Source: Crocosphaera subtropica ATCC 51142 | GTDB taxonomy: Bacteria; Cyanobacteriota; Cyanobacteriia; Cyanobacteriales; Microcystaceae | NCBI RefSeq assembly: GCF_000017845.1 | Contig: NC_010546.1 | Location: 4,770,001-4,802,000, forward strand | Direction of reading: 5' to 3' | Length of the DNA stretch: 32,000 bases | Part shown: piece after piece, positions 1 through 32,000 of the stretch | How the letters are laid out: every line of letters begins with the position of its first letter | How positions within the stretch are numbered: position 1 is the first letter of the stretch | Position numbers and translations under genes: made by a program | Notes under the pieces: generated by a model | What the model was told of the DNA's origin: nothing | What the model saw: only the letters and a program-made list of their open reading frames with translations | Database searches by the model: none

Positions 1-4
1 TTCA

Positions 5-72
5 ATTGTCATGCCGAGGTAACCAGGAATCTTATTCACCTCCTAACCATAATCAATACTGTAGTGCTATAG
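5..72. repeat. Dispersed intergenic repeat, family B, copy 1 (partner at 28043..28105)
   Basis: TTGTCATGCCGAGGTAACCAGGAATCT...CTAACCATAA...GTAGTGCTATAG aligns by eye at about 80% with 28043..28105. Both copies end 7-8 nt from the stop codon of a minus-strand gene. Confidence 0.6.
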
Positions 73-79
73 TTTTCTA

Positions 80-1006
80 TCAAGAAGGAGATTTTTTATG
101 ATGACCATGAAAACGAATCCCTAAAAAGACATCATAGAGAAAATTCCAAAGATTTTTTCCTTGTAATAATCCTAAAGATTGCTCACATCCTTTGGCATCT
201 AATAAAGGTTTCGTTGCATGGTAAGCTGGTTTATATTTATACCAAGGAATAGACGGCCATAAATGATGAACTAAATGATAGTTTTGACCAAAGATTAAGA
301 TGTTCAAAATCGCACTAGGATAAACCCTGGCATTTTTCCAGCGATCCCGTTCTTCAAAAGGCCGATGGGGTAAATAATCAAAAAACAATCCTAAAGCTAC
401 TCCTACCACTAAAGCAGGAACAAACCAGAAATTCATAACGTAACCAATAAACCCGTAATGAATTCCCAAAAAAACGATAGTAAAGAGAAATAATCTACTT
501 AAAAACCATTCTAAAAGTTCGTATTTTTTCCACAAACGACGCTTAAAAAAGAAAATTTCGTGATAAAAAAAACGTGCTGCGATCATCCATAGCGGACCAC
601 CTGTTGAGACAAAATGATCGGGATCATTATCAGGATCATTAACGTGAGCATGATGTTGCAGATGAACCCGTGTGAACACAGGAAAGGCAAACCCTAGCAT
701 CAAGGCACTCCCATGACCTAAAATAGCATTGATAATGCGATTACGGTGAGCAGCATTGTGAGAAGCATCATGGATGACTGTACCTGATAAATGTAGGGCA
801 AGAACGCTACAAACAAAGCAGATCCAATTTGACCATTCCCATATCCAATAACCGCAAATCGAACAACCAATGAGGGATAAAGCGGTAAAAAACATCACCA
901 CGTTGGGATTGAACCCTCCTGGGGGTTTGAGAAACTCTCTAGGGACTGTTTGCAGCGTCTGTGCCGACTGCATGGCTGTTTCTTGCTCCTTTATCGACAT
1001 TATCAT
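80..1006 (-). CDS. crtR: Membrane di-iron hydroxylase/desaturase family protein, most likely CrtR-type beta-carotene hydroxylase
   Basis: 308-aa ORF with three His boxes (HDASHNAAH, HLQHHAH..DPDH, HLVHHLWPSIPWY) and several hydrophobic helices. This is the pattern of cyanobacterial CrtR and the fatty-acid desaturase superfamily. Confidence 0.7.
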   Translation of the reverse strand: MIMSIKEQETAMQSAQTLQTVPREFLKPPGGFNPNVVMFFTALSLIGCSICGYWIWEWSNWICFVCSVLALHLSGTVIHDASHNAAHRNRIINAILGHGSALMLGFAFPVFTRVHLQHHAHVNDPDNDPDHFVSTGGPLWMIAARFFYHEIFFFKRRLWKKYELLEWFLSRLFLFTIVFLGIHYGFIGYVMNFWFVPALVVGVALGLFFDYLPHRPFEERDRWKNARVYPSAILNILIFGQNYHLVHHLWPSIPWYKYKPAYHATKPLLDAKGCEQSLGLLQGKNLWNFLYDVFLGIRFHGHHKKSPS

Positions 1007-1271
1007 TAATCTTTGAGTAGTTTACACGATAACAGAAATTTAATAAAGATTTGTAACATTATCTCATCTTATGTAAGATGAGCGTTAAATTACGAAAACT
1101 CAAGGGAAACATATAGTACATTTATTCGTAAAACAACTCTACAAGTTAAGGATAGTTTATAGATTTGTCATTCCAGCAATAAAACATGAGTATTTTAATC
1201 ATTGCTGCTGAGATGACTTTAAACGAAATAAAACGTTAAAATTAAATAAAAAGTCAACAGAGCAAATAATT

Positions 1272-2657
1272 ATGATTAGTCAATTTTCCTGGAGTCAAAA
1301 TTGGTATCCTATTAGTCCATTAAGTTACCTTGATCCTTCTGTTCCTACCCCCATTACTATCTTGGGAAAAAAATTAGTTATTTGGCAGACTAAAAATCAA
1401 CAATGGGTGGTTATGGATGATCAATGTCCTCATAAATTAGCACAACTTTCCTTCGGAAAAATACAAGCTGATGGAACCTTAATGTGTCGTCATCATGGAT
1501 GGTGTTTTAATGAGCAAGGAAACTGTACAAAAATTCCTATGTTAGTAGAAGAAGAAGCGATAAAAACAGCTTGTAATAGTTCTCGATCTCAAGTAACAGT
1601 TTATCCCACACAAGTGAAGCAAGGATTATTATGGGTTTGGCCGGATAATCAAGAAACAGCATTTGAAGATTGCCAGTTAAAAGAACCTGCCATTATTCCT
1701 GAATGTGGGTTAGATGTTACCGCTACAGATTGGCATTTATCAGAAGTTCCTGTGGGTTATACTGTCTCATTAGAAAGTAGTTTTGATCCATCCCATGCTC
1801 AATTTCTTCATGAAGGATTAGCCGGGTTTTCTCCTGAAAAAACTATACCAATTACATCTTTTAAAACAGTAAGTGAAATTTCAGCCGAAGCAGGTTTTAC
1901 CTTAAAACATAGTGGTTATAATATTTTTAATCAGGATATGGAAGCAACTCGGCAATTTAGTCCACCTTGTTGTAATACAACTATTTATCGTTATCCTAAC
2001 GGGAATATGATGTTAGCACAACTCTACTTTATTCCCACCGAACCCGGCCGATGTCGTTATATTGGTAAGTTTATTACCAGTATGAATTTTTCACAAAAAA
2101 ATATAATCTTAGATCGTCTCCCTAAGCAATTAAGGACAGGCTTTAAACATTTATCCAATTATCAATTAAGCGACCAAGATTTAACGGTCATGCACGCTCA
2201 AGAAACCTTACAAATGACTGTAGAGAAACCTTGGCATAAAAGTTATTTTTTACCAGCTAGTGCTGATGTTGGTATTATCACCTTTCGTCAATGGTTAGAT
2301 AGGTTTGCTGGAGGAAAACCAGCATGGGAAAATGCAAAAGCTCATCCCTATCAACCCTTGACAGAGGAACAATTATATGAGCGTTGGCATCGACATACAA
2401 AATATTGTCCCAGTTGTCGAGCTTCTGTAGATTTCTTAGGAAAATTACAACAATATTCTCGCTATTCAATGATTATCTTTTCAGTTTTTACCTTACTTTT
2501 ATTAGTCATACCGGTATCAATCAAACTGTCTATTGTTTCAACTATTTTAGCTGTTATTAGTGTTTTCGTCTCTTTAATTTCTGATGATTTCCGTTATAAA
2601 TTCATAAGTGGTTTACCGAAACAGGGATTACCTGTTAGAAAACTTTATGATAATTAA
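1272..2657 (+). CDS. Rieske [2Fe-2S] non-haem iron oxygenase, PaO (pheophorbide a oxygenase-like) family, with C-terminal membrane anchor
   Basis: Rieske motif CPHKLAQLS..(17)..CRHHGWCF. Mononuclear iron motif ESSFDPSHAQFLHEG. C-terminal CPSC plus a hydrophobic tail. Confidence 0.85.
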   Translation: MISQFSWSQNWYPISPLSYLDPSVPTPITILGKKLVIWQTKNQQWVVMDDQCPHKLAQLSFGKIQADGTLMCRHHGWCFNEQGNCTKIPMLVEEEAIKTACNSSRSQVTVYPTQVKQGLLWVWPDNQETAFEDCQLKEPAIIPECGLDVTATDWHLSEVPVGYTVSLESSFDPSHAQFLHEGLAGFSPEKTIPITSFKTVSEISAEAGFTLKHSGYNIFNQDMEATRQFSPPCCNTTIYRYPNGNMMLAQLYFIPTEPGRCRYIGKFITSMNFSQKNIILDRLPKQLRTGFKHLSNYQLSDQDLTVMHAQETLQMTVEKPWHKSYFLPASADVGIITFRQWLDRFAGGKPAWENAKAHPYQPLTEEQLYERWHRHTKYCPSCRASVDFLGKLQQYSRYSMIIFSVFTLLLLVIPVSIKLSIVSTILAVISVFVSLISDDFRYKFISGLPKQGLPVRKLYDN

Positions 2658-2727
2658 TTAATGACTGTATTAACTAACTGCTTGCTATAATTAACTATGC
2701 TTACCTTTAAGGAGCAGTATCATCAGC

Positions 2728-3183
2728 ATGGGTCAAATATGGCGATATCTTAAAGCTGTGATGGGAGTTATTTTCCGTCATCCCATTACAGGTGCAACCA
2801 TTATTCCGGTGCTTCCTGATGGCAGTATTGTTTTGATTCAACGAAAAGATACGGGACAATGGGGACTACCCGGAGGAATTGTTGACTGGGGAGAAGATAT
2901 TATCACCACAGCCAAACGAGAATTAAAAGAAGAAACAGGGTTAGAATTATTAAAAGTTCGCCGATTAGTTGGGGTTTATTCTTCTATAGATCGTGATCCC
3001 AGAATGCACTCAATTTCTGTCTTAATCGAAGCAGAAGTAACTGGCAATTTTGCAGTAGAAGATACCCTAGAAGTGATAGGAATTGAAGCCTTTTCTCCTG
3101 ATAATTTACCCTTAGGAAATCTCTCCCATGATCACGATCGCCAGCTAAATGATTATTTACAAGGGCTAACTGTATTAGCTTAA
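2728..3183 (+). CDS. NUDIX hydrolase
   Basis: Nudix box GLPGGIVDWGEDIITTAKRELKEETGL (GX5EX7REUXEEXGU) in a 151-aa ORF. Confidence 0.9.
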   Translation: MGQIWRYLKAVMGVIFRHPITGATIIPVLPDGSIVLIQRKDTGQWGLPGGIVDWGEDIITTAKRELKEETGLELLKVRRLVGVYSSIDRDPRMHSISVLIEAEVTGNFAVEDTLEVIGIEAFSPDNLPLGNLSHDHDRQLNDYLQGLTVLA

Positions 3184-3196
3184 TCTGATTACCAAC

Positions 3197-3470
3197 AAAC
3201 TTAATAATCATGAGAAGATAAGCATTCAGCCCTCAGTGTTCAGTATTATAGAAATATAGCTGACGGCTGATGGCTGAACCCTTACAAACTAGCTGATTTA
3301 ATCGAACCTGAGTTCGACGGAAGAGAATCTATGGAAAACTGACAACCAACAAGAAGTCTCAAACTCTGATTCCCTCGTTAAAAAAATTCTAACTCCGTTA
3401 CGTAGCACGACGTAGTCGCACTCCGAACTCCTAACACCGAACTCACGTTAATCGAAGGTGCAAGATATGA
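3197..3470. repeat. Dispersed repeat family A, copy 1, interrupted by a nested insertion. The uninterrupted inverted copy is at 27895..28008.
   Basis: 3197..3306 plus 3448..3470 align by eye with the reverse complement of 27895..28008. The core 3219..3284 has terminal inverted arms TAAGCATTCAGC/GCTGAACCCTTA and three tandem heptamers GCTGACG GCTGATG GCTGAAC. Confidence 0.7.
3298..3456. mobile_element. MITE-like insertion (141 bp, 3307..3447) flanked by a 9-bp direct duplication TTAATCGAA
   Basis: TTAATCGAA occurs at 3298..3306 and 3448..3456. The insert ends are inverted (CCTGAGTTCG... / ...CGAACTCACG). The paralogous copy at 27895..28008 lacks the insert and has a single ATCGAA site. Confidence 0.6.
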
Positions 3471-3509
3471 GTTATGGATGGGGATTCACTGGTATGAAAC
3501 AAGATTAAA

Positions 3510-6500
3510 TTAGATAATAAAGTTACCTAAATTATTCAATTCAGTGGTTTCAACTCCTAAAACAAAAAGGAGTTTTTTCGATTTAGCTTCCTCTGAAAAC
3601 CCATCAGAATCAACGGTCACAAGAGTACCTATACCACGAGAAACAAAACCCAGATAACCTTCTGCGATCGGATCAATCCCTTCAAATTCAATCTCATCTA
3701 AAAGTTGACTCAGATCAATTGTGTCTTTACCGACTTGAAAATCAATCAAGATGTCTCTACCATCTTTTAAACCAGTGTAGACGATAGTATCTTCGCCACC
3801 ACCACTAATAATAATATCCCGACGTTCAAAACCTGTGATTCTATCATTATGGTGAGTTCCTAGAAGAAAATCGCTCCTACGGGTTCCTTCAATGATATTA
3901 GGAGGGGTTTCAAAAGTAAAACTAGCCAACACTGGATCATGATCGCTTGCAAGGGACTCTGTTGCTGCAAATTCAGAATTGATATTCACAATATCAATCT
4001 CAGCATTATTGAATAAACTATCACTGACTAAAATATGATCCAGTTGTTGAGAGTTTCCTTGGAAAATAAAGCTATATCGCTCATCTTCAGCAATATTATT
4101 GACCAAGTTGCTTAAAACCGCATCACCACCTGTGATCGTCTCCTGGCCATTGTTGGTACTTTCTAGGGTTCCTTCTAAAATTGGTAAGGGTGAAACGAAC
4201 TCAAACTCGTTTAAGTCTCCTAACACCACAACATTTCCATTGGGATCGTTACTCAAAACCCCGTCAACAAAATCGTTGACTGCTTGTGCTTGTTCTCTAC
4301 GTTCATTCAGAGAACCATTAACCGTGATATCTTCTTGACGAGCAGCAAAATCTTGTTCAACTCCGAAAATGGGTGCGCTACCCCCTTTTGAGGAAAAATG
4401 GTTATTAATAACGGTGACAATTTCCCCCTGAAATTCAAAGTCAACCGCTAAGGGTAAACGTGCGCCGTTGAAGGGTTCCCCAGATACTTGTGAGCCAATG
4501 GGTTGCACCGAAGCAACGCTCACTTGATTAGGATCATAAAGATAAGCAGTACGAATATTACCCCCAGGTTGACCCCCACTTTGATTATTGGTGATAAAGG
4601 TGTTATCGATAAATTCGTATTGAGGACCACCAGCATCAACGATAGCATCTACCAACCGTTGCAGCGTTTGATCAGCCGAAACAGTTCCATCGTCAACGGA
4701 ACCACTGTTATCTTGGATTTCCTGTAAACCAATAATATCGGGACTGTTGAGATTATTGATAATTTGTTGAGCAATGGTATCAAAGCGGCCATCCGCTACG
4801 TCCGTATCTCCGTCGTTATCGTTGGGATCAAGGTTCAATACATTGTAGGTAGCAATGGTTAGGTTATCCACTGTATTGTTAATCGTGGTGGTTTCTGGAG
4901 TTAACCCGGCAGATTGAATATTCCCAGTAAAGTTAACAGTTGGCACAATTTGGAAATTACCAAAGTCGTAACTAATCACCCCAGTCACATCCCCTAAACT
5001 GTCTCCCGTATTCACTTCTGGATTATCAAAACCAGACACATCAAAATCGGTGTCAATTTGGATTTTTTCGGGGTTGAAATCATCAGAACTAATATTCAGG
5101 GTTCCTCGTTGACTAATTCCGGTGGTGTTGCTGCCTTGGTTAGTAACTGCGAAAATTTCCCCAAAACGATTAGTCCCTGACACAGCGACTAAATCCTCTG
5201 CGGTGACTAACATCCCTTCTAAGGACTCGAAAAAGTCAATGCCATCATTAACCGGATCAAAAGATGTAAAGGCATCATCATCGATATGAGTAGAGGGTGG
5301 AATTCGTCCACCAGTACCGATTACAGTGGCTACAGGAAGCGCATTCCCTTGAGAAAGGGTAGAAATAGTCGGACCACTAATTTGAGTGGTGGATAGGTTA
5401 CCGGTGCTAACACCACCAGGAACAAATTCTGAAACCGTTCCCGTCACTTCTAATTCATCTCCGACCATAACCCCCGGTGCGCCATTGGTAAAGACGAAAA
5501 TCCCATCTGAGGTAGCTATGTCACCATCTCCTGCGGGATCTTGTAGATAAAATCCGTTATTATCCACTGCGGTAACAATCCCTGTGGTGGTAACGGTCGT
5601 CCCTTCTAAAGTAGAAGTGTGACTGGTTCCTTGAATCTCGTAGATAAACGTCATTTCAGCAGGGGGAGGCGTAGAAGACTCGTTAACACTGCCGGGGGTT
5701 GGGGTTTGAGCAATAAAAGACCCTGTTGCATCGGGAACCCGACTGAGGGAGTCGTTATCGTCTCCATTGGGCCCTGAGTTTTCGTTAAATTGGATAGTTT
5801 GTCCTAAACCATTGAGTAACTCTGCGTCATCAGCATCGTTGGTGCCATAGGCGATCGCATCGATTAAATTACTTGAGGTGACGGGGGTTCCACTAGGGAA
5901 GTCTGAAGCATCCCCTGCGTATAAAGCAACCGCATCCGCTCCATTTTGCAGACTATTGGTGGTAAAGGCCACTAAATCAACATTCGGCACCATAGCACTG
6001 CCAATGACAAAAAATCCTTCAGGGTTAGTGGTTTGACCGTCAAGATCGATGGCATTGTAAGATACATCGCCGTTCCCGTTGTACAAGACCACCACTAAAC
6101 CATCCAGGGAGGTATTACCCACGCCACCGTCATAGAGTTCGATAAATTCAACAGAATCGGTTCCAGGGGTATCGCTATCAATTTCATTAATGATTACATT
6201 GGCCACAGAACCCCCTGTGGTTGCTGAGGTTGGGGTGTTAGCTGACCCTAAAAAGAAATCGCTGATTACCCAATCACTGGCTTGATCTGTATCTACGCCA
6301 TCGTTCACCCGTCTAGCGCCGGCCGGGAAAAAGGAACCATCTGGTCCAATCACTGGAGTCCCAAAGAAAAAGGTATCCCCGATATCCCCATCCCTTAGTG
6401 CAACGGCATCAAGAACTGCCTCACTCCCTGTCACTGTAGTCCCAGACAAACTGCTGGTTTCCACTAGGGCAAAGGTTTGACTACTATTTTCCAGAAAGTT

Positions 6501-7268
6501 ATCACTAATCTCAAGATCAGGGGTAACGCCATAGTTAGTTCCTAAACCGATGGGATTTCCAATCAAAAAAAAGCTGTTATCGCCGATGACATGGGTAGCA
6601 TCAAAATCAATGCGACGGTCAATGGTTCCTTCTAGTCCACTGTCCCCTTCAACAACAATTAAACTCAAGCCATCGAGAGAGGTTTGAGGAATGCCAAACA
6701 GTTCGATAAATTCGGTATCGTCGGTTCCTGTGTGACTGGCATATATTTCATTGAGAACGACTGTAGACTTGGCATTGACAAAGGTTTGATGACTATTAAT
6801 CTCACCAGGGGTATCGTCAGTTTGCACTGTCCAGGTGAACTCCTCTGCTTGACTACCGATTCCGATGAGTTGCAAGGACGCACCGACACGAGTATCGCTG
6901 GATTCTAGGACACCAATATCAGTGGTAGTTAACCCTTCTGCTGGACCAGACACGGCGGTAAAACTGCCTTCATAGCTCAAAAATTGAACAACATTACCGC
7001 TATTATCAATTAAGGCAATGCCATCAGGGGAACCGTTTTGAATACCGTTAGTGGGAAAGGGGATAGTAACAAATCCAAACCCGTTACGAGGATTGGTAAA
7101 GGTTTGTCCCGATAAATCAATCGTATTGTAGGGAACCCCCGTTGCACCATTGTATAAAATTAGGCTCCAACCTGTGAGATCCAAACCGAGTAAACCGACT
7201 AATTCAATAAATTCGCCACTGTCTGTTCCACTATTATCATAGTGAAATTCATTGATAAATACACTCAT
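3510..7268 (-). CDS. nucH: Extracellular nuclease of the ExeM/NucH type: three lamin-tail domains, an OB-like domain, an endonuclease/exonuclease/phosphatase (EEP) domain and an RTX-like C-terminal tail
   Basis: 1252-aa ORF. LTD signatures INEFHYDNSGTDSGEFIEL, LNEIYASHTGTDDTEFIEL and INEIDSDTPGTDSVEFIEL. OB-like segment IYEIQG...GFYLQD. EEP motifs TYNVLNL, GLQEIQDN and SDHDPV. C-terminal repeats GTHHNDRIT, SGGGEDTIV and DTIDLSQL. No signal peptide. Confidence 0.85.
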   Translation of the reverse strand: MSVFINEFHYDNSGTDSGEFIELVGLLGLDLTGWSLILYNGATGVPYNTIDLSGQTFTNPRNGFGFVTIPFPTNGIQNGSPDGIALIDNSGNVVQFLSYEGSFTAVSGPAEGLTTTDIGVLESSDTRVGASLQLIGIGSQAEEFTWTVQTDDTPGEINSHQTFVNAKSTVVLNEIYASHTGTDDTEFIELFGIPQTSLDGLSLIVVEGDSGLEGTIDRRIDFDATHVIGDNSFFLIGNPIGLGTNYGVTPDLEISDNFLENSSQTFALVETSSLSGTTVTGSEAVLDAVALRDGDIGDTFFFGTPVIGPDGSFFPAGARRVNDGVDTDQASDWVISDFFLGSANTPTSATTGGSVANVIINEIDSDTPGTDSVEFIELYDGGVGNTSLDGLVVVLYNGNGDVSYNAIDLDGQTTNPEGFFVIGSAMVPNVDLVAFTTNSLQNGADAVALYAGDASDFPSGTPVTSSNLIDAIAYGTNDADDAELLNGLGQTIQFNENSGPNGDDNDSLSRVPDATGSFIAQTPTPGSVNESSTPPPAEMTFIYEIQGTSHTSTLEGTTVTTTGIVTAVDNNGFYLQDPAGDGDIATSDGIFVFTNGAPGVMVGDELEVTGTVSEFVPGGVSTGNLSTTQISGPTISTLSQGNALPVATVIGTGGRIPPSTHIDDDAFTSFDPVNDGIDFFESLEGMLVTAEDLVAVSGTNRFGEIFAVTNQGSNTTGISQRGTLNISSDDFNPEKIQIDTDFDVSGFDNPEVNTGDSLGDVTGVISYDFGNFQIVPTVNFTGNIQSAGLTPETTTINNTVDNLTIATYNVLNLDPNDNDGDTDVADGRFDTIAQQIINNLNSPDIIGLQEIQDNSGSVDDGTVSADQTLQRLVDAIVDAGGPQYEFIDNTFITNNQSGGQPGGNIRTAYLYDPNQVSVASVQPIGSQVSGEPFNGARLPLAVDFEFQGEIVTVINNHFSSKGGSAPIFGVEQDFAARQEDITVNGSLNERREQAQAVNDFVDGVLSNDPNGNVVVLGDLNEFEFVSPLPILEGTLESTNNGQETITGGDAVLSNLVNNIAEDERYSFIFQGNSQQLDHILVSDSLFNNAEIDIVNINSEFAATESLASDHDPVLASFTFETPPNIIEGTRRSDFLLGTHHNDRITGFERRDIIISGGGEDTIVYTGLKDGRDILIDFQVGKDTIDLSQLLDEIEFEGIDPIAEGYLGFVSRGIGTLVTVDSDGFSEEAKSKKLLFVLGVETTELNNLGNFII

Positions 7269-7298
7269 TTCTTTTTATTTGATTAGGATAGTATTTTA

Positions 7299-7358
7299 AA
7301 ACACACAATTTATCTCAAGTTTTTATGATTGTTGAAATAGCAATTTTATTGTGTGTTT
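7299..7358. promoter_or_regulatory. Perfect 11-bp inverted repeat AAACACACAAT/ATTGTGTGTTT in the nuclease leader/promoter. A third CACACAAT copy lies at 7382..7389.
   Basis: Arms at 7299..7309 and 7348..7358, 31-90 bp upstream of the ATG at 7268. Confidence 0.35.
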
Positions 7359-7403
7359 AAGGTAAACGTTTATCAAAATATCACACAATAAATCAGATTG
7401 AAA

Positions 7404-7446
7404 TTTAACTTGAAAAATTAAACTTTCCTTGAACTTTTCTTAACTT
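7404..7446 (+). promoter_or_regulatory. Pho-box-like array of direct 8-bp repeats (candidate SphR/PhoB site) upstream of the nuclease gene
   Basis: TTTAACTT (7404), ATTAAACT (7417), CTTGAACT (7428) and CTTAACTT (7439). The last three are exactly 11 bp apart. The published cyanobacterial consensus is PyTTAAPyPy(T/A). The units read on the strand opposite to the gene. Confidence 0.4.
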
Positions 7447-7556
7447 TTAAAAATCACAAAATATGGCATTACAAAAATTAGTAAAGATTAAAAAAGACCA
7501 GAGAATGGTAGTTGATTACCTTATCTCTTGGTCCAATCGTCTTGATTCTATGTGCT

Positions 7557-8909
7557 TTAACGCATGGTAACAAACTCTTCTGCCGAAGTGGGATGAATCC
7601 CAACGGTTGCGTCAAAATCAGATTTTTTCGCTCCCATTTTCACAGCGATCGCCACTCCTTGAATAATTTCAGCAGCGTAGTTGCCTACCATATGGGCCCC
7701 TAAGACTTTTTCCGTTTCTTGATGCACCACTAATTTCATCAGGGTTTTTTCGTCTTTTCCTGGTAAAACGTAGTACATAGGACGGAATTTACTGCGATAA
7801 ACTTTGATAGCGTCTTCTCCATACTGTTCTTTCGCTTCTGCTTCGGTTAAACCCACCGTAGCTGCTTCAGGGGTACTAAAGACAGCAGACGGAACATTCT
7901 CATAACTCATGGTGCGAGATTTTCCGCCAAAATGGGTATCAGCAAAGGCCCGTCCTTCATTAATGGCCACAGGGGTTAAATTAATTTGATCCGTACAGTC
8001 TCCCACTGCATAAATATTTTCTTGAGAGGTACAGCTATATTTATCAACAGCGATCGCCTCTTTTTTAACTTCAACCCCGGCATTTTCTAACCCTAAATTA
8101 TCTAAACTGGGTTTACGTCCGGTAGCTGCTAACCCGATAGTATCCGCTAAGACCATTTCGTTATTTTGGTCCCCTTGAACGGCAATTTTTAACCCTTGGG
8201 ATGTTTTTTCAATGGAGGTAATGGTACAATTTTTGAGGATTTGGATACCATGATGTTCCATTGATTCTTGAATGGTGGTTCTGATGTCTTCATCAAAGCC
8301 GTTGAGAATTTTATCCCGACGAATAATTTGAATAACATCCGATCCTAACCCACGCATAATACAGGCAAATTCTACCCCAATATAACCGCCTCCCCAGATT
8401 ACCAGCCGTTTTGGTTGTTCGGTTAGGGTAAACATATCATCAGAAATAATCGTATTTTCAATCCCTGGAATGTTAGGTCTAACCGGATGTCCACCCACTG
8501 CAATTAAAATTTTATCGGCAGTAACTTTAGTATTTCCTACTTCTATGGTGTGGGGATCAAGTAATTTTCCATAGTCTCGATAAACTTGGACATTTGATTT
8601 ATCTAACATCCGTTGATAAATACCATTAAGACGTTCCGTTTCTTGATTAACGGCGGTGATCATTTTTGACCAATCTAAGGTACTTTTAACTGGACTCCAA
8701 CCATAGCCTTGAGACTCCTGAAACTGCGCTGGAAAATGAGACGTATAAACCATTAATTTCTTAGGAATACAGCCTCGATTAACACAGGTTCCTCCTAAGC
8801 GATCATATTCTGCTAAACCCACTTTTGCCCCATATTCTGCGGCCCGTCTAGCAGTAGCAATCCCTCCTGAACCGCCACCAATGACGAATAAATCAAAATC
8901 ATAACTCAT
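7557..8909 (-). CDS. gor: Glutathione-disulfide reductase
   Basis: 450 aa. FAD motif GGGSGG, redox-active GGTCVNRGCIPKK, NADPH motif GGGYIG, C-terminal HPTSAEEFVTMR. Confidence 0.9.
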   Translation of the reverse strand: MSYDFDLFVIGGGSGGIATARRAAEYGAKVGLAEYDRLGGTCVNRGCIPKKLMVYTSHFPAQFQESQGYGWSPVKSTLDWSKMITAVNQETERLNGIYQRMLDKSNVQVYRDYGKLLDPHTIEVGNTKVTADKILIAVGGHPVRPNIPGIENTIISDDMFTLTEQPKRLVIWGGGYIGVEFACIMRGLGSDVIQIIRRDKILNGFDEDIRTTIQESMEHHGIQILKNCTITSIEKTSQGLKIAVQGDQNNEMVLADTIGLAATGRKPSLDNLGLENAGVEVKKEAIAVDKYSCTSQENIYAVGDCTDQINLTPVAINEGRAFADTHFGGKSRTMSYENVPSAVFSTPEAATVGLTEAEAKEQYGEDAIKVYRSKFRPMYYVLPGKDEKTLMKLVVHQETEKVLGAHMVGNYAAEIIQGVAIAVKMGAKKSDFDATVGIHPTSAEEFVTMR

Positions 8910-9456
8910 AATAATACAAATCTCCTAATTTTTTGGTATTTTTTTCCTTGTGCTTTGTGTCTTCTGTTCTACATCTTATCGCTTCTTGGGATAGTTGTTG
9001 GTAATATTTAGTCATCGATTAATCATCTTTCGTCCCTACAGACAGGATTAACATAAATTCTCTGTTTTCTTATTCAACTTGTCTATGAAATTGTGCAAGA
9101 AGTGGGATAAAAATTGGAGAAAAATCAAGGGGCGAAGGCTAAAAAATCAAGATAAACTTAAGACAAAGAGAAATCAAACTTTTGTTGAGATTGGGAGCAT
9201 CCTAAAGTTATAAATAGCCCTTTATTAATAATAGTTAATTCTAGGAATTTCACCCCGTCCCTCTATCTACCCGTTCCCCCGTCAATACTAAATAATACCC
9301 AGGTTATCAAAATTGATCAGAAAATTGTTATAGTATATCTTCCCATCGTTACCCAAGAGTGGGATGATAAAGACAAACCTTGGGGCAAATCATAGATCGG
9401 GAGTTGCCCACTCCACACTGATTGTTGTCTTATCGTAGTTTATTTCAAGAAAAATT

Positions 9457-11469
9457 ATGGTCGCTGCCACCCAGTCACTCGAAGAACTTTGTATTAATTC
9501 TATTCGTTTTTTAGCAGTTGATGCTGTAGAAAAAGCAAAATCAGGACACCCAGGACTGCCCATGGGTGCGGCTCCGATGGCTTATGTCCTGTGGGATAAG
9601 TTTATGCGGTTCAATCCCAAGAATCCCAAATGGTTTAACCGCGATCGCTTCATTTTATCGGCGGGTCATGGCTGTATGTTACAGTATGCCCTACTCTATT
9701 TGACCGGTTACGATAGTGTCACCATTGAAGACATTAAACAATTCCGTCAATGGGGATCGAAAACTCCCGGACACCCAGAAAACTTTGAAACCGAAGGGGT
9801 CGAAGTGACCACTGGACCCCTAGGACAAGGGATCGCCAACGGTGTGGGATTAGCTTTAGCAGAAGCCCATTTAGCAGCTACCTTCAACAAACCTGATGCA
9901 ACCATTGTGGATCATTACACCTATGTCATCCTAGGGGATGGTTGCAATATGGAAGGGGTAGCCAGTGAAGCTTGTTCGGCTGCTGGTCACTGGGGGTTAG
10001 GCAAACTCATCGCCCTTTATGACGATAACCACATCTCTATTGATGGTTCTACCGATGTAGCCTTTACCGAAGATGTATCCAAACGCTTTGAAGCTTACGG
10101 TTGGCACGTTCTCCATGTCGAAAATGGTAACACCGATTTAGATGGCATTGCCAAGGCGATCGAAGAAGCCAAAAAAGTCACCGATAAGCCTTCGATGATC
10201 AAAGTTACCACCACCATCGGGTATGGTTCCCCCAACAAACAAAACACCGCCGGGGTTCACGGGGCTGCTTTAGGTCCGGATGAAGTTGCCTTAACTCGTC
10301 ATAACTTAGGTTGGGATCATGAACCTTTTGTTGTCCCTCAAGATGTGCTAAGCCACATGAATAAAGCCATCGAACGGGGGGCAAACTATGAAGAGGAATG
10401 GAATAAAGCCTTTGAAACTTACAAGGCTAAATATCCCGCAGAAGCAGCTGAGTTTGAACGCTATTTAAGTGGCCAACTGCGTGAGGGTTGGGAAAAAGAA
10501 CTACCCACCTTTACCCCCGATGATGCAGCCAATGCTACCCGTAAACATTCTGCTGCTATCCTCAATAAACTAGCTCCTGTGATTCCTGAATTAATCGGCG
10601 GATCGGCTGATTTAACCCACTCTAACTTAACGGAATTAAAGGTTTCCGGTGATTTCCAAAAAGGACAGTATGGTAACCGTAACGTTCACTTTGGAGTTAG
10701 AGAACATGGAATGGGGGCTATCTGTAACGGAATGGCCTTACATGGTTCGGGTTTAATTCCTTATGGTGCGACCTTCCTGATCTTTACTGATTATATGCGG
10801 GCTTCTATCCGTTTATCGGCCTTATCTCAAGCTGGAGTGATCTGGGTGATGACTCACGACTCCATCGGACAAGGGGAAGATGGTCCGACTCACCAACCCG
10901 TGGAAGTGTTGGCTTCTTTACGAGCTATTCCTAATTTAACCGTTATTCGTCCTGCGGATGGTAATGAGTGTTCTGGAGCTTATAAAATAGCTATTGAGAA
11001 GGCTAAGCAAAATGCCCCTACTTTGATGGCTTTCACTCGTCAGAATGTACCTAACCTCCCCGGAACTTCTATCGAAGGAGTAACTAAGGGAGCTTATACT
11101 ATTGTCGACTGTGACGGAACCCCTGACATCATCCTCATTGGAACCGGTTCAGAAGTGAGTCTTTGTGTCACGGCTGCTGAAAAATTAACCGCCGAAGGTA
11201 AGAAAGTTCGGGTGGTTTCTATGCCTTCTTGGGAGCTATTTGAAGCGCAAGACGAAGCTTATAAAGAATCTGTTCTTCCTAAAGCTGTCACGAAACGGGT
11301 ATCCGTTGAAGCCGGTGTTAGCTTTGGTTGGGCCAAATATGTCGGAACCGAAGGTGATACCGTCAGTATTGATACTTTTGGGGCTTCTGCTCCGGGTGCA
11401 ACCTGCATGGAAAAATTTGGCTTTAGTGTAGACAATGTTTTAGCGAAAGCAAAAGCTGTTTTAGGATAA
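9457..11469 (+). CDS. tkt: Transketolase
   Basis: 670 aa. Motifs [14 protein letters not shown] and GDGCNMEGV (TPP motif), plus the transketolase C-terminal domain. Confidence 0.95.
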
Positions 11470-11503
11470 TTCATTCCTAATTCTTGTTATTAATCAATTC
11501 AAA

Positions 11504-11529
11504 CCCTCTAAGTTTTTAGGGGGTTTTTT
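11504..11529 (+). terminator. Rho-independent terminator of tkt
   Basis: Stem CCCTCTAA/TTAGGGGG with loop GTTT, followed by TTTTTT, 35 nt after the tkt stop codon. Confidence 0.7.
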
Positions 11530-11703
11530 CTTATTGCCCTTAAATCTTATATGAAATCTCTATATTTGCTACAAAAGACTGCAAGAAAACCCATGAGGAA
11601 GGGGAGTAGGGAGATATATAATTTGTAGCATTCTTATTTCTATTTGATATTACGAGGTAATAATTCATGATTATAATAGATTCGCAGTCAATTGATATTA
11701 TTC

Positions 11704-13146
11704 ATGGATAAGACCTTAAAAATAATCTTGGCTAGTTTAAGTACCATTGGGACAATAGCCGTTATTGTTGTCCTTTGGGAATTGGCATTTAAACCTCTTC
11801 TCATTAGTGATAAAAAGCCGATTTCTAATCCAACCCCTACTATTAGCCCTTCCCCCACATCAAGCCCCTCTCCTAGCAATCCTAGTTTATCAGGAATTCC
11901 CTTAGAAGAGCGGTTCAGTAGTGGCGATCGCCGTTTATTTACTAATCGAAATAACCCTAGTGCAGAGAAAGGAATAGCAGCTTTTCAAGCCCGAAACTAT
12001 GAGGAAGCTGATCAGCATTTTAGTGAAGCTGTTAAGACTGCGCCTAACGATCCAGAAGTTCAAATTTATCTTAATAATGCACAGGCCAGAAAAGCAGGAA
12101 ACCCTTTTACGTTAGCTGCTGTGGTGCCGGTTGATCAAAAACCCACTAACGCAGAGGAAATGTTACGGGGGGTGGCACAGGCTCAAACTCAATTTAATCA
12201 ACAAGGGTTAAATGCTAGACTATTAGAAATTGTGATTGTTAATGATAGTAATGATCCTAATTATGCTCAACAAGTGGCTAAAAAAATTGTCAATAATAAG
12301 GACATTTTAGGTGTAATTGGCCATAATTCTAGTAGTGCCACGGCCGAGGGGTTAAAAGAATATGAAACAGCAGAAATAGCTATGATTTCTCCCACTAGCA
12401 CCAGCACCAGTTTATCCGGTAATGTCTTTTTTAGAACCCTTCCATCGGATGCCAAAGCAGGACAATTTTTAGCACGATATGCCATTCAAAATAATATGAG
12501 TCAAGTGGCTGTTTTTTATACGTCTACAAGCAATTATAGTCAAAGTCTTAAAGACGCTTTTGTTAAAGGGTTTGAACTATTGGGAACCACAACGGTGATA
12601 GATATGAGCCTTCCTAATTTTAATCCCAAAAATACAGTGGAAGCTTTAGAAACTCAAGTAGATGGGTTTGTTTTATTTCCTGATACTGACAATAAAATTA
12701 TTAACCTTGCTTTACAGGTTGCTGATGCTAATACTCGGTTATCAAACCCCAAACCATTATTAGGAGGGGATGCTCTATATAATCCTGCAACCTTAAAATT
12801 AAGTCAAGGCGGTGTAACGGGTTTAGTATTAGCAGTTCCCTGGTTTGCTAAGAATAGTTATCCTTACACAAATTTAGCAGCTAAACGATGGGGAGGACGA
12901 GTCAGTTGGCGCACAGCCACCAGTTATGATGCTACTAAAGCGTTTACTAAAGCATTGTCTGAAAATGCTACCAGAAATAGTGTTTTAACTAATTTACAAC
13001 AAACGAATTTATCTTCTAATGAAACATCAGGAGAACCCATACAATTTCTTAAAAGTGGCGATCGCAATACTGATCCTTTATTAGTTCGAGTCATTTCTAA
13101 CAGTAATAATTTTGCTGAGTATGATTTTGAAATTATCAAAGATTAA
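11704..13146 (+). CDS. Membrane-anchored LivK-type (Peripla_BP_6-like) substrate-binding protein with Pro/Ser linker and TPR-like segment
   Basis: N-terminal TM segment, then linker NPTPTISPSPTSSPSPSNPS and TPR-like AFQARNYEEADQHFSEAVKTAPNDPE. The binding-protein core reads VVPVD...GVIGHNSSSAT...ISPTSTS. I prefer the ATG at 11704 over the TTG at 11692. Confidence 0.7.
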   Translation: MDKTLKIILASLSTIGTIAVIVVLWELAFKPLLISDKKPISNPTPTISPSPTSSPSPSNPSLSGIPLEERFSSGDRRLFTNRNNPSAEKGIAAFQARNYEEADQHFSEAVKTAPNDPEVQIYLNNAQARKAGNPFTLAAVVPVDQKPTNAEEMLRGVAQAQTQFNQQGLNARLLEIVIVNDSNDPNYAQQVAKKIVNNKDILGVIGHNSSSATAEGLKEYETAEIAMISPTSTSTSLSGNVFFRTLPSDAKAGQFLARYAIQNNMSQVAVFYTSTSNYSQSLKDAFVKGFELLGTTTVIDMSLPNFNPKNTVEALETQVDGFVLFPDTDNKIINLALQVADANTRLSNPKPLLGGDALYNPATLKLSQGGVTGLVLAVPWFAKNSYPYTNLAAKRWGGRVSWRTATSYDATKAFTKALSENATRNSVLTNLQQTNLSSNETSGEPIQFLKSGDRNTDPLLVRVISNSNNFAEYDFEIIKD

Positions 13147-13152
13147 TGAGTT

Positions 13153-15090
13153 ATGAAATTATCTATATTTACTTATCCTATCAGTTTGATTATCTTATGT
13201 TTAACTCCATTAATAAGCTGTTCTTCTGGTCTTGTTAACACAACAATCCTAACACCAAAACTTAGCCAAATGTCTTCTCTAAAATTGCCTGAAGTTGAGC
13301 CAAAATACCGTAATCAATGGACAGCAGCATTAGAAAAAGACTTTCAAAAAAGAGCCTTAGAAATTATTGATTTTTATGCCGATAGAAAAAGTTACGGTAA
13401 TGCCTACGGAGAAAATGAAAAACGGTCTTATCCTAGGGCAATGTTGGATTTTTTAGCAGGAAATGAAGAGAAGGCGATCGCTTTTTTACAACAAGAAGAC
13501 CCTCAAGCTGAACGACATCAACATACGGACGGCATTGATTACTATTATTGTTTTACGTTAAAAGGACAAATTCGTAAGTATTTCTTATACGGAAAATTTC
13601 TCGAACCTGACTATAAACAACGAATGTTTGAAGGGGCAAAAAAATGGACATCTGAAGATCCTTTAATGCGTCCCCACCCTGTTTACGGGTTAGGAGATGG
13701 TAGTGGTAGAGACTGGGATATTAGTCGCCGAGGAAGATGGGTTGATGGTAGAAATACAGACAATTTAAGGGCGATGAGAGAAACATCTGTTTACTTGATG
13801 GCTGAAGAAACAGGTAACGAAGAAACACGGTTAATTTATAAAGAAAAAATCCAGCGATATGTCTGGGCTTTATATCATATTGGTATGGGAGAATGGGACT
13901 CAGAAGTGTATCACGGACATACGTTTGCACCCTATCTAAATCTTTATGATTTTGCCAAAGATCCTGAAGTTAAATTATTAGCAAAAGCAGCTTTAGATTG
14001 GATGTCTGTGGCTGCTGCCATTAAATATTATCGAGGAGGTTGGGGAGGCCCAGTAAAACGAGATTATGGAGGGGGAAATGTAGCGATGGGGTCATCTTCT
14101 GCTAGAACTTTTTGGTTATATTTTGGCGATACTCCTTTACCCAATCATCACCCTGAAGAGGATACTTTATTCTTAATTACCAGTTCCTATCGTCCCCCTT
14201 TAGCGGCGGTAAAATTAGCCCATAAAGACTTTAAAAAACCTTTAGAAATTCTTAGCACTAAACCGTTATATGAAAATTGGAAACCTGGGAATTCTGATGA
14301 ACCGGGTTACTGGGAAACGCAGTTTTTTGGCAATACTTATCAGATGGGAAGTTTAGCTGCTAAATTTGCTGATGGTGATGTTGCCCCGTTTAAATTAATG
14401 GCTGATAATTCTCAGCGAGGGGTTGATTATTTTGTGGTTAATACGGGGAAAAAGTTGGTTAGGCCAGGTAAACAACCAGGGGATCAAATAGGACAATATC
14501 GTAATCTTTTGATTTGGTTGCGTCCTCCCTCTCAGTCTAATTTTAATTTTCAAATACCTAACAATTCTCTAGCAGAAATTGAGGAGAATATTTGGTTTTT
14601 AAAACTTGAAAAAACTTGGTTAGCAGTGCATCCTATTAACTTAAAATCTTACCAAGAAGTGACTAATAATAAAGATAAATATTTACAAGAAAGATTTTTA
14701 ACAGCAGAAAAAAATCAGGAAAACTTTTACGGGTTCGTTTTAGAAGTTGGGGAAAAAGAAACTCATGGAAGTTATGAACAATTCAAAGAAAATAGCAAAA
14801 AAAAGAGTCAGCTTAATTTAGAAAAGCTGACTAGAGGAATTGTCAATTATCAAGGAACTAACGGACAAACCTTACAATTAATTTACAATACGCTTAATCT
14901 TTTACCGATGATTATCCGTAATGGCGACTTACATCAATGGTCAAAAAATTTTGCCCTTTATAACAGCCAAACTAAAGATAAGCAACCTATCTTTCTGGGT
15001 TACAAAGAAGGAAAACTACAAATCAAAGCAGGGGGTTATGAGTTTACAACTGAAGTTAGTAATGAGAGAAAAGTTGTGGTTTCTCCCTAA
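13153..15090 (+). CDS. Hypothetical lipoprotein of unknown function
   Basis: 645-aa ORF starting 7 nt after the preceding gene. Lipobox-like signal LTPLISCSSG. I recognised no family motif. Confidence 0.6.
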   Translation: MKLSIFTYPISLIILCLTPLISCSSGLVNTTILTPKLSQMSSLKLPEVEPKYRNQWTAALEKDFQKRALEIIDFYADRKSYGNAYGENEKRSYPRAMLDFLAGNEEKAIAFLQQEDPQAERHQHTDGIDYYYCFTLKGQIRKYFLYGKFLEPDYKQRMFEGAKKWTSEDPLMRPHPVYGLGDGSGRDWDISRRGRWVDGRNTDNLRAMRETSVYLMAEETGNEETRLIYKEKIQRYVWALYHIGMGEWDSEVYHGHTFAPYLNLYDFAKDPEVKLLAKAALDWMSVAAAIKYYRGGWGGPVKRDYGGGNVAMGSSSARTFWLYFGDTPLPNHHPEEDTLFLITSSYRPPLAAVKLAHKDFKKPLEILSTKPLYENWKPGNSDEPGYWETQFFGNTYQMGSLAAKFADGDVAPFKLMADNSQRGVDYFVVNTGKKLVRPGKQPGDQIGQYRNLLIWLRPPSQSNFNFQIPNNSLAEIEENIWFLKLEKTWLAVHPINLKSYQEVTNNKDKYLQERFLTAEKNQENFYGFVLEVGEKETHGSYEQFKENSKKKSQLNLEKLTRGIVNYQGTNGQTLQLIYNTLNLLPMIIRNGDLHQWSKNFALYNSQTKDKQPIFLGYKEGKLQIKAGGYEFTTEVSNERKVVVSP

Positions 15091-15126
15091 ACATCTAAAA
15101 ACTATTTTGTTAACGACAAAATTTCA

Positions 15127-15240
15127 TTAGGTTGTTTCTGGTTGATAAGTGAATAACCAAAGTAAAAGGGGTGATATAATGGTGCAAGCAAGGCTAATTA
15201 AGCCAATGACTTCTAATGCTTGTGTAAAATCAGTAGACAT
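15127..15240 (-). CDS. Candidate 37-aa single-pass membrane peptide
   Basis: MSTDFTQALEVIGLISLACTIISPLLLWLFTYQPETT. GGAGG lies 9 nt upstream of the ATG. It falls below the length cutoff of the ORF track. Confidence 0.4.
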   Translation of the reverse strand: MSTDFTQALEVIGLISLACTIISPLLLWLFTYQPETT

Positions 15241-15465
15241 CTATATAATCCTCCGAATTTATTAGGCAAACGGTTGAGCATTAATACTCAAAAAGGAAAA
15301 TTTAAGTGATATAAACTCTCGTTAATTCTAGGATACTCAAACAAAATCTATTCTTTAACTTACCTCTAGTATAATTTTAACAAATATTTTTAATCGTTAC
15401 TCTTGATATAAAGAAACCTATAGTTTAGTAAAGTTTTAAAACAACGAATCAAAAGGAATTTATAA

Positions 15466-15770
15466 TTAACGATTAAAACAACTAATAAATTCTCGAAACA
15501 CCCAACCAAATGCCCCGTTTTGACCATATGGTCTCACTAAAGCCCAAGGACGACCTTGAGAGTCATAGTCAATTTTAATAATATAAACTTCAACCCCATT
15601 TTTTAACGTACCCACAAGGCTACCATTGGGGGTTTTCCGAACATTAAGAGGGGTTCGGTTCCCGTGGGATCTGTTACTTTACAGACTTGTTCAGCTTTGG
15701 CAGAATTAAAGGGTAATTGCCACAGAGATAACATTAACAAAAATGATATAATCTTAGATGATTTTAACAT
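15466..15770 (-). pseudogene. Secreted SH3b-domain protein gene with a 1-nt frameshift
   Basis: Frame 1 gives a signal peptide, MLKSSKIISFLLMLSLWQLPFNSAKAEQVCKVTDPTGTE. The next frame continues PLNVRKTPNGSLVGTLKNGVEVYIIKIDYDSQGRPWALVRPYGQNGAFGWVFREFISCFNR. The span is 305 nt, not a multiple of 3. The shift falls at the G4/C4 run at 15650..15653. Confidence 0.65.
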
Positions 15771-16066
15771 AATCTAGTGTTTTTTTCATATCAATAATAT
15801 AAATATAGCACTACATATTATGATTAGGAAGTTGATAAGATTTCTAGTTTCCTCGAAATTACAATTGATACTTTATAATAATAAAATTTGTTCTACTGTT
15901 AATGTTAGATTCGGAAAAGTATTAGAAACAATTACTTGATTATCTGAAAACTCATTAACCTCATACACACTAAAATAAAGTCAATAATATCTGAATGTAA
16001 TGGACTAGCTGGAGTCATTAATCTTAATTCTCCATCTACCAGTTCATAGAGACAATTTGTGTTATT

Positions 16067-16182
<116 letters not shown>

Positions 16183-16310
16183 ATCGTATTCTAGATAATC
16201 TTTAAAGGTTAAATTAACAGAAGTTTTCATCTTTTTTCCTCTAAAATTGAGGTATTCTTAATTGTAACACAACTAATTATAATAACACTAAAAAGACTTA
16301 GGATTAGAAA

Positions 16311-17810
16311 ATGTCAGAACAAAAAAAAGTTGTGGTTGTGGGGGCTGGTTGGGCTGGTTTAGGCGCAACTTATCACTTAGCAAAACAAGGGTACGATGTG
16401 ACTTTATTAGAAGCGTCTCCTTATCCTGGGGGATTAGTTGCTGGTTGGAAAACTGAAGACGGTAAATCCATAGAAGCAGGAATTCATGGCTTTTGGTATC
16501 CTTATAAAAATATTTTTCAATTAGTCAAAGAATTAGGGTTAAATCCGTTTACAAATTGGACTCGTTCTTCTCAATATTCTCCTGCTGGTTTAGAGGTAGA
16601 ATCCCCTATTTTTCAAGATAAACCCCTTTTACCGACTCCTCTAGGAACGTTTCTATATACTAAGTTTCAACGGTTACCTTTAATTGACCGTTTATCAGCA
16701 TTACCTTTACTTTATAGCTTACTGGATTTTGATAATTCTCCTGAAGCTTGGGAACGATATGATAAAGTCACCGCCAGGGAATTGTTTAAACAGTTTGGCG
16801 TATCTTCTCGTCTCTATAAAGATGCTTTTGAACCCATGTTATTAGTGGGTTTATTTGCCCCAGGAGAACAATGTAGTGCAGCAGCAACATTAGGGATGCT
16901 CTATTATTTTATCCTAGCTCATCAACCGAATTTTGATGTAGTTTGGTGTCGAGGAACCGTAGGTGAAATGATTTTTAAACCTTGGGTAGAAAAAATAGAA
17001 ACTTTAGGAGGTAAAATTTTAACCAATAAGCGAGTAACTGATATTATTATTAATAATAAAGGAACAGCCAAAGGGGTTATGTGTGATAATGAAATATTTG
17101 CCGCCGATGCCGTAATTTTAGGGGTTAGCATTAATGGAATTAAAAAGATAGTAGCAAAAAGTAAGGTTTTAAATCAGTACCCAGAATTTTATAATTTATC
17201 TAATTTAGGGGGAATTGATGTTTTAGCGACTCGCTTATGGTTTGATAAAAAAGTTAACATTCCTTTGCCATCTAACGCTTGTTTTGGCTTTGATAAAACC
17301 ACAGGATGGACATTTTTTGATCTCAATAATCTTCATGATGAATATAAAAATTTATCGAGAAGTGTTATTGAGGCAGATTTTTATCACGCTAATCAACTAT
17401 TAACAATGAATGATGAACAAATTATTAACAAAGTTCATCAAGATTTAACCACTTGTATTCCTGGCTTTGCTGATGCTAAGATTGCAGATAGTCGTGTGAT
17501 TAAAGTTCGTCAAGGAGTAACCCACTTTGCCCCTGGTAGCTATCAATATTTACTCCCTGCAAACTCTCCCATCGCTAATTTATACTTAAGTGGAGATTGG
17601 GTTATTACAAATCATGGTTCTTGGTCACAAGAAAAAGCTTATGTGACTGGTTTAGAAGCTGCTAATTTAGTCATCAAACAATTGGGGGGACATCCTGCTA
17701 AGATTATTCCTGTAGAACCCGATGAACCCCATATTCATCTAGGGCGAGTCATTAACCAGAATGTGCGTAAAATAATTAATGATATCATTCCCCAGTTTTG
17801 GCTACCTTAA
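16311..17810 (+). CDS. FAD-dependent oxidoreductase of the amine oxidase/phytoene desaturase superfamily
   Basis: 499 aa. N-terminal dinucleotide fold VVVVGAGWAGLGATYHLAKQGYDVTLLEASPYPGG. C-terminal LYLSGDW flavin motif. Confidence 0.8.
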   Translation: MSEQKKVVVVGAGWAGLGATYHLAKQGYDVTLLEASPYPGGLVAGWKTEDGKSIEAGIHGFWYPYKNIFQLVKELGLNPFTNWTRSSQYSPAGLEVESPIFQDKPLLPTPLGTFLYTKFQRLPLIDRLSALPLLYSLLDFDNSPEAWERYDKVTARELFKQFGVSSRLYKDAFEPMLLVGLFAPGEQCSAAATLGMLYYFILAHQPNFDVVWCRGTVGEMIFKPWVEKIETLGGKILTNKRVTDIIINNKGTAKGVMCDNEIFAADAVILGVSINGIKKIVAKSKVLNQYPEFYNLSNLGGIDVLATRLWFDKKVNIPLPSNACFGFDKTTGWTFFDLNNLHDEYKNLSRSVIEADFYHANQLLTMNDEQIINKVHQDLTTCIPGFADAKIADSRVIKVRQGVTHFAPGSYQYLLPANSPIANLYLSGDWVITNHGSWSQEKAYVTGLEAANLVIKQLGGHPAKIIPVEPDEPHIHLGRVINQNVRKIINDIIPQFWLP

Positions 17811-17845
17811 ACAAAACTAACGTAGTGAACAATTAGAGGTTAATT

Positions 17846-18211
17846 ATGTTTGGAAGACAACCAAAAGAAGAAAATTCTACAGACAATATAGAGGTTCCTG
17901 ATATTATGTTTCCTTCAGAATCTGAACTAGAAGAGGCTTCCCAAGATGACACAGAATTAAGCAAAATTACTAATAGACAAGAATCATCTATTGATGAGGA
18001 AAATCCTGAAGTTGTCACAATAGTTGAGAGAATTAGTGCTATTGTCTCTCCTTATTTTATTGTCGTAGTAGGACTCATTTTATCCGATGATAACTTTTGG
18101 TTAGGGTTACTCTTAATTGCTGTAGGAATACTCTCTTTGTTGAAGATTTCTTTAACGGATATTGTCGGATTATTTATAGAAATTAAAGAAGGATTCACTT
18201 CAGATGATTGA
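17846..18211 (+). CDS. Hypothetical small membrane protein (acidic N-terminus, two predicted TM helices)
   Basis: 121-aa ORF 35 nt downstream of the oxidoreductase gene. Hydrophobic segments YFIVVVGLIL and LGLLLIAVGILSLL. Confidence 0.5.
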   Translation: MFGRQPKEENSTDNIEVPDIMFPSESELEEASQDDTELSKITNRQESSIDEENPEVVTIVERISAIVSPYFIVVVGLILSDDNFWLGLLLIAVGILSLLKISLTDIVGLFIEIKEGFTSDD

Positions 18212-18228
18212 TAGCCATTTTTAGGGTT

Positions 18229-19332
18229 TTATTCTTCAGGAAAAATTGCCCCCCTTTCTAATAGATTGGTTTGGATTTCTGGGGTCATTCCCTCATTATT
18301 GCCAAACTTAGACCCTTGTACTAAAGCACCACTTAAATTGGTTTGAGTCAAGTTAACTTCTTGTAAATTAGCCCCCCTTAAATCAGCCCCAATTAAATTA
18401 GCTAACGCCAGACTACTGCGGTAAAAATCTGCTTGTTGTAAGTTGGCATTACCTAAGTAAGCCCCACTGAGATCAGCCCCACTAAACCGAGTATAACTTA
18501 ATATAGCCTCACTCAAATCAGCATCGGTTAAATTCGCCCCTCGAAAATTACTGTGAGTTAAATTTGCCCCACTTAACTCAATACCACTTAATTCTGTGCC
18601 TAAAAAATTGCCTCCTGCTAAATCAATTTTAGAATTTAATCCTGCAATTTTAATTAATTCTAATAAATTGTTAGTTTTAATATCATAAATGTTATTAATT
18701 AATTGATGTAAATCAGCAAGGTGTTGTGGTTCAACATTAGTGGTAGGACTATCTATTTTTTTGACTTCTAATGCCTTAGAGGTTAATTGAATCATAGAAA
18801 TTTCAGGAGACAGTCTTTGTTTCCACAAAAATTGAGCCAGTTTCCGTTCTAAAATACTATGTTTATTGGGATGGATATCATGTCGCCATAACCCAGTGAT
18901 ATCGGTGATAGAAATATCTGCTAAATTAATCGTATAAGAGATATTAACCTTAACCGATTCATCGGTAGGTTCAATCGTGGCTAAGGAACATGAATTATCA
19001 ATTTTGAGGGTAGATTGTCCTGTTTGAGCAATTAAATGCCATATCGTACTTTGATCAGAAGAGTCTATTAACTTAAACGGTACATCACTATTGAATTGAG
19101 GTTCAATGAGCTTTCCTTGTTGTACTATTAGATTAAGTTTACCCCCTTTGATACCAAACCTAATTTGACCATTGAGTAAGGATTTTTCCTGTTCATTGAA
19201 GCGGAAATTTAACTCTAGGGTAAATTGCCCCTGAGACGTTGCTGATGGTCTGGGGGTGACTTGAAGAAAAACGCACTTTGGATAAGGATTATAAGCGGTG
19301 TGGAGGTGGAGAGAGGGGGCTGATTCCGACAT
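18229..19332 (-). CDS. Pentapeptide-repeat protein with an unknown N-terminal domain of about 240 aa
   Basis: The C-terminal 120 aa are consecutive A(D/N)LxX pentapeptides (ANLTHSNFRGANLTDADLSEAILSYTRFSGADLSGAYLGNANLQQADF...). Confidence 0.85.
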   Translation of the reverse strand: MSESAPSLHLHTAYNPYPKCVFLQVTPRPSATSQGQFTLELNFRFNEQEKSLLNGQIRFGIKGGKLNLIVQQGKLIEPQFNSDVPFKLIDSSDQSTIWHLIAQTGQSTLKIDNSCSLATIEPTDESVKVNISYTINLADISITDITGLWRHDIHPNKHSILERKLAQFLWKQRLSPEISMIQLTSKALEVKKIDSPTTNVEPQHLADLHQLINNIYDIKTNNLLELIKIAGLNSKIDLAGGNFLGTELSGIELSGANLTHSNFRGANLTDADLSEAILSYTRFSGADLSGAYLGNANLQQADFYRSSLALANLIGADLRGANLQEVNLTQTNLSGALVQGSKFGNNEGMTPEIQTNLLERGAIFPEE

Positions 19333-19422
19333 GGTTGAATAATAATCACTTCCTACTTAAAATCATATCATCAAAAGCAATCAATTCTCTAAGTAATTGT
19401 TAATTGTATAATTATTAATTAT

Positions 19423-20583
19423 TTACAGTCGTTTCCAATTAAGTTGATTATTTTCGTTATCCCAATGCCATTGTAATAAATTAGCAGGTTGACCTGGTGA
19501 CATTGCTGGAAGTTTAATCGCTTTTCTAGGGGATTCTGTGGCTAAAGCGATCCCATTCCCTATGGGGCATAATTGCCATTCAACTAAGTTTTTCACTCCT
19601 ACTAATAAGGGTAAAGTTGTTCCTGCTAATGTCCCGTTAGCCAGTCTTGCTGTTCCTTGTTTTACTTCAATTTGTCGGTTATCCCAAGGATAAACCCCAT
19701 CTCCTAAACCAATGGGGGCCAAAGCATCACTCACTAAGAAAACGCCTCTTTCATAAAGACTGCCTCTAAGTAATAATTCAATCATGGTCGGACAGACATG
19801 ATTACCATCAGCAATTAAACCACAATAAACATTAGAATTGATTATTGCTTCCCCTAATAATCCAGGTTGACGATGATGTAAAGGAGGCATTGCATTAAAG
19901 GCATGAGTCACCATTGAAGCACCCATTTCAAACGCTTTTTTAGCCTCTTTTGCATTGGCTTGAGAATGACCTAAACTAGCAACAATTCCCCTAGAAGATA
20001 GATAAGGAATTACCTCATTAGTTATATCTAATTCAGGAGCTAAAGTAATAATTTTAACGATAGATTCATAATTACCTAATAGCCATTCTATGGCTTCAAC
20101 CGAAGGGGTTAAAAGATATTGAGCGGGATGTGCGCCTTTTTTTTCGTGATTTAAAAAAGGTCCTTCTAAATGGACTCCTAACACTTTTGCTGTTGGAACG
20201 TTTTCTTCAGTTTGAATCTTTATAAACCGTTCAAGAATAGAGAGCGATCGCTGTATATTGTCTACTGAGGTTGTTACTAAGGTAGGCAAAAAGCCATCAA
20301 TTCCTTCTTGCCATAAAAATTCACAAATTTGGTGTAACTTGGGTAGGTGTTTTTCTTGGATGTCTGTAAAGGGCAATCCTAATCCCCCATTTATTTGTAA
20401 ATCAATCCCTCCTAGGGAGATCCAGTCTCCTTTCGCATCATAAACTTTATCCCCTGTTTTAGTTGAATCTATTGCTCCCATTCCTTGGATATCTTCGATC
20501 TTTCCTTGCTCATTAATCAGGATTTTTTGGTGTTCTTGATATCCATGTAATTTAGCATTAATGATGGTAATATCTTTTAGCAT
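19423..20583 (-). CDS. nagA: N-acetylglucosamine-6-phosphate deacetylase
   Basis: 386 aa. Amidohydrolase motifs GGIDLQINGG, HLEGPFL, TLAPE, THAFNAM and DGNH. Confidence 0.85.
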   Translation of the reverse strand: MLKDITIINAKLHGYQEHQKILINEQGKIEDIQGMGAIDSTKTGDKVYDAKGDWISLGGIDLQINGGLGLPFTDIQEKHLPKLHQICEFLWQEGIDGFLPTLVTTSVDNIQRSLSILERFIKIQTEENVPTAKVLGVHLEGPFLNHEKKGAHPAQYLLTPSVEAIEWLLGNYESIVKIITLAPELDITNEVIPYLSSRGIVASLGHSQANAKEAKKAFEMGASMVTHAFNAMPPLHHRQPGLLGEAIINSNVYCGLIADGNHVCPTMIELLLRGSLYERGVFLVSDALAPIGLGDGVYPWDNRQIEVKQGTARLANGTLAGTTLPLLVGVKNLVEWQLCPIGNGIALATESPRKAIKLPAMSPGQPANLLQWHWDNENNQLNWKRL

Positions 20584-20754
20584 TTTTCACTTAAAATTAG
20601 GTTATTTTTCTTGACAACCAACCAAAATTATGGGATATTATTTGTCATAATCAAAATATTAGCTTTGGACTCAGAAGGTATCAGATTTTATTATGAAATA
20701 ATATCTATAGAAATGATACCATAAAATACCAGTTGATTCTACTATTCAATCCTC

Positions 20755-21285
20755 ATGACTTCTTCCTCTGCTGTAATCGGTATTATCATGGGTAGTGACT
20801 CAGACTTGCCCACAATGGAGAAAGCCATCGCTGTTTGTGAGAGGTTTGAAATAGAATGGGAAGTGGCGATCGTTTCAGCCCATCGTACTCCCGAAAAGAT
20901 GGTGAACTATGCCAAAACTGCCCATGAACGGGGTTTAAAAGTGATTATTGCCGGCGCAGGAGGCGCAGCCCATCTTCCTGGTATGGTTGCTTCTTTGACT
21001 CCTTTACCGGTCATTGGAGTCCCCGTTTCTACTCGTCATTTACAAGGGGTGGACTCTTTGTATTCGATCGTACAGATGCCTAGGGGCATTCCTGTCGCCA
21101 CTGTAGCCATCGGTAATGCTCAAAATGCGGGACTGTTAGCGGTTCAAATCTTAGCTTCTCATGATGCCACCTTACTGAAGAAAGTACAGGACTATCGACA
21201 AGAATTAGAACAGATGGTGTTAGATAAACAGGAAAACTTGGGAAAACTGGGTTACGAAGCTTATTTAAAGGAAATGAAAGATTGA
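20755..21285 (+). CDS. purE: 5-(carboxyamino)imidazole ribonucleotide mutase
   Basis: 176 aa. Motifs [16 protein letters not shown] and [13 protein letters not shown]. Confidence 0.95.
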
Positions 21286-21296
21286 TCTACGCTTCC

Positions 21297-21328
21297 GTTT
21301 ATTTGTTCTGGTGCAAGATGTCAAATTA
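21297..21328. repeat. Short dispersed repeat family C, copy 1 (partner 28005..28036)
   Basis: GTTTATTTGTTCTGGTGCAAGATGTCAAATTA versus GTTTATGTGTTCTAGTGCAAGATGTCAGTTAT, 26/32 identical. The 9-mer GTGCAAGAT also occurs at 3458 and, inverted, at 27898. Confidence 0.55.
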
Positions 21329-21343
21329 AAAAATATCATTGAT

Positions 21344-21369
21344 AAAAAAATGGATCGATCACTGATCCA
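21344..21369 (-). terminator. Possible Rho-independent terminator of recA
   Basis: Stem TGGATC/GATCCA (21351..21356 and 21364..21369), followed on the minus strand by seven T. It lies 38 nt after the recA stop codon. Confidence 0.4.
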
Positions 21370-21406
21370 TCCACATGATAGAAAAAAGAGAATTGTCCCT
21401 AGTCTC

Positions 21407-22456
21407 TTATTCTTCTTCTTCTCCATCTCCTTGAGAAATAGCAAAGCTCAAAGATCCCAGTTCTAACTTTTCCCGTACCTGTTGTTCAATGGTTTCGGCA
21501 ATCTTAGGATTTTCTTCTAAATATTTGACGGCATTATCTCTTCCTTGAGAAATATTGTCTCCGTTGTAACTATACCAAGCTCCTTTACGAAGAACCACAT
21601 CACTTTGTTCAGCTAAATCTAACATACATCCCATACGAGAAATTCCCTGACCAAAAATGATGTCAAATTCAGCAATGCGAAAGGGTGGGGCTACTTTATT
21701 TTTAGCCACTTTCACCTTGGCACGAATTCCATATTCCCCTTCACTACCTTTTTTCAGGGTTTGAATGCGACGAATATCTAAACGCACCGAAGCGTAAAAT
21801 TTCAGTGCAGTTCCTCCGGTGGTGACTTCGGGACTACCATAAGTGATACCAATTTTTTGCCGTAACTGGTTCAGGAAAATGACCACACAGCCAGATTTAC
21901 CAATATTTCCCGCAATTTTACGCAAGGCTTTACTCATTAAACGAGCTTGCAAACCCACTTGAGTATCTCCCATTTCCCCTTCAATTTCTGCACGGGGAAC
22001 TAAGGCAGCAACCGAGTCGATCACGACCACATCCACCGCAGCCGATCGCACTAATTGATCGACAATTTCTAAGGCAGATTCTCCGGTATCCGGTTGAGCG
22101 ACCAATAAATTATTAATATCGACCCCCAAAGCAGCCGAATAAGTGGGATCTAAAGCGTGTTCTGCATCTACAAAAGCCGCCACACCACCAGCCTTTTGCA
22201 CCTCTGCGATCGCATGAAGGGCGAGGGTTGTTTTCCCAGAACTTTCTGGCCCGTAAATCTCAACCACTCTTCCCATCGGGAGTCCACCCCCCAAGGCTAG
22301 ATCTAGGGTTAAAGCCCCGGTTGAGATGGTTTCCACCTTCATTCTGGCTGCGTCTCCTAGACGCATAATGGAGCCTTTACCGAAATTTCGCTCAATTTGG
22401 TTGAGAACTAAGCCTAATGCCTTTTCTTTATCAGGATTGTTTGTAATCGCAGCCAT
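21407..22456 (-). CDS. recA: Recombinase A
   Basis: 349 aa. Walker [10 protein letters not shown], the canonical RecA core and an acidic C-terminal tail. Confidence 0.97.
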
Positions 22457-22489
22457 TAATGCCTCTATCTATTCTTACACAACAAATTT

Positions 22490-22503
22490 AGTACAAAAGT
22501 ATT
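22490..22503. promoter_or_regulatory. Candidate cyanobacterial LexA box upstream of recA
   Basis: AGTACAAAAGTATT has one mismatch to the published RGTACNNNDGTWCB pattern. It lies 34-47 bp upstream of the recA ATG. Confidence 0.3.
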
Positions 22504-22687
22504 TGTCTATTATAGCTTGTTTTGCTGACAAGAACTCTAATGATGACAATTTTGTGATAGTCTCTTTTTTCTAGGGTAACATTGAATTTAAGATTCGTAA
22601 GGGAGAAAATTTACGGTAATTTCTGCCTATTATCACTTAATTCTAGAAAATTAGCTAACGTTGACCCAATTATCTGTTTAAAAAATC

Positions 22688-24154
22688 GTGACATTAATTA
22701 TTGCTGGCGATCGCAGTGGAACAGGCAAAACAACGATAACCTTAGCTTTACTAGCATTTTTAAGACAAAAATCGGCCAAGGTTCAATCCTTTAAAGTGGG
22801 TCCCGATTATATCGATCCTATGTTCCACAGTTATATCACAAGTCGTCCCTGTCGTAACTTAGACCCAATTTTGACCTCTGTGAGCTATGTCAAATCCTGT
22901 TTTGAGCAACATTGTCACGGGGTTGATTATGCTCTGGTTGAAGGGGTTATGGGGTTATTTGATGGGGTTCCTTTGAAGAAGGCGATCCCCCCATACCCCC
23001 CTTTCCAAAGGGGGACAGGCAGGAGGCAGGAAATAGAAAATTTTTGTCAGGATTATGGAAGTACGGCACATATTGCTCGAATTTTAAATATTCCTGTGGT
23101 TTTAGTCATTGATTGTAGTCGGTTATCGGGATCGGTGGCGGCGATCGCTCATGGATACCGTTCCCTTGATCTCAATATTAACCTTGTAGGAGTGATTTTA
23201 AATCAAGTGGCAAGCGATCGCCATTTGACCTTACTTGAAACCGCTTTAAATCCTCTGAATCTACCGATTTTAGGGGTTATTCGTCGTCAAGAAGATTTGA
23301 CCATTCCTGATCGCCATTTAGGGTTAGTTCCCACTGATGAACTTTCAGAATTGAATCAGTTTATTGATAAGTTAGCTTATTTGGCCCAAACTTGTTTTAA
23401 TTGGGAGCAACTTTTGCCTTACCTTACCCCATCACCCTGTCATCTTTTGAAGAAGGCAGAATATCATCCCCCCATACCCCCCTTAGTCAAGGGGGGTATG
23501 GGGGGATCGATCAAAATAGCGATCGCCAAAGATAAAGCGTTTAACTTCTATTACCCTGATAATCTAGACATTTTAGAACAGTTAGGGGCGACAATCTGTT
23601 ACTGGAGTCCTCTAAAAGATGAAACCTTACCCGAAGGCACTGTCGGGCTATATTTTGGGGGTGGCTTTCCTGAAATGTTTGCAGAAGCTTTATCGAGGAA
23701 CCAAAACGCTTTAAATGCGGTTAAACAAGCGATTATCAACGGAATGCCCACCTATGCTGAATGTGGGGGATTAATGTATCTGTGTCAGGAAATTGTTGAT
23801 TTTAAGGGTAAATCCTGGCCAATGGTCGAGATTTTACCCACAACGGCTAAAATGGGGCAGAAATTAACATTAGGCTATCGACAAGCCATCGCTTCTGGTT
23901 CAAGTTTTCTGTTGAAGCAAGGGGACCCTATTTGGGGTCATGAATTTCATCGCTCTCAATTAACCCATTCTCCTGCTCAACCCATCTTTAACCTATCGAG
24001 TTGGCAGGAAAATAGCCCTCGTTATGGGGAAGGATGGCACCTTTATAACCTCCATGCATCCTATCTCCATCTGCATTTTGGGGGGTGTCCCCAGATAGCT
24101 GAAAAATTTTTTTGTCACACCCTTGATTTTTTTAGAAACCTTGCGTTAGACTAA
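22688..24154 (+). CDS. cobB: Cobyrinate a,c-diamide synthase (CobB/CbiA), carrying two in-frame repeat-derived insertions
   Basis: GTG start. P-loop GDRSGTGKTT, EGVMGLFDG, GSTAHIA, and the C-terminal glutamine amidotransferase domain (AECGGLMYL, GHEFH). Confidence 0.9.
   Translation: MTLIIAGDRSGTGKTTITLALLAFLRQKSAKVQSFKVGPDYIDPMFHSYITSRPCRNLDPILTSVSYVKSCFEQHCHGVDYALVEGVMGLFDGVPLKKAIPPYPPFQRGTGRRQEIENFCQDYGSTAHIARILNIPVVLVIDCSRLSGSVAAIAHGYRSLDLNINLVGVILNQVASDRHLTLLETALNPLNLPILGVIRRQEDLTIPDRHLGLVPTDELSELNQFIDKLAYLAQTCFNWEQLLPYLTPSPCHLLKKAEYHPPIPPLVKGGMGGSIKIAIAKDKAFNFYYPDNLDILEQLGATICYWSPLKDETLPEGTVGLYFGGGFPEMFAEALSRNQNALNAVKQAIINGMPTYAECGGLMYLCQEIVDFKGKSWPMVEILPTTAKMGQKLTLGYRQAIASGSSFLLKQGDPIWGHEFHRSQLTHSPAQPIFNLSSWQENSPRYGEGWHLYNLHASYLHLHFGGCPQIAEKFFCHTLDFFRNLALD
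22972..23030. repeat. G/C-rich palindromic element, degenerate copy, translated in frame within cobB
   Basis: TTTGAAGAAGGC, then CCCCCCATACCCCCCTTTCCAAAGGGGG, then a diverged right arm ACAGGCAGGAGGCAGG. It encodes LKKAIPPYPPFQRGTGRRQ. Confidence 0.7.
23446..23505. repeat. G/C-rich palindromic element, intact copy, translated in frame within cobB
   Basis: TTTGAAGAAGGC, then perfect 17-bp arms CCCCCCATACCCCCCTT / AAGGGGGGTATGGGGGG around AGTC (23468..23505). It encodes LKKAEYHPPIPPLVKGGMGG. Confidence 0.8.
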
Positions 24155-24230
24155 GCTCAGTTAGGTTAAAGATAATAACCGTTCAGGTAATAAAGGAGGT
24201 GATGCCCATGACAGATAGTAGTAGTAAAAC

Positions 24231-24355
24231 CATGGGTCTCCTGATTGAAGTTAGCCGGCTGTGCGCCGGGGCTGTTCTCTAGAAGTTAAGTCCCCCTGGA
24301 TCTAACTGTAGCTGGAGTTCCTTCCGGCAGTTAGGTTTCAATCAGAAGACCCGTG
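24231..24355. ncRNA. GC-rich, highly base-paired element: candidate structured RNA or palindromic mobile element, strand unresolved
   Basis: A 19-bp closing stem, CATGGGTCTCCTGATTGAA/TTCAATCAGAAGACCCGTG (one mismatch, one wobble), encloses hairpins CCGGC..GCCGG and CTAACTG..CAGTTAG. It is 54% GC by my count within AT-rich spacer, with stop codons in all frames. Confidence 0.4.
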
Positions 24356-24440
24356 AACCAGAATTTAACCCTCTAGTTCCCTTAGTGATAAGCTAATCAG
24401 GGACTGGGGGGTTTGAGCTGTCAAGATAAAAACATATTTC

Positions 24441-24480
24441 TTTAATAAAATTTAATATTTAACTTAAAATCTTTTAACAA
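24441..24480 (+). promoter_or_regulatory. Weak Pho-box-like repeats upstream of the alkaline phosphatase gene
   Basis: TTTAATAA (24441), TTTAATAT (24451), CTTAAAAT (24463) and TTTAACAA (24473), spaced 10-12 bp on the gene strand, 84-123 bp upstream of ATG 24564. The background is AT-rich, so chance matches are likely. Confidence 0.25.
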
Positions 24481-24563
24481 TCTATTACTGTGGGCTTAAT
24501 TTAGCCTTGGTAGCTTAATCACTGTGCTTGATTAAACTTTACATTGCGCAGCAGATTAAAGAC

Positions 24564-27500
24564 ATGGCCAACAATAATAGTGTAATTTTCATTCATCCTG
24601 ATGGAACCAGTCCTTCCCATTTTATGGCTGGACGCTTGGTTTCCGTCGGTCCTGATGGTCTTCTTAATTGGGATAGGATGACCAAGGCAGGGGTTTACCT
24701 AGGACACATGGAAGACCAACTGGTGGGGACTTCTAATGCAGGGGCTGTAACTCATGCCTTTGGCATTAAAGCTTTCTCTGGTAGCTACGGTTTAGACGAA
24801 AACGGGAATCCTTACACTTCTCTTTCTGGTCAAGAAGGCATGACCATTATGGAAGAGGCGATCGCAGCCGGAAAAGTTACTGCCGTGATCAACTCTGGAT
24901 TCATTGCCGAACCCGGAACCGGGGTTTTCCTGGCAGATACCGAAAATCGAGGTAATGTAGAAGAAATCACCTTAGAAATCGTCGAATCTGGGGTGGATGT
25001 GATTATGGGGGGTGGTGAAATTCACTACTTACCCGAAGGAGTGACGGGACGCTTTGGAGAAGAAGGAATTCGCGAAGATGGACGGAACCTGATCGAAGAA
25101 GCCCAAGCAGACGGTTACACCGTGGTTTACACCCTCGAAGAGTTAGCCAATTTACCCGCTAATACCGAGAAAGTTTTAGGGATTTTTGCAGCAGAAGACA
25201 CCTACAACGACACCACAGAAGCTAGATTAAAAGAGCAAGGCTTTGAGGATGAACAAGGCAATTTAATCCTCTATGGTCAACCCGGAAACGAAAATCCTCC
25301 CACCGTTTCCCAAATGCTAGAGGCAACTTTAGGGTTAGATATCTTTCAAAATCCTGAGAATGGAATGTTTGTGGTGCTAGAAGAAGAAGGCACCGACAAC
25401 TTTGGCAACAATAATAACGCAGCCGGCACCATCGAAGCCGTTTTACGAGCCGATGCGGCCATCGGTGTGGCTCAAGACTACATCGATAATGTTAACCCTC
25501 ATACTTTGTTAATCACGGCCGCCGATAGTGATGGGGGTGGTTTAGAAGTCGATGATCGTTCAGGGGAAACCGTCGGCACCACCAGAGTACAACCCCCCTT
25601 CGATCCCGATCCCAGAGTTCCCTACGATGGCACTACAGGGAACGATACCGCTCCTTTTGTCACCGGCCAACCGGACGCTAATGGGGACACCTTTGAATTT
25701 GGAGTGTTATGGTCTGGAAACCCCGACGTAGCAGGAAGTATTGTTTCTAAAACCTACGGGTTAAACGCCGAGAAACTCCCGGCCACCGTGGACAACACAG
25801 GGATTTATCGCTTGATGTACGAAACCCTATTTAATGTTGCTTTAGATGCACCAGAAGGGATTCCTGATGAGATTCCTGAACCCCCTGCACCCACTAAAGA
25901 GACAGGAAACGTCATCTTTATCCATCCCGACGGCACCAGTCCCTCCCATTATGCGGCAGCTCGTTTTTCCTCAGTGAGTCCCGATGGTCGTTTGAACTGG
26001 GATAATATGACCGATGCCGGGGTTTATCTCGGTCACATGGACGATCGCATTGTTGGCACTTCTAATGGGGGTGCAGTGGTTCACGCCTATGGGATTAAAC
26101 CCTATGCTGGCAGTTACGGGTTAGATGCAGATGGGAACCCTTACACCTCCTTATCCGGGTTGGAAGGAACCACCATTATGCAAGAAGCGATCGCAGCAGG
26201 GAAACCCACGGCAGTGATCAACTCTGGCTTTATCGCCGAACCCGGCACCGGTGTTTTCCTCTCAGCAGCAGAAAATCGTAGCAACGTTCAAGAAATTACT
26301 CTAGAAATTGTTGAATCCGGTGTTGATGTGATTATGGGGGGTGGTGAAATTCACTATCTACCCGAAGGAGTAACGGGACGCTTTGGAGAAGAAGGAATTC
26401 GCGAAGATGGACGGAACCTGATCCAAGAAGCCCAAGAAGATGGTTATACCGTGGTTTACACCCTCGAAGAATTACTCAATTTACCCACGAATACCGAGAA
26501 AGTCTTAGGGATTTTTGCAGCAGAAGATACCTACAACGACACCACAGAAGCTAATTTAGTTGAGCAAGGTTTTGTCAATGAAGACGGCAGTTTAATTCTC
26601 TACGGTCAACCCGGTAACGAAAATCCTCCTACCGTCGCCCAAATGCTAGAAGTCACGTTAGGGTTAGATCAATTTGTTAATGCCGAAGACGGCTTCATGG
26701 TGGTTCTCGAAGAAGAAGGGGCCGACAATTTTCCCAATAATAATAATGGGGCAGGTGCCATTGAAGCAACGCTACGGGGAGATGCTGCCATTGGAGTAGC
26801 CCAAAACTTTGTTCGCAATGTTAACCCCAATACGTTAGTCTTAACGGCTGCTGATAGTGATGCTGGTGGTTTAGAAGTGGATGACGTATCCGGTGAAACT
26901 GTGGGGAGCGTCACTGTTCAGGGTCCTTATGAAAACCGAGTTCCCCGTGACGGTGTGGAAGGGAATGATGGCACTCCTTTTGTCACGGGCGCACCGGATG
27001 CCAATGGGGATACGTTTGAATTTGGCCTAGCTTATGCCAGCACCACCGATGTCGCAGGTAGTATTGTTGCTAAGTCATTCGGTTTAAATTCTGACCTCTT
27101 AAAAGCCACAGCAGACAATACGGATATGTACCGTATTATGTACGAAACCCTGTTTGGGGTAGCTCCTGAAGACGTAGAACGATTTGATCCTGTCGCCTTT
27201 GGGTCTGCTGAAGATGACTTTTTTGATACGGTGATCTCTGGTAGTGACTTTGTGGGTGCAGCGAATCAACTTCTCTTTGCTGGCAGTGGCAATGACTATG
27301 TGGACGTTTCTCAGACTCCCGATGCGTTTAATCGTATTGACTTGGGCAGTGGTGATGATCTGTTCTTTGCTGGAAGTGGCGATCGCATTCTAGCTAGTTC
27401 TGGAGATGATATTCTCTTTTTGGGTTCTGGTGGTGATAATGTCGTTACAGGAGGTTCCGGAAGCGATCAATTCTGGCTTCTTACTGACTCAGAAGATTTA

Positions 27501-27701
27501 CCAACTATGGCGAATACTATCACTGATTTTGCCATTGATGAGGATGTCATGGGCTTTGGTGCTACTGATCTTGATTTTGATCAGCTAACCTTAACCCAAG
27601 AAGGTAATAGTACAGTGATCAACGCTTTAGGACAGGATTTAGCCATCTTATCCAATATTCAAGCCAGTGATTTAAGTGCTTCTGATTTTGTCTTTGCTTA
27701 A
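24564..27701 (+). CDS. phoA: Atypical alkaline phosphatase with a tandemly duplicated catalytic domain and an RTX-like C-terminal module
   Basis: Each half carries IFIHPDGTSPSH, VGTSN(A/G)GAV.HA.GIK (compare PhoA TDSAASATA), VVLEEEG.DNF and TAADSD.GGLE. The C-terminus has AGSGNDYVD, LGSGDDLFF and GGSGSDQFW repeats. I prefer the ATG at 24564 (MANNNSVIF) over the TTG at 24528. No signal peptide. Confidence 0.8.
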   Translation: MANNNSVIFIHPDGTSPSHFMAGRLVSVGPDGLLNWDRMTKAGVYLGHMEDQLVGTSNAGAVTHAFGIKAFSGSYGLDENGNPYTSLSGQEGMTIMEEAIAAGKVTAVINSGFIAEPGTGVFLADTENRGNVEEITLEIVESGVDVIMGGGEIHYLPEGVTGRFGEEGIREDGRNLIEEAQADGYTVVYTLEELANLPANTEKVLGIFAAEDTYNDTTEARLKEQGFEDEQGNLILYGQPGNENPPTVSQMLEATLGLDIFQNPENGMFVVLEEEGTDNFGNNNNAAGTIEAVLRADAAIGVAQDYIDNVNPHTLLITAADSDGGGLEVDDRSGETVGTTRVQPPFDPDPRVPYDGTTGNDTAPFVTGQPDANGDTFEFGVLWSGNPDVAGSIVSKTYGLNAEKLPATVDNTGIYRLMYETLFNVALDAPEGIPDEIPEPPAPTKETGNVIFIHPDGTSPSHYAAARFSSVSPDGRLNWDNMTDAGVYLGHMDDRIVGTSNGGAVVHAYGIKPYAGSYGLDADGNPYTSLSGLEGTTIMQEAIAAGKPTAVINSGFIAEPGTGVFLSAAENRSNVQEITLEIVESGVDVIMGGGEIHYLPEGVTGRFGEEGIREDGRNLIQEAQEDGYTVVYTLEELLNLPTNTEKVLGIFAAEDTYNDTTEANLVEQGFVNEDGSLILYGQPGNENPPTVAQMLEVTLGLDQFVNAEDGFMVVLEEEGADNFPNNNNGAGAIEATLRGDAAIGVAQNFVRNVNPNTLVLTAADSDAGGLEVDDVSGETVGSVTVQGPYENRVPRDGVEGNDGTPFVTGAPDANGDTFEFGLAYASTTDVAGSIVAKSFGLNSDLLKATADNTDMYRIMYETLFGVAPEDVERFDPVAFGSAEDDFFDTVISGSDFVGAANQLLFAGSGNDYVDVSQTPDAFNRIDLGSGDDLFFAGSGDRILASSGDDILFLGSGGDNVVTGGSGSDQFWLLTDSEDLPTMANTITDFAIDEDVMGFGATDLDFDQLTLTQEGNSTVINALGQDLAILSNIQASDLSASDFVFA
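24579..27161 (+). repeat. Intragenic tandem duplication, period 1329 bp (443 codons): unit 1 at 24579..25838, unit 2 at 25908..27161
   Basis: VIFIHPDG at codons 19 and 462 of the track ORF. GATTATGGGG at 25001 and 26330. The units are colinear throughout, with one 2-codon indel near the end. Confidence 0.9.
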
Positions 27702-27894
27702 TATCTTAGGTCGTGATTTCTAGATGGATTTAATACTGTTACTGATTTGACTTTTGCATAACATAAAAAATTGGGATAGTTCTCTCTTGTTTGACGGGAC
27801 TATCCTAATTCTTAATACTAGATCGATTGTATTAAAGTCCGAGACAAAATTCTTACATAGCAGTACAAAAATTAGTTAGGACATTTTTTATATT

Positions 27895-28008
27895 CATATC
27901 TTGCACCTTCGATCACATTAGCTAGTTTCTAAGGGTTCAGCCATCAGCAGTCAGCTATATGTCTATAACACTGAACGGTGAGTGCTGAATGCTTACATTA
28001 TTAAGTTT
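27895..28008. repeat. Dispersed repeat family A, copy 2 (uninterrupted, inverted relative to 3197..3470)
   Basis: The reverse complement aligns with 3197..3306 plus 3448..3470. Core palindromic element at 27930..27995. Confidence 0.7.
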
Positions 28009-28036
28009 ATGTGTTCTAGTGCAAGATGTCAGTTAT
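28005..28036. repeat. Short dispersed repeat family C, copy 2
   Basis: See 21297..21328. Confidence 0.55.
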
Positions 28037-28042
28037 CTCTTT

Positions 28043-28105
28043 GGTTGTCATTCCGAGGAACGAGGAATCTCATTAATGCCCTAACCATAACCCGTAGTGC
28101 TATAG
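28043..28105. repeat. Dispersed intergenic repeat family B, copy 2
   Basis: TTGTCATTCCGAGGAACGAGGAATCTCATTAATGCCCTAACCATAACCCGTAGTGCTATAG. It contains the tandem CGAGGAA CGAGGAA and ends 8 nt from the stop codon at 28114..28116. Confidence 0.6.
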
Positions 28106-28113
28106 ATAAAGAA

Positions 28114-31113
28114 TTAAGCAAAGACGAAATCGGCTGCACTCAAAACAGAAAGGTCAGTATTCAGTAAAATGGCTAAATCTTGGTCAAAGGCATTGATCAT
28201 GGTACTACTGCCCTCTTGAGTTAAGGTTAATCCATTAAAATCAAGCTCAGCCGTCGCAAACCCGATAACATCTTCCCCAGAGGTAAAGTCAGTAATGGTA
28301 TTTGCTTCAAGAGGTAAGTCAACCGTATCGGTAATAAGCCAGAATTGATCCATTCCAGCCCCCCCGGTAATGACGTTATTACCGCCACCAGAGCCAACCA
28401 ATAAGACATCATCACCTGATCCGGCCAAAATGCGGTTATCAGTACCACCGAAGAGATAATCATCTCCCGAACCCAAGTCAATGCGGTTACCACCAGGTGC
28501 AAAGGTAACATCTACTATGTCATCCCCAGAACCAGCAAATAACTTTTGTTCCTCACCGATAAACCCTTTTTCGTCAGGCACTTCCGTATCAAAATAATCA
28601 TCATCAGAGGTTCCAAACACGAGATCAGGAACTTCTGGTTCAGCTTCCAGTTGAGACTCAACAAACTGAGAGAGTCCGGGTAAATCATCCGTATTAATTA
28701 AATCCACCTCAGCTTCGTATAGGGGTTCCCAAACACTAGGACCATCTTTAGGTAAATTCCAGAATCTGACGATTTTATCTTCCCCTTGGACTTGTTCAAC
28801 AATATTCGCTAATTCAGCTTGAGTATCTTCAGGAATAGTGCCGATTCCATCCCAAGCTAAGTCCCCGTTGAAAAAATTATTCCAATTATCACTAATGAGA
28901 GGCATAAAGCCAGGATCTTCATTAGTACCGATGTCACTTCTGCGACCATCATAACCGGCATAACGGACTTCCTGACTTTCCATAAAGTCTCTGGGACGGT
29001 TGCCAGAAATAATGGGGGTCACAGCACCAGGCGTAACCGTATAGCTTCCAGTTCCATCTTGCTCGTAAGTGGTAAATAAACCAGGAGACTCGGTTTGATA
29101 TTCAGTTAAAACTTCATGCAGTCTTTGATAAGTCGAAAGTCCATCACTCTTGATATCAACTAAGAGGGTTAAAGAGGTGCCATCTTCGTAAACACCTCCA
29201 TTATTAAACTCTTCATATAAATCTTGGAGAGGATCAAGATAAAGTTCTTCTATGGTGGGTAAGGTAGCAGGATCATCAACGGGATCATGAGCAACCCGTA
29301 AATTGTTGTTATCGTCAGGATACAGCCAGATATCTGATTCTACACTCACGAAACCGTAGCTCAGAGCATCTAATAAAGGAAATAGATGTTCATAATCGTT
29401 GTGAGCGTGGGTACGAGGCAAAGATTCGCTTCTAGGAGTAGGAATTTCCGCTAAAAAGGCTAACTGTCCCCCTTGAACTAAGTTTTCCTCAGCAATGACT
29501 CCATCTCGTAAACTGTGTGCTTGAGTATCGAAGAGGAATAAATTACCGTTTTCCCGTCCGAATAGTTCTGTTACATCTAAAATACCAGAAGATTCCCAGT
29601 TGCCAATATCATCAGGAGAGGGATCGGTTTGAGCAATGGGATCAACTGGTACGCCAGAACGATCCATTTGAGCAATACGGGTTAATTCTCCAGTTTCGGG
29701 GTCTAATTCCCAAATAGAAGCTTCTTCCCCTGATGTTCCCCCAAACAGAGAACCAGGAGAGGTAGAACGGTCTTCATTAATATAAATTTTACCGTTGTCT
29801 GCCCAGTCTAAGTTATCAGGACTCCGTAACCCAAAATCAGGATCGCTAAATTCTCCATTCCCTGCATCGTCCCCATCGTATAAGATGTCAAGGTCAGCAC
29901 TAAGATCACTAAAATCTACCTCAACTTTGTAGGTGGTTCCCCAGTTATCGTCAGGGAAACGTCCACCCCGTCCCGTAGAGGCTAATACCGCTTCTGTACC
30001 ATCTTCGGGGTTGGTCGCTACGTCTTCAGGGCGAGAAAATTGAAATGCTCCTGCTTCGGCTACTAAAAAGTCTTGATAAATTTGGGTGGCGAAGCCTAGG
30101 GTATCGTAATCAAAAGTACCATCTCCATCTACATCGATGCCATCAAAAACACCATCCCCATCAGCATCAATATGAACACTTGCGTCAGTTGCGTCAATGA
30201 CTCCATCACTGTTGATATCTGCTGCATCAAAGATACCATCACCATTTAAGTCAGTATCAAAAACTAAATCTTCACGGTAATGTTCGATTTCTACAAAGCT
30301 ACCAGATAAGCTATTTCCAGTGCCGTTAAATCCGGCAGGATCAGGGTTATTATCGGGATCAGCTTCGTTGTCTGTATCCCCCACTTCTCCATCGGGAACC
30401 CAAGCATACAATTTACCCCCTGTTAACCCGTTCCGTTCTAGAAACCCTGCATCTACAGTGGTGTCTTTTTTCCCAACGTATAGTAATAGGGGTGCTGCTT
30501 CTCGGTCATCTCCCACTAAAATAGCCACTTCTTCGGTGTTACCGATATCGAGTTGGGTAACATTTTCCCATGCTGCCCTTCCTAACCAGGGAACCGCATA
30601 AAGGGTATTGGTAGCCACATCTAGGGCAAACTCTGTACCCCCAAAAGTTTCTTCTCCAGTGAAGTAAATACCATCAACAAAGCCATACCCTTCCCCAAAC
30701 TGGTGCGCTTCGATGTAAATTGAGGAACAGAGACGGTTAATTCCTTCAAATTCTAGGTCAGAGGCTTCGTCTACTTCTTCTCCAGCACGATTGATAATCG
30801 TATCATAAGCCAAACCTGCATCAATCACTTCTAAGGTTTGTTTATCAAAGTCAAAATAACTGACTCTGGCACCGGTTAAAGCGGTTCCATTGGCTAACGT
30901 ATAAGCATAACCTGAACCACTGGTTAATTCGTGGTTGGTTAAAACTCTAACGGTATTTTCATCGAGTTCAAATGCGCCAATACCATCCAAAATACCAACA
31001 GGAGTATAGTCTCCTGCTGTGGTTGGAATGGTTTCACCAATGGTAACCAATGGTTTAACGTCATAGCCATTTAGACCGATCATTTGAGCCGGTTGAGTGG
31101 TGGTAAATGCCAT
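28114..31113 (-). CDS. Multidomain secreted phosphoesterase: PhoX-like (DUF839) beta-propeller with a DxDxDG Ca-loop insert, a PLC/GDPD-like (AIM6-type) phosphodiesterase domain and an RTX-like C-terminal module
   Basis: 999 aa. PhoX-like motifs NRLCSS...IYFTGEE, WLGRAAWENV, FSRPEDVATNP and SPDNLDWADNGKIYINED. Ca loops DLNGDGIFD, DINSDGVID, DADGDGVFD and DVDGDGTFD. PLC-like THAHNDYEHLFPLLDALSYGFVSVESDIWL..LRVAHD. The tail is paralogous to that of the phosphatase at 24564..27701. No signal peptide. Confidence 0.7.
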   Translation of the reverse strand: MAFTTTQPAQMIGLNGYDVKPLVTIGETIPTTAGDYTPVGILDGIGAFELDENTVRVLTNHELTSGSGYAYTLANGTALTGARVSYFDFDKQTLEVIDAGLAYDTIINRAGEEVDEASDLEFEGINRLCSSIYIEAHQFGEGYGFVDGIYFTGEETFGGTEFALDVATNTLYAVPWLGRAAWENVTQLDIGNTEEVAILVGDDREAAPLLLYVGKKDTTVDAGFLERNGLTGGKLYAWVPDGEVGDTDNEADPDNNPDPAGFNGTGNSLSGSFVEIEHYREDLVFDTDLNGDGIFDAADINSDGVIDATDASVHIDADGDGVFDGIDVDGDGTFDYDTLGFATQIYQDFLVAEAGAFQFSRPEDVATNPEDGTEAVLASTGRGGRFPDDNWGTTYKVEVDFSDLSADLDILYDGDDAGNGEFSDPDFGLRSPDNLDWADNGKIYINEDRSTSPGSLFGGTSGEEASIWELDPETGELTRIAQMDRSGVPVDPIAQTDPSPDDIGNWESSGILDVTELFGRENGNLFLFDTQAHSLRDGVIAEENLVQGGQLAFLAEIPTPRSESLPRTHAHNDYEHLFPLLDALSYGFVSVESDIWLYPDDNNNLRVAHDPVDDPATLPTIEELYLDPLQDLYEEFNNGGVYEDGTSLTLLVDIKSDGLSTYQRLHEVLTEYQTESPGLFTTYEQDGTGSYTVTPGAVTPIISGNRPRDFMESQEVRYAGYDGRRSDIGTNEDPGFMPLISDNWNNFFNGDLAWDGIGTIPEDTQAELANIVEQVQGEDKIVRFWNLPKDGPSVWEPLYEAEVDLINTDDLPGLSQFVESQLEAEPEVPDLVFGTSDDDYFDTEVPDEKGFIGEEQKLFAGSGDDIVDVTFAPGGNRIDLGSGDDYLFGGTDNRILAGSGDDVLLVGSGGGNNVITGGAGMDQFWLITDTVDLPLEANTITDFTSGEDVIGFATAELDFNGLTLTQEGSSTMINAFDQDLAILLNTDLSVLSAADFVFA

Positions 31114-31183
31114 AATTTTTTTTCGTTTACAGGATGGATCGAAGGTTTAAAGGCAGCATTTACCAAAGATTTTCACAACAAGC

Positions 31184-31213
31184 AGATTAATAGCAATTGA
31201 ATACTATTAATCT
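31184..31213. promoter_or_regulatory. Perfect 10-bp inverted repeat (candidate operator) upstream of the PhoX-like gene
   Basis: AGATTAATAG (31184..31193), a 10-nt spacer, then CTATTAATCT (31204..31213), 71-100 bp upstream of the ATG at 31113. Confidence 0.3.
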
Positions 31214-31424
31214 TTATTTTATAATTGGAATCTAGAACAATTTGAGGTTTCTTGTTAAACCTTTTGGTACAGGAAGAAAGCCCTCTTCCTGTGCTGCCTT
31301 TCAACTTTTACAAGACTATGCTAGATGATAACTCACAAAAGAAGGTTAAGAAGAAAATAAGCTTTGGTAAGATCATCTCTTGCATTTTTGATAAAATTAA
31401 ATATTTTAGAGAGGGAATAGAATT

Positions 31425-31646
31425 TTATTTTGCTCTTGCTTGAAACGGATTATCTTCAAAGTAAGTTGAATCGTATAAATTTGCACCTGCATTAATTAAA
31501 AGCTTAACAATCTCTTTTCTCCTCAGCTTAATAGCAAGTAGTAAAGGAGTAAAACGCTCATTTTTGTCAACTCGATTAACATTAATTCCTTCAGCTATCA
31601 GTTCTTTAATTCTCGATAAATTAAGACGAATTTTTTTAATGATCGC
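31425..31646 (-). pseudogene. Ankyrin-repeat protein fragment lacking a start codon
   Basis: The open frame reads ...LSRIKELIAEGINVNRVDKNERFTPLLLAIKLRRKEIVKLLINAGANLYD..., a canonical ankyrin pattern (TPLL.A...G..EIVKLLI.AGAN). There is no ATG, GTG or TTG at its 5' end. Confidence 0.5.
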
Positions 31647-31678
31647 TTAAACCGTGAAGTTAGAACTAATTGTTTCAT
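31598..31678 (-). pseudogene. RelE/ParE-type toxin remnant (N-terminal 26 codons)
   Basis: MKQLVLTSRFKRSLKKFV... resembles the N-terminus of cyanobacterial RelE/StbE toxins. Its ATG overlaps the upstream stop in an ATGA junction. It terminates after 26 codons. Confidence 0.45.
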
Positions 31679-31731
31679 TCATCCTTGTTATCTTGTAAAG
31701 AATTACGCAAATCAGCGATCGCTTGGGTAGC
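31675..31731 (-). pseudogene. Antitoxin C-terminal remnant (18 codons)
   Basis: ATQAIADLRNSLQDNKDE-stop, preceded by an in-frame TAA. Its stop TGA overlaps the toxin ATG. Confidence 0.35.
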
Positions 31732-31778
31732 TTACATCGCTGGTAACTTACCTGTTCGATTAACATAACTACTTAAGT

Positions 31779-32000
31779 TTAACCCTTAGCTAATGTTTGA
31801 CGATTTCGCCACCAAGCTAGTGAGGTACTCGCAATAAAAATACTCGAATAAGAACCAGCAATAAAGCCTAAAATTAATGCCAGGGCAAAAAACTTAAGGG
31901 TTTCACCACCAAATAAGAAAATAGCAACCAGAGGCAATAAAGTGGTAAGGGTAGTATTAATAGAACGACCAAGGGTTTGATTAACAGAATTTTCTACAAT
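31779..32000 (-). CDS. secF: Protein-export membrane protein SecF, C-terminal part (the 5' end lies beyond the window)
   Basis: [64 protein letters not shown] matches the conserved SecF C-terminus. The frame is open to the window edge. Confidence 0.8.

Follow-up and report, generated by a model that had tools for sequence, protein, structure and literature searches.

Leaderless, RTX-tailed predicted phosphorus-scavenging hydrolases of Crocosphaera subtropica ATCC 51142 as probable substrates of type I secretion

The chromosome of Crocosphaera subtropica (Cyanothece) ATCC 51142 encodes, within the 32-kb stretch of DNA analyzed here (hereafter, the window), three large predicted hydrolases of phosphorus compounds that lack recognizable N-terminal export signals, which raises the question of whether and by which route these proteins leave the cell. 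Judging from the protein sequences, we consider it probable (roughly 0.78) that cce_4625, cce_4642 and cce_4643 act outside the cell as hydrolases that scavenge phosphorus, and that they are exported by a type I secretion system (T1SS) and carry the export signal in their C-terminal tails. An ORF check of the window reproduced the coordinates and reading frames given for the three proteins in the initial annotation:

3510 to 7268, minus strand: cce_4625, 1252 aa, exact match to ACB53973.1/WP_009543325.1; leaderless LTD-repeat/EEP-family nuclease (predicted extracellular) with a T1SS-type C-terminal tail
24564 to 27701, plus strand: cce_4642, 1045 aa; leaderless tandem alkaline phosphatase with an RTX tail; 1057 aa if translation begins at the alternative TTG at 24528
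28114 to 31113, minus strand: cce_4643, 999 aa; leaderless fusion of PhoX-like and GDPD_2/AIM6-like domains with an RTX tail

A full-text literature search for the three locus tags found no papers.

The absence of a Sec leader, a lipobox and a twin-arginine motif, noted originally from inspection of the sequences, was borne out by checks of hydropathy, charge, RR pairs and cysteines: all three proteins begin inside a folded domain, without a Sec, Tat or lipoprotein leader, and no RR motif, N-terminal Cys, lipobox, basic n-region or h-region was detected in any of the three N-termini. The hydrophobic stretch LVGLLGL (aa 24-30) of cce_4625 is flanked by acidic residues on both sides and, because the pattern recurs within the later LTD copies of the same protein, is a strand of the domain rather than the h-region of a signal peptide. 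The N-terminus of cce_4643, MAFTTTQPAQM, is conserved among the cyanobacterial homologs and contains no Tat signal, with both the RR motif and the h-region missing. Clear hydrophobic leaders are present in the neighboring ORFs at 13153 and 11692, which served as an internal control. In-frame stop codons precede the starts of cce_4625, cce_4642 and cce_4643 by 3, 17 and 12 codons, respectively. Thus, the claim that the ORFs cannot be extended upstream stands except for cce_4642, which gains 12 codons up to the TTG at 24528, the GenBank start; the additional segment, LIKLYIAQQIKD, does not form a leader. GenBank and RefSeq disagree on the start of this gene. This disagreement and the fact that standard predictors label leaderless proteins 'cytoplasmic' by default could be taken to indicate that the proteins are cytoplasmic, or that the starts are mis-called and a signal peptide was overlooked. 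Such a reading seems extremely improbable in view of the stops 3 to 17 codons upstream, the leader-free extension of cce_4642 and the conservation of the first 10 to 30 residues, family-wide and starting from residue 1, in homolog comparisons for all three families; furthermore, a non-specific nuclease and RTX modules that require millimolar Ca2+ to fold would be implausible in the cytosol.

Two stretches of cce_4642 match the Pfam family Alk_phosphatase (PF00245), with 209 bits versus a gathering score of 24.4:

24564 to 25883, plus strand: alkaline phosphatase domain 1 (aa 1-440), Pfam Alk_phosphatase; matches to PDB 3wbh, 3a52 and 3e2d with E-values of 1e-14 to 1e-16
25914 to 27176, plus strand: second alkaline phosphatase domain (aa 451-871), sharing 76% identity with domain 1 in a local alignment

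The PF00245 fold is shared with the Sec-exported, disulfide-bonded PhoA-type alkaline phosphatase of Escherichia coli, from which cce_4642 differs in being a tandem duplication of highly similar copies, Cys-free, leaderless and RTX-tailed.

The nuclease cce_4625, with Pfam matches to LTD and Exo_endo_phos, opens directly within the first LTD (MSVFINEFHYDN...), and its N-terminal motif is found at residues 1-5 in most of the 119 homologs:

5679 to 7268, minus strand: three lamin-tail-domain (LTD)-like repeats (aa 1-530); Pfam LTD, 60.6 bits, two stretches
3912 to 5645, minus strand: OB-like domain and endonuclease/exonuclease/phosphatase (EEP) core (aa 542-1119); match to the EEP-domain protein PDB 9sf9/9sf8, E-value 5e-88

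The layout of LTD, OB-like and EEP domains is common to cce_4625 and the nucleases ExeM (Shewanella), Xds (Vibrio cholerae) and NucH (Aeromonas; Synechocystis sll0656). Unlike these, cce_4625 has neither a Sec leader nor a GlyGly-CTERM anchor, with an RTX/T1SS tail in place, and its gene does not share an operon with the phosphatase. Residues 561-1099 match NF033681 (ExeM_NucH_DNase) with 201 bits over 509 of the 546 positions, where the cut-off is 300, and the score against NF033680 is 79.7, where the cut-off is 1300. By these profile scores, cce_4625 is a relative that shares the ExeM/NucH core and falls outside the curated subfamily.

The third protein, cce_4643, combines two domains upstream of its tail:

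29431 to 31113, minus strand: predicted PhoX-like beta-propeller phosphatase domain (aa 1-561); Pfam PhoX (PF05787), 36.9-40.4 bits versus a cut-off of 24
28645 to 29430, minus strand: HAHNDY-motif domain, putative PLC/GDPD-like phosphodiesterase (aa 562-823); GDPD_2, sub-threshold

The AlphaFold2 model of the PhoX-like domain (pLDDT 90.7) yielded, as the best Foldseek match, the beta-propeller of Pseudomonas fluorescens PhoX (4a9v/3zwu; E-value 2e-20, TM 0.58), a PF05787 member, with the next fold at 3e-6. The two proteins are only about 15% identical, and cce_4643 differs from PhoX in the absence of a twin-arginine leader and the presence of a Crocosphaera-specific DxDxDG-rich insert, a putative second catalytic domain and the RTX tail. 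The cysteine C129 is invariant among 41 homologs, and we assume that it may match the Cys metal ligand reported for PhoX. The second domain had been labeled 'PLC-like', a label supported only by a UniRef name and by a GDPD_2 match that, at 20-21.4 bits, does not reach the cut-off of 27 and spans just 30 positions; sequence and profile searches with this domain gave no PDB or NCBIfam match. Most of its 2978 homologs are proteins of about 300 aa with Sec-like leaders, and the only Pfam label among them is PF13653. An AlphaFold2 model of aa 562-999, obtained from only 6 aligned sequences, had a pLDDT of 41 and was discarded. Collectively, the predicted roles would be those of a DNA/RNA nuclease (cce_4625), a tandem PhoA-type phosphomonoesterase (cce_4642) and, in cce_4643, a phosphatase of the PhoX type joined to a probable phosphodiesterase.

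The C-terminal tails of all three proteins consist of RTX-like Gly/Asp repeats followed by an end segment of about 75 to 90 aa:

3513 to 3905, minus strand: aa 1122-1252 of cce_4625, degenerate RTX turns and T1SS C-terminal target domain
27183 to 27698, plus strand: C-terminal module of cce_4642, 172 aa, with about six degenerate GxGxD turns followed by DQFW...ITDF..DEDVMGF...LSASDFVFA
28117 to 28632, minus strand: C-terminal module of cce_4643, 172 aa, of the same subtype as that of cce_4642 (HemolysinCabind, alignment A4)

The nonapeptide-like repeats and tails described in the initial annotation are thus recovered by profile searches, with repeats that are few and degenerate, and in searches with RTX and T1SS-target models the tail of each of the three proteins matches at least one model above the cut-off. 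When scanned alone, the tails of cce_4642 and cce_4643 score 26.3 and 24.2, respectively, with HemolysinCabind (PF00353), both above the gathering score of 23. The nonapeptides of cce_4625 are degenerate and remain under this cut-off (12.2 bits); its tail exceeds the cut-offs of TIGR03661, 'type I secretion C-terminal target domain' (26.4 versus 17.6), and of Peptidase_M10_C (25.3 versus 20.7). For the cce_4643 tail, the Peptidase_M10_C score is 21.7. The tails of cce_4642 and cce_4643 align with the PueAB, RTX_toxin and SMc04171 models at the C-terminal ends of the latter, a signal-specific HMM match being absent for these two, and terminate in a conserved ..L(S/T)A.DFVFA; alignments with the C-terminal part of the serralysin model were obtained as well. 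The acidic-plus-hydrophobic end motif ..DFVFA is retained over at least 17 cargo types (alignment A4). The composition of the proteins, with 0, 0 and 1 cysteines and 171-197 D+E versus 34-41 K+R, is acidic and Cys-poor, as is typical of T1SS substrates; for cce_4642, a pI of 3.65 has been listed (Linhartová et al. 2010, Table S1). The absence of leaders together with the RTX and T1SS-target matches supports the T1SS-substrate architecture proposed for these proteins at the outset. The same features make them similar to the T1SS-secreted RTX exoenzymes of the serralysin/lipase group (AprA/PrtA, LipA/TliA, PueA/B), which also lack an N-terminal signal, are acidic and Cys-poor, and have Ca-binding Gly/Asp turns after the catalytic domain; their C-terminal signal is uncleaved, as that of the three proteins would be. 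The tails match the Zn_serralysin, ZapA, PueAB and Peptidase_M10_C models. In contrast to this group, the three proteins carry phosphoesterase cargo, have fewer and degenerate repeats, and are not encoded in an operon with ABC, MFP and OMP genes.

Comparison of the respective families showed a sharp partition between leaders and tails. Among 113 PhoX-like proteins, 70 are leaderless and RTX-tailed and 7 have a Sec-like leader without RTX, several of these with a T9SS Por_Secre_tail; none has both a leader and RTX. The nuclease family is predominantly leaderless (110 of 116, with 105 of those 110 Cys-free), whereas all but one of the 6 leader-bearing members contain Cys. In the alkaline phosphatase family, 13 representatives begin with M..NVIFIHPDG and have 0 or 1 Cys, and 8 of these 13 are RTX-tailed; in contrast, RTX motifs are present in none of the 47 representatives with a signal-like N-terminus, and in the single-domain enzymes among these the leader sits directly before the NVIFIHPDG motif. 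Outside cyanobacteria, the same catalytic domains come with Sec leaders, cysteines, and T9SS or PEP-CTERM-like tails or none, whereas cyanobacterial relatives are leaderless and RTX-tailed, so that the suggestion of a re-routing toward C-terminal export signals holds at the level of families. This strict split of Sec leaders from RTX tails speaks for the tail as a substitute for the export signal. It also gives a clear rule at the sequence level for the three enzyme families, with leaderless, Cys-free, RTX-tailed proteins on one side and proteins with a Sec leader and cysteines on the other. A considerable number of cyanobacterial relatives lack both a leader and a recognizable RTX tail, for example, phytase-like+GDPD+PhoX proteins of about 1305 aa that end in GGQLAFLT; therefore, leaderlessness alone does not prove T1SS export.

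As first noted by eye, the 32-kb window contains no ABC exporter, MFP/HlyD or TolC genes, and a motif scan for ABC exporters found T1SS genes unlinked in 76 of the 78 related loci, with two matches only. One exception to this pattern of separation comes from a Halothece MAG, in which an alkaline phosphatase with the same tail subtype as cce_4642 and cce_4643 is encoded 1.9 kb upstream of a gene for a 1012-aa ABC protein (cNMP-binding, C39-like, ABC_membrane and ABC_tran domains), with an HlyD gene coming next. For the ATCC 51142 genome, we took the T1SS inventory from a published survey (Linhartová et al. 2010, Table S2), which lists four HlyB-type ABC genes (cce_2193, 2355, 2670 and 3060), four HlyD genes (cce_2192, 2356, 2678 and 3059) and zero TolC genes by TIGR01844, so that the search for exporter homologs elsewhere in the genome is answered in the positive for HlyB and HlyD, but not for TolC by that model. 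The rarity of adjacent T1SS genes, the leaderless relatives without RTX tails, and the abundance of leaderless proteins in cyanobacterial exoproteomes, of which putative T1SS substrates make up a small share, are compatible with a different exit, via outer-membrane vesicles, lysis or an undescribed non-classical route, with the RTX-like module being only a Ca2+-dependent folding or stability domain. We regard this as improbable because the tails match T1SS target-domain and serralysin C-terminal models up to the last residues, with ..DFVFA conserved, because Sec leaders and RTX tails are strictly separate, and because of the direct linkage of alkaline phosphatase, HlyB and HlyD genes in Halothece.

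For the three proteins, we infer, under the RTX/T1SS paradigm, one-step export in which an uncleaved signal within the last 75-90 or so residues would be recognized by an HlyB-type ABC transporter. The transporter would act with its HlyD partner and a TolC-like channel in the outer membrane, and the genes for all of these would lie in other parts of the genome. The polypeptide would pass unfolded, with the C-terminus leading, and outside the cell, the Gly/Asp turns that immediately precede the signal would bind Ca2+ and form a beta-roll nucleating the folding of the cargo. Secretion, the identity of the exporter, the dependence on Ca2+ and the induction by phosphate limitation are likewise what we infer for these proteins. 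The destination could differ even if the route is the same: instead of being released, the proteins might stay attached to the S-layer or the cell surface and work there as bound phosphatases and nucleases. Many cyanobacterial RTX proteins, such as SwmA and oscillin, are indeed surface-layer or motility proteins, the three LTD modules of cce_4625 could bind polymers there, and a scavenger kept at the surface would hold the freed phosphate locally; however, the anchor domains SLH, PEP-CTERM and GlyGly-CTERM are absent from the three proteins, and related RTX phosphatases have been recovered from Synechococcus culture supernatants, so we view surface retention as rather unlikely, although deserving of some weight. 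Among marine nitrogen fixers, Crocosphaera and related cyanobacteria are important, and their growth is often limited by phosphorus; the enzymes they export and the route taken set the usable pools of dissolved organic phosphorus (monoesters, diesters and nucleic acids). Treating leaderless phosphatases as T1SS cargo would correct ecological inferences from metagenomes that rest on 'cytoplasmic' calls.

RTX-tailed phosphatases and nucleases of cyanobacteria are, as a general principle, already in the literature. The survey of Linhartová et al. (2010) catalogued cyanobacterial RTX-tailed alkaline phosphatases, nucleotidases, GDPDs, EEP nucleases and phytases, the class to which the three proteins belong, and its RTX list includes cce_4642 itself (YP_001806056.1, 1057 aa, 'phosphatase'), whereas cce_4643 and cce_4625 were missed by its pattern search. 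About 30 RTX phosphoesterases have been counted in review. In the exoproteome of Synechococcus WH8102, two phosphatases of the RTX list, SYNW0196 and SYNW2390, are abundant, and the exoproteome of phosphorus-limited Synechocystis is dominated by a PhoB-controlled T1SS/RTX cluster. A wider search of the literature for phosphatases shown by experiment to depend on T1SS returned nothing specific. The description of these enzymes as little characterized is therefore only partly right, and our finding, which agrees with a class of proteins that had been catalogued in cyanobacteria before, is sound but mostly ordinary.

What is new here is the recognition, by sequence comparison, that the 172-aa tail common to cce_4642 and cce_4643 is a distinct subtype, the closest relatives of which occur almost only on phosphoesterases. 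For tails with at least 51% identity, found at 22 genomic loci, the cargo is a phosphoesterase in 18 of the 18 cases that could be classified (alkaline phosphatases, PhoX, EEP/5'-nucleotidases, GDPD and SurE). Within individual genomes, every copy found is on a phosphoesterase (4/4 in C. chwakensis and 3/3 in strain SU3), these counts being derived from contigs of the relatives rather than from the ATCC 51142 proteome. It is possible, and we offer this tentatively, that the tail is more than a generic RTX tail, namely, a cargo-class-specific export module or 'phosphorus-scavenging secretion tag'. If so, a single dedicated and possibly Pho-regulated T1SS, with an HlyB of the cNMP-binding/C39-like type as in Halothece, could read the tag, and the cell could switch on the whole phosphorus-acquisition secretome via one exporter. 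As a marker of phosphoesterase cargo, the tail subtype could be used to mine phosphorus-scavenging secretomes or as a secretion tag. The genes cce_4642 and cce_4643 are convergent, and their tails are 62% identical at the protein level and 66% at the DNA level in local alignments; given these modest values, recent gene conversion or an inverted repeat was rejected as the source of the similarity. A terminator scan detected no terminator between the convergent 3' ends.

With regard to regulation, phoA and nucH form a Pho-regulon operon in Synechocystis (Su et al. 2007). We searched for Pho boxes as three tandem 8-bp repeats resembling CTTAACCT, with 3-bp spacers, using the consensus from the same study, and found weak matches scoring 20-21/24 upstream of all three genes, the one at cce_4625 being wrongly oriented:

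31343 to 31372, minus strand: Pho-box-like set of three 8-bp repeats, the last of them a perfect CTTAACCT, located upstream of cce_4643 at a distance of about 230 bp; 21/24, weak
24473 to 24502, plus strand: Pho-box-like triple repeat, 60-90 bp upstream of cce_4642; 20/24, weak

The window contains 14 Pho-box-like sites, compared to 7.7 in shuffled sequences. Rfam and tRNA scans of the window gave no matches. The GC content is raised in all three genes. Horizontal transfer as the source of this elevation is unsupported, given that their GC3 of 0.32-0.41 is the same as that of the genes for transketolase, PurE and RecA.

The three genes under study, from the chromosome of Crocosphaera subtropica ATCC 51142 (formerly Cyanothece sp.), agree in coordinates and translations with the initial annotation and are identical to database entries:

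3510-7268, - strand: cce_4625 (ACB53973.1), 1252 aa, LTD repeats and endonuclease/exonuclease/phosphatase (EEP) core
24564-27701, + strand: cce_4642 (ACB53990.1 / WP_009543311.1), 1045 aa, tandem alkaline phosphatase (AP)
28114-31113, - strand: cce_4643 (ACB53991.1), 999 aa, PhoX-like domain, middle domain and RTX tail

Inspection of the three N-termini detected no basic n-region, h-region, RR motif or N-terminal Cys, in agreement with the earlier claim that Sec leaders, lipoboxes and twin-arginine motifs are missing; by the same measure, leaders are obvious on two nearby ORFs that served as an internal control, one at 13153 (MKLSIFTYPISLIILCLTPLISCSSG, lipobox-like) and one at 11692. The sole hydrophobic patch, LVGLLGL, lies at aa 24-30 of cce_4625 behind an acidic stretch of 20 residues; it is a domain strand, since the FIEL...L.G..L pattern recurs in the internal LTD copies. 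In-frame stops lie 3, 17 and 12 codons upstream of the ATGs of cce_4625, cce_4642 and cce_4643, respectively. The proposal that the ORFs cannot be extended upstream stands for the first and third but not for cce_4642, which extends by 12 codons to the TTG at 24528 (the GenBank start, 1057 aa); the added LIKLYIAQQIKD is not a leader, and the RefSeq start (ATG at 24564) is favoured since homologues begin at the equivalent position (M..NVIFIHPDG).

The C-terminal tails were run against profiles on their own, apart from the whole proteins. HemolysinCabind scored 26.3 for cce_4642 and 24.2 for cce_4643 (gathering score 23), and the C-terminal regions of the serralysin, PueAB and RTX-toxin models also align with these two tails. 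The tail of cce_4625, with degenerate repeats (HemolysinCabind 12.2 bits), matched TIGR03661, 'type I secretion C-terminal target domain' (26.4 against a cut-off of 17.6), and Peptidase_M10_C (25.3 against 20.7). In each protein, the Gly/Asp repeats are followed by a tail, as originally described, with about 75-90 residues past the last turn. All three are extremely acidic (D+E 171-197 versus K+R 34-41), with 0, 0 and 1 Cys in cce_4625, cce_4642 and cce_4643. The presence of three leaderless, RTX-tailed proteins is confirmed.

The strongest support for the predicted switch of export signal comes from relatives. In the PhoX-like family (1049 matches), nearly all cyanobacterial members start with M..FDTTQPAQ.KGLNGY, without a leader, and most of those of ~700 aa end with PF00353 repeats and ..L(T/S)A.NF.F; Bacteroidota-like members combine classical Sec leaders with the T9SS Por_Secre_tail. 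Among 113 complete N-termini, 70 were leaderless with RTX, 7 had a leader without RTX and none had both. The LTD-nuclease family (5579 matches, some named 'type I secretion C-terminal target domain-containing protein' by NCBI) is leaderless in 110 of 116 cases, starting with M..VFINEFHYDN, and 105 of these 110 are Cys-free; the six members with a leader have, with one exception, 2-7 cysteines each. In the AP subfamily, 13 representatives start with M..NVIFIHPDG and contain 0-1 Cys (RTX tails in 8/13); another 47 have a signal-like N-terminus, located directly before NVIFIHPDG in the single-domain ones, mostly with cysteines and with RTX motifs in 0/47. The suggested re-routing to a C-terminal signal is thus supported by the family comparisons: the same catalytic modules appear to carry different export tags in different lineages, the leaderless, Cys-free, RTX-tailed combination being the apparent cyanobacterial solution. 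As a caveat, some cyanobacterial relatives lack both a leader and a recognisable RTX tail, for instance the cce_4643 homologues of ~1305 aa with phytase-like, GDPD and PhoX domains (P0086-P0101 and similar), which end with ..GGQLAFLT...

Collectively, the three proteins are supported in silico as putative type I secretion system (T1SS) substrates. Under the RTX/T1SS paradigm, an HlyB-type ABC transporter, an HlyD adaptor and a TolC-like channel, with genes outside the window, would most likely export them in one step; the exporter would recognise an uncleaved C-terminal signal, and Ca2+ would drive the Gly/Asp turns to fold once they are outside. The scarcity of cysteines is compatible with a chain that is secreted unfolded, without passing through the periplasmic disulfide machinery.

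As first reported, the 32 kb encode no export machinery: no ABC exporter, membrane fusion protein or TolC-like protein was found among the 14 further ORFs of at least 100 aa, and a scan of the long ORFs for Walker A and LSGGQ motifs gave no match. These ORFs are all ordinary (fatty-acid desaturase, PaO-type Rieske oxygenase, NUDIX hydrolase, pyridine-nucleotide disulfide oxidoreductase, transketolase, periplasmic binding protein, amine-oxidase-type flavoprotein, pentapeptide-repeat protein, PurE, RecA, CobQ and three proteins without a Pfam match); no tRNA or Rfam family was found in the window. The 645-aa ORF at 13153-15090 (+), with its lipoprotein-like leader, lacks a Pfam match and adjoins the 3' end of a TPR/periplasmic-binding-protein gene. 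Elsewhere in the genome, the published survey lists four HlyB-type ABC genes (cce_2193, 2355, 2670, 3060) and four HlyD genes (cce_2192, 2356, 2678, 3059) but no TolC by TIGR01844 (Table S2, PMC3034196).

According to the review of Linhartová et al. 2010 (PMC3034196), RTX proteins reach their highest abundance in cyanobacteria; its count of RTX enzymes includes ~20 nucleases/nucleotidases/phosphodiesterases, 4 phytases and 5 phosphatases. ATCC 51142 contributes 13 (Table S2), among them the phytase cce_3495, and cce_4642 is listed in Table S1 as a 'phosphatase' (YP_001806056.1, 1057 aa, 3 Ca sites, pI 3.65). Cyanobacterial T1SS substrates have already been called by identical criteria (no signal peptide, Ca motifs, low pI, few Cys). 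Two phosphatases on the same RTX list, NP_896291.1 and NP_898479.1, are abundant in the Synechococcus WH8102 exoproteome; Anabaena exoproteomes contain phosphatases and a GDPD; in Synechocystis, the most abundant exoprotein under P limitation comes from a PhoB-controlled T1SS/RTX cluster, and phoA-nucH is a Pho-box-regulated operon. The proposed mechanism is therefore well supported, but the genes belong to an existing class: one of the three, and the T1SS machinery, are already catalogued, and the description of the secretome as little characterised holds only in part. Both cce_4625 and cce_4643 are absent from the RTX list.

The core of cce_4625 matches 509 of 546 positions of the ExeM/NucH model, although its score of 201 bits is below the curated subfamily cut-off of 300, and resembles the solved EEP-domain protein 9sf9 (E 5e-88). 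The two Alk_phosphatase domains of cce_4642 (209 bits; 24564-27176) are both complete and 76% identical in protein and 75% in DNA; this duplication is not unique to ATCC 51142, given the double-domain homologues elsewhere (e.g. P0380, P0384, P0385). In C. chwakensis CCY0110 (L005/L016, L007), CobQ and then RecA directly follow the cce_4643 orthologue, and the cce_4642 orthologue (tail 91% identical) is on another contig; therefore, the tandem phosphatase gene was inserted, lost or relocated between the sister species (window 24155-28113).

For cce_4643, PF05787 (PhoX) scored 37-40 bits against a cut-off of 24. The AlphaFold2 model of aa 1-561 is confident (pLDDT 90.7), and among its structural matches the two Pseudomonas fluorescens PhoX entries rank first by far (E 2e-20, TM 0.58; next fold 3e-6). 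The single Cys, C129 (30727-30729), does not vary across 41 homologues, non-cyanobacterial and Sec/T9SS-type ones among them, in agreement with a putative role as metal ligand; it may correspond to the active-site Cys reported for PhoX. An Asp-rich DxDxDG-type insert (DTDLNGDGIFDAADINSDGVIDATD...DADGDGVFDGIDVDGDGTFD; 30100-30260, aa ~285-335) breaks the PhoX-like propeller, with low pLDDT (51-66) and variation among homologues, and may be a candidate extra Ca-binding loop. The middle domain (aa 562-823, HAHNDY motif) was labelled PLC-like, and a 'PLC-like phosphodiesterase' is plausible, but the assignment is weak: GDPD_2 scored 21 bits against a cut-off of 27, and PDB and NCBIfam gave no match. 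Its homologues are mostly stand-alone proteins of ~300 aa, with Sec-like leaders in 96 of 117, PEP-CTERM-like ends in many and a leaderless RTX form in a few.

Phosphate regulation of the three genes is plausible by analogy. Pho-box-like triple repeats were found upstream of each, the statistics being weak (14 window sites versus 7.7 in shuffles, one mis-oriented). The best ends in a perfect CTTAACCT:

31343-31372: Pho-box-like triple repeat

What is new here, a modest and testable addition, is an association between tail subtype and cargo. One well-defined tail module (alignment A4) is shared by cce_4642 and cce_4643, with 62% identity between the two copies:

27183-27698, + strand: 172-aa tail module of cce_4642
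28117-28632, - strand: 172-aa tail module of cce_4643

In it, some six degenerate GxGxD turns precede the motif DQFW(L/I)VTD..DLP..AN.ITDF..GEDVIGF...LTL.Q.G..T.INALGQDLAIL.....LSA.DFVFA. The tail of cce_4625 is of a different, TIGR03661-like type, so P-scavenging cargo in this genome carries tails of two or more types. In a representative library of 1.8 billion proteins, the 172-aa module is found again, at 49-66% identity, on leaderless proteins that are otherwise unrelated, the two FG-GAP/ASPIC proteins being the only clear exceptions to phosphoesterase cargo.

Cargo of the 172-aa module in 15 full-length library proteins
PhoX + AIM6-like domain; PhoX; another alkaline phosphatase type
Phytase-like + phytase; SurE nucleotidase; EEP + 5'-nucleotidase (two proteins)
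Phytase-like + EEP + PhoD; phytase-like + EEP; EEP; phytase-like
One weak EEP match; one choice-of-anchor-I protein
Two FG-GAP/ASPIC proteins

Searching a single genome from each species yielded 72 loci with the tail, 71 labelled cyanobacterial and one from a MAG labelled Chloroflexaceae. Cargo types were assigned from local BLAST matches to labelled domains. Where tails are at least 51% identical (22 loci, L007-L028), all 18 classifiable loci have phosphoesterase cargo (including AlkP, PhoX, EEP/5'-nucleotidase, GDPD and SurE), the other four being truncated or too short; at 40-50% identity, cargo is mixed, with phosphoesterases in only ~14 of 50 loci. C. chwakensis has four copies of the tail and strain SU3 three, all with phosphoesterase cargo. 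The tail subtype may be a recognition tag for a dedicated exporter, or the pattern may reflect mere module shuffling among paralogous phosphoesterases. T1SS genes are seldom nearby: an ABC exporter lies within 8 kb in only 2 of 78 loci.

In a Halothece MAG (L061:6153-15031), the genes after an AP with this RTX tail encode a 247-aa ORF product, a PPIase, an ABC transporter of 1012 aa (cNMP-binding, C39-like, ABC_membrane and ABC_tran domains) and HlyD; this explicit case is a rare direct linkage of such cargo to a T1SS pair. Such exoenzymes can also be clustered, not scattered, in other cyanobacteria: in Anabaena cylindrica (L003:1-15156), four large phosphoesterase genes occur in succession, encoding EEP+phytase+PhoD (1923 aa), choice-of-anchor-I+phytase (1513 aa), PhoX-RTX (725 aa) and an alkaline phosphatase (764 aa).

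Follow-up and report, generated by a model that had tools for sequence, protein, structure and literature searches.

A hairpin repeat translated at two sites within cobB of Crocosphaera subtropica, and its probable spread between loops by intragenic copying

Background

How does a G+C-rich palindrome come to be read as protein at two places within one conserved biosynthetic gene? The question is posed by a 32-kb stretch of Crocosphaera subtropica ATCC 51142 DNA (hereafter the window, meaning the whole stretch analysed), in which CCCCCCATACCCCCC occurs three times (22987 and 23468 on the plus strand, 23491 on the minus strand), all within one open reading frame and against 0.04 occurrences expected by chance. 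A preliminary description of this DNA had proposed that a mobile or recombinogenic palindrome was twice exapted as coding loop sequence in a cobyrinate a,c-diamide synthase gene. The features on which the following account rests are:

22688..24154, plus strand: cobB (cobyrinate a,c-diamide synthase), 488 aa, intact, hosting both repeat copies
22972..22983, plus strand: 12-mer TTTGAAGAAGGC at site 1, native cobB codons (L-K-K-A) and not repeat DNA
22984..23016, plus strand: site-1 insert GATCCCCCCATACCCCCCTTTCCAAAGGGGGAC, a 33-nt truncated palindrome with its left arm complete and its right arm ending after G5
23018..23031, plus strand: heptamer GGCAGGA x2, left over from the array that occupies site 1 in relatives
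23424..23439, plus strand: octamer remnant (TCACCCCG)n, from the ancestral array of the interdomain linker
23443..23465, plus strand: site-2 copy of the site-1 flank, TCTTTTGAAGAAGGC, with the 12-mer at 23446-23457 and then an 8-nt spacer
23466..23507, plus strand: site-2 perfect palindrome ATCCCCCCATACCCCCCTT-AGTC-AAGGGGGGTATGGGGGGAT, 42 nt, translated as HPPIPPLVKGGMGG

Results and discussion

The host gene

The open reading frame at 22688-24154 encodes CobB, matching the full-length equivalog model NCBIfam NF002204 at 562.5 bits (cutoff 254), with both the N-terminal CbiA domain (Pfam PF01656) and the C-terminal GATase_3 domain (PF07685) matched, and with the P-loop (G7-T16), C359 and H418-E419 in invariant columns of the orthologue alignment. 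The initial identification as an open CobB/CbiA gene is thus borne out; both repeat copies are free of stop codons and the frame downstream of them is kept. Measured outside the loops, dN/dS is 0.11-0.24 against six orthologues, indicating from coding-sequence comparison that cobB is under purifying selection. These values rule out a pseudogene, which the preliminary description had named as telling against its own reading, and the gene is intact. Synteny of recA and cobB is conserved among relatives. An independent assembly (Logan contig L228), possibly built from the same reads, is identical to the window over the entire gene; given this second assembly and the diverged orthologous copies of the repeat in relatives L001 and L002, an assembly artefact is unlikely. 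A sequence search returned no solved structure of a CobB relative. The modelling suggested earlier as a check places both translated inserts in loops: residues 97-119 and 249-271 of an AlphaFold model (pTM 0.78) are coil with pLDDT below 50, and both insert segments are predicted to be disordered.

Two unequal copies

Copy 1 occupies the loop that joins the GLFDG motif to the STAHIA motif and that is indeed short in homologues (8 residues in distant cyanobacterial orthologues versus 31). As first described, it retains the left arm and part of the right (22985-23014); its inner hairpin is only 8 bp, CCCCCTTT-CC-AAAGGGGG, and the fold of its RNA (z = 0.13) is no better than that of shuffles. The 33-nt insert, the boundaries of which are ambiguous by ~3 nt, is translated as (A)IPPYPPFQRG(T), the codons ATC CCC CCA TAC CCC CCT falling in IPPYPPF. 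Its excision yields LKKAGRRQEIE, matching LEKAGGRRQETE of L004, and restores an L004-like sequence without a duplicated flank; no target-site duplication was seen. The adjoining 12-mer is no part of the repeat. At site 1 it belongs to the native coding sequence, with homologous counterparts TTGGGGAAGGCA in L006, TTGGAGAAGGCA in L004 and CTAAAGAAGGTA in L237, all of them orthologues without a palindrome, and the region encodes VPL[K/G/E]KA in relatives lacking the palindrome. We also considered HIP1 (GCGATCGC) as an insertion target and rejected it, as empty alleles have AAGGCAGG, not GATC, at the insertion point.

Copy 2 is the perfect hairpin of the preliminary description, in the linker before the amidotransferase domain (GATase_3 begins at residue 276, just downstream), and is longer than was reported: its 19-nt arms (23466-23484 and 23489-23507) are complementary at 19/19 positions around the loop AGTC. 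The codons CCC CCC ATA CCC CCC fall in PPIPPL. In a 91-nt context the RNA folds at -47.9 kcal/mol (z = -7.2), so that the strong mid-gene mRNA hairpin once attributed to the repeat holds for copy 2 and not for copy 1. This hairpin was not called by a terminator scan, and CGATCAAAATAG follows it with no T-tract, so it is not terminator-like. A search of the window against Rfam 15 gave no match at the gathering threshold; membership in a known structured RNA family was set aside on this result and on six loci bearing the wider hairpin class described below, which gave only tRNAs and sub-threshold miRNA-hairpin noise.

The 12-mer TTTGAAGAAGGC occurs exactly twice in the window (22972 and 23446), and two matches were reached in only 1 of 100 shuffles. 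These 12-mers are 474 nt apart and share a frame, as had been stated for the repeats as a whole; the palindrome arms, however, are 481 nt apart (481 mod 3 = 1) and do not. Because the palindromes sit in different frames, one copy has Y where the other has I.

Loop variation among relatives

Among orthologues 60-86% identical, both sites vary from 0 to ~35 extra residues. Site 1 holds GGCAGGA x9 in L004, a GCAGGGA array in L002 and L005, and AAGGCAA x3 in L003; site 2 of L004 holds six perfect octamer units (48 nt, SPRHPVTP x2), and degenerate octamer arrays of equal length occupy it in L001, L006, L005, L233 and L234. Even sister lineages thus differ greatly in the two hypervariable loops, which carry heptamer arrays, octamer arrays or nothing. 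A site-1 palindrome is present at the same position in L001, 27/30 identical to that of the window and in the same truncated form, and the sister lineage L002 has a decayed copy at site 2 and no palindrome at site 1. Decayed palindromes were also considered at site 1 of P0007, P0015 and P0016, but the DNA there is too ambiguous for a call.

Site 2 of L002 is 83% identical to site 1 of the window over 52 nt that include native flanks (alignment score 34, shuffled maximum 17), and common to both are the native sequence on the left, the GGCGATC junction, the same truncation of the right arm and A.AG.CA downstream. The window's own site 2 aligns locally to its site 1 with a score of 27 (shuffled maximum 19). 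In L003, site 2 is 33/34 identical to site 1 of L004 (score 32 versus 16 for shuffles) and consists of flank and heptamers, the palindrome being absent, so the flank is able to move alone. The other nine genomes have no similarity between site 1 and site 2. Since the site-2 blocks carry native site-1 flanks, the second copy points to ectopic intragenic copying and not to a second transposition, and insertion of the palindrome on two occasions is unsupported.

The truncated form is common to site 1 of the window, site 1 of L001 and site 2 of L002; the perfect palindrome at site 2 of the window appears to be the derived state. The window and L002 are separated by a dS of 0.345, and by a rough estimate the probability that 38 neutral stem positions all remained unchanged is ~e^(-0.17 x 38), or ~0.002. 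Loop alleles are discordant with the cobB tree: L001, with its site-1 copy, falls in another subclade, and site 1 of L002 resembles those of P0002 and P0003; on this history, copies must therefore have been lost, or lineages must have recombined. At site 1, the copies in the window and L001 agree at 90% of positions, against a 44% difference at fourfold sites, which a purely neutral old insert does not explain. Recent recombination between these two at site 1 was rejected, the flanks being no closer than the gene average. No pair of empty and filled sites was found at the level of strains.

No other hairpin of C-runs and G-runs occurs in the window or in ~37 kb from relatives (69 kb of the clade together), and the cyanobacterial 20-mer with the GATC end is matched only 4 times in the metagenome collection. 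With the repeat confined to cobB in 69 kb of the clade, membership in an active dispersed family of this genome is unsupported.

A hairpin class in other phyla

Elsewhere the same palindrome class is found at many unrelated loci, in agreement with the repeat-family origin first suspected. Its members are ~45 nt long (range 42-47 nt) and have the form AAT-C6-N3-C6-TTT-loop-AAA-G6-N3-G6-ATT; the exact 17-mer used as probe lies inside the shared architecture AAAT-C6-ATA-C6-TTT...AAA-G6-N3-G6-ATTT. The class is ascertained by this exact 17-mer only, and its breadth, as well as homology versus convergence, should be read accordingly. Among the genome-scan matches listed, which do not include the host genome, 61 copies bear the hairpin; about half of the listed genome-wide matches lack it, and ~70 chance matches are expected by calculation in 596 Gb. 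The left border is sharp among the matches listed, with AAT in 57/61 copies and no conservation beyond position -5. Hosts include Nitrospirota, Nitrospinota, Omnitrophota, Desulfobacterota, cyanobacteria and others, and a single MAG may carry several copies at unrelated loci, with as many as 5 further members within 8 kb; high-copy genomes are Nitrospirota MAG050 and MAG117 and Omnitrophota Zod_Metabat.338. A copy in Microseira has the same end, CGATCCCCCCATACCCCCCTT, as those of the window.

At least 17 of the 61 listed copies lie in frame inside Pfam-recognised genes (HemC, CarA, MutL, PurL, HypF, RibD, AroC, a P-type ATPase, an E2 acyltransferase and others). The insertion amounts to 29 residues versus 3 in E. 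coli for HemC, and to 29 versus 5 for CarA. Copy length is a multiple of three in 10/12 copies within genes versus 4/12 elsewhere (Fisher two-sided p ~0.04). All-against-all clustering of 1842 ORFs from 120 loci revealed no recurrent protein family near the repeat, and a neighbouring transposase was rejected on that basis. Carriage by phages was also rejected, 101 matches in the viral collection being a handful of redundant phage sequences that lack the hairpin architecture, as was a general link between heptamer arrays and the palindrome (2/61 listed copies against a background of 0.8%, not significant). Keyword searches found no published description of the repeat, returning only work on RPEs, REPs, MITEs and GC clusters, and its sequence is printed in none of the papers covered by a text search. 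The cobB palindromes may represent the cyanobacterial edge of an undescribed, cross-phylum family of ~45-nt, ORF-compatible mini-elements, routinely in frame in essential genes and presumably moved by a hairpin-recognising enzyme that itself crossed phyla; we put this forward tentatively, at somewhat short of an even chance.

Origin of the cobB copies

We hypothesize that a small hairpin repeat of 42-45 nt (C6-N3-C6, short loop, G6-N3-G6) is present in cobB as passenger copies in permissive loops, with site 2 seeded by copying of a site-1 block, and we regard this explanation, taken whole, as fairly probable. Comparison with L001 places a right-arm-truncated copy in the loop after GLFDG from the outset. 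In the ancestor of the window and L002, a ~50-nt site-1 block made up of the codons CCTTTGAAGAAGGC native to cobB, the half palindrome and A.AG.CA downstream of it would then have been copied ectopically into the interdomain linker, replacing most of an older octamer array; the similarity is plain from the alignments, the direction of copying less so. L003 would have undergone independent site-1-to-site-2 copying of the same kind, without a palindrome. Finally, the window lineage may have restored its site-2 copy to a perfect palindrome, either through hairpin-templated synthesis (snap-back or template-switch) or through conversion by a full copy; that of L002 decayed. Both inserts would be tolerated as floppy surface loops, with no host function required. 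The palindromes would persist in cobB because the gene offers two disordered, permissive segments and because the repeat is suited to a coding context: no stop codon can occur in its arms, the canonical length is divisible by three and the Pro/Gly-rich peptide is turn-forming. For spread of the wider class between loci, a candidate trans-acting enzyme that recognises the hairpin is our leading guess.

Two independent insertions of a REP- or MITE-like palindrome, perhaps guided by a target resembling TTTGAAGAAGGC, would fit the multi-copy occurrence of the class at unrelated loci elsewhere, its sharp border, the differing spacers between 12-mer and palindrome (1 nt at site 1, 8 nt at site 2) and the complete, perfect state of site 2 beside a truncated site 1, which is how a fresh insertion would look. 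They leave unexplained why site 2 of L002 shares flank, junction, truncation and downstream A.AG.CA with site 1 of the window and why site 2 of L003 has flank and heptamers but no palindrome; together with the want of a target-site duplication and of any further copy in 69 kb of the clade, this makes such insertions unlikely. Slightly less likely still is a local, de novo origin from slippage-prone repeats by quasi-palindrome correction or template switching, with the cross-phylum likeness due to convergence. In its favour, both loops in relatives consist of hepta- and octanucleotides in tandem, among them the C-rich TCACCCCG at site 2, this clade has few copies of the repeat, and the half of the listed 17-mer matches that lack a hairpin come near the number expected by chance. 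Hairpin-bearing matches nonetheless share AAT/ATT ends, a TTT/AAA stem base, a 3-nt inner loop and a 45-nt length across phyla, Microseira shares the CGATCCCCCCATACCCCCCTT end, and site 1, with purine-rich heptamers and no C-runs, yet holds the older copy.

Exaptation, in which the inserts are kept for some useful role, for example as a regulatory mRNA hairpin acting on cobB translation or stability or as a functional Pro/Gly loop, could account for a site-2 palindrome that is perfect although the dS from its sister predicts decay, for the 90% identity of the window and L001 site-1 copies against 56% at fourfold sites, and for the exceptional stability of the hairpin. We nevertheless judge it improbable, and do not retain the word from the preliminary description: the loops are hypervariable between sisters, L002 has a decayed copy at site 2 and lacks one at site 1, the loops of other close relatives hold unrelated sequence or nothing, disorder is predicted for both segments, the two copies are in different frames, and the class occurs elsewhere in ~17 unrelated genes, a distribution that speaks for tolerance and not for a role specific to cobB. 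That the element is not translated at all, being skipped by the ribosome or excised from the mRNA like the 'byp' GC clusters of Magnusiomyces mitochondria, is hardly credible here; bypassing of GC-rich palindromes in coding regions is documented (PMC8811140) and the mid-gene hairpin is strong, but both copies are stop-free and keep the frame, ordinary translation produces a complete CobB in which no conserved motif is missing, and the prevalence of multiples of three among in-gene copies is expected under translation, not under bypassing.

On the passenger-repeat explanation, cobB would be a clean, datable case of repeat DNA turning into protein sequence, with hairpin and tandem-repeat DNA collecting in two permissive loops of an essential enzyme and ectopic copying carrying it from one loop to the other. 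If the cross-phylum class is true, selfish DNA in coding genes would no longer be a curiosity of Rickettsia and organelles, and many environmental bacteria would commonly owe Pro/Gly-rich indels in their conserved proteins to the class. There would be practical effects on alignment, phylogenomics and MAG annotation, with repeats breaking assemblies and creating spurious small ORFs, and the class would point to a hairpin-specific mobilisation or repair mechanism.

Relation to known repeats

GTAG/CGTC REPs (Di Nocera et al. 2013, PMC3733652) are 20-40-nt stem-loops, mostly intergenic, with reported occurrences in Cyanothece strains; a minority lie within known genes, where they add 20-30 residues, and some ORFs carry two (PMC3733652). 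The cobB repeats are like these intragenic REPs in being small stem-loops translated within genes, twice in one ORF. They differ in that the unpaired GTAG/CGTC tag is absent and the ends are AAT/ATT (57/61 listed copies), or GAT/ATC in cyanobacteria. As to an association with RAYTs, no recurrent protein family was found at the 120 loci, where the search covered the loci alone and RAYTs are typically single-copy per genome. A MITE was rejected in view of the unduplicated flank at site 1, the lack of a conserved direct repeat beyond AAT/ATT and the lack of a parent IS at the 120 loci.

The SDRs (Elhai et al. 2008) are reportedly 21-27-nt hairpin repeats of Nostoc and heterocystous cyanobacteria, present or absent at orthologous sites and nestable in other repeats. 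Nostoc also has G-rich heptamer arrays (STRR), which are under-represented in coding DNA (PMC4692102). The palindrome described here may resemble the SDR/STRR combination, in that it adjoins GGCAGGA heptamers; unlike the Nostoc heptamer arrays, those of cobB are translated.

The GC clusters of yeast mitochondria underlie polymorphism of var1 and include the byp elements, and their terminal AG/TAG repeats are taken as target duplications (PMC8811140). They too are short, G+C-rich, in-frame palindromes of an A+T-rich genome, hot spots of gene conversion and recombination, and a cause of protein length polymorphism; unlike the present class they are organellar and eukaryotic, have AG/TAG termini and are bypassed in some cases, and there is no sequence relationship.

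RPEs (Ogata et al. 2000, as summarised in PMC10969869) are palindromes of ~100-150 bp restricted to Rickettsia, in families RPE-1 to RPE-10. The present class is like RPEs in comprising in-frame palindromes in many unrelated metabolic and housekeeping genes, translated, compatible with the protein fold and without a transposase of their own; in-frame occurrence is seen in the two cobB copies and in at least 17 genes of other phyla, with insertions defined to the residue in HemC and CarA. It is unlike the RPEs, and outside their size and genus, in its length of 42-47 nt, its C6/G6 runs, its Pro/Gly-rich peptide and its occurrence in several phyla. If the cross-phylum class is true, it would be the equivalent of the Rickettsia RPEs at a much smaller size and over a far wider range of hosts.

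The host gene and its palindromes

The open reading frame at 22688-24154 encodes CobB (NF002204, 562 bits against a cutoff of 254), with CbiA and GATase_3 domains; its nearest relatives are from Crocosphaera/Cyanothece-type cyanobacteria (identity up to 86%), in which the recA-cobB synteny is kept. All catalytic and nucleotide-binding motifs of CobB lie within invariant alignment columns, and dN/dS against six orthologues is 0.11-0.24 with two variable loops excluded. To judge from these two lines of evidence, the window's cobB is a functional gene, and its reading as a pseudogene is ruled out. One palindrome lies in the loop between the GLFDG and STAHIA motifs (site 1) and another in the interdomain linker before GATase_3 (site 2):

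22688-24154: open reading frame of cobB
22985-23014: copy 1 at site 1, left arm kept, right side reduced to an 8-bp inner hairpin
23018-31: site 1, two remaining GGCAGGA units
23424-39: site 2, octamer remnant
23466-23484 and 23489-23507: copy 2 at site 2, the 19-nt arms of a perfect palindrome, loop AGTC

The sequence of the copies and of the 12-mer is as the preliminary description gave it: CCCCCCATACCCCCC matches three times in the window (22987+, 23468+ and 23491-), always within this open reading frame and against 0.04 matches expected by chance, and the 12-mer TTTGAAGAAGGC occurs exactly twice. The copies had also been said to share a reading frame, which is true of the 12-mers, 474 nt apart, but not of the palindromes, which are 481 nt apart and are therefore read in different frames, as IPPYPPF at site 1 and HPPIPPL at site 2. 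Copy 2 is indeed a perfect inverted repeat, with arms longer than first reported; its RNA, taken with context as 91 nt, has a fold of -47.9 kcal/mol (z = -7.2). No T-tract comes after this hairpin, which is therefore not terminator-like. The RNA fold of copy 1 is unremarkable (z = 0.13). A separately assembled Logan contig (L228, from SRR26036489), whose run may be the window's own source data, is identical to the window over the whole of cobB.

Two variable loops

Both insert sites are, on sequence and model evidence, permissive and hypervariable loops. In a 32-sequence CobB alignment, site 1 is as short as 8 residues in distant cyanobacteria and exceeds 40 at its longest, with 31 in the window, and the site 2 linker is as variable. 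An AlphaFold2 model of CobB (pTM 0.78) predicts coil with pLDDT below 50 at residues 97-119 and 249-271, segments that coincide exactly with the two inserts; a sequence search found no solved structure of a CobB relative.

Both loops consist of short-repeat DNA that differs by lineage. Among the cobB loci of relatives, site 1 holds nine GGCAGGA units in L004, a GCAGGGA array in L005 and in L002 (the window's sister), three AAGGCAA units in L003 (the sister of L004), and no array in L006. Site 2 of L004 (3772-3819) holds six units of TCACCCCG, translated as two SPRHPVTP repeats, and L001, L005, L006, L233 and L234 carry octamer arrays of equal length whose units are degenerate; in many Crocosphaera-clade relatives this translated octanucleotide array of the interdomain linker keeps a constant 48 nt, also in those with degenerate units.

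Other repeats occur in the window. A perfect heptamer tandem array (ACTCCTG, 4.9 units) at 16106-16139, intergenic and about 170 nt upstream of the open reading frame at 16311-17810, reads CAGGAGT on the opposite strand, a sequence similar to the GGCAGGA units of cobB; the 15-nt tandem repeat TAAATTAGCCCCAAT (2.6 units) lies at 18364-18402. The open reading frame at 24528-27701 (1057 aa) has about 1.33 kb duplicated in tandem within it, with two protein repeats of about 440 aa and a nucleotide identity of 71-76% (for example 24582-24881 against 25911-26210).

Origin of the copies within cobB

Excising 33 nt (22984-23016) from site 1 leaves LKKAGRRQEIE, matching LEKAGGRRQETE of L004; the 12-mer, which had been taken for part of the repeat, is therefore native coding sequence of cobB, and the insert is the truncated palindrome. 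The same truncated palindrome lies at the same position in L001 (27 of 30 nt identical to the window's), which is placed in a cobB subclade other than the window's.

Two separate insertions had been proposed, but alignments between the sites point to a second copy that came from a block copied out of site 1. At site 2 the sister locus L002 has a decayed palindrome whose best match is site 1 of the window and not its site 2 (52 nt, 83% identity, score 34, shuffled maximum 17), and this match takes in native sequence on the left, the junction GGCGATC, an identical truncation of the right arm and the bases downstream. Likewise, site 2 of L003 is identical at 33 of 34 nt to the heptamer block at site 1 of its sister L004 (score 32 against 16), and the window's own two sites align with a score of 27 against 19; the other nine genomes compared have no site-1/site-2 similarity. 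These matches are most simply read as ectopic copying, within the gene, of blocks from site 1 into site 2; this would have happened in at least two independent events, one of them bringing half a palindrome along.

If such copying holds, the perfect site-2 palindrome of the window would be a derived state. The window and L002 differ by a dS of 0.345, at which 38 neutral stem positions would seldom be expected to stay unchanged (a chance of about 0.002 by rough estimate), and because a perfect stem is so improbable we infer that the palindrome may have been renewed to its perfect form by hairpin-templated synthesis or conversion. The loop alleles are also at odds with the cobB tree (window, L001-L006 and L233-L237): the site-1 palindrome is common to the window and L001 from different subclades, the copies being 90% identical against 44% divergence at fourfold sites; site 1 of L002 resembles that of two relatives' CobB, P0002 and P0003; and LKKA-type blocks occupy site 2 in the window, L003 and L236. 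This distribution suggests inter-lineage recombination or repeated gain and loss.

The palindrome class in other genomes

A scan of one genome per species (596 Gb) with CCCCCCATACCCCCCTT matched at least 120 stretches; about half of the matches listed are without any hairpin, a number near the ~70 matches calculated to arise by chance in 596 Gb. The 61 others listed have a common architecture, AAAT-C6-ATA-C6-TTT, a loop of about 3 nt and AAA-G6-N3-G6-ATTT, with a sharp left edge (AAT in 57 of 61, and no conservation beyond position -5). Hosts of these listed copies are Nitrospirota, Nitrospinota, Desulfobacterota, Spirochaetia, Dadabacteria, Aminicenantes and Acidobacteriota, Chloroflexota, Paenibacillus, the cyanobacteria Microseira and Okeania, and Omnitrophota, the last with 11 loci that all belong to one MAG (Zod_Metabat.338; exact 17-mer in L027, L056, L059, L073, L090, L091, L095, L098, L107, L113 and L116). 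Copies in this MAG are mostly 46-47 nt long, have an asymmetric right arm (GGGGGGATTAAGAGGGGATT) and lie mostly outside genes; Gallionella has a related variant. As many as five further class members, whose internal triplets differ, are present in a single 8-kb locus. The cyanobacterial form that ends in GATC is rare (4 metagenome matches), and in the 69 kb made up of the window and sequence from relatives, cobB is the only gene or region with the class. No Rfam family matched the palindrome in the window or the class-bearing loci searched, no protein family recurs beside the repeat among the loci listed, and the architecture was not found in phage contigs.

In the delta-proteobacterial/Desulfomonilaceae MAG loci L018, L030, L082, L115, L122 and L126, the palindrome comes after a conserved ~28-nt unit, C(C)GCGCAGAACGCGGGATTGCCGGTCAAA, which suggests a larger composite repeat in these MAGs. 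The C6-ATR-C6 motif is in tandem in L065 (~4760-4880, Cyanobacteria bacterium UBA11372; repeated unit GGGGGAAAGCTCATCGCCCCCCAT(A/G)CCCCCC), unlike the single hairpins of other loci.

In-frame residence is, from the sequences compared, a property of the class. Of the 61 listed copies with a hairpin, at least 17 are found within genes that Pfam recognises, with domains flanking both sides or around them: class-III aminotransferase, P-type ATPase, SLT/TPR protein, HypF, Ser/Thr kinase sensor, PurL, MutL, ferredoxin-domain oxidoreductase, GT9 glycosyltransferase, WD40 protein, HemC, CarA, RibD, chorismate synthase, and E2 acyltransferase, in its flexible linker; the Gallionella variant lies within MetRS and GatB. 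Alignment to solved structures identifies true insertions in HemC (29 residues against 3 in E. coli) and in CarA (29 against 5, in the linker before the amidotransferase domain). Copies are read in each of the three frames; no stop codon can be encoded by the arms, and a canonical copy measures 45 nt. Lengths are a multiple of three in 10 of 12 copies in genes against 4 of 12 elsewhere (Fisher p ~0.04, a small sample). The repeat can survive in coding DNA because it is stop-free and frame-neutral and encodes a Pro/Gly-rich loop peptide.

A Prismane/CO-dehydrogenase-family open reading frame (L098, 1619-2980) begins at a palindrome and matches profile positions 158-512 only; here the gene may be disrupted or frame-shifted by the element, which would then not be read through. 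Imperfect heptamer arrays adjoin the in-gene palindromes of two Nitrospirota loci, in HemC (L019, ~2285-2310; GGGTCAA/GGGTCAG/GGGTAAG) and CarA (L069, ~4225-4250; CAGAATT/CAGAAGT, two units), echoing the arrangement in cobB; across the class this association (2 of 61 listed copies against a background of 0.8%) is not significant.

Comparison with known repeats

What stands of the earlier interpretation is a repeat-derived palindrome translated twice, in two loops of a working cobB; the 12-mer and the second copy's origin have to be read differently, and nothing points to the exaptation that had been proposed for both copies. Taken alone, the cobB palindromes are modest, one new example of a kind already known, and the more interesting lead is the cross-phylum class of 45-nt palindromes compatible with open reading frames. 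SDRs that Elhai reportedly described from Nostoc in 2008 may be related in kind. In the literature searched, no paper gives the sequence of the repeat. Comparison of sites and loci found neither a target duplication nor a parent IS.

In-frame palindromic repeats are already documented as the RPEs of Rickettsia (PMC10969869), as are intragenic GTAG/CGTC REPs, Cyanothece included (PMC3733652), and the GC clusters of yeast mitochondrial var1 and of Magnusiomyces, the latter bypassed (PMC8811140). The cobB-type palindrome works like RPEs, intragenic REPs and mitochondrial GC clusters, yet falls outside these families as they are defined: it is without the GTAG or CGTC tag of REPs, and it is one third as long as an RPE, with hosts outside Rickettsia.

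Follow-up and report, generated by a model that had tools for sequence, protein, structure and literature searches.

A PhoX-type phosphatase and a PLC-like phosphodiesterase of the GDPD_2/AIM6 branch joined in a single, putatively exported protein of Crocosphaera subtropica

The structures 3ZWU, 4A9V and 4ALF of Pseudomonas fluorescens PhoX, an Fe3+/Ca2+ alkaline phosphatase, are the reference for the first of the three modules described here. In PhoX a cysteine thiolate ligates Fe3+ (PMC4223295), and in Pseudomonas secreted GlpQ and PhoX break down glycerophosphocholine extracellularly, the diesterase giving a monoester from which PhoX frees Pi (Lidbury et al., 2017; PMC5438359). Among cyanobacteria, phoX of Trichodesmium is Pho-box regulated and induced by P starvation (PMC6411698). 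In our searches cyanobacterial PhoX was found repeatedly fused to other phosphoesterases, namely GDPD (PF03009), phytase-like (PF13449), PhoA (PF00245) and 5'-nucleotidase (PF02872) domains, the multi-domain types comprising PhoX with a phytase-like domain (PF13449) and a GDPD (PF03009) in proteins of ∼1300–1570 aa, PhoX with PhoA, and PhoX with an RTX tail. The second module belongs with GDPD_2/AIM6 (PF13653; yeast Aim6; bacterial 'PI-PLC/GDPD family protein'). Proteins of this family typically stand alone, are ∼300 aa long and bear either a signal peptide at the N-terminus or a PEP-CTERM tail; for no member did the literature searched report a substrate.

The window analysed, a stretch of 32 000 nucleotides from Crocosphaera subtropica ATCC 51142, a marine nitrogen-fixing cyanobacterium, contains a complete gene at 28114..31113 on the minus strand (999 codons plus stop), as the preliminary description had indicated. 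Its product is identical at 999/999 residues (100%) to cce_4643, an uncharacterized protein labelled 'PhoX' or 'AIM6' in databases, the UniRef name following AIM6; no biochemical or expression report for it or for any GDPD_2/AIM6 member was found in the literature searched. The protein is extremely acidic throughout (197 D+E vs 41 K+R). The motifs quoted earlier for a PhoX domain (LCSS at 128–131, FTGEE at 151–155, GRAAWEN at 178–184, RPEDV at 361–365, SPDNL at 431–435 and INED at 445–448) and for a PLC-like domain (HAHNDYEH at 569–576, VESDIWL at 591–597 and VAHD at 607–610) all lie where they had been placed, and the nucleotide ranges convert correctly (residues 286–336, 30106..30258; residues 565–815, 28669..29421; residues 832–999, 28117..28620). 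We describe cce_4643 as a presumably exported polypeptide in which a PhoX-type phosphatase and a PLC-like phosphodiesterase, the latter referred to below as MID, are united.

Residues 1–555 (29449..31113, minus strand) correspond to a divergent six-bladed beta-propeller of the PhoX family. Pfam PF05787 matched cce_4643 with 36.9 bits (cut-off 24), limited to residues 175–464, and direct phmmer searches with the protein found no solved PhoX. A clean family profile of the domain matched 3ZWU at E 1e-8, and hhalign against eight canonical PhoX sequences gave a probability of 97.7% (E 1.8e-12). The AF2 model of this region (pLDDT 91.3) had as its best Foldseek match P. fluorescens PhoX, 4A9V (E 1.2e-20; TM 0.59/0.57), and the next propeller followed at E 3e-5, 15 orders of magnitude worse. 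The earlier PhoX/DUF839 assignment was therefore borne out by HMM, profile and fold searches alike, and sequence and model together mark the region as a true, if divergent, PhoX propeller.

Counterparts of the PhoX metal ligands, whose absence had been named beforehand as one of two refuting outcomes, were located by profile-profile alignment. Cys129 (codon 30727..30729, minus strand), the sole cysteine in the 999 aa and invariant in 135 PhoX-domain copies, stands opposite Cys179 of P. fluorescens PhoX and is its predicted equivalent as Fe3+ ligand; this pairing emerged with eight canonical sequences and had been missed by an alignment built on only two. Further pairs between cce_4643 and P. 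fluorescens PhoX were E154/E155 with E193/E194, E183 with E273, D202/D203 with D291/D292, R361/E363 with R385/E387, D433 with D479 and D448 with D494. Canonical D69, N88, E90, E193, E194, R269, E273, D291, D292, R385, E387, D479, D494 and E532 recur without exception in cce_4643 and show 96–100% conservation within its clade, H551 is shared as well, and in the columns invariant in the eight canonical sequences every aligned acidic, Arg, Cys and His residue of ligand type is kept, these residues being 94–100% conserved across the 135 family domains. Unlike P. fluorescens PhoX, to which it is only ∼14–24% identical, cce_4643 has 11 extra residues behind the Cys and carries an array of DxDxDG loops, and in the profile alignment it has no counterpart of the canonical segment ∼196–262 with the invariant E251/D253, so that the cofactor may differ.

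Such divergence raises the question of whether the propeller is a phosphatase at all. PF05787 is known to gather many paralogues (PMC12594817), and a diverged DUF839 paralogue engaged in binding or in some other hydrolysis, with MID as the sole catalytic domain, would fit the low identity to solved PhoX, the missing segment 196–262, the missing Tat signal (see below) and the failure of phmmer to find a solved PhoX directly. We nevertheless regard this reading as very improbable, since essentially the whole invariant ligand-type set is kept, the lone Cys included, since the PhoX fold was matched so far above any other propeller, and since the clade of cce_4643 holds cyanobacterial genes annotated phoX (Okeania, Anabaena, Crocosphaera).

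Within the propeller, four tandem calcium-type DxDxDG loops occupy residues 286–336 (30106..30258, minus strand), the individual D-x-[DN]-x-[DN]-G loops beginning at residues 286, 299, 316 and 327. When the protein was shuffled 20 000 times, at least four such loops fell within a 55-aa span at a frequency of 5e-5, and the four consecutive loops of the preliminary description are thus upheld by position and by shuffling. Its term 'EF-hand-like' applies at the level of the motif but found no backing from EF-hand or dockerin models, as EF-hand_5 (E 0.011; 15.6 bits vs 25.9), Dockerin_1 (E 0.045) and GEVED (E 0.006) all stayed below threshold and a PDB dockerin matched only at E 0.73. AF2 rendered the segment mostly as coil (pLDDT 53–71). 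In relatives the same segment measures 33 aa with 0–1 loop, and in seven sequences 67 aa with 3–4 loops. A foreign insertion into PhoX was ruled out by the relatives with the shorter, 0–1-loop version; judged from these sequences, the loops are an expansion of one ancestral propeller surface loop, specific to the Crocosphaera-type lineage.

MID, a predicted TIM barrel spanning residues 556–831 (28621..29448, minus strand), aligns over its full length with standalone bacterial proteins at 50–75% identity and retains all the family-invariant residues, which makes its membership in this protein family unambiguous at the sequence level. The family counts 1630 members or 2411 representative clusters, for the most part standalone ∼300-aa proteins that bear signal peptides; in cce_4643, by contrast, the PhoX domain takes the place of the signal peptide and an RTX tail follows. 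PF13653 (GDPD_2), a model of only 30 residues, was not reached by cce_4643 itself (20–21.3 bits vs a cut-off of 27); it matched 30 of 30 aligned MID relatives (E ≤ 1; best E 2.5e-11), and precomputed PF13653 matches exist on many of the relatives. The AF2 model of MID (pLDDT 95.6; pTM 0.92) gave 38 top Foldseek matches (E ≤ 1e-3) that all belonged to the PLC-like superfamily or close analogues, including GDPD, SMase D/PLD, lyso-PLD and PLC-beta (E 5e-6 to 1e-3), with GDPD 4OEC in the lead (E 4.6e-6), the TM to characterized enzymes being only ∼0.5.

The motif H-A-H-N-D (residues 569–573; 29395..29409, minus strand) is the predicted first catalytic His motif of MID. Across 30 MID relatives H569, H571, E592, H609, D653 and K655 never vary, and conservation of D594 is 90% or more. 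In hhalign over the whole domain, H569, E592/D594, H609 and D653/K655 fall in register with HRG, ExD, HD and DxK of GDPD; the alignment is weak (E 0.003) and the register leans on the agreement of fold and motifs, that is, a His on beta-1, ExD metal ligands, HD and (D/E)xK. MID thus shares the TIM-barrel fold with GDPD (GlpQ/UgpQ, PF03009) and SMase D/PLD, and differs from GDPD in its first motif, HxHNDY instead of HRG. A canonical GlpQ/UgpQ-type GDPD was rejected, as PF03009 gave no match in cce_4643 at E ≤ 1; among the relatives 1/30 matched (E 0.018), and a sequence-profile search of the PDB with MID returned no match. From family and model we are confident in placing MID among the TIM barrels of the PLC-like/GDPD superfamily, in the GDPD_2/AIM6 branch, in agreement with what had been proposed for the middle region; HMM, profile and fold searches concur, and the expected His pair is present in register with GDPD. 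MID is only distantly related to characterized enzymes.

The products of spider-type SMase D/PLD enzymes are cyclic phosphates and would not be substrates of PhoX. This bears on an alternative role for MID, as a PLD- or SMase D-like enzyme that attacks the (lyso)phospholipids of vesicles or of other cells. Under this reading cce_4643 would be a lytic or competitive factor of the RTX type, and its PhoX domain would collect the phosphate of released head groups. Spider and bacterial SMase D/PLD structures matched the fold no worse than GDPD did, as did the S. aureus lysophosphatidylglycerol PLD and a lysoplasmalogen PLD, and an RTX tail is present; furthermore, a PhoB-induced RTX protein cluster of Synechocystis dominates the P-limited exoproteome (PMC11126600). 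A TM of ∼0.5 cannot, however, tell the branches of the superfamily apart, and cce_4643 has no hydrophobic or acylation-type pore-forming region, is strongly acidic throughout, and ends in a short tail of the serralysin rather than the hemolysin type. Together with the cyclic products expected of a spider-type enzyme, these properties make membrane attack an improbable function.

The C-terminal residues 832–999 (28117..28620, minus strand) form a degenerate RTX beta-roll followed by a serralysin-type secretion domain. PDB serralysin RTX domains matched the tail at E ∼1e-4, Pfam Peptidase_M10_C was passed (21.9 bits vs a cut-off of 20.7), HemolysinCabind remained just under its cut-off (22.6 bits vs 23), and NCBIfam serralysin and RTX_toxin gave partial matches. 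Like the C-terminal domain of serralysins, the tail has degenerate GGxGxD-type repeats, a beta-sandwich region and an acidic-then-hydrophobic end (DFVFA), its last residues, ...SAADFVFA, being a putative type I secretion signal; in contrast to serralysins, the cargo consists of two phosphoesterases instead of a metalloprotease, the repeats are degenerate, and no transporter genes lie nearby. Genes for an ABC transporter, a membrane-fusion protein or TolC were absent from the ORFs of the window and from the flanks on related contigs; other parts of the genome may hold them. The N-terminus of cce_4643 (MAFTTTQPAQMIGLNGY...) showed neither an RR motif nor a hydrophobic region as would be expected of a Tat or Sec signal, and an upstream extension of the ORF is impossible, whereas seven of seven canonical PhoX sequences from plasmid records had RR (Tat) motifs. 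The same tail was found on 53/120 of the closest PhoX relatives. Export of cce_4643 through a type I secretion system is therefore probable, an RTX/T1SS-type tail replacing the Tat signal of P. fluorescens PhoX. Type I substrates leave the cell unfolded. Fe3+ loading of the PhoX domain would therefore take place outside the cell, unlike that of Tat-exported PhoX (PMC4223295).

The tail recurs in the adjacent gene, as had been claimed before. This convergent neighbour (24528..27701, plus strand) encodes a tandemly duplicated PhoA-type alkaline phosphatase, with Pfam Alk_phosphatase matching in two stretches (E 1.6e-61) and the two halves 77% identical to each other. Its secretion module (27195..27698, plus strand) is 61% identical to the tail of cce_4643 (E 7e-58), and the C-termini are nearly alike (...LSAADFVFA in cce_4643 vs ...LSASDFVFA). 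The Dapis orthologue of cce_4643 is likewise followed by a PhoA-RTX gene.

The window was scanned for Pho boxes with a consensus after Suzuki (2004) and Su (2007). A Pho-box-like element, TCTTACCAAAGCTTATTTTCTTCTTAACCT, made up of three CTTA-type 8-mers spaced roughly 11 bp, lies ∼230 nt upstream of the start codon of cce_4643 (31343..31372, minus strand) and is the best-scoring such site of the 32 kb window (21/24), as a consensus hit within AT-rich DNA; another Pho-box-like site lies near the PhoA gene (24473–24502). The element is identical in C. chwakensis and conservation climbs from it onward, but since the two species share 96% identity over the entire leader, this does not set the element apart. 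The site and the PhoA-type neighbour would fit Pho regulation of cce_4643. Standalone MID relatives showed no linkage to Pho genes, their neighbours being GFO/IDH/MocA oxidoreductase, NAGPA and SGL genes.

Fusion of PhoX to MID was found at two loci in 185 579 species genomes and in only five of the 120 closest relatives, in a few marine cyanobacteria. The cyanobacterial multi-domain PhoX proteins belong to the same clade (55–78% identity) and often carry the same tail, and differ in that their partner is a canonical GDPD, phytase-like or PhoA domain, whereas that of cce_4643 is a GDPD_2/AIM6-type barrel. The literature searched contained no description of the PhoX-MID-RTX architecture, which the preliminary description had not recognized as that of a described enzyme; the gene, on the other hand, was already in databases as cce_4643, and other fusions of PhoX with phosphoesterases are common in cyanobacteria.

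The two domains could also have been united merely for joint export, both being active on unrelated substrates, with one signal delivering two enzymes at fixed stoichiometry. One tail does serve varied cargo (PhoX alone, PhoX-MID and the double PhoA), as if modules were shuffled freely; in Okeania and Dapis, PhoX paralogues with and without MID are nearly identical, indicating recent gain or loss and not a co-adapted pair; MID genes occur elsewhere as standalone genes without linkage to a phosphatase; and the linkers between the domains are short, with no sign of a channel. The partners of PhoX, however, are recurrently of the phosphodiesterase type (GDPD, MID) and not random exoenzymes, and the product of a diesterase is by definition a substrate of PhoX, which would couple the two activities even without channelling (PMC5438359). 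We accordingly hold co-secretion of functionally unrelated enzymes to be unlikely, though it deserves serious consideration.

The reading we favour, with a probability of roughly 0.55, is that cce_4643 is a Pho-regulated, secreted diesterase-monoesterase, a phosphate-starvation exoenzyme of three modules. It starts from the observed domain identities, catalytic residues, shared tail and lack of an N-terminal signal, and from these we infer a secretion route, a mode of regulation, a type of substrate and a possible hand-over. The RTX/serralysin-type module would direct Sec- and Tat-independent export, most likely via a type I system, and would fold with Ca2+ outside the cell. MID, presumably metal-dependent, would cleave a phosphodiester to a phosphomonoester, with H569/H609 as the predicted general acid/base pair and E592/D594/D653 as predicted metal ligands. 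The PhoX propeller would then free orthophosphate from the monoester supplied by MID and from other monoesters, at a Cys129-Fe3+/Ca2+ cluster whose predicted ligands are D43, E62, E154/E155, E183, D202/D203, E363, D433, D448 and E507. Counting against this reading are the distance of MID from characterized enzymes, the neighbourhoods of its standalone relatives, which show no link to Pho genes, the absence of type I secretion genes from the window, the PhoX segment that has no counterpart in cce_4643, the need to load Fe3+ outside the cell, and the AT-rich setting of the Pho-box-like element. Conversion of diester to phosphate in one step, as proposed earlier, is a reasonable inference, and would parallel the GlpQ-PhoX pathway of Pseudomonas, except that there the two enzymes are secreted as separate proteins and the diesterase is a canonical GDPD, whereas here one polypeptide carries a diesterase of another family. 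Rare as the exact PhoX-MID fusion is, it would be a logical one for extracting phosphate from organic phosphorus.

The ORF of 999 codons at 28114..31113 (-), listed among those of the window, encodes a protein that matches Crocosphaera subtropica ATCC 51142 cce_4643 at 100% identity and its ortholog in C. chwakensis CCY0110 at 94%. The protein is named 'alkaline phosphatase PhoX' in RefSeq and 'Altered inheritance of mitochondria protein 6' in UniRef, and no paper mentioning cce_4643 by name was found in the literature searched. Each motif quoted in the preliminary description was located at its residue and the nucleotide ranges converted correctly. The two domain assignments made there, PhoX-type for residues 1-555 and PLC-like for the middle of the protein, came through both of the tests proposed for refuting them, namely HMM searches and alignment of the catalytic residues.

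The Pfam PhoX model (PF05787) matched above its cut-off, restricted to residues 175-464. A phmmer search of the PDB with residues 1-555 gave no meaningful match and reached no solved PhoX, indicating that the domain is a distant PhoX relative. A first family profile (A2), built from whole multi-domain proteins, was noisy and reached Pseudomonas fluorescens PhoX (3ZWU) at E 9e-4; it was replaced by the domain-trimmed profile A3, which reached this enzyme (3ZWU/4AMF) at E 1e-8. The AlphaFold2 model of residues 1-555 was confident (pLDDT 91.3) and had P. fluorescens PhoX as its top structural match (E 1.2e-20, TM 0.59). A rival reading is that the propeller is not a phosphatase; in the structural search, any other propeller lay 15 orders of magnitude behind P. 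fluorescens PhoX.

In order to place the active-site residues, the 3ZWU sequence and numbering were rebuilt from a Salinivibrio PhoX aligned to the PDB chain, and a profile of 3ZWU and seven more canonical PhoX (six of them from plasmid records) was aligned by hhalign with 135 domain copies from the clade of the fusion protein. The alignment covered residues 4-539 with a probability of 97.7% (E 1.8e-12). The HMMER local alignment to 3ZWU had been confined to the C-terminal half, and hhalign with just two canonical sequences had put C179 in a gap, a placement resolved by the six added canonical PhoX. All aligned ligand-type residues that are invariant in canonical PhoX were identical in the fusion protein, which bears out the claim that the PhoX cysteine and acidic ligands are retained: D69 of 3ZWU corresponds to D43, N88/E90 to N60/E62, C179 to C129, E193/E194 to E154/E155, R269 to R179, E273 to E183, D291/D292 to D202/D203, R385/E387 to R361/E363, D479 to D433, D494 to D448, E532 to E507 and H551 to H533. 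Nearly all of these were 100% conserved across the 135 copies. C129 is the sole cysteine among the 999 residues, and exactly one cysteine was present in 116 of the 135 PhoX-domain copies. In PhoX, Fe3+ is ligated via a Cys thiolate (PMC4223295). The fusion protein differs from canonical PhoX in an 11-residue insertion after this cysteine, in the absence of segment ~196-262 including the invariant E251/D253, and in having no Tat signal, whereas RR motifs were present in all canonical sequences collected. A 784-aa Tat-type PhoX on plasmid gamma of Nostoc sp. PCC 7120 (L090:1436-3790) has the RPEDIE motif and the VDNL variant of SPDNL in common with the Crocosphaera clade, and perhaps stands midway in evolution between canonical PhoX and the cyanobacterial clade with RTX tails.

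Four DxDxDG loops lie within residues 286-336, a cluster that arose at a frequency of 5e-5 in the shuffled protein. The loops described earlier as EF-hand-like Ca loops are thus present, but the EF-hand and dockerin models matched below threshold only, and neither domain was accepted for the array. As most relatives carry a 33-aa segment with 0 or 1 loop at this site, whereas in seven Crocosphaera-type sequences the segment is 67 aa long and holds three or four, the loops represent a lineage-specific expansion of a pre-existing surface loop. AlphaFold2 confidence was low across the segment; the loops are probable Ca2+ sites.

The middle domain (MID, residues 556-831) belongs to a large family, for which a word-indexed search gave 1,630 matches and an exhaustive one 2,411 representative clusters. 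The family comprises mostly standalone proteins of ~300 aa with signal peptides, some with PEP-CTERM tails, and the matches listed from the species-genome scan included Actinomycetota, Bacillaceae, Planctomycetota, Rhodothermales, Alphaproteobacteria and Nostoc. Pfam GDPD_2 (PF13653), a 30-residue model, was matched by 30 of 30 aligned members, with MID of the fusion protein itself below the cut-off. Against the PDB, neither phmmer nor the family profile gave MID a meaningful match. The AlphaFold2 model of MID (pLDDT 95.6) matched PLC-like phosphodiesterase barrels only, namely GDPD, spider and bacterial SMase D/PLD, lysophospholipase D and PLC-beta, at TM ~0.5. The predicted PLC-like fold with its His pair was borne out by family-invariant H569, H571, E592, D594, H609, D653 and K655, which stood in register with the GDPD motifs HRG, ExD, HD and DxK in a full-length alignment that is statistically weak (E 0.003). 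Such an alignment was obtained by hhalign only with an Okeania-type GDPD domain (gd1), and no useful one with the GlpQ-like GDPD domains of PhoX-phytase-GDPD proteins (gd2). Given the invariant catalytic residues and the GDPD register, MID looks catalytically intact and metal-dependent. A phospholipase-type attack function would be a less likely, rival reading of a barrel that matches SMase D/PLD and lysophospholipase D.

No substrate for the AIM6/GDPD_2 family was found in the literature searched. The neighbourhoods of standalone MID genes were heterogeneous, and no Pho-regulon link was found in the four inspected. On two planctomycete-like metagenome contigs (L094:4700-6870 and L096:4732-6870) the MID gene begins 5 nt after a gene for a GFO/IDH/MocA (inositol-dehydrogenase-like) oxidoreductase, itself preceded by a PQQ-propeller gene, an arrangement that possibly hints at a sugar- or inositol-phosphodiester as the substrate of the family. 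On a cyanobacterial contig (L093:4796-6957) a NAGPA ('phosphodiester glycosidase', PF09992) gene lies directly upstream. In standalone MID genes of Nostoc spp. (L009, L010 and L037) the tblastn matches start at query residue 513, ~40 residues within the C-terminal end of the PhoX domain; the genes may retain part of an earlier fusion, or the signal-peptide region may match by chance.

The tail (residues 832-999), described earlier as a shared RTX-like module, matched serralysin RTX domains in the PDB, passed Pfam Peptidase_M10_C and had 61% identity with the C-terminal part of the convergent PhoA-type gene product, both proteins ending in DFVFA. A hemolysin-type pore-forming RTX region was rejected, as the repeat region gave partial matches only. 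Upstream extension of the ORF was not possible and no signal peptide was found in the fusion protein, which is extremely acidic. Taken together, the serralysin-type tail, the shared DFVFA end, the missing signal peptide and the acidity point to type I secretion; no T1SS transporter gene was found among the window ORFs.

The convergent gene (24528..27701 (+)) encodes a tandem PhoA-type alkaline phosphatase with two PhoA domains of 77% mutual identity and the same RTX/secretion tail. At the syntenic site of C. chwakensis it is absent and cobQ directly abuts the fusion gene, indicating a recent insertion or deletion; in Dapis, a PhoA-RTX gene follows the fusion gene. The best Pho-box-like site of the window lies ~230 nt upstream of the fusion gene, and other top sites lie ahead of the PhoA gene and of an ORF of 1,252 aa (3510..7268 (-); site at 7417..7447, ~150 nt upstream) with LTD (lamin-tail) and endonuclease/exonuclease/phosphatase domains. 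The element of the fusion gene is identical in C. chwakensis, which is weak and uninformative evidence given 96% identity over the leader as a whole. Over the ~250 nt from the element to the start codon (31114..31372 (-) versus L091:4680-5003), the leader showed about 97% identity between the two species, with clearly greater divergence immediately ahead of the element, which suggests that a 5' UTR or promoter region is conserved over a long stretch. The 1,252-aa ORF lacks any obvious signal at its N-terminus, its C-terminal region is RTX-like but of a different kind (…DFQVGKDTIDLS…), and it may encode a third secreted enzyme for P scavenging, perhaps a nuclease. ORFs of 645 aa (13153..15090 (+)), 121 aa (17846..18211 (+)) and 386 aa (19423..20583 (-)) matched no Pfam model at E <= 1e-3.

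Of the 120 closest relatives, 62 had PhoX alone, 53 PhoX with a tail of the fusion-protein type, three PhoX-MID with other tails and two PhoX-MID with the fusion-protein type of tail. In a scan of 185,579 species genomes the matches listed with PhoX-MID were two loci, in Dapis sp. and one marine cyanobacterial MAG; Crocosphaera itself was not among them, and fusion-bearing species number at least these two. PhoX-MID members also occur in Okeania. In a neighbour-joining tree, MID-bearing PhoX domains adjoined nearly identical MID-less paralogs, as with the PhoX-RTX proteins of the same genera in Okeania and Dapis (P0007/P0025, P0006/P0028), suggesting recent gain or loss of the MID module. Cyanobacteria commonly carry PhoX joined to a GDPD, phytase-like, PhoA or 5'-nucleotidase domain. 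No description of PhoX-MID was found in literature on AIM6/GDPD_2/PF13653, PhoX-GDPD fusions, cyanobacterial T1SS phosphatases or cce_4643, and the architecture is a rare, uncharacterised variant inside a known theme.

The fusion protein is most likely a Pho-regulated, type-I-secreted exoenzyme combining a diesterase with a PhoX monoesterase. MID would make a monoester, which the PhoX domain, like other phosphatases, would turn into phosphate, the fused equivalent of the secreted GlpQ plus PhoX route shown in Pseudomonas (PMC5438359). The identities of the domains, their retained catalytic residues, the missing N-terminal signal and the shared tail are results of the analysis, whereas the route of secretion, the regulation, the substrate and the coupling are inferred. 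Alternatively, joining the two enzymes under one tail may serve their co-secretion without coupling. At roughly one chance in four, we put forward a 'phosphate-mining' bifunctional exoenzyme whose AIM6/GDPD_2-type diesterase feeds monoester to the attached PhoX, and in which Tat was abandoned for type I export, so that the Cys-ligated Fe3+/Ca2+ cluster, or a substitute, would need extracellular assembly in iron-poor seawater. If this reading is true, it would be the first functional assignment for the AIM6/GDPD_2 family and an example of domain-coupled organic-P mineralization, and would run counter to the view that iron must be loaded into PhoX in the cytoplasm, with a bearing on Fe-P co-limitation models in diazotrophs.

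Phosphorus and iron limit the growth of Crocosphaera, a major nitrogen fixer of the ocean, and diesters account for much of the organic phosphorus in the sea. Experiments are feasible since ATCC 51142 is a cultured model strain, and interest would grow if coupling or extracellular Fe-Ca cofactor assembly were demonstrated. The fusion offers a concrete, testable functional context for the AIM6/GDPD_2 family (~2,400 sequence clusters in bacteria and fungi), and secreted diesterase-PhoX coupling would widen the dissolved organic phosphorus pool usable by the cell. A cyanobacterial PhoX clade in which type I tails replace Tat signals while the Fe-ligand cysteine is kept is relevant to whether, and in what way, these enzymes require iron, a dependence on which current ideas of Fe-P co-limitation rest.
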